Source: Eledone cirrhosa (Eukaryota). From it: 64,000 nt of DNA. This document shows, piece by piece, positions 1 through 64,000 of the stretch. Made by a program: the position numbers and the translations under genes. The stretch is taken from contig OZ024742.1 in the NCBI GenBank assembly GCA_964016885.1, positions 38,936,001 through 39,000,000 on the forward strand, read 5' to 3'. Below the pieces are notes generated by a model that had not been told where the DNA came from, made no database searches, and worked only from the letters and a program-made list of their open reading frames with translations. How positions within the stretch are numbered: position 1 is the stretch's first letter; every line of letters begins with the position of its first letter.

Positions 1-3000
1 ACAACCTTATTAACCATCTTGCCAACAACAACCTTATTAACCATCTTGCTAACAACAACCTTATTAACCATATTGCTAACAACAACATTATTAACCATCT
101 TGCCAACAACAACCTTATTAACCATCTTGCTAACAACAACCTTATTAACCATCTTGCCAACAACAACCTTATTAACCATCTTGCTAACAACAACCTTATT
201 AACCATCTTTCTAACAACAACTTTATTAACCATCTTGCCAACAACAACTTTATTAACCATCTTGCTAACAACAACCTTATTAACCATCTTGCCAACAACA
301 AACTTATTAACCATCTTGCTAACAACAACCTTATTAACCATCTTGCTAACAACAACCTTATTAACCATCTTGCCAACAACAACCTTATTAACCATCTTGC
401 CAACAACAACCTTATTAACCATCTTGACAACAAAAACCTTATTAACCATCTTGACAACAACAACCTTATTAACCATCTTGACAACAACAACCTTATTAAC
501 CATCTTGCCTACAACAACCTTATTAACCATCTTGCTAACAACAACCTTATTAACCATCTTGCTAACAACAACCTTATTAACCATCTTGACAACAACAACC
601 TTATTAACCATCTTGCCTACAACAACCTTATTAACCATCTTGCTAACAACAACCTTATTAACCATCTTGCCAACAACAGCCTTATTAACCATCTTGCTAA
701 CAACAACCTTATTAACCATCTTGCCAACAACAACCTTATTAACCATCTTGACAACAACAACCTTATTAACCATCTTGCTAACAACAACCTTATTAACCAT
801 CTTTCTAACAACAACTTTATTAACCATCTTGCTAACAACAACCTTATTAACCATCTTGCCAACAACAACCTTATTAACCATCTTGCCAACAACAACCTTA
901 TTAACCATCTTGACAACAACAACCTTATTAACCATCTTTCTAACAACAACATTATTAACCATCTTGCTAACAACAACCTTATTAACCATCTTGCCACCAA
1001 CAACCTTATTAACCATCTTCCCCAAAACAACCTTATTAACCATCTTGCTAACAACAACCTTATTAACCATCTTGCCAACAACAACCTTATTAACCATCTT
1101 GCTAACAACAACATTACTAACCATCTTGCCAACAACAACCTTATTAACCATCTTGCTAACAACAACCTTATTAACCATCTTGCTAACAACAACCTTATTA
1201 ACCATCTTGCCAACAACAACCTTATTAACCATCTTGCCAACAACAACCTTATTAACCATCTTGCCAACAACAACCTTATTAACCATCTTGCTAACAACAA
1301 CCTTATTAACCATCTTGCCAACAACAACCTTATTAACCATCTTGCCAACAACAACCTTATTAACCATCTTGCTAACAACAACCTTATTAACTATCTTGCC
1401 AACAACAACCTTATTAACCATCTTGCCAACAACAGCCTTATTAACCATCTTGCTAACAACAACCTTATTAACTATCTGGCCAACAACAACCTTATTAACC
1501 ATCTTGCCAACAACAACCTTATTAACCATCTTGCTAACAACAACCTTATTAACCATCTTTCTAACAACAACCTTATTAACCATCTTGCCAACAACAACCT
1601 TATTAACCATCTTGCTAACAACAACCTTATTAACCATCTTGCTAACAACAACCTTATTAACCATCTTGCTAACAACAACCTTGTTAACCATCTTGCCAAC
1701 AACAACCTTATTAACCATCTTGCCAACAACAACCTTATTAACCATCTTGCCAACAACAACCTTATTAACCATCTTGCTAACAACAACCTTATTAACCATC
1801 TTGCCAACAGCAATCTTATTACCCATCTTGCCAACAACAACCTTATTAACCATCTTGCTAACAACAACCTTATTAACCATCTTGCAAACAACAACCTTAT
1901 TAACCATCTTGCCAACAACAACCTTATTAACCATCTTGCTAACAACAACCTTATTAACCATCTTGCTAACAACAACATTATTAACCATCTTGCTAACAAC
2001 AACCTTATTAACCATCTTGCCAACAACAACCTTATTAACCATCTTGCCAACAACAACCTTATTAACAATCTTGCTAACAACAACCTTATTAACCATCTTG
2101 CTAATAACAACCTTATTAACCATCTTGCCAACAACAACCTTATTAACCATCTTGCTAACAACAAACTTATTAACCATCTTGCAACAACAACCTTATTAAC
2201 CATCTTGCCAACAACAACCTTATTAACCATCTTGCCAACAACAATCTTATTAACCATCTAGCTAACAACAATATTATTAACTATCTTGCCAACAACAACC
2301 TTATTAACCATCTTGCTAACAACAACCTTATTAACCATCTTGCCCACAACAACCTTATTAACCATCTTGCCAACAACAACCTTATTTACCATCTTGCTAA
2401 CAACAACCTTATTAACCATCTTGCCAACAACAACCTTATTAACCATCTTGCTAACAACAACCTTATTAACCATCTTGGCAACAACAACTTATTAACCATC
2501 TTGACAACAACAACCTTATTAACCATCTTGCTAACAACAAGCTTATTAACCATCTTGAAAACAACAACCTTATTAACCATCTTGCTAACAACAACCTTAT
2601 TAACCATATTGCTAACAACAACATTATTAACCATCTTGCTAACAACAACCTTATTAACCATCTTGCCAACAACAACCTTATTAACCATCTTGGTAACAAC
2701 AACCTTATTAACCATCTTGCCAACAACAATCTTATTAACCATCTAGCTAACAACAACATTATTAACCATATTGCTAACAACAACATTATTAACCATCTTG
2801 GTAACAACAACCTTATTAACCATCTTGCCAACAACAACCTTATTAACCATCTTGCTAACAACAACCTTATTAACCATATTGCTAACAACAACATTATTAA
2901 CCATCTTGCCAACAACAACCTTATTAACCATCTTGCTAACAACAACCTTATTAACCATCTTGCCAACAACAACCTTATTAACCATCTTGCTAACAACAAC

Positions 3001-6000
3001 CTTATTAACCATCTTTCTAACAACAACTTTATTAACCATCTTGCCAACAACAACTTTATTAACCATCTTGCTAACAACAACCTTATTAACCATCTTGCCA
3101 ACAACAAACTTATTAACCATCTTGCTAACAACAACCTTATTAACCATCTTGCTAACAACAACCTTATTAACCATCTTGCCAACAACAACCTTATTAACCA
3201 TCTTGCCAACAACAACCTTATTAACCATCTTGACAACAAAAACCTTATTAACCATCTTGACAACAACAACCTTATTAACCATCTTGACAACAACAACCTT
3301 ATTAACCATCTTGCCTACAACAACCTTATTAACCATCTTGCTAACAACAACCTTATTAACCATCTTGCTAACAACAACCTTATTAACCATCTTGACAACA
3401 ACAACCTTATTAACCATCTTGCCTACAACAACCTTATTAACCATCTTGCTAACAACAACCTTATTAACCATCTTGCCAACAACAGCCTTATTAACCATCT
3501 TGCTAACAACAACCTTATTAACCATCTTGCCAACAACAACCTTATTAACCATCTTGACAACAACAACCTTATTAACCATCTTGCTAACAACAACCTTATT
3601 AACCATCTTTCTAACAACAACTTTATTAACCATCTTGCTAACAACAACCTTATTAACCATCTTGCCAACAACAACCTTATTAACCATCTTGCCAACAACA
3701 ACCTTATTAACCATCTTGACAACAACAACCTTATTAACCATCTTTCTAACAACAACATTATTAACCATCTTGCTAACAACAACCTTATTAACCATCTTGC
3801 CACCAACAACCTTATTAACCATCTTCCCCAAAACAACCTTATTAACCATCTTGCTAACAACAACCTTATTAACCATCTTGCCAACAACAACCTTATTAAC
3901 CATCTTGCTAACAACAACATTACTAACCATCTTGCCAACAACAACCTTATTAACCATCTTGCTAACAACAACCTTATTAACCATCTTGCTAACAACAACC
4001 TTATTAACCATCTTGCCAACAACAACCTTATTAACCATCTTGCCAACAACAACCTTATTAACCATCTTGCCAACAACAACCTTATTAACCATCTTGCTAA
4101 CAACAACCTTATTAACCATCTTGCCAACAACCTTATTAACCATCTTGCCAACAACAACCTTATTAACCATCTTGCTAACAACAACCTTATTAACTATCTT
4201 GCCAACAACAACCTTATTAACCATCTTGCCAACAACAGCCTTATTAACCATCTTGCTAACAACAACCTTATTAACTATCTGGCCAACAACAACCTTATTA
4301 ACCATCTTGCCAACAACAACCTTATTAACCATCTTGCTAACAACAACCTTATTAACCATCTTTCTAACAACAACCTTATTAACCATCTTGCCAACAACAA
4401 CCTTATTAACCATCTTGCTAACAACAACCTTATTAACCATCTTGCTAACAACAACCTTATTAACCATCTTGCTAACAACAACCTTGTTAACCATCTTGCC
4501 AACAACAACCTTATTAACCATCTTGCCAACAACAACCTTATTAACCATCTTGCCAACAACAACCTTATTAACCATCTTGCTAACAACAACCTTATTAACC
4601 ATCTTGCCAACAGCAATCTTATTACCCATCTTGCCAACAACAACCTTATTAACCATCTTGCTAACAACAACCTTATTAACCATCTTGCAAACAACAACCT
4701 TATTAACCATCTTGCCAACAACAACCTTATTAACCATCTTGCTAACAACAACCTTATTAACCATCTTGCTAACAACAACATTATTAACCATCTTGCTAAC
4801 AACAACCTTATTAACCATCTTGCCAACAACAACCTTATTAACCATCTTGCCAACAACAACCTTATTAACAATCTTGCTAACAACAACCTTATTAACCATC
4901 TTGCTAATAACAACCTTATTAACCATCTTGCCAACAACAACCTTATTAACCATCTTGCTAACAACAAACTTATTAACCATCTTGCAACAACAACCTTATT
5001 AACCATCTTGCCAACAACAACCTTATTAACCATCTTGCCAACAACAATCTTATTAACCATCTAGCTAACAACAATATTATTAACTATCTTGCCAACAACA
5101 ACCTTATTAACCATCTTGCTAACAACAACCTTATTAACCATCTTGCCCACAACAACCTTATTAACCATCTTGCCAACAACAACCTTATTTACCATCTTGC
5201 TAACAACAACCTTATTAACCATCTTGCCAACAACAACCTTATTAACCATCTTGCTAACAACAACCTTATTAACCATCTTGGCAACAACAACTTATTAACC
5301 ATCTTGACAACAACAACCTTATTAACCATCTTGCTAACAACAAGCTTATTAACCATCTTGAAAACAACAACCTTATTAACCATCTTGCTAACAACAACCT
5401 TATTAACCATCTTGGTAACAACAACCTTATTAACCATCTTGCCAACAACAATCTTATTAACCATCTAGCTAACAACAACATTATTAACCATATTGCTAAC
5501 AACAACATTATTAACCATCTTGGTAACAACAACCTTATTAACCATCTTGCCAACAACAACCTTATTAACCATCTTGCTAACAACAACCTTATTAACCATA
5601 TTGCTAACAACAACATTATTAACCATCTTGCCAACAACAACCTTATTAACCATCTTGCTAACAACAACCTTATTAACCATCTTGCCAACAACAACCTTAT
5701 TAACCATCTTGCTAACAACAACCTTATTAACCATCTTTCTAACAACAACTTTATTAACCATCTTGCCAACAACAACTTTATTAACCATCTTGCTAACAAC
5801 AACCTTATTAACCATCTTGCCAACAACAAACTTATTAACCATCTTGCTAACAACAACCTTATTAACCATCTTGCTAACAACAACCTTATTAACCATCTTG
5901 CCAACAACAACCTTATTAACCATCTTGCCAACAACAACCTTATTAACCATCTTGACAACAAAAACCTTATTAACCATCTTGACAACAACAACCTTATTAA

Positions 6001-9000
6001 CCATCTTGACAACAACAACCTTATTAACCATCTTGCCTACAACAACCTTATTAACCATCTTGCTAACAACAACCTTATTAACCATCTTGCTAACAACAAC
6101 CTTATTAACCATCTTGACAACAACAACCTTATTAACCATCTTGCCTACAACAACCTTATTAACCATCTTGCTAACAACAACCTTATTAACCATCTTGCCA
6201 ACAACAGCCTTATTAACCATCTTGCTAACAACAACCTTATTAACCATCTTGCCAACAACAACCTTATTAACCATCTTGACAACAACAACCTTATTAACCA
6301 TCTTGCTAACAACAACCTTATTAACCATCTTTCTAACAACAACTTTATTAACCATCTTGCTAACAACAACCTTATTAACCATCTTGCCAACAACAACCTT
6401 ATTAACCATCTTGCCAACAACAACCTTATTAACCATCTTGACAACAACAACCTTATTAACCATCTTTCTAACAACAACATTATTAACCATCTTGCTAACA
6501 ACAACCTTATTAACCATCTTGCCACCAACAACCTTATTAACCATCTTCCCAAAAACAACCTTATTAACCATCTTGCTAACAACAACCTTATTAACCATCT
6601 TGCCAACAACAACCTTATTAACCATCTTGCTAACAACAACCTTATTAACCATCTTGCCAACAACAACCTTATTAACCATCTTGCTAACAACAACCTTATT
6701 AACCATCTTGCCAACAACAACATTATTAACCATCTTGACAACAACAAACTTATTAACCACTTGCTAACAACAACCTTATTAACCATCTTGCTAACAACAA
6801 AATTATTAACCATCTTGCCAACAACAACCTTATTAACCATCTTGCCAACAACAACCTTATTAACCATCTTGCCAACAACAACCTTATTAACCATCTTGCT
6901 AACAACAACATTACTAACCATCTTGCCAACAACAACCTTATTAACCATCTTGCTAACAACAACCTTATTAACCATCTTGCTAACAACAACCTTATTAACC
7001 ATCTTGCCAACAACAACCTTATTAACCATCTTGCCAACAACAACCTTATTAACCATCTTGCCAACAACAACCTTATTAACCATCTTGCTAACAACAACCT
7101 TATTAACCATCTTGCCAACAACAACCTTATTAACCATCTTGCCAACAACAACCTTATTAACCATCTTGCTAACAACAACCTTATTAACTATCTTGCCAAC
7201 AACAACCTTATTAACCATCTTGCCAACAACAGCCTTATTAACCATCTTGCTAACAACAACCTTATTAACTATCTGGCCAACAACAACCTTATTAACCATC
7301 TTGCCAACAACAACCTTATTAACCATCTTGCTAACAACAACCTTATTAACCATCTTTCTAACAACAACCTTATTAACCATCTTGCCAACAACAACCTTAT
7401 TAACCATCTTGCTAACAACAACCTTATTAACCATCTTGCTAACAACAACCTTATTAACCATCTTGCTAACAACAACCTTGTTAACCATCTTGCCAACAAC
7501 AACCATATTAACCATCTTGCCAACAACAACCTTATTAACCATCTTGCCAACAACAACCTTATTAACCATCTTGCTAACAACAACCTTATTAACCATCTTG
7601 CCAACAGCAATCTTATTACCCATCTTGCCAACAACAACCTTATTAACCATCTTGCTAACAACAACCTTATTAACCATCTTGCAAACAACAACCTTATTAA
7701 CCATCTTGCCAACAACAACCTTATTAACCATCTTGCTAACAACAACCTTATTAACCATCTTGCTAACAACAACATTATTAACCATCTTGCTAACAACAAC
7801 CTTATTAACCATCTTGCCAACAACAACCTTATTAACCATCTTGCCAACAACAACCTTATTAACAATCTTGCTAACAACAACCTTATTAACCATCTTGCTA
7901 ATAACAACCTTATTAACCATCTTGCCAACAACAACCTTATTAACCATCTTGCTAACAACAAACTTATTAACCATCTTGCAACAACAACCTTATTAACCAT
8001 CTTGCCAACAACAACCTTATTAACCATCTTGCCAACAACAATCTTATTAACCATCTAGCTAACAACAATATTATTAACTATCTTGCCAACAACAACCTTA
8101 TTAACCATCTTGCTAACAACAACCTTATTAACCATCTTGCCCACAACAACCTTATTAACCATCTTGCCAACAACAACCTTATTTACCATCTTGCTAACAA
8201 CAACCTTATTAACCATCTTGCCAACAACAACCTTATTAACCATCTTGCTAACAACAACCTTATTAACCATCTTGGCAACAACAACTTATTAACCATCTTG
8301 ACAACAACAACCTTATTAACCATCTTGCTAACAACAAGCTTATTAACCATCTTGAAAACAACAACCTTATTAACCATCTTGCTAACAACAACCTTATTAA
8401 CCATATTGCTAACAACAACATTATTAACCATCTTGCTAACAACAACCTTATTAACCATCTTGCCAACAACAACCTTATTAACCATCTTGGTAACAACAAC
8501 CTTATTAACCATCTTGCCAACAACAATCTTATTAACCATCTAGCTAACAACAACATTATTAACCATATTGCTAACAACAACATTATTAACCATCTTGGTA
8601 ACAACAACCTTATTAACCATCTTGCCAACAACAACCTTATTAACCATCTTGCTAACAACAACCTTATTAACCATATTGCTAACAACAACATTATTAACCA
8701 CTTGCTAACAACAACCTTATTAACCATCTTGCCAACAACAACATTATTAACCATCTTGCTAACAACAACCTTATTAACCATCTTGCCAACAACAACCTTA
8801 TTAACCATCTTGCCAACAACAGCCTTATTAACCATCTTGCTAACAACAACCTTATTAACCATCTTGCCAACAACAACCTTATTAACCATCTTGCTAACAA
8901 CAACCTTATTAACCATCTTGCCAACAACAACCTTATTAACCATCTTGCTAACAACAACCTTGTTAACCATCTTGCCAACAACAACCTTATTAACCATCTT

Positions 9001-12000
9001 GCCAACAACAACCTTATTAACCATCTTGCCAACAACAACCTTATTAACCATCTTGCTAACAACAACCTTATTAACCATCTTGCCAACAGCAACCTTATTA
9101 ACCATCTTGCCAACAACAACCTTATTAACCATCTTGCTAACAACAACCTTATTAACCATCTTGCCAACAGCAATCTTATTACCCATCTTGCCAACAACAA
9201 CCTTATTAACCATCTTGCTAACAACAACCTTATTAACCATCTTGCAAACAACAACCTTATTAACCATCTTGCCAACAACAACCTTATTAACCATCTTGCT
9301 AACAACAACCTTATTAACCATCTTGCTAACAACAACATTATTAACCATCTTGCTAACAACAACCTTATTAACCATCTTGCCAACAACAACCTTATTAACC
9401 ATCTTGCCAACAACAACCTTATTAACAATCTTGCTAACAACAACCTTATTAACCATCTTGCTAATAACAACCTTATTAACCATCTTGCCAACAACAACCT
9501 TATTAACCATCTTGCTAACAACAAACTTATTAACCATCTTGCAACAACAACCTTATTAACCATCTTGCCAACAACAACCTTATTAACCATCTTGCCAACA
9601 ACAATCTTATTAACCATCTAGCTAACAACAATATTATTAACTATCTTGCCAACAACAACCTTATTAACCATCTTGCTAACAACAACCTTATTAACCATCT
9701 TGCCCACAACAACCTTATTAACCATCTTGCCAACAACAACCTTATTTACCATCTTGCTAACAACAACCTTATTAACCATCTTGCCAACAACAACCTTATT
9801 AACCATCTTGCTAACAACAACCTTATTAACCATCTTGGCAACAACAACTTATTAACCATCTTGACAACAACAACCTTATTAACCATCTTGCTAACAACAA
9901 GCTTATTAACCATCTTGAAAACAACAACCTTATTAACCATCTTGCTAACAACAACCTTATTAACCATCTTGGTAACAACAACCTTATTAACCATCTTGCC
10001 AACAACAATCTTATTAACCATCTAGCTAACAACAACATTATTAACCATATTGCTAACAACAACATTATTAACCATCTTGGTAACAACAACCTTATTAACC
10101 ATCTTGCCAACAACAACCTTATTAACCATCTTGCTAACAACAACCTTATTAACCATATTGCTAACAACAACATTATTAACCATCTTGCCAACAACAACCT
10201 TATTAACCATCTTGCTAACAACAACCTTATTAACCATCTTGCCAACAACAACCTTATTAACCATCTTGCTAACAACAACCTTATTAACCATCTTTCTAAC
10301 AACAACTTTATTAACCATCTTGCCAACAACAACTTTATTAACCATCTTGCTAACAACAACCTTATTAACCATCTTGCCAACAACAAACTTATTAACCATC
10401 TTGCTAACAACAACCTTATTAACCATCTTGCTAACAACAACCTTATTAACCATCTTGCCAACAACAACCTTATTAACCATCTTGCCAACAACAACCTTAT
10501 TAACCATCTTGACAACAAAAACCTTATTAACCATCTTGACAACAACAACCTTATTAACCATCTTGACAACAACAACCTTATTAACCATCTTGCCTACAAC
10601 AACCTTATTAACCATCTTGCTAACAACAACCTTATTAACCATCTTGCTAACAACAACCTTATTAACCATCTTGACAACAACAACCTTATTAACCATCTTG
10701 CCTACAACAACCTTATTAACCATCTTGCTAACAACAACCTTATTAACCATCTTGCCAACAACAGCCTTATTAACCATCTTGCTAACAACAACCTTATTAA
10801 CCATCTTGCCAACAACAACCTTATTAACCATCTTGACAACAACAACCTTATTAACCATCTTGCTAACAACAACCTTATTAACCATCTTTCTAACAACAAC
10901 TTTATTAACCATCTTGCTAACAACAACCTTATTAACCATCTTGCCAACAACAACCTTATTAACCATCTTGCCAACAACAACCTTATTAACCATCTTGACA
11001 ACAACAACCTTATTAACCATCTTTCTAACAACAACATTATTAACCATCTTGCTAACAACAACCTTATTAACCATCTTGCCACCAACAACCTTATTAACCA
11101 TCTTCCCAAAAACAACCTTATTAACCATCTTGCTAACAACAACCTTATTAACCATCTTGCCAACAACAACCTTATTAACCATCTTGCTAACAACAACCTT
11201 ATTAACCATCTTGCCAACAACAACCTTATTAACCATCTTGCTAACAACAACCTTATTAACCATCTTGCCAACAACAACATTATTAACCATCTTGACAACA
11301 ACAAACTTATTAACCACTTGCTAACAACAACCTTATTAACCATCTTGCTAACAACAAAATTATTAACCATCTTGCCAACAACAACCTTATTAACCATCTT
11401 GCCAACAACAACCTTATTAACCATCTTGCCAACAACAACCTTATTAACCATCTTGCTAACAACAACATTACTAACCATCTTGCCAACAACAACCTTATTA
11501 ACCATCTTGCTAACAACAACCTTATTAACCATCTTGCTAACAACAACCTTATTAACCATCTTGCCAACAACAACCTTATTAACCATCTTGCCAACAACAA
11601 CCTTATTAACCATCTTGCCAACAACAACCTTATTAACCATCTTGCTAACAACAACCTTATTAACCATCTTGCCAACAACAACCTTATTAACCATCTTGCC
11701 AACAACAACCTTATTAACCATCTTGCTAACAACAACCTTATTAACTATCTTGCCAACAACAACCTTATTAACCATCTTGCCAACAACAGCCTTATTAACC
11801 ATCTTGCTAACAACAACCTTATTAACTATCTGGCCAACAACAACCTTATTAACCATCTTGCCAACAACAACCTTATTAACCATCTTGCTAACAACAACCT
11901 TATTAACCATCTTTCTAACAACAACCTTATTAACCATCTTGCCAACAACAACCTTATTAACCATCTTGCTAACAACAACCTTATTAACCATCTTGCTAAC

Positions 12001-15000
12001 AACAACCTTATTAACCATCTTGCTAACAACAACCTTGTTAACCATCTTGCCAACAACAACCTTATTAACCATCTTGCCAACAACAACCTTATTAACCATC
12101 TTGCCAACAACAACCTTATTAACCATCTTGCTAACAACAACCTTATTAACCATCTTGCCAACAGCAATCTTATTACCCATCTTGCCAACAACAACCTTAT
12201 TAACCATCTTGCTAACAACAACCTTATTAACCATCTTGCAAACAACAACCTTATTAACCATCTTGCCAACAACAACCTTATTAACCATCTTGCTAACAAC
12301 AACCTTATTAACCATCTTGCTAACAACAACATTATTAACCATCTTGCTAACAACAACCTTATTAACCATCTTGCCAACAACAACCTTATTAACCATCTTG
12401 CCAACAACAACCTTATTAACAATCTTGCTAACAACAACCTTATTAACCATCTTGCTAATAACAACCTTATTAACCATCTTGCCAACAACAACCTTATTAA
12501 CCATCTTGCTAACAACAAACTTATTAACCATCTTGCAACAACAACCTTATTAACCATCTTGCCAACAACAACCTTATTAACCATCTTGCCAACAACAATC
12601 TTATTAACCATCTAGCTAACAACAATATTATTAACTATCTTGCCAACAACAACCTTATTAACCATCTTGCTAACAACAACCTTATTAACCATCTTGCCCA
12701 CAACAACCTTATTAACCATCTTGCCAACAACAACCTTATTTACCATCTTGCTAACAACAACCTTATTAACCATCTTGCCAACAACAACCTTATTAACCAT
12801 CTTGCTAACAACAACCTTATTAACCATCTTGGCAACAACAACTTATTAACCATCTTGACAACAACAACCTTATTAACCATCTTGCTAACAACAAGCTTAT
12901 TAACCATCTTGAAAACAACAACCTTATTAACCATCTTGCTAACAACAACCTTATTAACCATATTGCTAACAACAACATTATTAACCATCTTGCTAACAAC
13001 AACCTTATTAACCATCTTGCCAACAACAACCTTATTAACCATCTTGGTAACAACAACCTTATTAACCATCTTGCCAACAACAATCTTATTAACCATCTAG
13101 CTAACAACAACATTATTAACCATATTGCTAACAACAACATTATTAACCATCTTGGTAACAACAACCTTATTAACCATCTTGCCAACAACAACCTTATTAA
13201 CCATCTTGCTAACAACAACCTTATTAACCATATTGCTAACAACAACATTATTAACCACTTGCTAACAACAACCTTATTAACCATCTTGCCAACAACAACA
13301 TTATTAACCATCTTGCTAACAACAACCTTATTAACCATCTTGCCAACAACAACCTTATTAACCATCTTGCCAACAACAGCCTTATTAACCATCTTGCTAA
13401 CAACAACCTTATTAACCATCTTGCCAACAACAACCTTATTAACCATCTTGCTAACAACAACCTTATTAACCATCTTGCCAACAACAACCTTATTAACCAT
13501 CTTGCTAACAACAACCTTGTTAACCATCTTGCCAACAACAACCTTATTAACCATCTTGCCAACAACAACCTTATTAACCATCTTGCCAACAACAACCTTA
13601 TTAACCATCTTGCTAACAACAACCTTATTAACCATCTTGCCAACAGCAATCTTATTACCCATCTTGCCAACAACAACCTTATTAACCATCTTGCTAACAA
13701 CAACCTTATTAACCATCTTGCAAACAACAACCTTATTAACCATCTTGCCAACAACAACCTTATTAACCATCTTGCTAACAACAACCTTATTAACCATCTT
13801 GCTAACAACAACATTATTAACCATCTTGCTAACAACAACCTTATTAAACATCTTGCCAACAACAACCTTATTAACCATCTTGCCAACAACAACCTTATTA
13901 ACAATCTTGCTAACAACAACCTTATTAACCATCTTGCTAATAACAACCTTATTAACCATCTTGCCAACAACAACCTTACTAACCATCTTGCTAACAACAA
14001 ACTTATTAACCATCTTGCAACAACAACCTTATTAACCATCTTGCCAACAACAACCTTATTAACCATCTTGCCAACAACAATCTTATTAACCATCTAGCTA
14101 ACAACAACATTATTAACCATCTTGCCAACAACAACCTTATTAACCATCTTGCTAACAACAACCTTATTAACCATCTTGCCCACAACAACCTTATTAACCA
14201 TCTTGCCAACAACAACCTTATTTACCATCTTGCTAACAACAACCTTATTAACCATCTTGCTAACAACAACCTTATTAACCATCTTGCTAACCACAACCTT
14301 ATTAACCATCTTGGCAACAACAACTTATTAACCATCTTGACAACAACAACCTTATTAACCATCTTGCTAACAACAACCTTATTAACCATCTTGAAAACAA
14401 CAACCTTATTAACCATCTTGCTAACAACAACCTTATTAACCATATTGCTAACAACAACATTATTAACCATCTTGCTAACAACAACCTTATTAACCATCTT
14501 GCCAACAACAACCTTATTAACCATCTTGGTAACAACAACCTTATTAACCATCTTGCCAACAACAATCTTATTAACCATCTAGCTAACAACAACATTATTA
14601 ACCATATTGCTAACAACAACATTATTAACCATCTTGGTAACAACAACCTTATTAACCATCTTGCCAACAACAACCTTATTAACCATCTTGCTAACAACAA
14701 CCTTATTAACCATATTGCTAACAACAACATTATTAACCATCTTGCTAACAACAACCTTATTAACCATCTTGCCAACAACAACATTATTAACCATCTTGCT
14801 AACAACAACCTTATTAACCATCTTGCCAACAACAACCTTATTAACCATCTTGCCAACAACAGCCTTATTAACCATCTTGCTAACAACAACCTTATTAACC
14901 ATCTTGCCAACAACAACCTTATTAACCATCTTGCTAACAACAACCTTATTAACCATCTTGCCAACAACAACCTTATTAACCATCTTGCTAACAACAACCT

Positions 15001-18000
15001 TATTAACCATCTTGCCAACAACAACGTTATTAACCATCTTGCTAACAACAACCTTATTAACCATCTTTCTAACAACAACTTTATTAACCATCTTGCCAAC
15101 AACAACCTTATTAACCATCTTGCTAACAACAACCTTATTAACCATCTTGCCAACAACAACCTTATTAACCATCTTTCTAACAACAACTTTATTAACCATC
15201 TTGCTAACAACAACCTTATTAACCATCTTGCCAACAACAACCTTATTAACCATCTTGCCAACAACAACCTTATTAACCATCTTGCTAACTACAACCTTAT
15301 TAACCATCTTGCCAACAACAGCCTTATTAACCATCTTGCTAACAACAACGTTATTAACCATCTTGCCAACAACAACCTTATTAACCATCTTGCTAACAAC
15401 AACCTTATTAACCATCTTTCTAACAACAACTTTATTAACCATCTTGCCAACAACAACTTTATTAACCATCTTGCTAACAACAACCTTATTAACCATCTTG
15501 CCAACAACAAACTTATTAACCATCTTGCTAACAACAACCTTATTAACCATTTTGCTAACAACAACCTTATTAACCATCTTGCCAACAACAACCTTATTAA
15601 CCATCTTGACAACAACAACCTTATTAACCATCTTGCTAACAACAACCTTATTAACCTTCTTTCTAACAACAACTTTATTAACCATCTTGCTAACAACAAC
15701 CTTATTAACCATCTTGCCAACAACAACCTTATTAACCATCTTGCCAACAACAACCTTATTAACCATCTTGACAATAACAACCTTATTAACCATCTTTCTA
15801 ACAACAACATTATTAACCATCTTGCTAACAACAACCTTATTAACCATCTTGCCAACAACAACCTTATTAACCATCTTGCCAACAACAACCTTATTAACCA
15901 TCTTGCTAACAACAACCTTATTAACCATCTTGCCAACAACAACCTTATTAACCATCTTGCTAACAACAACCTTATTAACCATCTTGCTAACAACAACCTT
16001 ATTAACCATCTTGCCAACAACAACCTTATTAACCATCTTGCCAACAACAACCTTATTAACCATCTTGCCAACAACAACCTTATTAACCATCTTGCTAACA
16101 ACAACCTTATTAACCATCTTGCCAACAACAACCTTATTAACCATCTTGCCAACAACCTTATTAACCATCTTGCCAACAACAGCCTTATTAACCATCTTGC
16201 TAACAATAACCTTATTAACCATCTTGCCAACAACAACCTTATTAACCATCTTGCTAACAACAACCTTATTAACCATCTTGCCAACAACAACCTTATTAAC
16301 CATCTTGCTAACAACAACCTTATTAACCATCTTGCCAACAACAAGCTTATTAACCATCTTGCTAACAACAACCGTATTAACCATCTTGCCAACAACAACC
16401 TTATTTACCATCTTGCCAACAACAACCTTATTAACCATCTTGCCAACAACAACCTTATTAACCATCTTGCTAACAACAACCTTATTAACCATTTTGCCAA
16501 CAACAACCTTATTAACCATCTTGCCAACAACAACCTTATTAACCATCTTGCTAACAACAACCTTATTAACCATCTTGCAAACAACAACCTTATTAACCAT
16601 CTTGCAAACAAGAACCTTATTAACCATCTTGCTAACAACAACCTTATTAACCATCTTGCTAACAACAACCTTATTAACCATCTTGCTAACAACAACCTTA
16701 TTAACCATCTTGCTAACAACAACCTCATTAACCATCTTGCTAATAACAACCTTATTAACCATCTTGCCAACAACAACCTTATTAACCATCTTGCTAACAA
16801 CAACCTTATTAACCATCTTGCCAACAGCAATCTTATTACCCATCTTGCCAACAACAACCTTATTAACCATCTTGCTAACAACAACCTTATTAACCATCTT
16901 GCAAACAACAACCTTATTAACCATCTTGCCAACAACAACCTTATTAACCATCTTGCTAACAACAACCTTATTAACCATCTTGCTAACAACAACATTATTA
17001 ACCATCTTGCTAACAACAACCTTATTAACCATCTTGCCAACAACAACCTTATTAACCATCTTGCCAACAACAACCTTATTAACAATCTTGCTAACAACAA
17101 CCTTATTAACCATCTTGCTAATAACAACCTTATTAACCATCTTGCCAACAACAACCTTATTAACGATCTTGCTAACAACAAACTTATTAACCATCTTGCA
17201 ACAACAACCTTATTAACCATCTTGCCAACAACAACCTTATTAACCATCTTGCCAACAACAACCTTATTAACCATCTTGCTAACAACAACCTTATTAACCA
17301 TCTTGCCAACAACAACCTTATTAACCATCTTGCCAACAACGTTATTAACCATCTTGCCAACAACAGCCTTATTAACCATCTTGCTAACAATAACCTTATT
17401 AACCATCTTGCCAACAACAACCTTATTAACCATCTTGCTAACAACAACCTTATTAACCATCTTGCCAACAACAACCTTATTAACCATCTTGCTAACAACA
17501 ACCTTATTAACCATCTTGCCAACAACAAGCTTATTAACCATCTTGCTAACAACAACCGTATTAACCATCTTGCCAACAACAACCTTATTTACCATCTTGC
17601 CAACAACAACCTTATTAACCATCTTGCCAACAACAACCTTATTAACCATCTTGCTAACAACAACCTTATTAACCATTTTGCCAACAACAACCTTATTAAC
17701 CATCTTGCCAACAACAACCTTATTAACCATCTTGCTAACAACAACCTTATTAACCATCTTGCAAACAACAACCTTATTAACCATCTTGCAAACAAGAACC
17801 TTATTAACCATCTTGCTAACAACAACCTTATTAACCATCTTGCTAACAACAACCTTATTAACCATCTTGCTAACAACAACCTTATTAACCATCTTGCTAA
17901 CAACAACCTCATTAACCATCTTGCTAATAACAACCTTATTAACCATCTTGCCAACAACAACCTTATTAACCATCTTGCTAACAACAACCTTATTAACCAT

Positions 18001-21000
18001 CTTGCCAACAGCAATCTTATTACCCATCTTGCCAACAACAACCTTATTAACCATCTTGCTAACAACAACCTTATTAACCATCTTGCAAACAACAACCTTA
18101 TTAACCATCTTGCCAACAACAACCTTATTAACCATCTTGCTAACAACAACCTTATTAACCATCTTGCTAACAACAACATTATTAACCATCTTGCTAACAA
18201 CAACCTTATTAACCATCTTGCCAACAACAACCTTATTAACCATCTTGCCAACAACAACCTTATTAACAATCTTGCTAACAACAACCTTATTAACCATCTT
18301 GCTAATAACAACCTTATTAACCATCTTGCCAACAACAACCTTATTAACGATCTTGCTAACAACAAACTTATTAACCATCTTGCAACAACAACCTTATTAA
18401 CCATCTTGCCAACAACAACCTTATTAACCATCTTGCCAACAACAATCTTATTAACCATCTAGCTAACAACAATATTATTAACTATCTTGCCAACAACAAC
18501 CTTATTAACCATCTTGCTAACAACAACCTTATTAACCATCTTGCCCACAACAACCTTATTAACCATCTTGCCAACAACAACCTTATTTACCATCTTGCTA
18601 ACAACAACCTTATTAACCATCTTGCCAACAACAACCTTATTAACCATCTTGCTAACAACAACCTTATTAACCATCTTGGCAACAACAACTTATTAACCAT
18701 CTTGACAACAACAACCTTATTAACCATCTTGCTAACAACAAGCTTATTAACCATCTTGAAAACAACAACCTTATTAACCATCTTGCTAACAACAACCTTA
18801 TTAACCATATTGCTAACAACAACATTATTAACCATCTTGCTAACAACAACCTTATTAACCATCTTGCCAACAACAACCTTATTAACCATCTTGGTAACAA
18901 CAACCTTATTAACCATCTTGCCAACAACAATCTTATTAACCATCTAGCTAACAACAACATTATTAACCATATTGCTAACAACAACATTATTAACCATCTT
19001 GGTAACAACAACCTTATTAACCATCTTGCCAACAACAACCTTATTAACCATCTTGCTAACAACAACCTTATTAACCATATTGCTAACAACAACATTATTA
19101 ACCACTTGCTAACAACAACCTTATTAACCATCTTGCCAACAACAGCATTATTAACCATCTTGCTAACAACAACCTTATTAACCATCTTGCCAACAACAAC
19201 CTTATTAACCATCTTGCCAACAACAGCCTTATTAACCATCTTGCTAACAACAACCTTATTAACCATCTTGCCAACAACAACCTTATTAACCATCTTGCTA
19301 ACAACAACCTTATTAACCATCTTGCCAACAACAACCTTATTAACCATCTTGCTAACAACAACCTTGTTAACCATCTTGCCAACAACAACCTTATTAACCA
19401 TCTTGCCAACAACAACCTTATTAACCATCTTGCCAACAACAACCTTATTAACCATCTTGCTAACAACAACCTTATTAACCATCTTGCCAACAGCAATCTT
19501 ATTACCCATCTTGCCAACAACAACCTTATTAACCATCTTGCTAACAACAACCTTATTAACCATCTTGCAAACAACAACCTTATTAACCATCTTGCCAACA
19601 ACAACCTTATTAACCATCTTGCTAACAACAACCTTATTAACCATCTTGCTAACAACAACATTATTAACCATCTTGCTAACAACAACCTTATTAACCATCT
19701 TGCCAACAACAACCTTATTAACCATCTTGCCAACAACAACCTTATTAACAATCTTGCTAACAACAACCTTATTAACCATCTTGCTAATAACAACCTTATT
19801 AACCATCTTGCCAACAACAACCTTATTAACCATCTTGCTAACAACAAACTTATTAACCATCTTGCAACAACAACCTTATTAACCATCTTGCCAACAACAA
19901 CCTTATTAACCATCTTGCCAACAACAATCTTATTAACCATCTAGCTAACAACAACATTATTAACCATCTTGCCAACAACAACCTTATTAACCATCTTGCT
20001 AACAACAACCTTATTAACCATCTTGCCCACAACAACCTTATTAACCATCTTGCCAACAACAACCTTATTTACCATCTTGCTAACAACAACCTTATTAACC
20101 ATCTTGCCAACAACAACCTTATTAACCATCTTGCTAACCACAACCTTATTAACCATCTTGGCAACAACAACTTATTAACCATCTTGACAACAACAACCTT
20201 ATTAACCATCTTGCTAACAACAACCTTATTAACCATCTTGAAAACAACAACCTTATTAACCATCTTGCTAACAACAACCTTATTAACCATATTGCTAACA
20301 ACAACATTATTAACCATCTTGCTAACAACAACCTTATTAACCATCTTGCCAACAACAACCTTATTAACCATCTTGGTAACAACAACCTTATTAACCATCT
20401 TGCCAACAACAATCTTATTAACCATCTAGCTAACAACAACATTATTAACCATATTGCTAACAACAACATTATTAACCATCTTGGTAACAACAACCTTATT
20501 AACCATCTTGCCAACAACAACCTTATTAACCATCTTGCTAACAACAACCTTATTAACCATATTGCTAACAACAACATTATTAACCATCTTGCTAACAACA
20601 ACCTTATTAACCATCTTGCCAACAACAACATTATTAACCATCTTGCTAACAACAACCTTATTAACCATCTTGCCAACAACAACCTTATTAACCATCTTGC
20701 CAACAACAGCCTTATTAACCATCTTGCTAACAACAACCTTATTAACCATCTTGCCAACAACAACCTTATTAACCATCTTGCTAACAACAACCTTATTAAC
20801 CATCTTGCCAACAACAACCTTATTAACCATCTTGCTAACAACAACCTTATTAACCATCTTGCCAACAACAACGTTATTAACCATCTTGCTAACAACAACC
20901 TTATTAACCATCTTTCTAACAACAACTTTATTAACCATCTTGCCAACAACAACCTTATTAACCATCTTGCTAACAACAACCTTATTAACCATCTTGCCAA

Positions 21001-24000
21001 CAACAACCTTATTAACCATCTTTCTAACAACAACTTTATTAACCATCTTGCTAACAACAACCTTATTAACCATCTTGCCAACAACAACCTTATTAACCAT
21101 CTTGCCAACAACAACCTTATTAACCATCTTGCTAACTACAACCTTATTAACCATCTTGCCAACAACAGCCTTATTAACCATCTTGCTAACAACAACGTTA
21201 TTAACCATCTTGCCAACAACAACCTTATTAACCATCTTGCTAACAACAACCTTATTAACCATCTTTCTAACAACAACTTTATTAACCATCTTGCCAACAA
21301 CAACTTTATTAACCATCTTGCTAACAACAACCTTATTAACCATCTTGCCAACAACAAACTTATTAACCATCTTGCTAACAACAACCTTATTAACCATTTT
21401 GCTAACAACAACCTTATTAACCATCTTGCCAACAACAACCTTATTAACCATCTTGACAACAACAACCTTATTAACCATCTTGCTAACAACAACCTTATTA
21501 ACCTTCTTTCTAACAACAACTTTATTAACCATCTTGCTAACAACAACCTTATTAACCATCTTGCCAACAACAACCTTATTAACCATCTTGCCAACAACAA
21601 CCTTATTAACCATCTTGACAATAACAACCTTATTAACCATCTTTCTAACAACAACATTATTAACCATCTTGCTAACAACAACCTTATTAACCATCTTGCC
21701 AACAACAACCTTATTAACCATCTTGCCAACAACAACCTTATTAACCATCTTGCTAACAACAACCTTATTAACCATCTTGCCAACAACAACCTTATTAACC
21801 ATCTTGCTAACAACAACCTTATTAACCATCTTGCTAACAACAACCTTATTAACCATCTTGCCAACAACAACCTTATTAACCATCTTGCCAACAACAACCT
21901 TATTAACCATCTTGCCAACAACAACCTTATTAACCATCTTGCTAACAACAACCTTATTAACCATCTTGCCAACAACAACCTTATTAACCATCTTGCCAAC
22001 AACCTTATTAACCATCTTGCCAACAACAGCCTTATTAACCATCTTGCTAACAATAACCTTATTAACCATCTTGCCAACAACAACCTTATTAACCATCTTG
22101 CTAACAACAACCTTATTAACCATCTTGCCAACAACAACCTTATTAACCATCTTGCTAACAACAACCTTATTAACCATCTTGCCAACAACAAGCTTATTAA
22201 CCATCTTGCTAACAACAACCTTATTAACCATCTTGCCAACAACAACCTTATTTACCATCTTGCCAACAACAACCTTATTAACCATCTTGCCAACAACAAC
22301 CTTATTAACCATCTTGCTAACAACAACCTTATTAACCATTTTGCCAACAACAACCTTATTAACCATCTTGCCAACAACAACCTTATTAACCATCTTGCTA
22401 ACAACAACCTTATTAACCATCTTGCAAACAAGAACCTTATTAACCATCTTGCTAACAACAACCTTATTAACCATCTTGCTAACAACAACCTTATTAACCA
22501 TCTTGCTAACAACAACCTTATTAACCATCTTGCTAACAACAACCTCATTAACCATCTTGCTAATAACAACCTTATTAACCATCTTGCCAACAACAACCTT
22601 ATTAACCATCTTGCTAACAACAAACTTATTAACCATCTTGCAACAACAACCTTATTAACCATCTTGCCAACAACAACCTTATTAACCATCTTGCTAACAA
22701 CAACCTTATTAACCATCTTTCTAACAACAACTTTATTAACCATCTTGCTAACAACAACCTTATTAACCATCTTGCCAACAACAACCTTATTAACCATCTT
22801 GCTAACAACAACCTTATTAACCATCTTGCTAACAACAACCTTATTAACCATCTTGCCAACAACAACCTTATTAACCATCTTGCTAACAACAACCTTATTA
22901 ACCATCTTGCCAACAACAACCTTATTAACCATCTTGCTAACAACAACCTTATTAACTATCTTGCTAACAACAACCTTATTAACCATCTTGCCAACAACAG
23001 CCTTATTAACCATCTTGCTAACAACAACCTTATTAACCATCTTGCCAACAACAACCTTATTAACCATCTTGCTAACAACAACCTTATTAACCATCTTGCC
23101 AACAACAACGTTATTAACCATCTAGCCAACAACAACCTTATTAACCATCTTGCCAACAACAACCTTATTAACCATCTTGCTAATAACAACCTTATTAACC
23201 ATCTTGCCAACAACAACCTTATTAACCATCTTTCTAACAACAACTTTATTAACCATCTTGCTAACAACAACCTTATTAAGCATCTTGCCAACAACAACCT
23301 TATTAACCATCTTGCCAACAACAACCTTATTAACCATCTTGCTAACTACAACCTTATTAACCATCTTGCCAACAACAGCCTTATTAACCATCTTGCTAAC
23401 AACAACGTTATTAACCATCTTGCCAACAACAACCTTATTAACCATCTTGCCAACAACAACCTTATTAACCATCTTGCTAACAACAACCTTATTAACCATC
23501 TTTCTAACAACAACTTTATTAACCATCTTGCCAACAGCAACCTTATTAACCATCTTGCTAACAACAACCTTATTAACCATCTTGCCAACAACAACCTTAT
23601 TAACCATCTTGCTAACAACAACCTTCTTAACCATCTTTCTAACAACAACTTTATGAACCATCTTGCAACAACAACCTTATTAACCATCTTGCCAACAACA
23701 ACCTTATTAACCATCTTGCTAACAACAACCTTATTAACCATCTTTCTAACAACAACTTTATTAACCATCTTGCTAACAACAACCTTATTAACCATCTTGC
23801 CAACAACAACCTTATTAACCATCTTGCTAACAACAACCTTATTAACCATCTTGCTAACAACAACCTTATTAACCATCTTGCCAACAACAACCTTATTAAC
23901 CATCTTGCTAACAACAACCTTATTAACCATCTTGCCAACAACAACCTTATTAACCATCTTGCTAACAACAACCTTATTAACTATCTTGCTAACAACAACC

Positions 24001-25648
24001 TTATTAACCATCTTGCCAACAACAACAACCTTATTAACCATCTTGCCAACAACAACCTTATTATCCATCTTGCTAACTACAACCTTATTAACCATCTTTC
24101 CAACAACAACCTTATTAACCATCTTGCTAACAACAACCTTATTAACCATCTTGCCAACAACAACGTTATTAACCATCTAGCCAACAACAACGTTATTAAC
24201 CATCTTGCCAACAACAACCTTATTAACCATCTTGCTAACAACAACCTTATTAACCATCTTGCCAACAACAACCTTATTAACCATCTTTGTAACAACAACT
24301 TTATTAACCATCTTGCTAACAACAACCTTATTAAGCATCTTGCCAACAACAACCTTATTAACCATCTTGCCAACAACAACCTTATTAACCATCTTGCTAA
24401 CTACAACCTTATTAACCATCTTGCCAACAACAGCCTTATTAACCATCTTGCTAACAACAACGTTATTAACCATCTTGCCAACAACAACCTTATTAACCAT
24501 CTTGCCAACAACAACCTTATTAACCATCTTGCTAACAACAATCTTATTAACCATCTTTCTAACAACAACTTTATTAACCATCTTGCCAACAGCAACCTTA
24601 TTAACCATCTTGCTAACAACAACCTTATTAACCATCTTGCCAACAACAACCTTATTAACCATCTTGCTAACAACAACCTTATTAACCATCTTTCTAACAA
24701 CAACTTTATGAACCATCTTGCCAACAACAACCTTATTAACCATCTTGCTAACAACAACCTTATTAACCATCTTGCCAACAACAACCTTATTAACCATCTT
24801 GCTAACAACAACCTTATTAACCATCTTGCTAACAACAACCTTATTAACCATCTTGCCAACAACAACCTTATTAACCATCTTGCTAACAACAACCTTATTA
24901 ACCATCTTGCTAACAACAACATTATTAACCATCTTGCCAACAACAACCTTATTAACCATCTTGCAACAACAACCTTATTAACCATCTTGCCAACAACAAC
25001 CTTATTAACCATCTTGCTAACAACAACCTTATTAACCATCTTGACAACAACAACCTTATTAACCATCTTGCTATCAACATCCTTATTAACCATCTTGCCA
25101 ACAACAACTTTATTAACCATCTTGCCAACAACAACCTTATTAACCATCTTGCTAACAACAACCTTATGAACCATCTTGCCAACAACAACCTTATTAACCA
25201 TCTTGCTAACAACAACCTTATTAACCATCTTGCTAACAACAACCTTATTAACCATCTTGCCAACAACAACCTTATTAACCATCTTGACAACAACAACCTT
25301 ATTAACCATCTTCCCAAAAACAACCTTATTAACCTTCTAGCTAACAACAACCTTATTAACCATCTTGCTAACAACAACCTTATTAACCATCTTGCCAACA
25401 ACAACCTTATTAACCATCTTGCTAACAACAACCTTATTAACCATCTTGACAACAACAACCTTATTAACCATCTTGACAACAACAACCTTATTAACCATCT
25501 TCCCAACAACAACCTTATTAACCATCTTGCTAACAACAACCTTATTAACCATCTTGCCAACAACAACCTTATTAACCATCTTGCTAACAAAACCTTATTA
25601 ACCATCTTGCCAACAACAACCTTATTAACCATCTTGACAACAACAACC
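1..25648. repeat. 27-bp minisatellite array (consensus AACAACAACCTTATTAACCATCTTGCY), roughly 950 units, open at the left window edge
   Basis: Uninterrupted tandem 27-mers with GCC/GCT dimorphism and occasional 24-, 26- and 30-bp indel units. It ends at ...GACAACAACAACC|CTGAGCAC. All long ORFs here are translations of the repeat. Confidence 0.99.
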
Positions 25649-27641
25649 CTGAGCACCTTTTTGATCTCCATGTGTCTAACACACGTGGACATGCCCACAA
25701 AGTCAGATAACAGCACAGTGACCTTGACTTTCGGGAACATTTTTTCACGCCCAGAGTTGCTGAAGCATGGAACAAACTACCTGCATCAGTTGTTAGCTGT
25801 CGAGACACTGCATCATTTAATACCTCCATGGAACAAACTACCTGCATCAGTTGTTAGCTGTCGAGACACCGCATCCTTTAAAACCTCCATGGAACCAACT
25901 ACCTGCATCAGTTGTTAGCTGTCGAGACACTGCATCCTTTAAAACCTCCATGGAACAAACTATCTGCATCAGTTGTTAGCTGTCGAGACACTGCATCCTT
26001 TAAAACCTCCATGGAACAAACTACCTGCAGCAGTTGTTAGCTGTTGAGACACTGCATCCTTTAATACCTCCATGGAACAAACTAGCTGCATCAGTTGTTA
26101 GCTGTCGAGACACCGCATCCTTTAAAACCTCCATGGAACAAACTACCTGCATCAGTTGTTAGCTGTCGAGACACTGCATCCCTTAAAACCTCCATGGAAC
26201 AAACTACCTGCATCAGTTGTTAGCTGTCGAGACACTGCATCCTTTAATACCTCCATGGAACAAACTACCTGCATCAGTTGTTAGCTGTCGAGACACTGCA
26301 TCCTTTAAAACCTCCATGGAACAAACTACCTGCATCAGTTGTTAGCTGTCGAGACACTGCATCCTTTAATACCTCCATGGAACAAACTACCTGCATTAGT
26401 TGTTAGCTGTCGAGACACTGCATCCTTTAAAACCTCCATGGAACAAACTACCTGCATCAGTTGTTAGCTGTCGAGACACTGCATCCTTTAAAACCTCAAT
26501 GGAACAAACTACCTGCATCAGTTGTTAGCTGTCGAGACACTGCATCCTTTAATACCTCCATGGAACAAACTACCTGCATCAGTTGTTAGCTGTCGAGACA
26601 CTGCATCCTTTAAAACCTTCATGGAACAAACTACCTGCATCAGTTGTTAGCTGTCGAGACACTGCATCCTTTAAAACCTCCATGGAACAAACTACCTGCA
26701 GAAGTTGTTAGCTGTCGAGACACTACACCCTTTAATACCTCCATGGAACAAACTACCTGCATCAGTTGTTAGCTGTCGAGACACTGCATCCTTTAAAACC
26801 TCCATGGAAAAAACTACCTGCAGCAGTTGTTAGCTGTCGAGACACTGCATCCTTCAAAATCTCCATGGAACAAACTACCTGCATCAGTTGTTAGCTGTCG
26901 AGACACTGCATCCTTTAATACCTCCATGGAACAAACTACCTGCATCAGTTGTTAGCTGTCGAGACACTGCATCCTTTAAAACCTCCATGGAACAAACTAC
27001 CTGCAGCAGTTGTTAGCTGTCGAGACACTGCATCCTTTAAAACCTCCATGGAACAAACTACCTGCATCAGTTGTTAGCTGTCGAGACACTGCATCCCTTA
27101 AAACCTCCATGGAACAAACTACATGAATCAGTTGTTAGCTGTCGAGACACTGCATCCTTTAATACCTCCATGGAACAAACTACCTGCATCAGTTGTTAGC
27201 TGTCGAGACACTGCATCCTTTAAAACCTCCATGGAACAAACTACCTGCATCAGTTGTTAGCTGTCGAGACACCGCATCCTTTAAAACCTCCATGGAACAA
27301 ACTACCTGCATCAGTTGTTATCTGTCGAGTCACTGCATCCTTTAAAACCTCCATGGAACAAACTACCTGCATCAGTTGTTAGCTGTCGAGACACTGCATC
27401 CTTTAAAACCTCCATGGAACAAACTACCTGCATCAGTTGTTAGCTGTCGAGACACTGCATCCTTTAAAACCTCCATGCTTCCTGAAAGTTGTCAACACTA
27501 CACCTGATATCCCCTCTCCATACACACATGCATATCATGACTCATACACTGTTCACTTTCCTGACATATATACTACACATGCACTTTTGACGAGTTGTAG
27601 TGCACGTGAGCACTGTACACAATAATTTCATAATTATTATT
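25621..27641 (+). mobile_element. 3' end of a CR1/L2-group LINE (ORF2 C-terminus, 3' UTR, short (ATT)n tail) containing the 61-bp array
   Basis: Frame from 25621 reads LINHLDNNNPEHLFDLHVSNTRGHAHKVR*QHSDLDFREHFFTPRVAEAWNKLPASVVSCRDTASF, matching the CR1 ORF2 end motif TRGH..K....R..FF..RV...WN.LP..VV.....SFK. After the array it resumes MLPESCQHYT* (TGA 27505-27507). Premature TAA at 25708. Confidence 0.88.
25766..27477. repeat. 61-bp minisatellite, 28 units (CATGGAACAAACTACCTGCATCAGTTGTTAGCTGTCGAGACACTGCATCCTTTAAAACCTC)
   Basis: First CATG at 25766, last at 27474; 1708 bp = 28 x 61, with only scattered substitutions. Confidence 0.98.
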
Positions 27642-28337
27642 AAATTGCAAATAATTCGTATGGAAATTATGTTCATAATATTTGTCAACAATACATGTAA
27701 TAGCGATGGTAATATTAAATGTTATAGAAATACGGTAAAATATAATACTAAACGAATTAGTAATCAACAACATTATTATAATGCATTAATATTTTATCTA
27801 TAACTGAAACGATTAAATCATACTTGTGTAATTAATTTTTTTAAAATTAAGTTTAGAAGTTTATTATTAATTTAAAATAATTATTTAGATAGAAAGAGGA
27901 TATACATTTACAATGTACAGGGCTATTAGTAGAATATTACTTTATATACAATTTTATATTTTAATCATAATATAAAGAATAATATACGATTAATTATGGA
28001 TTAGAGGGAAGCCAAGATGACTTTAATAGACGTTTGTTAATAATATATATATTCGGGTTATTATTATACAGAGAAAAAACAAGGAAAAGAAAATATAGGA
28101 AAATATAAAGAGAAAAGAAAAAATAGCTGAGTAAATTAATAGTCTGGAAATTCAATTTGCTGATTATTTCGTAAAATTACTCTAATGAAATATAAATGTA
28201 TATACTTTTAATGTATATAGTTATAGGCTATCATACATACTCTTTGTTTTACTTAAGAAAGCCTTTAATTACAATATGTGAAAAAAATGAAAGAAGGAAG
28301 CAAGGTGAAGTGTTAGAAGTTATACATAATAGAATAA

Positions 28338-29000
<663 letters not shown>

Positions 29001-29433
29001 TTATAAATTATATCTATATATGTTTTTAATTATAAAAAGAATATATATTGATTTATTAAGAACTTTGGCTTACTCATTATTATTGATAATAATTTCAAAA
29101 CAGTAAATTTCTTAGATGTAACAATAGAACCTGAAACAAAACTTGATTAGAAACCAAAGACTCCGTTTCTGTAATGAAGTTAGGCTACATAGGAGTAATG
29201 GGAGCAAGTCAGATTATAACTACCATGGTCATATGAGAAATTTATTTTCTGAAACATATACTTCATATGATAGAATTTTTAGTGATTTAAATACTGTAAC
29301 CAACTCTAAATTTGTGAATTAAATTGATTAAAATTTAATGTTAGATATTATAAAAAACAAATTTAGCCCAAGTTTAGCCTAAATTGAACATAATAATTAG
29401 GTTGATCATAAATCATAATTAGGTTGATCATAA

Positions 29434-29500
<67 letters not shown>

Positions 29501-29908
29501 ATATATATATATATAAACGAAATGCCTAAGGATTATTTGTTACAAACACAATTTTTTCAGGGCGAGAGATGAAATCGTTATTGATACGGCATGTATAGGA
29601 AATCTTGTACCCTACTGTATGTTTCAGTTTAAATATATAAAATATTTGTGCTAAAATCTACCCTCGTAATTTTAGACGCAGAATATGCTGTGTTTATTTC
29701 TACATGCTCAGTATTTATACTTTGAGCTTGTTAATTGCAGGGTATCAATATGAGTTAATAACTCTATATTTTATTTGTATATATATATATAGATAGAGAG
29801 AGTAAAATGACTTCTGCAGGATTAGAGCTATTTCATAAATATGCTTATTCTCTACTATCGTATTGAGTATTGAACTGTTTTCTCCCCGATCCCCTTCGGA
29901 ATACCATC

Positions 29909-29958
<50 letters not shown>

Positions 29959-30039
29959 CTCAATATTATCAGAGGGAAACTGAATGCAATCACCTCCGTC
30001 ATTCTCTATACAATGACTTCCATCCACTAGGTTTATATC

Positions 30040-30200
30040 GTTCCCAATATAAGAACAAGGCCAGCAAAGTAGTAAAGAGGGTAAAGTCAATTAAATCGAC
30101 CTCAATACTTGACTGGTACTTTATATTATTGACCTTGGAAGGATGAAAGGCAAAGTTGACCGTGGAGAGATTTAAACTAAAGCCAATGCAAACCAGAATT
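30040..30200 (-). mobile_element. Diverged tRNA-derived SINE fragment (Nin-like core)
   Basis: CTGGTACTTTATATTATTGACC..GGATGAAAGGCAAAGTTGACC motif, shared with copies at 40.4, 42.6, 57.4 and 62 kb. Confidence 0.65.
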
Positions 30201-31053
30201 CTAAGTTCTTGGCACTATATTGACATCGGGCCTATTTCTGCAGCTAATGCGGTTTCACGCGAATTTGCGCCAGTGAAATACCACTACTTCCATAGTCTCG
30301 TCAACACAGGATTTTCTGTATAGGCGGGGGCAGTCATAGTTTCCCAGTCATGTGCGCTGGTGTTTACTATGTCAAAGCAGCAAGTGCCTGAGGGTGGGGG
30401 TTTAGGTCTTGCCTTTTGCTGGAGGATTGAAAAGTCCCCTACGTGTACAGGAGAGGTTGTAAACTTGAAGGGCTGATTAAGGTGAGGATTTCACAAGACG
30501 AAGCAATCATGTATGTATGTATGTATGTATGTATGTATGTATGTATGTATGTATGTATGTTCTTCTGGTTTTATAATTTCACAAATTTTTTCCCAATAGA
30601 ATTTACACAACATCAACTAGGTAGATATGTATGTATGCATGCATGTGTAGATATGGATGTTATTGTATGTGTGGATGTGTATATTTTGAGTTGTATGTGC
30701 ATGTGTATATGCTTTGTATCTGTACATGTGTATATGCAGGATTGTACTTGTAGTTTCCTAACTAGTTGTGTTCTTTCTGTTCCTGTGAAGCCTAGCTTCT
30801 CAAGATTTGTATTGAGGCAGTTACTAACATATCCCAGTGCCCCAATAATCACAGGCATAAATCTGAAGGTGTAATCAGGGTGGAGTATCTACAGATTTCT
30901 CATCAGTTCTGCATAAATATTCTCCTTTTCACTAATCTTTGATATTATATTGACATCTGCTGGGAAGCTAATTTCCACTACTGTGCATGTTTTCTTCTCC
31001 CTGTCCCATATCATAATATCTGGTCTGTTATGCCTGCATTTTATTGGGGTTTA

Positions 31054-33552
31054 TTATGGAACATTCCACCAGTACTCTTTCATATTATATACATGGATGT
31101 CTTCCACATTGCTGTAGCTTTTAATGTGTTTATTATCGCGGCTATCTTTTTTACGAACTGCATTGTACAGCGTTTTGGCCACTACATCACGCCTCCTAGG
31201 TAGATAGTACCGCGATGACATCTTTGGGCAGCTGCTGATGACATGGGTGATATCCTCGATGTTAGTTCTGCAGAGTCTGCACTTGTTATCACATCTAGGT
31301 GTTTTGCCTGCATCCCTATCTCTTTTGTGAATCAGGTATTTCGTGCTAATCTCCTGTTCTTGGATTGCAAAAGCGTATCCTTCAAAGTGGGAGCCAATAT
31401 AGCGGTTGTTGGTCCAAGATAGACTACTTTCCTTATCTATATTACTCTCACTCTGGAGCTTCCTAGCAACATATCCATGCATGATTTTTTGCTGATAGAC
31501 ATGCAGTTTTTCATCCATGGATTCACTGCGATACTGCTGAGCGACATCCCTGGGTGTGAGTTTTTGATTATCACACAGGGAATATCTCTCGAGGAGTTCC
31601 TTCCCAGCTCTCATGATCTTATCTGTTTCATGCAGATAGACGTGCTCGAGAAGCGGGCTCCTACGCTTCGAGGTTCGTAGATGTTGTCGGAGAGATATGA
31701 TGCGACATTCAAATGTTGTCTGGACTGATGTTAGGCCTCTGCCTCCCTGCTTACGTTTCAAGTAAAGGCGGTCTATGTCACTGTTGATGTGGAAGTTTCC
31801 GGTGTTGTTCAGTATTTTTCGAGTTCCAACATCAACTGCTCGGATTTCGTCTATCGTCCAATTGAGTATTCCAAACGTTGGTGTTAGGACAGGCACAGCA
31901 AACACATTGTGAGCCACTGTTTTGTTTTGCGCAGAGAGTTCCGATGACCAGATCTTTCTTAATCGGGTGTAGTATTCCCTGGTTACGCGTTCTTTATTAC
32001 AGATACCATTATAGGATATGTTCTCATCTATCCCCAGGTATCTGTAGCAGTCCTCATCAGATATCGGTGAAACAGTTAGACCATTGATGACAATGTTGCT
32101 AGATTGGGTTGTTGTTTTTCCCCGCTTTACAGTCATGTATGAGCATTTATCTTGGCGAAACTCCATTCCTATATCCTTTGAGAACGTTGTAACCAGGTCA
32201 AGATTTTTCTTCATCCCATCCATGTTCTTGGCATAGAGTTTCAGATCGTCCACAAAGTTATGAGTTAGGTTCGTATTTCTGTCCTCCTGTGAGCCAATGA
32301 TGTATCCCTGACATTTCTTGAGCAGAAAGAACAAGGGGTTTAATGACAAGATGAACAATATCACAGAGAGACTGTCCCCCTGAAATATACCCCTGCAATA
32401 TTTTATTTTATCAGTGAAAATAGAGTCCTCCCTCTCTGTCTTTAACCTTAGGATAGTAGCCCAAGAAGAAGACAGCCTCTCTATGGCTCTGACAATAATG
32501 TCTGGGACTTTAGCAAGTTGGAGGGCCTCTATCATCCAAGAGTGGGGAACAGAATCGAAAGCTTTCTTGTAGTCCAGCCAGACTGTAATCATATTCCTCC
32601 TAAGTTGTCGCACCTCCGACATCGCAGTTTTGTTGATTAGGAGTTGTTCAGCACATCCCCAAACCCTTTTCTTTCCAGCTGCTTGTTCATCTGTGATGAT
32701 ATTATTATTTTCACAGTGATCTTGGAGGAATAGGTTCAGGCAGGTTGTATACATCTTATACATCAGGTTCTGGCATGCAATGGGTCGGTAGTTTTTTGCC
32801 AAGTGGGTGTCTTTGTTCTTGGGGACCAGTAACGTTTGTGCTAATGTCAACCATTCTGGTATAAGTGTATCTCCCTTAAGAACTTGTTGGTAGAGGTCAG
32901 TAAGATACCTCCGATAGAATATCAGTTTTTTGTACCAGTAGCCGACAATCATGTCTCTTCCTGGTGTTTTCTTATCTTGGAGTTTTCCTATCACAGTCTC
33001 AAGGGTACCCTCACTTATTTCATATGTTTTTGTTGTAGTGTAGGAGCAATAGTTCTTTCGGATTTCTCTAAGCCACACTGCATCTTGGTTGAAATTCTTC
33101 TTTTCCCCCCATATTTTTCTCCAAAAGGAATCTATGTCTTTCTGGGATGGGGCCTCAGTGACACTTATTATTTTGCCCTTCATATCTCTATAGACTGATG
33201 TTTGGTTTCGTCTGAATCTTTTATTAAGCATTTTTCTCTCATCTACCTTCTTCAGGTATCGGCGTTTTTCGCTAACAGCTCTCAATTCTTGTTTGATCGT
33301 GATCAGCTTATATTGGAGAGTTCTGGTTCTACTGTTACCAAACATCGTCTCTATTTTATTTTTCACTCTTTGTTGGTGAGGAGTGAGGTTTTTTTGTGTT
33401 TGTTTGCATGTAAGGAGCATTGTCACATGTCCTATGTTTTTTCGTAGGTCAGCACTCTTTTTTTCTATTTTAGTTATATATGATGGTATTTTTGGTGGTG
33501 TTTTGTTCTTGTTAATATCTCTGCTATCACCAAGATAATGCTTCACTGTCAT
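31054..33552 (-). pseudogene. Reverse transcriptase + CCHC + RLE endonuclease ORF of copy 1 (frameshifted near 31054, remnant continues to about 30740)
   Basis: Motifs PGRD, NYRPIAC, WLDYKKAFDSVPHSW, GIFQGDSLS, FVDDLKLY, YRYLG, GGRGL and CRLC-x7-HVISSC. The downstream RPD..VEIS..K remnant is in another frame. Confidence 0.92.
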
Positions 33553-33651
33553 TGCTAAGGCATATAAACAGGCGTTGATTTACCAAAATGTTGGGGTTTT
33601 TATCCGTCGTAAATATTCATCCCCTATTTCGTCAATAATACGTAGTATTTC

Positions 33652-33927
33652 TGTTGTATGGACTGGGAATCGAGCTCACAACCTCATTGTTGTGTGGACT
33701 GTTGGATTTCTATTCAATTTGCACGTGCTCGCACATTTGCATATGGATCACGTGACCTGGGCGGTCAGTCAGCGTTGGTGTTAAAAACTCGGTCACAGAC
33801 TGCCACTGACTTACTTTATGTTATTCTGCTACTGCGAGGAAGGGCGTTTTGGTTGTTTTGCAAATTACACAAATTATTTGATATAACTCGTTGTGTTTTC
33901 TCTGCGAGTACTGAGAGGAATACAACA
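33652..33927 (+). repeat. 5' LTR (276 bp)
   Basis: TG...CA termini with 7-bp terminal inverted repeats; differs from the 3' LTR by about 5 transitions and a 12-bp indel. Confidence 0.95.
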
Positions 33928-34011
33928 GAGTTTATTGGCGTCGCCGATAGGATTTACCTACATTGCTGATAGGATTTACCTACATTGCCGGGAAATTGTT
34001 TATCACAAAAA

Positions 34012-37000
34012 CATGGCGGAACAACAAACAACGGAGCTAATAAAGTTGTTTAGAGAACAGATGGAACAACAAATGCAACAACACAAGAAAGATATGGACA
34101 CTCTGATAAAACTGTTTGGTGCTCGAGATTCTGAACAACAGAGTTTATTGGCGTCGCCAGTTGCTTCGACACCAACAGCATTCATCCCACCATTTGCTGC
34201 TTTTGATTCAACAACAGAACTATGGCCTGATTACTGGTCAAGATTCTGCACGTTTGTGGCTGCTAACGCTGTACCCGAGCAACGCATGGCACAAGTGTTC
34301 CTGACTAATCAGACGGCTGCTATCTACAAACAACTTGCAAATCTGGCTGCTCAACAAAATCCGCCTAAGAATATCAACAAGTTGACAATGGACGAAATTG
34401 TTGACTTCATGAAAGAATAGTTCGACCCAAAACTTTTCATTGTGAGAGAACGTTTCAAGTTCTGGAGTGACATGTAACGGAAGCCAGGCGAAACTCTCCA
34501 GGATCTGGCAGCACGTATACGTCAGGATGCAGCTACCTGTGATTTTCCTTTGATCACAAATCCACAAGATGAAGCTTTAAGACAGAGATTTATATGTTCT
34601 GTCAATAATGAAACTGTGTTGAAGGCTATTTTCAAGATCAAGGATACAGAACTAGATTTCGCCCGTGCTGTCCAAGTTGCCATCGGGACCGAAGACGCAG
34701 CAAAGGTTGCCAAGGAAACTGTTTACGGTTCCAAAACCAAGCAACTCTACAAGGTCCAGCAGAACAAGAACAAGGGTCCTCGAAAGAACTATCAGCAGTC
34801 TTATTCCACAGACCAGGAGATGTGCTACCGATGTGGAAAGGCCCATAAAGCGACAGACTGCTCCTTCAAAGAAGCCAAATGTCATTTTTGTGACAAAAAG
34901 GGACATTTGCAAGCGATGTGTAGAAAGAAACAACATCAGCAACGTAATCATCGCTCACAGAATTACGTGAAAAGAATCACGAAAGCTGAGCTAGCCAAGG
35001 CGATCCTTGGTGAAGTTCCCCACGATACTCATAGTTTGAATGTGCCAATAACAATCCAGAACAGACTTTTCACAATGGAATTAGACACAGCTACTACAGG
35101 CAATTTTGTTTCCTTTTCAGTTTGGAAACAATTAGGAAAACCGAAGCTGCAAGATGTCAAACATCGGTTTGAATCTGCCAGCAAGCACGACCTGCCCGTT
35201 CTGGGAACTTTCATGGGCCAAACCAAGGATCCAACGACCGGTAAACGGAATTCAATACCCTACATCGTCACCAAGATCCCTGATCTTAATTTGCTGGGAC
35301 GAAACGCTATCCAGACTCTGGGAATTTCCGTAGACAATGCTCTAGGATTGAAAAGCATAGACAGCCAGGCCAAGAGTGAGGGTGCAGAAGTGATGCATCC
35401 AAAGACCTCAAATGAGCCCTATATTTCCATGCAACGAGATTGTCACAACATGTGTGATGAATTCCCAGATCTCTTCAAGCAAGAATTGGGATGTCTTAAT
35501 GACTTCGAACTGGAAGTGAAGTTCAAGTCGGACGCGACACCGGTCTTTCACAAGGCACGCCCGGTCCCGTTTGCTCTTCGTGATGACCTGGCCAAAGGTT
35601 ACGAAGAAGGCATCGCCAAAGAAATCTGGAAGCCAGTACAGTTCAACGAATACGGAACGCCAGTGGTACCGATTCGTAAAGCACATACTTCAGGCAACCT
35701 GAAGCCCAAACTACGGATTTGTGGTGACTACTCTGTGGGAATTAATGACCAACTTGCAGATCATCGTCATCCAATGCCACTCCCAGAGGAACTGATGCAG
35801 AAGCTCGGAGGTGGATTCGGATACACACAGATTGATCTTGCTGATGCCTATAATCAGATCAAGCTGGCTCCAGAAAGTCAACGCAGGCTTGCACTCAGCA
35901 CCTGGTTACTTTCAGGAGATCATGGAAAACCTGACTCAAGATCTACCTGGTGTGGCCGTCTTCCAGGACGACATGCTCGTCAGTGGGAAAGATGCAAACG
36001 ATCACCTGAACAACCTAAAGTGTCTGCTCACACGTCTGTGCGACAAAGGACTCAGATGTCGCTGTGACAAGTGCCAGTTTGCACTACCCAGTGTGGAATA
36101 CCTTGGACACACCTTGTCGGCTGAAGGGATCGCGAAGGGATCCAAGGTCGAAGCAGTTTTAAAGATGCCACCTCCAACGAACGTCTCAAGCTTGAAGTCT
36201 TTCCTGGGTTCAGTTCAGTTCTATGGAAAGTTTATCCCAAACCTGGCCAGCATGGCAGAGCCACTCTATTGCCTTACGAAAAAAACGACTACTTGGAAGT
36301 GGGGAGATGAAGAACAGTCAGCTTTCGATCAGTTGAAAAATGTGCTTTCATCGGATCGAGTTCTGATACACTTCGATCCAAACAAAACTTTGGGACTGGC
36401 TTGCGACGCGTCAAACGTTGGTATTGGAGCAGTCCTGTTTCATAGGTATACTGATGGAAGCGAGCGCCAATATCCAATGTGTCCAAGACTCTTACTTCTG
36501 CACAGCGTAACTACGGCTAAATTCAAAAGGAAGCCCTTGCCATCATATTTGGCTTGCAGAAGTTCTATCAGTATCTGTACGGACATCAGTTTATACTCGT
36601 AACTGACCACAAGCCACTGACATCACTGTTTAGTCCGAGGAAAGGGACGCCACTTCTCGCTGCTAACCGACTAGCACGGTGGGCCCTGTGGCTGAACCAG
36701 TTTGACTACACCATCGAATATCGGAAAACAGCGGATCATGGCAATGCAGATGCCCTCAGTCGCTTGCCATTTGGTAATGACATCGACTTTGACAGGAAGG
36801 AAAATGGTGAAGACATGGACATGGTGTGCGCCATCAAAGCTCTCAGTCTTCAAGTTCAACCTATCGATTCTAACGTCCTCCGTCAAGAGTCGGGGAAAGA
36901 TCCAGTGATATCTACAGTGATACGCTACGTCCGTGAAGGCTGGCCACCAAATAATATTGAGATCAATGACGAAGTCAATAAGTTCCGGAAGTTATCGGAT

Positions 37001-38175
37001 TCACTCAGTCTCTGCCACGGATGCCTTATCCATGGATCGAGAGTTGTGATTCCACATAGCTTACAGCCAAAGATCCTCAATCTTCTGCATCTCGGACACT
37101 TTGGCATGGAGCGCATGAAACAATTGGCAAGAACTGCTGTTTATTGGCCTGGTATCGATGCTGCTATAGAGAAAACCAGTCGACAATGTGATTCGTGTGG
37201 TGAACATCAAAACCAGCCATCCAAGTCTCCAGTTCACCCATGGATGTTACCTGAAAAGCCGTGGAGCCGCTTACACCTGGACCATGCAATAAATTTCATG
37301 AGCAGTAATTGGTTGGTGATCACGGATGCTTATTCCAAGTATCCATGCATTCATCCTACGTCATCCACGTCCTCCAGAGCCACTTTAGATCTGCTTGAAG
37401 AAGACTTTACGCACTTCGGATTTCCTCACCGATAACGCACCAACTTTTATTTCTGAGGAGTTTCAGAGCTGGGGCAAAGAACGTGGGATCACGCACCTGA
37501 CAGGGGCACCTTATCACCCAGCTACTAACGGAGCAGCGGAACGTTTGGTGCAGACCTTCAAACAAGCTCTGAGGAAGACTTCTCTTCCGCCGAAGCGAGC
37601 ACTTCAAGAGTTCTTGATGCAGTACCGGAGAACACCGACATCCAGTGGATTATCTCCGAGTGAACTTTTGAATCACCGGCAGATACGGACAAGGATTGAT
37701 TCTCTGCTGCCGTCGCCAAGGCAAGCAGTCTAAGGAAGCATATAAGTCTCAGATGACTCCGGACTCGGCAGGTGTCGCTAAGGTTACCAGGCAGTACAAG
37801 GCTGGAGATCCTGTGTATGCACTGTACTACGGACCTCGCCGAGACAAAGATCCCCGATGGGTACCAGCAATCATTAAGAAGTCATTGGGTACTCGCTGCT
37901 TCAACGTTAAGGTCATACCTCATGGCTCGGTGTGGAGACGACACTGGGAACAGCTGCAACCGCGGTACACTACTGAGGAAGACAATGAACCTGGTGATGC
38001 AGTAGACACTGTTTTTGAATTTGCAACAGATCACCCGATGGAGATCTCGGAAATCGTGCCACTAACTCCAAGACAGACCAGACCCAAGACCTTATTGCCC
38101 GTTCCAGAGTATGGACCAGACAATCGAAGACGGTCCAAGAGAACTCGTAAACCCCCAGAGAGACTTTGCTGTTGA
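34012..38175 (+). pseudogene. Disrupted gag-pol: Gag with two CCHC knuckles, protease, RT, RNase H, integrase
   Basis: CYRCGKAHKATDC and CHFCDKKGHLQAMC; MELDTA; RICGDY, IDLADAY, FQDD; DASNVGIGAVL; TDHKPL; HLGH..CDSC; DNAPTF..NGAAER. Stops near 34418 and 34475, several frameshifts and a deletion in RT near 35900. Confidence 0.95.
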
Positions 38176-38210
38176 TGCTTCTTTTGTCGCATCAATTTCG
38201 GTGGGGGAGG

Positions 38211-38474
38211 TGTTGTATGGACTGGGAATCGAGCTCACAACCTCATTGTTGTGTGGACTGTTGGATTTCTATTCAATTTGCACGTGCTCGCACATTTGCA
38301 TATGGATCACGTGACCTGGGCGGTCAGTCAGCATTGGTGTCACAGACTGTCACTGACTTACTTTATGTTATTCTGCTACTGCGAGGAGGGGCGTTTTGGT
38401 TGTTTCGCAAATTACACAAATTATTTGATATAACTCGTTGTGTTTTCTCTGCGAGTACCGAGAGGAATACAACA
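38211..38474 (+). repeat. 3' LTR (264 bp)
   Basis: Direct repeat of 33652-33927, preceded by the PPT and followed by the TSD. Confidence 0.95.
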
Positions 38475-39004
38475 ATTTCATTATTTGGTTTTTTATTCAC
38501 CATTGTCATTTTAACACGTTCAGCCAGAGAGATATTTATACATGAGTTAATTTCTCTCTGGAAGATTTCGTTGAGGGAAATTTTCAATTGTTTATACTTT
38601 TGATTATCATTATCGATAGTATTTTCCACAACAGTCGATGTAGACTCGGATGGTATATGTGGTGTCACATTTATTCGATTATTATTATTATTTCTTCGAT
38701 TATTATTATTATCGATAGTGTTTTCCCCAGCATTCGAGGTAGACTTAGATGGTACAGGTGGTGTCAAGTTTCTTACAGGCATAGTTGTTTCAAGGCGCTG
38801 TTCGATCTGGCTGCTAGGAAGTCTAGTAGCATGGCGATCTGTAGCACGTGTTGTTGATTCCATGTTTGTTGTGGGGGACTTACAATTAATAATATTTATC
38901 TTATTTTTACGTTCAACAAACGTCGCTTGTTGGCGTAATTGTTTCGCTGTGAAATAATTTGGCTCTGGGTGCATTTCGTCCCAGTGTAGTTTCATTCTAT
39001 TCAT
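38475..39004 (-). pseudogene. N-terminal part of the R4-like ORF (probably 5' truncated)
   Basis: YMNRMKLHWDEMHPE...QLRQQA resembles R4-clade N-termini. It joins EILRIIDE...TFW*INACLYALAMTVK across the Gypsy insertion. Confidence 0.75.
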
Positions 39005-39047
39005 ATAGCGTATGTATGTATGTATGTATGTATGTATGTATGTATGT

Positions 39048-39535
39048 CATCACATGGTACCATGGGCCCAGCACTATGTGTCAATAATTGTCACAAATGT
39101 AGTGTTTGTACCAGTGTTTTCAAGTCGCTGGCTGGACTAAAAAGTCACACTCGTTCAGCGCATCGGTAGGGGTTCTCCTACATGGATATAAAGTAGTGGC
39201 CGTACTCGAAAACGAGTTGGCAGCCACCATGTATGTGTGTATGTATGTATGTGGTTAAACCACTGTGAGTGAAGGACCCCTAGCCTTTGTCATGGCATTC
39301 TTCTAGGAGAAGGCAACTCAGGAAACTGGGATAACTGCGACATAAAACATGCGGCTCTTTTCGGGTTATAGCTACTGTCGCTCAGAAAGTGGGACTGGCT
39401 CAGTACACAGTTTTTCCTCACTTAAAAAAATTTTCACGCACAGGCATTGCATGGTAGCACGAATTGATGGTCATTAATAATGTCATATCGTGCAATGGCC
39501 ATACTCGATAACGAGGACGCAGCCATCATAATCAT
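39048..39535 (+). mobile_element. RTE-type LINE 3' end with C2H2 finger, followed by a short element with a similar 3' tail
   Basis: HKCSVCTSVFKSLAGLKSHTRSAHR* near 39093-39168. Both pieces end in GGCCRTACTCGA.AACGAG...GCAGCCA.CAT followed by (GTAT)n. Confidence 0.6.
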
Positions 39536-39871
39536 GTATGTATGTACGTATGTATGTATGGAATCGTCAACAGTAACATCACACACTAGCCAATGAATGG
39601 TTGTCAGGTTTTTTCGTTCACTTTTTCTACCTCTCTGACATGGAGTCCCTCAAGTGGATATTGCCTCATGGTCCAACCGAACAGTATAAAAAAATAATCG
39701 TTACCCTGGAGGATTGTAAATATATGTATAGTGTTGATTGAACCAGAAAAGTTGATTAATAAAATTTGACAAACAGCGATCATTAAACAACTGTCAATAA
39801 CAATTTTTTATTTTTTTGTATTCTAATAACCACTTTTTGTTGTTGATTGGTGTACCGAATGATCAACAACG

Positions 39872-40275
39872 TGGAGATGTGTGGCTTTGTGGTTAGTGTG
39901 TTAGTCTCACGATTGTAAGATTGGGAGTTCCACTCTCACCAACGCGTTCTGTCATTGAACAAGACACGTTGCTTATTTCACGTTGCTTCAGTCCACTCAG
40001 CTCGCAAAAATATGTCGCACCTGTAATTCAAAGGACCGGGCTGGTCTCATGTTGAATTTCTTCGAGAATTATTTCAGGGGTACACGTGTTTGTGGAACGC
40101 TTATATAACACATGAACGTTGAACAAAGTCTGTAATTCACAAAACTCGTACTTTAAAAGGCCCAGCCATATCATACATTGTGTCACGCCGAATCTCCCTA
40201 AACATGGGATGCTCAGGCACTTGCACGGTAATTTCGCGAACAGGTTGTTCCGTTTATCAAACAACTGGAGCATCA
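39872..40275 (+). mobile_element. tRNA-derived SINE (CORE-like), diverged
   Basis: A-box-like TGGCTTTGTGGTTAG, B-box-like GAGTTCCACTC, then GAACAAGACAC..TATTTCACGTTGCTTCAGTCCACTCAGCT as in the 60667 copy. Confidence 0.65.
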
Positions 40276-40424
40276 ACGTCGGAACTGGGGGGTCGCGCGC
40301 ACACGCACATACACCCCCCCCCCAAAAAAAAAACAACAACAAAAAAAAAAAAAAAAAAAAAAAAAACACGCGCGCGGTCGCAAAAGAGCTTGAAATGAGA
40401 AAAAACAGAGAGAGAAAGTGTTAA

Positions 40425-40605
40425 AGTAATAACTGTTTATATTTTTGGCACAAGGCCAGCAATTATCCCAGTACATTACTGGTACTTTATTTTATCGACC
40501 CCCTAAGGATGAAAGGCAAAGCTAACCTCGGCAGGATTTGAACTCAGACCGTAAAGGGACGTAACTCTATGCTGCAAAGCATGAGATCCGACCCTCTACC
40601 GAAAC
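40425..40605 (-). mobile_element. tRNA-derived SINE (Nin-like core)
   Basis: Minus strand has CTGAGTTCAAATCCTGCCGAGG..GCCTTTCATCC..GGGGTCGATAAAATAAAGTACCAG; multi-copy in the window. Confidence 0.8.
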
Positions 40606-40629
40606 GTAAGAAAGTAAGAATTAGAGAAA

Positions 40630-40840
40630 CTAAGAGAGAGAGAGAGTGGGGAGAGAGGGGGAGAAAGAGAGAGAAAGAGTCTGTGAGAGGGGGAGAGAGT
40701 GGGAGAGAGAGGGAGTGTGTGTGGGAGAGAGAGAGAGAGGGAGAGAAAGAGTCTGTGAGAGGGGAGAGAGAGGGAGTGTGTGTGGGAGAGAGTGAGAGGG
40801 AGACAGAGTGAGTGAGAGAGAGATAGGGGGGAGAGAGGGA

Positions 40841-40897
<57 letters not shown>

Positions 40898-41560
40898 TGT
40901 GTGAGAGAGAGAGGGGGAGAGAGAGGGAGTGTGTGTGTGAGAGAGGTGTGAGTTAGAGAGACTGTAAACAGGTGAATTAATCTCTCAAACAGGCAGGTCT
41001 GTTCATCAGCTAGCATATTGGTCGTCTGCATAAACGGATGTCTAACACACACACACATATATATATATATTCACATACACGCACACACGCACGTACACAC
41101 TCAAACACACTCATATACACTCACACATATATTGACATACACGCACACGTACACATTTAAACATACATACAAACACACACACACACAAAACACATATTTA
41201 CATATACACTCACACGCACGTACACACTCAAACACACATACAAACACACACACACACATATACACACAACACATACATATTCACATACACACACATGCAC
41301 GTACACACTTAAACACACATACAAAAACAAACACACACATATTCACATACACACGCACGTACATACTCAAACACACACAAAAACACACACATACATATAC
41401 ACATGTACATTCACACAGCACACACATATTCACATACACACGCGCACGTATACACTCAAACACACACACATAAACACACACATATACACACACATACACA
41501 CATATTCACATACACACAGACAAACGTCACAGACACATGCACTCATACACAGACACACGA
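40630..41560. repeat. Degenerate (GA)n and (CA)n low-complexity tracts
   Basis: Read directly. Confidence 0.9.
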
Positions 41561-41732
41561 TCAACTTAGTGTGTAATCTAGAGAAGTTGTACATGTCAAG
41601 TGATACGATAATACATATTGTATAAACACGTAAGTCGGAAACTAATTCAGGTACTTGTAAAAAAGAAAAGATAATGAAAAAGAAAGCCTATTTAAAATAA
41701 AGATATTTGAATGAACAGAAATTATATATATA

Positions 41733-42429
41733 TTATAGCTCTGATTTATCTGAATTATTGAGCCCTCTGCCACTCATGTCGAATTTTGTTTATCGTGAAC
41801 TCGTGCGCCGATTTTTCGATACTCGATTATTCTACTATATTTAGCTCTAGACTTAGCTATTGACCAGTTAATTTTATTGTTCATTTTTTGTCGATTCTAT
41901 TAAATGATGAATAGCTCCTGTTTATTTTAACATGTCTATTGAGCACTCTTATTCGATATGTGATTTTCCACATTCCCGAATATTTTTCGCGGATATAGAG
42001 GTTATCTCCCTTGCTGGATTCCATGTGCGTTTTCAGCTAGGGTTGGCTTTTTTATTCGTTTGGACAAAGCTCGTTGATAAAGTATTTCCTGTCCGCCGCT
42101 CTCTAGAAGTCTTATATATTTTTATGTGGGCTGATAGTGGGCGGTTTAAGGATTTACAGAAACCCAAGAAGCTAGATTTACCATCTTTCTAGTGGGTCCG
42201 GGTAAGCTTTTTACATTCATATGATTTATTGATATTTTATCTGAGTGACCCGAATCTTCCTGATCGTAATTTTTCGGTCGTAAGGTTGATTTTAGACATA
42301 ATCTATGTGTGTTGGTATTTTAACGATAGTTATAGCTCTGATTTATCTGAATTATTGAGCCCTCTGCCACTCATGTCGAATTTTGTTTATCGTGAACTCG
42401 TGCGCCGATTTTTCGATACTCGATTATTC

Positions 42430-42437
<8 letters not shown>
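41733..42437. mobile_element. Non-coding element of about 700 bp bounded by about 108-bp direct repeats, in (TA)n
   Basis: 41733-41842 is repeated at 42330-42437, differing by a 2-bp indel; TA runs on both sides. Confidence 0.75.
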
Positions 42438-42472
<35 letters not shown>

Positions 42473-42591
42473 CTGTTCATTCAAATATATTTATTTATTT
42501 AATATATATATAGGAGGTGAGTTTTATTGTAGCACAATAAAGCAATGCAAATATCGGATAAGTAGCACTCTACAGTTGTAGGACTGGAGTA

Positions 42592-42790
42592 TAAATAATT
42601 GTTTCTACTTTAGGCACAAGGACAGCAATTACCCAGTGCATTACTGATACTTTATTTTATCGACCCCCGTAAGGATGAAAGGCAAAGTCAACCTCGGCGG
42701 GATTTGAACTCAGATCGTAAAGGGATGTAACTATGCTGGAAATCATGTTGTCCGACCCTCTACCGATACTGCCAATCCACCGACCTTCTT
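42592..42790 (-). mobile_element. tRNA-derived SINE (Nin-like core)
   Basis: Same family as 40425-40605 and 57448-57620. Confidence 0.8.
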
Positions 42791-42870
42791 TTAGTTTTAA
42801 ATCAACAGATATGTTGATTTAAAACTTCACTATTCACAAGTGTTTTTTAAGCTTCATATCATGTCTCCCT

Positions 42871-42939
42871 ATTTTATCTGATGAGAACGCAGATATCATC
42901 CCATGATGATATTTGTTTTTGAAATGCGCATAATAAAAT
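42871..42939 (+). ncRNA. Type I hammerhead ribozyme motif
   Basis: AUUUUAU-CUGAUGA-[GAACGCAGAUAUCAUC CCAU GAUGAUAUUUGUUUUU]-GAAA-UGCGCA-UA-AUAAAAU: 7-bp stem I, long stem II, palindromic stem III. Confidence 0.85.
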
Positions 42940-42966
42940 ACTTGGAACTGTTTTAACCTTCTTTTG

Positions 42967-43006
<40 letters not shown>

Positions 43007-43007
<1 letters not shown>

Positions 43008-43194
43008 CGAAGGAAAAGTGGTAAGGAACCAGGTGGACCATAACGCACCAAAGTACTCAATACTTAGGGTAGTAGAGTGGGTAATAGGAGTAAGTAAGAC
43101 CCCGACGGCTGACCTCAAGCCGTTTCGACGGCTAATTCTGAATTAGCCGTCGAAACGGCTTGAGCTCAGCCGTCGGGGTCTTACTTACTCCTAT
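43007..43194. mobile_element. Fold-back truncated copy of the 45509-46102 element family
   Basis: 77-nt tail plus 55-bp inverted arms (43084-43138 and 43140-43194) with a 1-nt loop. Each arm holds the 3' half of a hammerhead (GAAA CGGC..GCCG UC GGGG). Sits in (TA)n. Confidence 0.85.
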
Positions 43195-43336
43195 ATATAT
43201 ATATATATATATATGAATAAATTAGTCCTTTATCAGTGATCTTCCAGCCTTCATTGGTATTTCATCGCTTTAAAGACCATATACCTCTGGTTGTATATAT
43301 ATATATAGTTATGTAATAAACAACATAAGATAATTA

Positions 43337-43400
43337 ATTCATTTACCAGTGGTTTCTTGAAGACAGATATTTATATCTGTCTTCAGTCGTCAGAATGAAT
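43337..43400 (-). ncRNA. Type I hammerhead ribozyme motif
   Basis: AUUCAUU-CUGACGA-C[UGAAGACAGAUAU AA AUAUCUGUCUUCA]A-GAAA-CCACUGG-UA-AAUGAAU. Confidence 0.82.
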
Positions 43401-43737
43401 AACATGGAATGTTTATTAAATATGGATTTGAAAACAAAATTTAGGAAATATGAAAGTGAGGCTGAAATCAAATAACGGGCAAAAAATTTTCCTTTACCTT
43501 TCCTACGGAAATACTTAATTATATATATATATTATTTGTGTGTCTGTGTGTGTGTGTGTGGTGTGTGTGTGTGTGTCCAACCATAGGTAAATAAGGCGTG
43601 CATACTTGCATACTTAACACAAACACGCACACACATGTATATATATATGTATATATATATATATATGTATTTATATATAAATGTATATATATATATAAAG
43701 ATGTGAGAAAAACCACAGACACTCCATCTCAACTCTA

Positions 43738-43773
43738 CTTTTGAAAAGCAGCAGAACTGCGAAACCGGTAAAG
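43738..43773 (+). ncRNA. Minimal type I hammerhead, U3-A8 core variant
   Basis: CUU-UUGAAAA-GCAG CAGAA CUGC-GAAA-CCGG-UA-AAG. A homologue with compensatory stem changes lies at 55903. Confidence 0.72.
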
Positions 43774-43928
43774 GAACCAAATAAATATATATATTTTTTT
43801 AAAAATAAGACTCCAGTTGCATTTTCGATTTCATCTTTTTTTCTTTATACTTTCACTTGTGTAGGACACCTCGGTTATTTTTCATTTTGTAAAAAAAACC
43901 TCACTTTCTAATATATATATATATATAT

Positions 43929-44680
43929 AGTTTGTCTGGTCTCTATAACGTATGTTAATTGCTCTGGTCTTCTTTTAGTCCATTGAGCGTTTGCCGCATA
44001 TCTCGAAAATTACGTTTCGCTTTGTTTTTGACCACAACCGAAATACGATCTCGCTGAAATTATATTTGTATTAATCTCCCGGGCCTAGCAATTAATTAGA
44101 CAATTCTATTTGACAATTCTATTGACTAATTAATTGCTTAAGTTTATTTAAAAACAACCCGGTCGAGAGCTTAATTCGATTTGTGCAGTTTTTTGCAATT
44201 CTTGCAATAATTTTACACATTCTGAATCCATCCGCCAAAAACCGGGGTTACCTCCCTTGCAGGGTAAACTTGTGGGGTAATCACTCCAACACTACTAATG
44301 CATTGGAACCCGCTCACCAGCTGAGAACAATACCTGTTGACGAAATGGCAGCCTTGTTCGATCGTTATACCAAAAGTTTACAATGAAAGCAGAGAGTATA
44401 ATTGATTTAGTTATCACAGAAACCTCCTACTGGATTATACCATCAACGTCCAGAAGGTCCAGGTAAATTCTTTTGTTAACCTGTTTAGCTTGCTTCGTTT
44501 TTTTGGCTCCGATGGCTGATAGCTTCATGACCGCCGTTTTCAGTTTGTCCGGCCTCTAAAACGTATGTTAATTGCTCTGGTCTTCTTTTAGTCCATTGAG
44601 CGTTTGCCGCATATCTCGAAAATTGCGTTTCGCTTTGTTTTTGACCACAGCTAAAATTCGATCTCGTTGAAATTATATTT
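43929..44680. mobile_element. Non-coding element of about 750 bp bounded by 139-bp direct repeats, in (TA)n
   Basis: 43929-44067 is repeated at 44542-44680 with about ten substitutions; TA runs on both sides. Confidence 0.78.
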
Positions 44681-44687
44681 ATATATG

Positions 44688-44876
<189 letters not shown>

Positions 44877-44949
44877 TTGTGTGTATCCCGGGTTCAATCG
44901 GGGGTAACCACAGTAAGTAAGGTACTCAATAAATATTTAATATAGAAAT

Positions 44950-45001
44950 GGCTTCTACGGGACTAGAACTGTTTCATTCGGAGGAAGTCATCAGGAAAGC
45001 C
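44950..45001 (-). ncRNA. Type I hammerhead motif (slightly degenerate) in short element 44884-45005
   Basis: GGCUUUC-CUGAUGA-CUUC CUCC GAAU-GAAA-CAG..CCG-UA-GAAGCC; paralogue of 58422-58472. Confidence 0.68.
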
Positions 45002-45462
45002 CTGATATGTATATATATATATATATACTACCAGAATGGCCCGGCGTTGCTCGGGATTCTAAACATAGACTGGCCTGTTTATCCCTCCTTTCTGAAACAG
45101 TACAGAGAAGTACGGAATACATCGGCCTTGCGACCGTCGAATAGCAGATTCCACTGACGATTTGTTTGCCCGCCTTGTTCTTTTTCTTGCCGCTTTCGCA
45201 GTATTTCGGCCAATGGAGTATCTCTTCCTTCGAGGCATAACCTAAAAGCAGGACGAAGTACATTAAGACTAACTGGTAGAGTAAGGAGTTAACTCGTCAG
45301 TGATGCATGTGATTTCCGAACCGTTGACTATGTAATTGCTAAGCCATGAGTAGCGTCTTAACCGGGGCTCGACGTTATAGCTATGTATCTATCTGCATTA
45401 CGACATTATGAAAACATTGACTTCGCTATCTCTGTGTGTGTGTATATATGTATATATATATA

Positions 45463-45510
<48 letters not shown>

Positions 45511-45601
45511 CAAAGGAATTGTGGTAAGGAACCAGATGGACCATAACGCACCAGAGTACTCAATACTTAGGGTAGTAGAGTGGGTAATAGGAAAAAGTCA
45601 T

Positions 45602-45695
45602 CCCCGACGGCAGAGCTCAAGCCGTTTCGAGGGCTATTTCTGGACTAAATTAGAATTTTTAGCCTGGTGAATAAATAGCCGAACTTGTCAAGGGG
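45602..45695 (-). ncRNA. Type I hammerhead, U3-A8 core, extended stem II (left arm)
   Basis: CCCC-UUGACAA-G UUCGGCUAUUU...AAAUAGCCCU C-GAAA-CGGC UUGAGCUCU GCCG-UC-GGGG. Confidence 0.78.
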
Positions 45696-45992
45696 TACTT
45701 CCTTATATGGGAAGATTGTAGTTGACTCCTACTCTCATTCGAATTACCTATTCTATAACTTCCCTCCTCCATTTTCTCCAGAACAATTTTTCGACTTTTC
45801 ATACACTATCCTTAGAATCTGCTGTATACATATCACTTTCAACGCTTGACCGGCTCCACTCACTCCCTCATTGTTCTACAGGCAAGTTCAGCCACCCCTA
45901 CCTCCCACCAAATGCCATGATAGACTTATTTGTGTTTACAACAAATTTTGACCAATCCTCTTGACAACTACAATCTTCCCATATAAGGAAGT

Positions 45993-46087
45993 ACCCTTGA
46001 CAAGTTCAGCTATTTATTCACCAGGCTAAAAGTTCTAATTTAGTCCAGAAATAGCCGTCGAAACGGCTTGAGCTCTGCCGTCGGGGT
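45993..46087 (+). ncRNA. Type I hammerhead, U3-A8 core, extended stem II (right arm)
   Basis: ACCC-UUGACAA-G UUCAGCUAUUU...AAAUAGCCGU C-GAAA-CGGC..GCCG-UC-GGGGU; predicted cleavage after 46082. Confidence 0.78.
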
Positions 46088-46097
46088 CATACTTTTT

Positions 46098-46150
<53 letters not shown>

Positions 46151-46538
46151 TTAGTCGAACCAAAGAGGGCTCCATAAGGATAAATATATATCAAATATAT
46201 AAGAATCCTAGAGCAAATATTATTTCCTCTCATTGCTGACGTATTATCTTCGCTTTTTTCCGTTCATTGCCAGGGAATGTCTTCACGAACCAAAGTATCC
46301 TCTTCCTGTTTTCCTTCGGCTGCAACTTTTTTTCGAAATATTTACTTCTACGTTTTATGTTTTCATAATGTCTTAATGCAGACAGCCAGACATACATACA
46401 GACAGACAGACATTCTCTGTTTTAGATATATAGATAAGTGTAAAAAGGTAAACAGAGATAACAAAAATAACAAAATCAAAACAGCACAGTACACGGTAGA
46501 AATATATTAGTTTAACGCTTGAAATAGCAGGAAGAGAG

Positions 46539-46574
46539 TCTTAATGTTTCGGACACCAGTCCTTCATCAGAAGA
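46539..46574 (-). ncRNA. Minimal type I hammerhead (stem III altered, probably CpG decay) in a short dispersed element
   Basis: UCUU-CUGAUGA-A GGAC UGGU GUCC-GAAA-CA-UU-AAGA; flanks are homologous to 58150-58305. Confidence 0.65.
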
Positions 46575-46687
46575 TAGAACTAGAAATAGAAGATAAATAG
46601 AAAGTAACGAGTGTTTAGAGGAAGGTGGAAAAGGCGTATTCTGTCGGCTATCTTGGAAAAGAAAATACATATCTAAAGTCTGTCTGA

Positions 46688-46903
46688 AGCCTGAAGGCTC
46701 ATTTGACCGGTGCTTATCCCGGTTCCATGGCGTGAAGCGACTGAGAGTACACACCCTGGACAGGACGCCAGTCCATCGCAGGGTTAAACCCCCAGCTATT
46801 GCTGGTACTCATTTTCAGTTGAGTATACTGGAGGAACGTGAAATAAAGTGTTTTGCTCAAGAACGCAACACGCAACCCAGAAATCGAACCTACGACATTA
46901 TGC

Positions 46904-46905
<2 letters not shown>
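46688..46905 (-). mobile_element. SINE with CORE-like and Meta-like domains, 5' truncated
   Basis: Minus strand: GGTTCGATTTC..TTGAGCAAAACACTTTATTTCAC..AACCCTGCGATGGACTGGCGTCCTGTCCAGGG..AGTCGCTTCACGCCATGGAACCGG. Confidence 0.7.
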
Positions 46906-46994
<89 letters not shown>

Positions 46995-47196
46995 TATATA
47001 TATATATAAATGGAAGTTTAGTAAAATCGAAGCTTCGGCTGTAGCCAAGCCGGCGAGAGCCAAGCACTCAATGAGGAATCTCAGAGTAATAACATTCGTT
47101 AGACGGCATGACAAATTGAAATCTGTGGCAGGTAGGCCCACCCATGACACCGGAGCAACGAGAAAAGTAACAGGTTAATAAAACAAACCCTATATA

Positions 47197-47254
<58 letters not shown>

Positions 47255-47623
47255 CTTCGTCCAATTGAGTTTGTCTCCTGATGATCGGATATTTCCAAAA
47301 TGCGAAAGAAAACTCATGGGGTAGAAACATAATTTTGGTATGCTTATACACATTTTTGTCTTCTAACTTTGATTTTGTACCTAATTGTCTATGGTTAACG
47401 ATATATCTAATCGATTTCCACGTGCTATTAGAATTGGTGGGTAAATATCCTATGGCTGTTGATCACGGATAGATAGTTATCGTTTATTTATCTATTGTTT
47501 CTTCATAGGTGCCTTTTAATCTTATAGCCCTGTTTAATTGGTTTATTGTGTGGTTGATTATGCTGATTGGGAGAGGAAATAATGTATATATTTTATCAAA
47601 TGATTCTATGGACATACTTTATC

Positions 47624-47697
<74 letters not shown>

Positions 47698-47701
<4 letters not shown>

Positions 47702-47904
47702 TTATTAAAATAACAGATTAAAGTTTAAGCAAAGAATCGCTGCTTTCACCCTTAACGGGATCTTCTGAAGATCCTGTTAAAGGTGAAAGCATCGATTCTT
47801 TGCTTAAACTTTAATCTGTTATTTTAATAAATATTTGCTCTACGGTTCTTATATATTTGATATATATTATCCTTATCGAGCCCTCTTTGGATTTTAGTCT
47901 TCAC
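47698..47904 (+). mobile_element. Fold-back hammerhead element: 68-bp inverted arms + 70-nt tail
   Basis: Arms 47698-47765 and 47767-47834. CUGAAGA-U CCU GUUAA AGG U-GAAA-GCA..UGC-UU at 47765-47805 lacks the 5' strand of stem I. The tail is homologous to the reverse complement of 46148-46225. Confidence 0.8.
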
Positions 47905-47939
47905 ATTTATTATTATTACTATATATATATATATATTAT

Positions 47940-47973
<34 letters not shown>

Positions 47974-48005
47974 GGGGAGAGAGAGAAAGAGAGAGTGCGA
48001 GAGAG

Positions 48006-48044
<39 letters not shown>

Positions 48045-48292
48045 GAGAGTGAGAGAGAGAGAGTGAGTGAGAGAGAGAGAGAGAGAGAGTGAGAGAGAGA
48101 GAGAAAGTGAGAGTGAGAGAGAGAGAGTGAGAGAGTGAGAGAGAGAGAGTGAGTGAGAGAGAGTGAGAGAGAGAGTGAGAGAGTGAGAGAGAGAGAGTGA
48201 GTGAGAGAGAGTGAGAGAGAGAGTGAGAGAGTGAGAGAGAGAGAGAGAGAGTGAGTGAGAGAGAGAGAGTGAGAGAGAGAGAGAGAGAAAGT

Positions 48293-48329
<37 letters not shown>

Positions 48330-49213
48330 GGAGATATGAGGTGGCGAGAATGCTTTGCTGTATTCGTCCCAACTCCTTGCTTCTCTGAGGTTTACTTTGC
48401 CTAAGTACCAGTCATATCCTCGGTTCCTCTCTTTCTTTGTGACTCTTTCCCACTTCCTCTCTTCACTGGATCAACCCCACTTTATCCTGACACACTGCAT
48501 GTTACAATGGCGCCACTATGACTCCATTAGGAGTTACGGGCACACACACACACACACGCGCGCGCACACATACACACACGCACATACACACACACACACG
48601 CGCGCGCGCGCGCACACATACACACACACACGCACACGCATACACACACACGCACACACATACACACACGCACATACACACACACACACACGCACACACA
48701 TACCCATACACACACACGCGCGCACACACACACACGCACACACATACACATACACACGCGCGCACACACACACACGCATACACATACACACACACACACA
48801 CGCGCGTACACACGCACACATACACACACACACGCACACACACACACACGCACACATATACACATACAAACGCGCGCACACACACGCACACACATACACA
48901 TACACACACGCGCACACACACGCACACATATACACATACACACGCGCGCACACACGCACACACACACGCGCGTACACACGCACACACACGCACACACACG
49001 CACACACGCACGCGCACACGCACACACACACGTATATCTGATACATTGTATATTATGTGGGCATGAATGTACATGTGTATATATGTAACGATAAACAGTG
49101 AATATATATAATCTACACATACATACAGTGAATATATATATATAATCCATACATACATGCATACATACATACATGCATACATACATAAATGTATACATAC
49201 ATACATACATACA
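47905..49213. repeat. (TA)n, (GA)n, (CA)n/(CG)n and (CATA)n low-complexity tracts
   Basis: Read directly; one short unique stretch at 48335-48540. Confidence 0.88.
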
Positions 49214-51930
49214 TTCAAACACAAAAAACCCTCACTCCTCACCAACAAAGAGTGAAAAATAAAATAGGGACGATGTTTGGTAACAGTAGAACCAGAACTC
49301 TCCAATATAAGCTGATCACCCTCAAACAAGAATTGAGAGCTGTTAGCGAAAAACGCCGATACCTGAAGAAGGTAGATGAGAGAAAAATGCTTAATAAAAG
49401 ATTCAGACGAAACCAAACATCAGTCTATAGAGATATGAAGGGCAAAATAATAAGTGTCACTGAGGCCCCATCCCAGAAAGACATAGATTCCTTTTGGAGA
49501 AAAATATGGGGGGAAAAGAAGAATTTCAACCAAGATGCAGTGTGGCTTAGAGAAATCCGAAAGAACTATTGCTCCTACACTACAACAAAAACATACGAAA
49601 TAAGTGAGGGTACCCTTGAGACTGTGATAGGAAAACTCCAAGATAAGAAAACACCAGGAAGAGACATGATTGTCGACTACTGGTACAAAAAACTAATATT
49701 CTATCGGAGGTATCTTATTGACCTCTACCAACAAGTTCTTAAGGGAGATACACTTATACCAGAATGGTTGACATTAGCACAAACGTTACTGGTCCCCAAG
49801 AACAAAGATACCCACTTTGCAAAAAACTACCGAGCCATTGCATGCCAGAACCTGATGTATAAGATGTATACAACCTGCCTGAACCTATTCCTCCAAGATC
49901 ACTGTGAAAATAATAATATCATCACAGATGAACAAGCAGCTGGAAAGAAAAGGGTTTGGGGATGTGCTGAACAACTCCTAATCAACAAAACTGCGATGTC
50001 GGAGGTGCGACAACTTAGGAGGAATATGACTACAGTCTGGCTGGACTACAAGAAAGCTTTCGATTCTGTTCCCCACTCTTGGATGATAGAGGCCCTCCAA
50101 CTTGCTAAAGTCCCAGACATTATTGTCAGAGCCATAGAGAGGCTGTCTTCTTCTTGGGCTACTATCCTAAGGTTAAAGACAGAGAGGGAGGACTCTATTT
50201 TCACTGATAAAATAAAATATTGCAGGGGTATATTTCAGGGGGACAGTCTCTCTGTGATATTGTTCATCTTGTCATTAAACCCCTTGTCCTTTCTGCTCAA
50301 GAAATGTGAGGGATACATCATTGGCTCACAGGAGGACAGAAATACGAACCTAACTCATAACTTTGTGGACGATCTGAAACTCTATGCCAAGAACATGGAT
50401 GGGATGAAGAAAAATCTTGACCTGGTTACAACGTTCTCAAAGGATATAGGAATGGAGTTTCGCCAAGATAAATGCTCATACATGACTGTAAAGCGGGGAA
50501 AAACAACAACCCAATCTAGCAACATTGTCATCAATGGTCTAACTATTTCACCGATATCTGATGAGGACTGCTACAGATACCTGGGGATAGATGAGAACAT
50601 ATCCTATAATGGTATCTGTAATAAAGAACGCGTAACCAGGGAATACTACACCCGATTAAGAAAGATCTGGTCATCGGAACTCTCTGCGCAAAACAAAACA
50701 GTGGCTCACAATGTGTTTGCTGTGCCTGTCCTAACACCAACGTTTGGAATACTCAATTGGACGATAGACGAAATCCGAGCAGTTGATGTTGGAACTCGAA
50801 AAATACTGAACAACACCGGAAACTTCCACATCAACAGTGACATAGACCGCCTTTACTTGAAACGTAAGCAGGGAGGCAGAGGCCTAACATCAGTCCAGAC
50901 AACATTTGAATGTCGCATCATATCTCTCCGACAACATCTACGAACCTCGAAGCGTAGGAGCCCGCTTCTCGAGCACGTCTATCTGCATGAAACAGATAAG
51001 ATCATGAGAGCTGGGAAGGAACTCCTTGAGAGATATTCCCTGTGTGATAATCAAAAACTCACACCCAGGGATGTCGCTCAGCAGTATCGCAGTGAATCCA
51101 TGGATGAAAAACTGCATGTCTATCAGCAAAAAATCATGCATGGATATGTTGCCAAGAAGCTCCAGAGTGAGAGTAATATAGATAAGGAAAGTAGTCTATC
51201 TTGGACCAACAACCGCTATATTGGCTCCCACTTTGAAGGATACGCTTTTGCAATCCAAGAACAGGAGATTAGCACGAAATACCTGATTCACAAAAGAGAT
51301 AGGGATGCAGGCAAAACACCTAGATGTGATAACAAGTGCAGACTCTGCAGAACTAACATCGAGGATATCACCCATGTCATCAGCAGCTGTCCAAAGATGT
51401 CATCGCGGTACTATCTACCTATGAGGCATGATGTAGTGGCCAAAACACTGTACAATGCAGTTCGTAAAAAAGATAGCCGCGATAATAAACACATTAAAAG
51501 CTACAACAATGTGGAAGACATCCATGTACATAATATGAAAGAGTACTGGTGGAATGTTTCAGTAAAAACCCCAATAAAATGCAGGCATAACAGACCAGAT
51601 ATTATGATATGGGACAGGGAGAAGAAAACATGCACAGTAGTGGAAATTAGCTGCCCAGCAGATGCCAATATAATATCAAAGTTTAGTGAAAAGGAGAACA
51701 TTTATGCAGAACTGATGAGAAATCTGTAGATACTCCACCCCGATTACACCTTCAGATTTATGCCTGTGATTGTTGGGGCACTGGGATATCTTAGTAACTG
51801 CCTCAATACAAATCTTGAGAAGCTGGGCTTCACAGGAACAGAAAGAACACAACTAGTTAGGAAACTACAAGTACAATCCATTAATGGAACAATAAAAATA
51901 TGTAAAACATTCCAAAAATGTTGCATCTAA
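49213..51930 (+). pseudogene. RT-CCHC-RLE ORF of copy 2; open to TAG 51727, then 66 more in-frame codons
   Basis: RT motifs as in copy 1; CRLC..HVISSC, RHD, RPDI..VEISCP..KENIY. After the TAG: ILHPDYTFRFMPVIVGALG...KCCI*. Confidence 0.92.
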
Positions 51931-52166
51931 TAACTGCATATACACATGTACAGATACAAAGCATATACACATGCACACATACAACTCAAAACATCCACAT
52001 CCACACATACAATAACATCCATACCTACACATGCATGCATGCAGACATACATACATATTTACCTAGTTGATGTTGTGTAAATTCCAATGAGAGAGTCGTG
52101 TGTCTATGTTAGAAACCGACTCTCTCTCTATTGGTAAAACTTTGTGAAATTATAAAACCAGAAGAA
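49214..52166 (+). mobile_element. R4/Dong-like RLE non-LTR retrotransposon, copy 2 (5' truncated)
   Basis: Near-identical reverse complement of 30560-33402; flanked by (CATA)n on both sides; same 3' end ...AAAACCAGAAGAA|CATACATAC. Confidence 0.93.
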
Positions 52167-53750
<1,584 letters not shown>

Positions 53751-54202
53751 AATGCAGCTGTATATGGGGAAAAAATAAAACAAAATCATAAACGAAACAT
53801 AAATTCCCAGAAGACGGAAAAGAAGGAAGTATTTAAAATAAAAATGGCTGTAAAAATAAAAATTAAAATAAAAGAAAAAACAACAATAAACCAAAAATAA
53901 ATATTAGCATGAAACAAAAGTCAAAGGAAAAATAAAACAAAGAGCAATGTACTTAAATATCTTATCCATTCAATCAGCTTACAGAAAAATCTGGTTGCCT
54001 TTTCTCTCTTAGATTTCTTCGTCATCTCATGGACGCTGTATGTCAGAATGGTTTGACAGCTATTTCTAGCAGGCCATGCAACCACGTAAGCTTTCCTATG
54101 CAGGGTTCAAGAAAATCATTTATTGAGATTCATGTAAGATTAACCAATATAATTCAATTTCAGAAGTTTTATTTATAAGATCATATACGACATACTATAG
54201 AC

Positions 54203-54348
54203 ATAGGCATGGTTGTGTGGTTAAGAAGTTCATTTTGCAGTCATTAAATCGTGGGTTCGATCCCACTACGTGGTATTTTGGGCTAGCGGGTCGACTCATG
54301 CCTTGTGAATGAAATTTGGTAGACGGAAATTGTTTGGAAGCCTATCGG
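54203..54348 (+). mobile_element. tRNA-derived SINE resembling octopus OR-type SINEs, diverged
   Basis: TGGTTGTGTGGTTAAGAAG A-box, GGTTCGATCCC B-box, tail TTTGGTAGACGGAAA..GAAGCC. Confidence 0.65.
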
Positions 54349-54703
54349 AAGGGCTGTATCTGTAAGTGAAAGTTGCAGCCTTGTCATCCTGTGTCACTCT
54401 GATTCCACATCGAAATGAGCGTTGCCATTGCTAGCAATATTCGCTAGGCTTTTGTTTTTCTCAACGTCCATTAACATGGTAGTTTACTAATGGTAGAGTT
54501 GCAAGGTGCAATGTGTCCGAACACGGAAGAGCCGCACTCCCACCGTCATCGCCTCCATCTCTCTCACCCTCTCACCTCTCTGTACAGTGAGTAAATGGGG
54601 TCCCACATGTTGGCCTCCCCACAGCCCCGGCGGACAGAATGGAGAAGGCGTTTCCCCGGAGGATGGTAAGGGAGATGCGCTGGAAGAGTCATTCCAGCTC
54701 GCG

Positions 54704-54889
54704 AGACTCACACCTGCGGCTGGCCAGCTCAGCGCCTATGGTGGTGAGTAGACTCACACGTGCGGCTGGCCAGCTCAGCGCCTATGGTGGTGAGTAGACT
54801 CACACGTGCGGCTGGCCAGCTCAGCGCCTATGGTGGTGAGTAGACTCACACATGCGGCTGGCAAGCTCAGCGCCTATGGTGGTGAGTAG
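54704..54889. repeat. 46-bp GC-rich tandem repeat, 4 copies
   Basis: AGACTCACACGTGCGGCTGGCCAGCTCAGCGCCTATGGTGGTGAGT starts at 54704, 54750, 54796 and 54842. Confidence 0.95.
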
Positions 54890-55501
54890 GGAGGTAAATG
54901 ATGTTAAGGAAACATGTTTCTGTGGAATACTCAGCTCCTTTGCGCACTAATTCAACGAGTAAGGACAAGCCATGCCACACAAGCTGTCACATTGAACCTT
55001 CCTGGGAATTACGCTAAGGGTACACGTTATGGAAATGTTCAACTATTTACACGTTAATTTCATGAGCAACAGGCTCATAAATGAGCAACAAGAGAAAGGC
55101 TCATCGTCGAAACCGACGTGTGTCCATTCTTCTCTTTGTCATCTACTGTTGTTCCGTTCAGAATTAATCTAACAAAAACATCTTCATTATTCCTCTTTTT
55201 GCTTGATACTTTATTCACAATGTTATGTTAAAATCTACTCATTTTCTTCTTCCGTTCATATTCACAAACAGCTTCCTATTTTCACGCCTCAGTTATCTCC
55301 TTAGTGTGTTTATATCCTTGTTTGTTTGGGTGCGCACGCATTAACACACGTTCATATATTCTTCTGTATGTGTTTGTACATATATATGTATATGTATATG
55401 TATATGTATATTCTTATATAAATAAATATCTATATCTATATCTCTCAATCTACATCTCTCTTTGTATCTCTCTTTATCTCCCTCCTCTCTCCCCCTCTCT
55501 G

Positions 55502-55541
<40 letters not shown>

Positions 55542-55569
55542 GATGATGTTTCATTTACATGTATTTAGA

Positions 55570-55653
55570 TTTTACGCGTTTCGCAGAGGATTGGCTCAGG
55601 GTCACCCATATGAGTTATGGACCCGACTCCATTATCGATCTGCTCTTCAGACT
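55570..55653 (-). ncRNA. Hammerhead core with long stem II and weak stem I, in a 145-bp island between (TA)n runs
   Basis: CUGAAGA-GCAGA...UCUGC-GAAA-CGCG-UA; palindromic stem III ACGCGU; stem I pairs poorly. Confidence 0.65.
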
Positions 55654-55678
55654 GGCGATGCGACAAAAATATCACCTA

Positions 55679-55738
<60 letters not shown>

Positions 55739-55743
<5 letters not shown>

Positions 55744-56057
55744 AAAGAATAGAGGTGTAACACACAAGTTATTATATATTGGTAAACGGAATAGTAAATG
55801 CTGACAAATTGTTCACAGTTGAAAAATGGTTTAATTAGGAATAAAAGAGTATTAGTGATTGTATGGGTTAGCAAACAACACGGACACTCTATCTCAAAAT
55901 TATTTTTGAAAAGCATTTAGAAATGCGCAACCGGTAAAAACTTAAAAACTTAAAACCACAACTGAATACTAAACCATACAATTACTAATACTCTTTTATT
56001 CCTAATTAAACCATTTTTCAACTATGAACAATTTGACAGCATTTACTATTCCGTTTA

Positions 56058-56066
<9 letters not shown>
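55739..56066. mobile_element. Tail + about 98-bp inverted arms + spacer with a U3-A8 hammerhead, in (TA)n
   Basis: Arms about 55775-55871 and 55968-56066; 35-nt tail. UUU-UUGAAAA-GCAU UUAGAA AUGC-GCAA-CCGG-UA-AAA at 55903-55939, with GAAA mutated to GCAA. Confidence 0.78.
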
Positions 56067-56093
<27 letters not shown>

Positions 56094-57447
56094 GTGTGTG
56101 CGTGCTCGTGCGAATCTGTGTATGTGTGTGGGGTAAAGCCGCATAAAGAATCTACAACTAAACGTCCAAACAACATCTTTAAAATCTAAAGTGCTTAGTA
56201 AAATCTTTATAATTGAAATTTTAATATATTTTCATTAAAATGTAGATTCTATTGTTCATTTTCAACACAGCCATCAACATTTCCAGATAAATTCGACGGC
56301 TTATCTCTTTCACAATAACCTTTACTTCCTGTCTCCATCTTTAAACTAATCTACTCTTTTCTCACGTCTAATATCTTCTATATCTTATGAAAACATTCAT
56401 TTGCGTTGTTGATTTCTTTGGGGCTATTGTTCATATAATTGTTTGTTTGTCATATTTATGTTTGTAATTAAGAAATTATGAGTTGTTTTTGGTGTAGTTG
56501 TTGTTGTTCTTGTTTGCTGTCGTTGATTAATATTTGTGTTGTCGGTAATCTTTGCATATCTTTTCTTAATACAATTCACAAGGAAATTCAGTGTGACACA
56601 GGTACAACTCATTTTTTCCAGCTGAGTAGACTGCACCAATATATAATAGAGTATCTTGCTCAAGGACAACACATTTTTCATATTTGCTTATTAGTTATTT
56701 ATGTTTGGTTTAGAACAGTAGCGGTCCTAAACCAATAAGTCTATAAACATTTTGAGATCTTCACAGCCCTATTTTCAGAATAAGAAAGTTTGTAGTGTTT
56801 GCGTGTTGTTTGCAAGCTTTGCAGTGGTTTGAAAGGATCGTAGGAGTGCTAGTAAAATCCTTAACTCTGGATTTAAAATATCACTCGCCGGTTACGGATG
56901 ATTAGTGCTACCCAGTCATTTGGGAATTCTATGTTCGGGTGTGTTGGCTTGAGAGATTATGGGCCAGAGAGGGTTATTTTGATTGTGCCTCATAAGTCTG
57001 CCGTTGATATGCGCAGGTTTAAACATCTCATATACTGGAAAGAGTATATCGCACTTGAAGGCGGAGAATGGGCAGAATCATTAGAGCGTCAGATGAAAAA
57101 TGTTTCGGTATTTGTTCTGGCTCACTGCACTCTGAGTTCAAAGCGTACCGTGGTTAAGTTCTATAAAAATGTATCAGTCTAAGTACTGAGGTTGGTTCTT
57201 CCACATTTCTCTCCCACTCTCATTCGCTGGGACAAATTCGCTCCGCTTCGTTTAAAATCCCCAAGAAACACTGCGTGTCATGACGGTGCCTCCACAACTC
57301 CATTAAGAATCAAGGGTTCCCTATATAGTATAAGTTTGGCTTTAAGTTGAGCAGTGTTGCTTCTCCGACTTTTCTAGAATTTGTGATTTTCCTGGAGTAT
57401 ATTATTTATTTTTGTAACATATTCCTTTAAACGAAATTATTGCAGTA

Positions 57448-57620
57448 TTCGGTAGAAGGTCGGACGCCATGCTTTGCAGCATAGGGTTACGGCCCTTTTC
57501 AGTCTGAGTTCAATTCCTGCCGAGGTCAACTTTGCCTTTCATCCTTGCGGGGTCGATAAAATAAAGTACCAGTAATACACTGGGATAATTTCTGGCCTTG
57601 TGTCAAAATAGAAACAATTA
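57448..57620 (+). mobile_element. tRNA-derived SINE (Nin-like core)
   Basis: CTGAGTTCAATTCCTGCCGAGGTCAACTTTGCCTTTCATCCTTGCGGGGTCGATAAAATAAAGTACCAG. Confidence 0.8.
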
Positions 57621-57857
57621 TTTTTGCAGTTTTCCGCACTAGTCCATATTTCTGTGGTCGTCTGGACATAATTTTCTTCCATGATGAAATCCGAAAGATA
57701 TTAATGTCTGGCCTCGACAGATGGACAGATTAATCTATATAAACTAATTAATTAGAACATTTCCTTTATTAAAAATGATAAAGTAGCCACAATTGTTGTT
57801 ATATTGGCGATGAGGATGGCTATTCGGTAGAAGTCTAATTCCCCCCTCTCCCTCACA

Positions 57858-57926
<69 letters not shown>

Positions 57927-58179
57927 CACACACACATTCACACTAACTCATGCTTACGCACGTGCTCAAGTATCGCTCTTTTTACAAAACTTTTTTTTCC
58001 ATTTCAGGTAGACGCGCTCCATCATCCACTTTTCTAAAAAAAACAAATCATACACAAAACGTCAGCACCAAGAGTTTTGCAAGAGATGTCAACATGAAAG
58101 GACCTGTTATTTTTATCTAAAGACATTTTTTCCAATTCCAACCCTCCCGTCTCCTCAATCTATTTTATTTCTCATTCTT

Positions 58180-58215
58180 TCTTCTGATGAAGGACTAGCG
58201 TCCGAAACGTTAAGA
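58180..58215 (+). ncRNA. Minimal type I hammerhead ribozyme motif
   Basis: UCUU-CUGAUGA-A GGAC UAGC GUCC-GAAA-CG-UU-AAGA with palindromic ACGU stem III. Confidence 0.8.
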
Positions 58216-58300
58216 CCCTCTTCCTGCTATATCAAGCGTTAACCTAATATATACCTTCCATATACTGTACCGATTGTGTTGTTATTTCTGTTTACCTTTT

Positions 58301-58336
<36 letters not shown>

Positions 58337-58421
58337 GTAGATCCCGGGTTAAATCGGAGATAACCACAGTAAGTAAGGTACTCAATACGTAGCAGAGTCA
58401 AAAGTAATTTAATATAGAAAT

Positions 58422-58472
58422 GGCTTCTACAGGACTAGAACTGTTTCATTCGGAGGAAATCATCAGAAAGCC
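58422..58472 (-). ncRNA. Type I hammerhead ribozyme motif in element about 58340-58780
   Basis: GGCUUU-CUGAUGA-U UUC CUCC GAA U-GAAA-CAG UUCUAGUC CUG-UA-GAAGCC. Confidence 0.8.
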
Positions 58473-58857
58473 GACTGTCAATGTAAATTTCTGGTATTTA
58501 TACATTTTGTCATGGTAAGGGAAAGGTAGTGGTGGTGGTGGTGGTGGTGGTTTTTTTTGGGGGGGGGGGGGGGGGTAGAGATCATGGTGGGATTAAAGAA
58601 TGGGGATCTTAGAAAAAGCAAAATTTATTTAGAGAAAGAAGTTTAGTGGCAAGTTGCAATTGAAATAAACACTTCCTTATTCTATAGTACAATATTGAAC
58701 AAAAGGTATATCAAGTAGTTGATCGAACATCTGTGGAAATGGTAGGTTAGTACAACGTCACAAGCTCGCACGCCAACACACACGCCAACACACACGCGCG
58801 CACACACACACGCGCGCACATAAATACATATATAGACATACATATACATACAGACAC

Positions 58858-58924
<67 letters not shown>

Positions 58925-58967
58925 ATAAGAAACGGAGAATCAGTGGTGCGACGAATAAGATTTATTA

Positions 58968-59062
58968 GACATATTACAATCGTTTCTCTGGCGACAAGCT
59001 CGAGGCACGATCGATGCAATGATCAAACCTGACTCTGAAATCGCAAGATCCTCAGATATGTC
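58968..59062 (-). ncRNA. Type I hammerhead ribozyme motif with long stem II
   Basis: GACAUAU-CUGAGGA-UCU U GCGA...UCGC C AGA-GAAA-C GAUU G-UA-AUAUGUC: perfect 7-bp stem I, in island 58921-59078 between TA runs. Confidence 0.85.
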
Positions 59063-59644
59063 TCGATTCTGCATTTCATATATATGCCTATATATATATG
59101 TATATATATTATATGCATTGATAAATAAAGATTTAATCTTGTTTTTATTACTTTTACAAATTACAATTCATTCATTATTTTTCAATGTTTGCGGGTTTAA
59201 CTTAGGGTTCTTGTTAAATACAGTGTATCCCGTTTTTGTTGCCCCCTTTTATGATATTTTTATCGTTAAGAGTCTCAAAGGACTGATAAAGTAATTAACT
59301 TCGACATTCTTTATATCTCGAATGAATTCGTAACAAACTTTCTCCTTCCGCTATGGGTACATATCTACATATGTGTTTGTCATGTTCCCCTATGTTTTAT
59401 TTCAGGAGCTTCCCTGTCCCGTATCTGTGTGTACATTTTTAGTCATGTTTACCTGTTTAATGAGTCAAAATACCAAGATCTGTACCGTTGTTGTCTTGTT
59501 TTGTATCCGCTGTATTTTTTTAAATCTCGAATAGCGAACATTTTAAAGAGCTATTGGTGTACTGAGAAGCGTAGTAGTGTTTTACAACGTCAAACTAAAA
59601 AGACGAGCGCAATATCTCCATGTGTCCGTTTCCTTGAGTTCCCC

Positions 59645-59860
59645 TTCTTCTTCTTCTTCTTCTTCTTCTTGGTACTGATGCTGCTGCTGTTGCTATTGTT
59701 GTTGTAACTGCTGCTGCTGCTGTTGTTGTGTTGTTTTGTTGTTGTTGTTGATGGTGGTGTTGTTGTTGTTGTTGCTGGTGTTGTTGTTGTTGTTATCGCT
59801 GTTGTTGTTACTGATACTGTTGTTGTTGTTAGTAGTTGTCGCCATTGCTGTTAACGTGTT
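59645..59860. repeat. (TTC)n/(CTG)n/(TTG)n trinucleotide tract
   Basis: Read directly; probably the (CAA)n tail of the adjacent LINE. Confidence 0.88.
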
Positions 59861-59864
59861 GTTA

Positions 59865-60295
59865 TTCACCCACATATTCCTGAGAGGATCGTCAGAGCAG
59901 ATTCATCAAACCCGCCTTCCAGAAGGTCCCACCAGAAGCAACCATATCCAATTCATCCGGCTGGATCCACAAACGAGACCAACCCAAGTTTATAGATGTT
60001 ATCGAACCATTCTGTTTATGGTCTACCTCTGGTTTTTTCCGTAAAATCTGTCCAGTGATTCTTTCCTGAGACATTCTAACTACATGTCCTTAGTACCGGA
60101 GCTGTGATCTCTCGATGCTAAAAGTAGCGTCTCTACCTAGAGCGACTTTCTGATCTCCTAACTAGGCATGCTATCGAGTAAACTTGTTCCGAACATCCTA
60201 CGAAGGAACTCCATTTCGGCTGCTTTTTTTCGTAATTGCATTTTTTCGGTCATTAGCCAACATTCATTAGTATTGGTAATTGTAGGCTTTTAACT
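59865..60295 (-). mobile_element. RTE-group LINE 3' remnant
   Basis: Minus-strand peptide ECWLMTEKM..AAEMEFLRRMFG..IERSQLRY*GHVVRMSQERI matches the RTE C-terminal region. Confidence 0.75.
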
Positions 60296-60665
60296 TTGTC
60301 TTTCAACCTTTCGAGATCGATACAGTAGCATTCCAGTACTGGGGGTCGGGTTGACCCTTTCTCTTTCGAGTTCTCTCTCTCTCTCCCCCTCTCTCTCTCA
60401 CTCTCCCCATCCCTCTCTACCTCTCACTCTCGTTCCCTCTCTTTCTCCTTCTCACTTTCTTTCCTCTTGTTCCGGAAGTAATCGGCATAGCCCAGGCCAG
60501 AGATGGAATGAGCTCCACCAGATTTGAAATGCTCAAGACACGCCGGGTATCACAGTGGCACCTATAATACTCTATCAGTAGTGCAGGGTTAAACAGAAAG
60601 AAAAAAGTAAACAGCTACTTCATATTTTCATAGATATTGATTATGTCCAGGTTTTGTTGTCACAC

Positions 60666-60812
60666 GTGAAGGCGCATGGCTTAGTGGTTAGAGCATTGGG
60701 CTTACAATCGAAAGGTTGTGAGTTCAATTCTCGGACCGGGTGATGTGTTGTCTCCTTGAGCAAGACACTTTATTTCACATTGCTCCAGTTTACTCAGCTG
60801 TAGAAATGAGAT
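60666..60812 (+). mobile_element. tRNA-derived SINE (CORE-like)
   Basis: TGGCTTAGTGGTTAGAGCA A-box, GAGTTCAATTC B-box, CCTTGAGCAAGACACTTTATTTCAC. Confidence 0.75.
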
Positions 60813-61146
60813 GATAGGACTGGGGTCCCTATCATTAAATCACCGAAGACACCTCCAACGAGATATACCTTGGAGGAGGCCAGCTAAACCTGCATAGGTG
60901 TGAGCTGTCACACATTTGTTGTCACAGTGCCTAACGGAGAAAACATGCAGAAACGTAGCAATCTTTACAACGGCTCAATATTGTTGCTCAGGCATGAAAA
61001 TAACTTCTGTAATATTTCCCAGCATACGGATAAAATTACACTCCTAAATATCAATACAAACCTCCACCTCAAACGAAAATATAAATTTACTGGAATAATT
61101 TATTTTCTAATACATCCTTTGAAATATAATTGAATTTTTCATTAAT

Positions 61147-61195
<49 letters not shown>

Positions 61196-61371
61196 GTGTG
61201 TGTGTGTATGTATGTATGTACGTGCGTACGGACGTAGGTATGATATGTATGTATGATATGTATGTATGCTTGTATGTATGTACGTACATTCATACATACA
61301 TACATTATTACTGGAGAATTCAATTATATTTCAAAGAACGTCCTAGAAAATATATTATTTCAAGAAATTTG

Positions 61372-61477
<106 letters not shown>

Positions 61478-61957
61478 CGCCGGGTATGTATGTACATAGG
61501 ACAAAGAAGGGACACTGAAAACCTGAAAAAAAAATCGTTATATGTCTATTGGTTGTGTTTATAATTCCAAGCATTCCTGTGCTACTACTGTGCTACTCTT
61601 TCCAGCAAATCAATAACTCGTAAAAACAAATTGTGCTATTCAGGATAAAAAAATACAAGGAATATGAGACAAAACAACAATAGTACTGATCAGGGTCTTT
61701 TGACTCATAAAACAAGGAAACAAATCTAGAAATGTACATACCGATACGAGACAGGAAAGCTTCTAGAATAAAACACAGGGAAAACACAACACACTTCTTT
61801 ATTCTATGTATTTTTTTGGGTAATTTTATCCTAGGAATATATTTGAGTATTTTGAAATAAAATGATTGTTATGTAAAAAACATTTTTTAAATTATATAAC
61901 CGTAGGGAAAAGAGAAAATTTCTTACCAATAAGTTTGAATGATAGCTCTTGAACTAA

Positions 61958-62282
61958 TAATAATTGTTTCTTCTTTAGGCACAAGGCCAGCAATTTGAAG
62001 GGGCAAGTCGATTAAATCGACCCCAGTGCATTACAGGTGCTTTATTTACCGACCCCGTAAGGATGAAAGGCGGAACTAACCTCGGCAGGATTTGAATTTA
62101 GAACGCAAAGGGCCGACGCTCTACCGATACTGCCACTGAACTAATAATGTTTCTACTTTTGGCACAAGGCCAGCAATTACCCAGTGTATTACTGGTACTT
62201 TATTTTATCGACCCCGTAAGGATGAAAGGCAAATTTAACCTCGGCGGGATTTGAACTCAGATCATAAAGGGCCGTAACTAAT
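61958..62282 (-). mobile_element. Two adjacent Nin-like SINE copies
   Basis: 61958-62136 and 62140-62282 each carry GGCACAAGGCCAGCAATT..GACCCCGTAAGGATGAAAGGC..CCTCGGC.GGATTTGAA. Confidence 0.78.
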
Positions 62283-62359
62283 ACAAGACAAAATGAACAG
62301 TGAAGTAACAATATGATATATCAAGATATTAGCATGGTGGATAGGTTGGAAAATGAACA

Positions 62360-62360
<1 letters not shown>

Positions 62361-62394
<34 letters not shown>

Positions 62395-64000
62395 TTTTCT
62401 TTATTAACCACAAGGGTTTACATAAAGTAGACATTAAGGACAGTACAGGACAATACAGGACGGTACAAATGGGCATTTCTGCGTGTAAAAAAAACAGAGG
62501 ATGAAATAAAATAACAAAGAAAAATTCCCCAATAGGGGGGAGACTTCCGAGGGACATTTGTGGAGAAAGCCCATTAAAAGACCACAGTGGCCCTGACCAC
62601 CAGGGCAAGTGCCCTCTCCCAGTTTTCCACCTTTAATTTACAGACACATACTCAGAGAAGGCCCATTCATTCGGGCCATACTTGCTTCTCTCACCCATCT
62701 TTCAACAAAATGCTGGGAAGAGAGCACTTCCCTCTCTACCCTGATTTTCCTTTTCAGATGAAATTTGAAAAAGTTAATCAGAGCATCACCGAAGAGGTAA
62801 GTGCTCGTCTTCAGCCCTTTCAAACGCGTCCACCATACTATCTCTTTCGCCATGGCCACCAGACAGATAAAAACTGCCTGCCCTTCCCGGCTAAAGGAAG
62901 AGGGCGGGGCAATCCTCACGATGGACTCAGCTGATAGCTGGATCCGTCCTACACGTGACAGCAGGTGTTCGACATAAACCCACAAGTCAGCAATGCTCGG
63001 ACACTGGACGAGTGCGTGCAGGACGGTTTCGTCGCCCTGTGCGCATCTCGGACATGCCCGGCTGACGGCACCTCCATGTCTGTAAAGTTAATCCCGAACT
63101 GGCAAAGCACCCCGGTAGCACTGCCAGGCCAGGGATTTCTGGAAGTTGTCCATAGGCCCCGGCCCGAAAGTCCTTCCGAAGAGATTGGCTAGTTGATTTT
63201 CGTCGACGCCTAGAGTTTCTCCAAGTACGTCCTCGCTCTTCCCCTCCACTAATCCCCTATAGAACGCCAAGGTGGAGTTTCCACCGATCAGATTGCCCGA
63301 TTGGCCGAGGGCTGTGAGCGCCTGAAGACATTCCAGTCTCCAAGCGCTCCTTCTCGGTCTTCGCTTGACCCAGGACTGCAGCTCCGTCAAGGAGACGAGC
63401 TGGGGAAATACGTGTCTAGCAAACGGCGACCACATCTGATCACCGTCGAGGAAGAGGTGGAGATGTCGTAGCCTGAGCGCGTGTCTGCGCATCATCAGCC
63501 ACGGCATGCCCAGCCCTCCACGTAGCGGGTGTTGACAGCAGATGGACCTCCTGACCATCGGAGCGCGTCCCTTCCACAAGAAGCGAAAGAGCAAACGCTC
63601 CAGCGCAGTCAGGCGGGGCTTAGGACAAGGTACGACGGTCAGGCGGTAGTAGATGACGGACGCGATGTACGCGTTAACCACCTCCGCTCGACCTTTCAGG
63701 GATAGCTTCCTCTCGGCCCATTTCTGGGTGAGAGAAGCCACCCTGCTCGTCACCTCGTCCCAGTTTTTGTCCGTCTGGAGGTCTGGACCGAACCAGACCC
63801 CTAGCAATTTAACCGGTCCGTCCGTCCAGCGCCCGACGACGCTGTTGGACGGCATGGACCTGCCTCTCCAGGTGCCGAGCTGCAGGCCCACTGACTTTTC
63901 CTGGTTGATCATTGCTCCTGTCACCGCTTCGTATTCTCTTAGTGTAGTGCCGATCGCCTCGATGTGTTTGGCGTTCGACACCACTACGGTGACATCGTCG
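62361..64000 (-). mobile_element. L1/Tx1-clade LINE, 3' part (end of RT, CCHC domain, 3' UTR, (ATT)n tail), open at the right edge
   Basis: DDVT, INQEKS, LLGVWFG, LSLKGR, GGLG; AATAAA before the (ATT)n tail at 62361-62392. Confidence 0.9.
62638..63999 (-). pseudogene. Tx1-like ORF2 C-terminal half with one in-frame stop
   Basis: ORF 63984-63088 continues in frame past TAA as LYRHGGAVSRACPRCAQGDETVLHALVQC and into ORF 62985-62638. Confidence 0.85.

What the first reader, a model, noticed from the sequence alone, without database searches (positions are those of the whole stretch)
1..27641. One CR1-type LINE copy seeded two different satellites from its own ORF2
Seen: the 27-bp unit reads LINHL(A/D)NNN and its last copy runs in frame into PEHLFDLHVSNTRGH...WNKLP. 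About 118 bp later the WNKLP...SFKTSM segment is itself repeated 28 times before the ORF ends. Known: this is the CR1/L2 ORF2 C-terminal motif. Inferred: a 25-kb-plus satellite and a 1.7-kb minisatellite were both born in situ inside one element, a rare readable record of satellite birth.
Basis: partly seen in the sequence, partly recalled or inferred. Interest (0 to 1): 0.8.

Follow-up and report, generated by a model that had tools for sequence, protein, structure and literature searches.

The report
Jumping-gene stub grew two tandem arrays
A short broken copy of a common jumping gene holds two tandem arrays made from its own sequence: a 65,000-base array found only here, and a smaller one that recurs at the same spot in about 850 sister copies and likely spreads between copies by DNA repair near chromosome ends.

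Summary
Both arrays are real and both derive from the ORF2 tail of a CR1-like LINE. The 27-bp array is larger than seen: 2,420 units, 65.3 kb. Its junction occurs only here, and 29 of 29 other copies carry one 27-mer. The left flank is not upstream ORF2: the copy is 5'-truncated within 3 bases of the first unit, so this array was born in place.

The 61-bp array is not a one-off. The same duplication sits in 854 copies against 5,102 single-unit copies. It crosses subfamilies and concentrates near chromosome ends (86 of 98 versus 17 of 51 on the three largest chromosomes).

In subfamily B the junction is usually foreign (88 loci versus 17 loci with a B-type junction), and candidate donors lie nearby. 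This suggests copies acquire the junction from other arrays by ectopic conversion and then expand locally. Whether this copy did so is not shown.

Transposon-derived satellites and subtelomeric expansion are known (frog, grass pea, maize). The scan earlier noted a CR1-tail satellite in a shark. Five literature searches found no description of junction transfer between dispersed LINE copies.

The parts
1..25648 (+). Right 39% of a 65.3-kb, 2,420-unit satellite of a 27-bp ORF2 segment (codons for I-N-H-L-A-N-N-N); it continues left to G000:C3:38896363, where the LINE copy is 5'-truncated against unique DNA
   Evidence: unique in the genome; 106 unit types, mean pairwise difference 5.9%, exact repeated blocks up to 249 units; left junction bridged by a contig
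25649..25765 (+). Single-copy ORF2 segment (PEHLF...RVAEA), with an in-frame TAA at 25708-25710
   Evidence: 92-94% identical to the 39 best other copies; 8 of 117 differences from the majority of fetched single-unit copies
25762..25771 (+). Left arm of a 10-bp inverted repeat (GAAGCATGGA) whose CATG core is also the direct repeat at which the 61-bp unit starts
   Evidence: sequence; stem present in the centroid fold of a single-unit copy, but z = -1.23, not exceptional
25766..27473 (+). 61-bp minisatellite, 28 units (WNKLP...SFKTS), 17 unit types; the same array sits at this position in about 850 other family copies
27472..27481 (+). Right arm of the inverted repeat (TCCATGCTTC)
   Evidence: sequence
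27474..27629 (+). Last ORF2 codons (MLPESCQHYT, stop at 27505-27507) and 3' UTR of the LINE
27630..27641 (+). Degenerate (ATT)n tail, the 3' end of the element

Best explanation
This is a 5'-truncated stub of a CR1-like LINE whose first 27 bases were duplicated here, likely during or soon after integration, and grew into a unique 65-kb satellite, while its 61-bp array is a family-wide minisatellite whose head-to-tail junction was likely copied in from another array and then expanded locally. Shown: LINE origin of both units; the 27-mer array starts within 3 bases of the truncation and exists nowhere else; it grew mostly by kilobase block duplications; the 61-bp array occurs in 854 copies across subfamilies, mainly near chromosome ends and off the largest chromosomes; marked subfamilies carry foreign junctions. 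Inferred: (1) the first 27-bp duplication was an end-joining by-product at the 5' junction. (2) A break or staggered nick in a single-unit copy is repaired on a nearby array, so a short donor tract spanning the junction is inserted in register and the recipient's own half-units are duplicated, giving a dimer. (3) Unequal exchange and conversion in recombination-rich distal DNA then lengthen the array. The founding 61-bp junction most likely arose by a template switch between the two CATG repeats at the base of the 10-bp stem. For the window's own copy the donor cannot be identified, because it belongs to the unmarked majority type.
For: 27-mer: single in 29 of 29 other copies; all junction matches lie in this locus; left flank unique and bridged by a contig; 82% of units lie in exact repeats of 20 or more units, while both ends do not. 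In 172 fetched locus records (some overlapping) I found three other one-off duplications of ORF2 sequence of 31 bp or more: L145 (31 bp x2) exactly at its 5' end, L192 (43 bp x4) about 34 nt inside it, and L186 (55 bp x2) internal. 61-mer: 854 versus 5,102 loci. A tree of non-array flanks of 74 copies needs 16 changes of array state, at least 5 forced by well-supported branches, and 0 of 200 bootstrap trees had one origin. Within 40 Mb of an end on C1-C3: 86 of 98 arrays versus 17 of 51 matched single-unit copies, Fisher p = 1.8e-11 (C2 and C3 counted by hand from the listings). Share on C1-C3: 98 of 854 versus 51 of 89. Interior arrays are dimers in 10 of 11 fetched; 60 distal ones have a median of 8.5 units or more. 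Junction import: 5 of 5 B-background arrays fetched from the anchor-based searches have non-B internal junctions (three of them were picked for fetching by their B-type first unit, not by their junction). Genome-wide, 88 B-ended arrays have a non-B last junction against 44 B-type junctions in 17 loci, with 1,777 single-unit B copies available. Nearby donors: a rare unit variant has 15 matches genome-wide, 10 of them in three loci within C1:29.07-31.31 Mb, one being the foreign tract in B copy L077. At C12:36.31 Mb a mosaic copy with B2-type junctions abuts a B2 array. 7 of the 17 B-junction loci lie in 11 Mb of C12.
Against: No recombination map was available, so 'distal = high recombination' is borrowed from other animals (PMC10794172). 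3 of 5 GG-background arrays have GG in every unit, which local duplication explains as well as homogenisation after import. In many B arrays the foreign tract is only 2-6 informative bases and the copy's own private variants are duplicated (L202, L207, L228); a single clean break repaired by synthesis-dependent annealing would not give this, so staggered nicks or a double template switch must be assumed. In B1 copies the two foreign bases could also be templated by the other arm of the stem. Some B-type junctions exist (17 loci). L080 and L136, on different chromosomes, share a dimer plus about 195 bp of flank, so some dimers move with the element. The 27-bp junction has no microhomology, and its link to integration rests on 3 of 4 cases. 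The 30 loci were selected by a pattern that required a non-B junction, so they are not an unbiased count. Patterns are exact, so all counts are lower bounds.
Confidence: 0.62

Rival explanations
1. Each 61-bp array, including this one, arose independently in place by slippage between the two CATG repeats at the base of the 10-bp hairpin.
For: Exact CATG direct repeats nested in a 10-bp inverted repeat. Arrays are much rarer in subfamily B, whose stem is 8 bp (about 100 array loci versus 1,777 singles). Some arrays share private variants in nearly all units (L131, L133, L142). The T-at-55 variant is in 8 of 28 window units but in at most 2 units of any other fetched array.
Against: B-ended arrays carry non-B junctions in 88 loci versus 17 loci with B junctions. 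In B2 copies the foreign bases cannot come from the copy itself or from the stem. The reciprocal 61-bp deletion has 0 matches. The stem is not unusually stable (z = -1.23).
Confidence: 0.2
2. The 61-bp array is carried by retrotransposition: array-bearing source elements (like the VNTR of SVA, recalled) made array-bearing copies, and chimeras come from reverse-transcriptase switching between RNAs.
For: A dimer changes only the last 9 residues of ORF2 (MLPEIRQHYT* to MEQTTCISC*), so the protein could still work. L080 and L136 share a dimer across chromosomes. Some array-bearing copies reach more than 3 kb upstream (L189, L191). Template jumping is known for R2 (PMC2718515, passage).
Against: Array copies do not form a clade. 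Single-unit copies of the same types are spread along whole chromosomes (34 of 51 interior; 69 of the first 100 B singles on C1 lie beyond 40 Mb), but all 6 B chimeras on C1-C3 and 86 of 98 arrays are distal. An event at insertion should not depend on position in this way. Candidate donors are genomic neighbours.
Confidence: 0.14
3. The 27-bp array is an assembly artefact, or an unrelated satellite that landed next to the LINE.
For: Exact repeated blocks up to 6.7 kb could hide errors in copy number. The left flank is not ORF2.
Against: The unit matches the family's ORF2 at the expected position and frame. The junction occurs nowhere else. Contigs from public runs hold multi-unit pieces at about 190 times single-copy depth and bridge the left junction.
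Confidence: 0.03

Closest known systems
Xenopus tropicalis subtelomeric minisatellites from SINE/tRNA-V (52 bp) and LINE/CR1 (PMC10794172; passages read; a word search of its text-held supplements found nothing, and one scanned file could not be searched)
   Same: A fixed segment of a dispersed retroelement is expanded only in distal copies, while intact copies are spread genome-wide; attributed to subtelomeric recombination.
   Different: There the example is a SINE 3' segment and, in the passages read, no transfer of junctions between copies is described. Here it is a coding ORF2 segment, with subfamily markers that show foreign junctions and nearby donors.
Maize CRM1TR/CRM4TR tandem repeats from centromeric retrotransposons (PMC3648361; passages read)
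   Same: Retrotransposon-derived tandem repeats; monomer ends replaced by another subfamily's sequence through gene conversion; growth by non-allelic conversion proposed.
   Different: LTR elements, two centromeric loci, with little or no movement of repeats reported between them. Here there are hundreds of dispersed loci and the junction itself appears to be transferred to single-unit copies.
Ogre-derived satellites of Lathyrus sativus (PMC7004042; passages read)
   Same: Short arrays inside dispersed retroelements occasionally expand into long satellites at particular chromosome regions.
   Different: LTR elements, 3' UTR arrays carried by the element, expansion at primary constrictions rather than chromosome ends.
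Chicken HinfI (SCR1) repeat with CR1 ORF2 and 3' UTR; PROsat and common cetacean satellite from L1 (as listed in review PMC9659126; passages read)
   Same: Satellite built from LINE ORF2 or 3' sequence, CR1 included.
   Different: Established satellites with long monomers; the 27-mer here is a single-locus array still joined to its parent stub.
Human GC-rich minisatellites such as MS32, MS31 and CEB1 (recalled, not read here)
   Same: Distal clustering; conversion-like transfer of repeat blocks with duplication of recipient repeats beside the insert.
   Different: Transfer is between alleles of one locus; here it appears to be between different loci sharing LINE homology.

Membership tests
CR1 clade of non-LTR retrotransposons | ORF2 with apurinic-type endonuclease followed by reverse transcriptase | tested here: met
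   Sister copy L183 has an 841-residue frame with Exo_endo_phos_2 (3.5e-12) and RVT_1 (7.9e-39) that ends in the window's C-terminal motif
CR1 clade of non-LTR retrotransposons | 3' end of short tandem repeats rather than poly(A); frequent 5' truncation; no regular target-site duplication | tested here: met
   (ATT)n tails and no consistent duplication in 75 copies with both ends defined
CR1 clade of non-LTR retrotransposons | ORF1 upstream, often with a PHD or esterase domain (recalled) | tested here: inconclusive
   A Cys-rich frame upstream of ORF2 in L183 looks PHD-like by eye, but no Pfam hit at E 0.05
CR1 clade of non-LTR retrotransposons | RT phylogeny groups it with reference CR1 rather than L2, Crack or Daphne | not tested
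   No tree with named references was built. The best named hits among the 120 listed are bird RT proteins at 33-40% identity; that bird LINEs are mostly CR1 is recalled
Satellite DNA (single-locus, transposon-derived) | Long head-to-tail array of a monomer traceable to a dispersed element | tested here: met
   2,420 units, 65.3 kb; monomer present once in family copies
Satellite DNA (single-locus, transposon-derived) | Higher-order or block structure from unequal exchange | tested here: met
   52 exact runs of 40 or more units, longest 249; irregular offsets, so blocks rather than one regular higher-order repeat
Satellite DNA (single-locus, transposon-derived) | Heterochromatic or centromeric state | not testable with these tools
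   No chromatin data
Recombination-associated distal minisatellites (frog SINE/tRNA-V type) | Arrays restricted to distal copies while single-unit copies are dispersed | tested here: met
   86 of 98 versus 17 of 51, p = 1.8e-11
Recombination-associated distal minisatellites (frog SINE/tRNA-V type) | Correlation with measured recombination rate | not testable with these tools
   No genetic map for G000

The most novel reading that the evidence does not exclude
The 61-bp minisatellite behaves as a contagious repeat: its junction arose once or a few times and has spread to some 850 already-inserted LINE copies by short, in-register ectopic conversion from neighbouring arrays, so the LINE family acts as a genome-wide landing pad for a satellite that never needs to be born again. 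The same locus also records a second route, a 5'-junction duplication grown into a 65-kb satellite.
Probability: 0.45. Interest if true: 0.72.

Novelty: new variant of a known kind. Interest (0 to 1): 0.52.

Why it matters
Why the same segment of a transposon turns into a minisatellite in hundreds of separate copies is usually put down to repeated slippage or to inheritance from the source element. Here subfamily markers make the question countable, and they point to a third route: transfer of the junction between copies. That would be a direct way for a satellite to colonise new loci and chromosomes, and it would give a sequence record of ectopic conversion tracts and of where recombination is high in a 3-Gb animal genome. 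The 27-bp array is a clean single-locus record of satellite birth with its parent still attached. No function for the host is shown or implied.

Tried and rejected
Upstream ORF2 at the left flank: absent. A target-site duplication (AAATT at both ends of the window copy): rejected as uninformative, because the family shows no regular duplications and chance AT-rich matches of 4-7 bases are the norm. The arrays as a coding repeat protein: rejected; stop codon and frameshifts, no Pfam hit for the window fragments. Reciprocal 61-bp deletion: 0 matches with one exact 23-base pattern. A strong hairpin as the cause: the stem folds but is not better than shuffles (one of the four folds, L016:1-60, was irrelevant). 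A rare 60-bp unit confined to C13:13.13-13.69 Mb (14 matches) first looked like transfer between neighbours, but those copies also share private variants outside the array, so they are local duplicates and do not count. L078 and L229 also share a flanking variant, so only L077 counts as a recipient there. L067 and L101 were left out of the tree because the anchor picked a neighbouring element; copies lacking a closed array, a 3' end or upstream homology were also dropped (74 rows kept). One search was laid inside the array by my coordinate error; it shows multi-unit contigs in runs X1, X2 and X3 but not the junction. X1 and X2 do not cover the flank and RAD reads X5 show only single-unit family copies, so presence of the array in other individuals or species is open. 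Literature: searches (listings and abstract starts only, apart from the five papers cited) found no description of junction transfer among dispersed LINE copies; searches, aimed by an unverified guess at the animal group, found no description of this family. Subscription journals are mostly not covered. Look-ups of earlier scan findings by place and by sequence returned nothing.
Full report
Observation. The window opens inside a 27-bp array that runs to 25648, followed by 117 bp of single-copy sequence, 28 copies of a 61-bp unit (25766-27473), a short 3' region and an (ATT)n-like tail ending at 27641. The window is G000:C3:38936001-39000000 of a 3.0-Gb genome.

The parent element. The spacer matches many dispersed copies at 92-94%. 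Two of 13 copies followed upstream share 4.15 kb. One has an 841-residue frame with endonuclease and RT domains ending in ...KIVNHLANNNPEYLF...WNKLPASVVSCQDTASFKASMLPEIRQHYT. The best named relatives are bird RT proteins at 33-40%. Copies end in (ATT)n, are mostly 5'-truncated and lack regular target-site duplications (75 copies). It works like a CR1 LINE. I did not build a reference tree, so clade membership is likely rather than proven.

The 27-bp satellite. All 29 other copies inspected carry the 27-mer once. The array continues 39.6 kb left of the window, 65,286 bp and 2,420 units in all. Two junction patterns give 1,492 and 649 matches genome-wide, and all lie in this locus. The left flank is unique DNA: the element begins three bases before unit 1. 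Seven of 75 other copies are truncated within 143-151 nt of the same anchor, against 147 here, so this is an ordinary truncation point. A contig from run X3 crosses the junction without mismatch at depth 7.6, and multi-unit contigs reach depth 1,460.

How the 27-mer array grew. It has 106 unit types and a mean pairwise difference of 5.9%. 82% of units lie in exact repeats of 20 or more units (longest 249 units, 6.7 kb), while the two ends are not repeated. That points to an older, smaller array enlarged by recent kilobase duplications in the middle. The junction has no microhomology. Two of three other one-off ORF2 duplications found in 172 locus records lie at or within about 34 nt of a 5' end, which suggests, on few cases, that the first duplication was a by-product of 5' joining.

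The 61-bp minisatellite is a family trait. A pattern for entry into two or more units gives 854 loci; the matching single-unit pattern gives 5,102. The unit lies between two CATG repeats that are the cores of a 10-bp inverted repeat. The stem folds but is not exceptional, and the reciprocal deletion was not found. On a tree of non-array flanks, array copies fall in several subfamilies (16 changes, at least 5 forced; some clustering remains, shuffled mean 23).

Position. Arrays avoid the interiors of large chromosomes. 86 of 98 on C1-C3 are within 40 Mb of an end, against 17 of 51 exact single-unit copies of the window's type (p = 1.8e-11). Only 98 of 854 arrays lie on C1-C3, against 51 of 89 singles. 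Ten of 11 interior arrays fetched are dimers; the 60 distal ones have a median of 8.5 units, some cut by the fetched range. The window's copy is 39 Mb from the end of C3.

Foreign junctions. Subfamily B differs in the last bases of the unit and has 1,777 single-unit copies spread along chromosomes. Self-duplication would give B-type junctions. Instead, 5 of 5 B-background arrays fetched from anchor-based searches have non-B internal junctions and keep the B end only in the last unit. Genome-wide, 88 B-ended arrays have a non-B last junction, against 44 B-type junctions in 17 loci, five of which are one tandem duplication. Of 30 of the 88 examined, 29 are non-B at every internal junction and one is mixed; this set was selected for a non-B last junction, and one lacks a B flank. 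L127 holds three foreign units bracketed by its own half-units. The reverse also occurs: GG-type ends in non-GG copies (L074, L108, L132) and non-GG ends in GG copies (L019, L135).

Nearby donors. The foreign tract in L077 carries a variant with 15 matches in the genome, 9 of them in two arrays 1.3 and 2.2 Mb away. At C12:36.31 Mb a mosaic copy with B2 junctions directly abuts a B2 array. A similar-looking cluster on C13 was rejected as local duplication.

Mechanism. The simplest reading is that a single-unit copy gains a junction by in-register repair on another array, becomes a dimer, and expands where recombination is frequent. Donor tracts are often short and the recipient's own variants are duplicated, which needs staggered nicks or two template switches; similar patterns are recalled from human minisatellites, not checked here. 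Against a purely conversion-driven story: 3 of 5 GG arrays are uniform, some B-type junctions exist, and one dimer has moved with its element (L080 and L136), which is plausible because a dimer alters only the last nine residues of ORF2. For the window's copy, local growth is indicated by a variant in 8 of 28 units that is rare elsewhere, but the source of its first junction cannot be read.

Comparison with what is known. Satellites from LINE ORF2, CR1 included, are listed in PMC9659126 (passages). Distal-only expansion of a retroelement segment is described in frogs (PMC10794172, passages; supplement word search empty). Expansion of retroelement arrays at particular regions is described in grass pea (PMC7004042, passages). 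Conversion between subfamilies inside retrotransposon-derived repeats is described in maize, with little movement between loci (PMC3648361, passages). Variable 5' junctions and template jumping are described for R1 and R2 (PMC2718515, passages). An earlier scan note reports a CR1-tail satellite in a shark that proved family-wide (not checked here). Searches showed no report of junction transfer among hundreds of dispersed LINE copies.

Verdict. The locus is a new variant of a known kind; its interest lies in the countable evidence that a minisatellite spreads between LINE copies. Interest 0.52.

Noticed in passing
window 31054-33579 (-) and 49189-51729 (+): Two copies of another non-LTR element, 98.6% identical over 2,675 bp and in opposite orientation, each with an open RT frame of about 845 residues (RVT_1 4.1e-23 for the one scanned) ending in a CCHC-like motif; by eye a restriction-like-endonuclease clade.
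   Followed up: partly
window about 33650-38475: LTR retrotransposon-like element with 276-bp direct repeats 93.8% alike and a pol region split over several frames (RNase H and integrase zinc-finger hits), lying next to the first RT copy. Described only.
   Followed up: partly
window 62638-63087 (-): Fragment with a zf-RVT hit (E 7e-4), likely the C-terminus of an L1/Tx1-type element.
   Followed up: no
window 54704-54889: A 46-bp unit in 4 copies, 97% alike; origin not examined.
   Followed up: no
L145:854-914, L192:2854-3027, L186:1191-1303: One-off tandem duplications of ORF2 sequence in sister copies (31 bp x2 at the 5' end, 43 bp x4 near the 5' end, 55 bp x2 internal). L145 also has a 28-unit 61-bp array.
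   Followed up: yes
L098, L102, L127, L128, L215: Several subfamily-B copies carry a tandem duplication of about 130 bp of the 3' UTR and tail.
   Followed up: no
G000:C4:99.147-99.173 Mb (L167-L176): A five-unit 61-bp array is itself repeated at least five times at 5.5-8.6 kb spacing, i.e. inside a larger tandem duplication.
   Followed up: partly
L080 (C1:332.36 Mb) and L136 (C3:235.68 Mb): Two loci share about 195 bp of non-LINE flank plus a truncated LINE with a 61-bp dimer, 95% alike over 678 bp, as if a composite was retroposed.
   Followed up: partly
L183:3145-3254: ORF1 of the family contains a 48-51-bp Gln-rich repeat in 2-3 copies.
   Followed up: no

Follow-up and report, generated by a model that had tools for sequence, protein, structure and literature searches.

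The element at positions 45509-46102 of the 64-kb window (the whole stretch of DNA analysed here) is an ordinary dead, non-coding fragment. With a probability of roughly 0.7, we read it as a Hydra-clade Penelope-like element (PLE) that inserted head to head, doubly 5'-truncated, into a (TA)n microsatellite, likely when both cut target strands primed reverse transcription at sites 78 nt apart. PLEs are the sister group of telomerase. The inverted layout, the U3-A8 hammerhead cores and the presence of hammerheads on opposite strands have all been published for PLEs, and what is added here is a statistical rule: in 71 of 73 scored inverted insertions, exactly one of the two ends carries a tail. 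The origin of the inverted ends and one-sided tails of PLEs is stated as open in the literature (Craig et al., 2021, PMC8557442; Frangieh et al., 2024, PMC11167929). A literature search found neither a count of tails per insertion nor a twin-priming model for PLEs; subscription papers and the supplements of PMC11167929 and PMC4209133 may contain either.

Self-comparison of the focal element places two inverted arms at 45587-45724 and 45965-46102, 95% complementary over 140 columns, bearing out the two 138-bp arms, as well as the 78-nt tail on one arm only, that had been described in an earlier, sequence-only reading of this DNA. The target microsatellite is recognizable in the sequence as (TA)n on the left (45468..45510, with the last 2-4 nt ambiguous with the element end) and on the right (46101..46147), neither assigned a strand. 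Between them, the sequence and the family copies delimit the tail on the minus strand (45511..45588), which separates the short end of the PLE unit from its long end, followed by the left arm, also on the minus strand (45589..45724), which is the 3' end of the unit truncated about 212 nt from its long end. The right arm, on the plus strand (45722..46100), comprises the last 379 nt of the unit and ends at the short, untailed end; measured upstream from the long end, the left arm extends over 212 nt and the right arm over 455 nt. The apparent spacer at 45725-45964 is 3' UTR sequence found only in the longer, right arm. The head-to-head junction (45722..45726, no strand) was located by comparison with family copies, which share a 5-nt microhomology there on both sides; the focal copy carries one substitution in it. 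Because both arms are the 3' end of a unit encoding a reverse transcriptase (RT) and a GIY-YIG endonuclease (EN), the focal element is, on comparison with these copies, composed of two truncated 3' ends from one PLE unit, which meet head to head at the microhomology. A lone tail of an unrelated palindromic family, described below, abuts its right flank (46147-46221). Contigs from sequencing runs that match the focal element are too short to span it.

It is close to certain that the focal element is a PLE. The sequence-only reading had recognized inverted Penelope pseudo-LTRs and proposed a search for relatives with RT and GIY-YIG; such relatives were found, physically linked to the focal end, and the pseudo-LTR reading stands on that linkage. 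At five loci (L032, L031, L034, L109 and L112) the focal end, 87-97% identical to the window core, occurs with RT/EN frames on the same strand, although in the window subfamily the linked frames are broken. The genome searched comprised 3.0 Gb in 1,796 contigs. A search with the focal element returned 4,525 candidates, of which 40 were scored, with long matches 94-97% identical and starting at the junction, while a protein search returned 42,117 candidates, of which 150 were scored, many of them in open frames of 770-795 codons. These frames belong to a young sister subfamily with the core UUGAGAA, which has intact 716-719-aa ORFs arranged in direct tandem arrays with a period of 3,542-3,543 bp. 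Both in the ORF and in the final 200 nt, the sister and window subfamilies are 84-88% identical, and no alignment was obtained across most of the 3' UTR. Exact 19-nt core patterns occurred 883 times in the window-type form and 2,208 times in the sister-type form, with no occurrence of reversed controls.

The sister ORF carries the motifs RWR (position 37), DKT (117), YRDD, WFNPP, CxCx5C (572), YIG, CxxC (670) and CxH (698), which match the Hydra rows of Fig. S7 of Craig (2021, PMC8557442) when aligned by eye. As in EN+ PLEs, there is a single ORF in which a telomerase-like RT is joined by a GIY-YIG domain at the C-terminus, together with partial-tandem pLTRs, inverted 5'-truncated copies and an optional tail. 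The Hydra-clade PLEs described in PMC8557442, such as Hydra-1_Obim and Penelope-13_HM, likewise combine RT with a GIY-YIG domain at the C-terminus in one ORF and have DKT (a modified DKG), the CxCx5C linker and CxxC and CxH around a conserved E and N. They also share (TA)n targets, into which nearly all listed termini run here, and a sense-strand type I hammerhead near the 3' end. The N-terminal motif is RWR here in place of the RWK of the Hydra clade, a conservative variant at the aligned position. The unit is 3,542 bp long (3.5 kb, with a 1.2-kb 3' UTR) and has a UUGANAA core, whereas Hydra-clade elements are "generally <3 kb" and have a CUGANGA hammerhead; both of these Hydra traits are descriptive rather than diagnostic in PMC8557442. 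A structure model of the ORF built from an alignment of 47 sequences reached a pLDDT of 89, with telomerase RT as the best PDB match (E 1.5e-8); a single-sequence model (pLDDT 32) was discarded in favour of it. Pfam gave a weak GIY-YIG match (E 0.026) but nothing meaningful, and no GIY-YIG, for the whole intact ORF and five homologues; a PDB sequence-profile search with the ORF gave 0 matches, and the Atlas neighbours of the ORF carry GIY-YIG/RVT_1 in part. These comparisons point to a new family of the known Hydra clade, the clade being assigned by motifs compared by eye. A bacterial promoter scan gave hits at chance level and is irrelevant here.

Across copies, there are two fixed positions at which termini occur, lying 18 and 96 nt beyond the predicted hammerhead cleavage site, and among the first 30 matches listed on contig C1, 14 ends were tailed and 16 short. 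In tandem copies the tail continues into the 5' region of the ORF that follows. Scoring used divergent hammerhead pairs on C1 no more than about 6 kb apart. They were drawn from the first 100 matches listed for three patterns, with an intact core required in both arms of every scored pair, and yielded 75 inverted loci, two of which (L149 and L220) were dropped when an end was not reached. Among the remaining 73, no insertion was tailed at both ends and two (L152 and L169) were untailed; one-tailed insertions made up 6/6, 37/39 and 28/28 in the three pattern sets, while an independent choice of ends would give one tail in half of the insertions. The second arm of L016, which looked two-tailed, actually runs on into the ORF, and L169, with its mirror-image flanks, is probably a later inverted duplication. 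Separate end-pattern lists gave a similar picture, with divergent end pairs combining a short end and a tail in 24/24 cases at less than 1 kb and in 27/29 at less than 6.5 kb; two pairs of tail-tail neighbours in these lists lie 2.6 and 6.2 kb apart. Genome-wide counts of short and tailed ends (7,551 vs 23,288) were left out of the argument because the tail pattern is common to more subfamilies than the short-end pattern.

The lengths of the two arms vary independently of the tail. In 27 sister loci, the tailed arm reached further in 11, the untailed arm in 12, and the two were equal in 4. Whether spacer length varies among copies had been posed as a check on the sequence-only reading, and arms and spacers indeed vary freely, from tens of bases to more than 5 kb; no uniform TIR element emerged among the copies. 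Junctions could be resolved in 15 of 26 cases, leaving 11, and comprised overlaps of at least 3 nt in 5/15 (5% expected by chance), overlaps of 1-2 nt in 2/15, a blunt join in 1/15 and 1-6 extra bases in 7/15. Arms of the same insertion were more alike than arms of different insertions in one group (identity 0.965 vs 0.925) but barely so in the window subfamily (0.948 vs 0.942). The divergent end pairs included 22/29 that were 151-193 bp apart and formed near-symmetric palindromes. Over the first 26 Mb of C1, short sister-type insertions were likewise mostly near-symmetric hairpins with both arms stopping inside stem II, and such stops may reflect stalling at the ribozyme fold.

When both strands were scanned with a descriptor, the 64-kb window proved to hold exactly two full hammerheads, one per focal arm, in agreement with the sequence-only claim of a complete U3-A8 hammerhead on each strand. 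The minus-strand motif (type I; 45602..45695) has U3 at 45691, G12 at 45628 and its predicted cut 3' of C17 at 45606; the plus-strand motif (type I; 45994..46086) has U3 at 45997, G12 at 46060 and C17 at 46082, with the predicted cut between 46082 and 46083, 18 nt before the short end. Both consist of a UUGACAA core followed by a 56-nt stem II region and GAAA, stem III (CGGC/GCCG) with a 9-nt loop, a GUC triplet and stem I (CCC(C)/GGGG). All the elements of a type I hammerhead are therein present (core positions 3-9, G12-A15.1, U16.1-H17, G10.1-C11.1 and stems I-III), including the Watson-Crick 3-8 pair, which is U3-A8 in both arms. Rfam returned no hammerhead match in the focal motifs at its gathering threshold. 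Position 7 differs among subfamilies and A8 is invariant in 100/100 among the matches listed, a pattern that a hammerhead would allow. Covariation in 18 close sequences exceeded that in shuffles but is thin among the close subfamilies, coming mostly from one distant, partly misaligned row.

In isolation, the minus arm is predicted to adopt the hammerhead fold with P 0.21, while the plus arm, whose hammerhead is weakened by substitutions, is predicted to misfold (P 7e-6); in a typical family copy about a quarter of the predicted ensemble is in the hammerhead fold. A competing hairpin that buries GAAA dominates the predictions for the plus arm, for a C3-A8 lineage and for a wider sister context. 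Loop III keeps a palindrome that would also permit a dimer. RNA of the whole element is predicted to form one long hairpin (-272.9 kcal/mol, z -22.8; 0/100 shuffles as stable), and in read-through RNA from either strand the antisense arm is transcribed first, so such RNA would be expected to be locked in a 138-bp duplex. The snap-back that the sequence-only reading had foreseen as blocking the ribozyme thus holds as a prediction; a two-state switch by design is not supported, since the two hammerheads come from two truncated copies of the same 3' end and the snap-back is a by-product. The hammerhead belongs to the end of the PLE unit, and at the focal locus both copies are passengers. In tandem arrays the predicted cleavage point is some 190 nt upstream of the ATG that follows; cleavage there would convert multi-unit transcripts into unit-length RNA, a role proposed for PLE hammerheads by Cervera and De la Pena (2014, PMC4209133). 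A mismatched C3-A8 core occurs in 39/100 among the matches listed (the first 100 of 2,371), for example at L051, L187, L194 and L198, and is present in both arms of 8/8 inverted pairs; these counts argue that a PLE lineage with a broken 3-8 pair was copied and spread. No long intact ORF was seen at the C3-A8 loci. At L111:9048-9159, on the minus strand, lies a motif of a more distant family; it has U3-A8, its stem II region spans 57 nt, and its stem III is palindromic and has no loop.

In the mechanism that we consider probable, the PLE protein, possibly as a dimer of the kind predicted for the related Poseidon_Ac (PMC11167929), would cut both strands of the (TA)n target. Each 3'-OH would then prime cDNA synthesis, the first at the tail end and the other 78 nt upstream of it; both priming sites share 2-4 nt with the TA repeat. 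The two cDNAs would stop independently of each other, and their 3' ends would be joined through microhomology or a few added bases. The chief alternative retains the same Hydra-clade PLE but derives the inversion from fold-back self-priming of cDNA or antisense template and the tail from staggered endonuclease resolution, and both steps have precedents, self-priming on an antisense template having been proposed in PMC3846280 and EN-mediated resolution as the source of the tail in PMC8557442. Staggered resolution could likewise yield exactly one tail, zero-spacer palindromes are common, arms are equal in 4/27 loci, and the near-symmetric short palindromes (22/29 end pairs, and the insertion at 43007) are explained equally well by fold-back. 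Simple fold-back nevertheless cannot yield an untailed arm that reaches further than its tailed partner, the arrangement seen in 12/27 loci and in the focal element itself; most resolved junctions, moreover, are short overlaps or added bases without palindromes. The one-tail rule, taken with the independent arm lengths, therefore favours two coupled primings over simple fold-back, which we regard as unlikely, though staggered resolution of another intermediate may be the source of the tail. Arms of one insertion also share subfamily variants, as seen in the C3 cores of the 8/8 pairs and in the closer within-insertion match of one group. Coupled priming fits the two RT start sites, two-strand extension and predicted dimer of Poseidon_Ac; against it, the in vitro work in PMC11167929 saw neither a difference between strands in the start sites used nor homology of those sites to the target. 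We give even odds to a stronger form of the idea, in which PLEs would integrate by obligatory two-ended priming, one RNP using two fixed RNA sites and always one of each, the tail being the footprint of an asymmetric dimer and the head-to-head inversion the default product.

Two further explanations treat the inverted pair as a unit in its own right. It is very improbable that the pair is a selected riboswitch- or retrozyme-like unit, toggling between self-cleavage and a hairpin and mobilised whole: it does have two complete cores, a strong predicted hairpin and arms that retain their stems, yet its junction is unique to this locus among the 40 scored matches, arm and spacer lengths vary continuously across copies, the arms are 5% diverged like any two copies, and the plus arm is predicted to misfold. 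Derivation from a MITE or other DNA transposon with long terminal inverted repeats inserted at TA would account for the inverted ends and the TA flanks, but the ends are asymmetric and the copies lack the symmetric, fixed-length TIRs and uniformity of such elements; no transposase frame is linked in the translated loci, and RT-GIY-YIG units arranged in 3,542-bp direct tandem arrays end in this very sequence at their 3' side, a linkage that effectively refutes this explanation. A non-LTR retrozyme was also considered and rejected, as this would need direct tandem small hammerhead monomers, whereas here the insertion is single and inverted and the tandem units are 3.5-kb coding PLEs. Like the focal element, non-LTR retrozymes are non-coding and PLE-derived and carry type I hammerheads, but they are direct tandem repeats with a fixed monomer rather than one-off inverted truncation products (bioRxiv 10.64898/2026.07.22.740005).

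The same layout had also been reported to recur at 43007, 47698 and 55739. An inverted-plus-tail layout is present at all three sites, but only the first is related to the focal element. It is a separate insertion of the sister subfamily (43007..43194, no strand; 93% identity), consisting of a tail and a zero-spacer palindrome and cut before core positions 3-9, which it lacks. The second (47698-47930) is an unrelated tailed palindrome in (TA)n with a CUGAAGA core at its centre, further copies of which were observed in L116, L125 and L031. The third (55739-56067) is an unrelated inverted pair with a tail of about 35 nt and related copies in L017 and L019, in which no full hammerhead passed the descriptor scan. 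Nearby, at 55570-55660 on the minus strand, TA runs enclose a minimal CUGAAGA hammerhead-like motif whose stem III is palindromic.

PMC8557442 and PMC3846280 describe inverted pLTRs whose tail is "often only at one end", and Penelope-13_HM (PMC8557442) offers an inverted 5'-truncated copy with a hammerhead on both strands, as here. The tail is 78 nt in the new family, compared with the 30-40 bp quoted for PLEs. All 26 rows (25 families) of Hydra hammerheads in File S2 of PMC8557442 have a CUGA core, a short stem II and a 1-3-nt loop III, while in the new family the core is U3-A8 (0/26 rows), the stem II region extends over 56 nt and loop III has 9 nt. The Cercyon PLEs of Schistosoma also have U3-A8 hammerheads (about 1,300 matches), and opposite-strand dual hammerheads 100-700 bp apart have been reported there (Cervera and De la Pena, 2014); they are without helix III and need dimers, whereas the stem III of 4 bp plus an A-U pair found here makes a monomer fold possible. 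Poseidon_Ac, from another clade, has two RT start sites that bound the tail, and both target strands are cut and extended; its hammerhead lies upstream of the start sites and is dispensable in vitro, and its tail lies inside the ORF rather than upstream of the ATG as here (Frangieh et al., 2024). Tails per insertion are not counted in the sections of that paper covered here.

What separates twin priming from simple fold-back is that the one-tail rule is nearly strict while arm lengths are independent, and this yields a sharp prediction for in vitro work. The naturally occurring C3-A8 lineage is relevant to the question of whether cleavage is required of PLE hammerheads. A ready test system for two-ended priming exists in the thousands of young Hydra-clade copies, which include intact ORFs as well as U3-A8 and mismatched C3-A8 lineages, and the same copies could test whether ribozyme cleavage matters at all.

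Elsewhere in the window, positions 1-25648 hold 951 copies of a 27-bp satellite with 93% matches and a strong skew between strands; after it comes an array in which a 61-bp unit is repeated 28 times (25766-27477). Two copies of a non-LTR RT ORF, 99% identical and in opposite orientation (30739-33412 and 49206-51879), have open frames of 841 and 846 aa with RVT_1, a C-terminal Cys/His motif and a restriction-like nuclease-type motif, and may belong to an R4-like clade. Frameshifted remains of an LTR retrotransposon, with RT, RNase H and integrase zinc-finger matches, lie at 33887-38175. At 62638-63999 on the minus strand, a further non-LTR RT ORF is represented by its C-terminal part, which gives a weak zf-RVT match, and a marginal tRNA match (29.3 bits) at 60677-60734 is possibly a SINE head.
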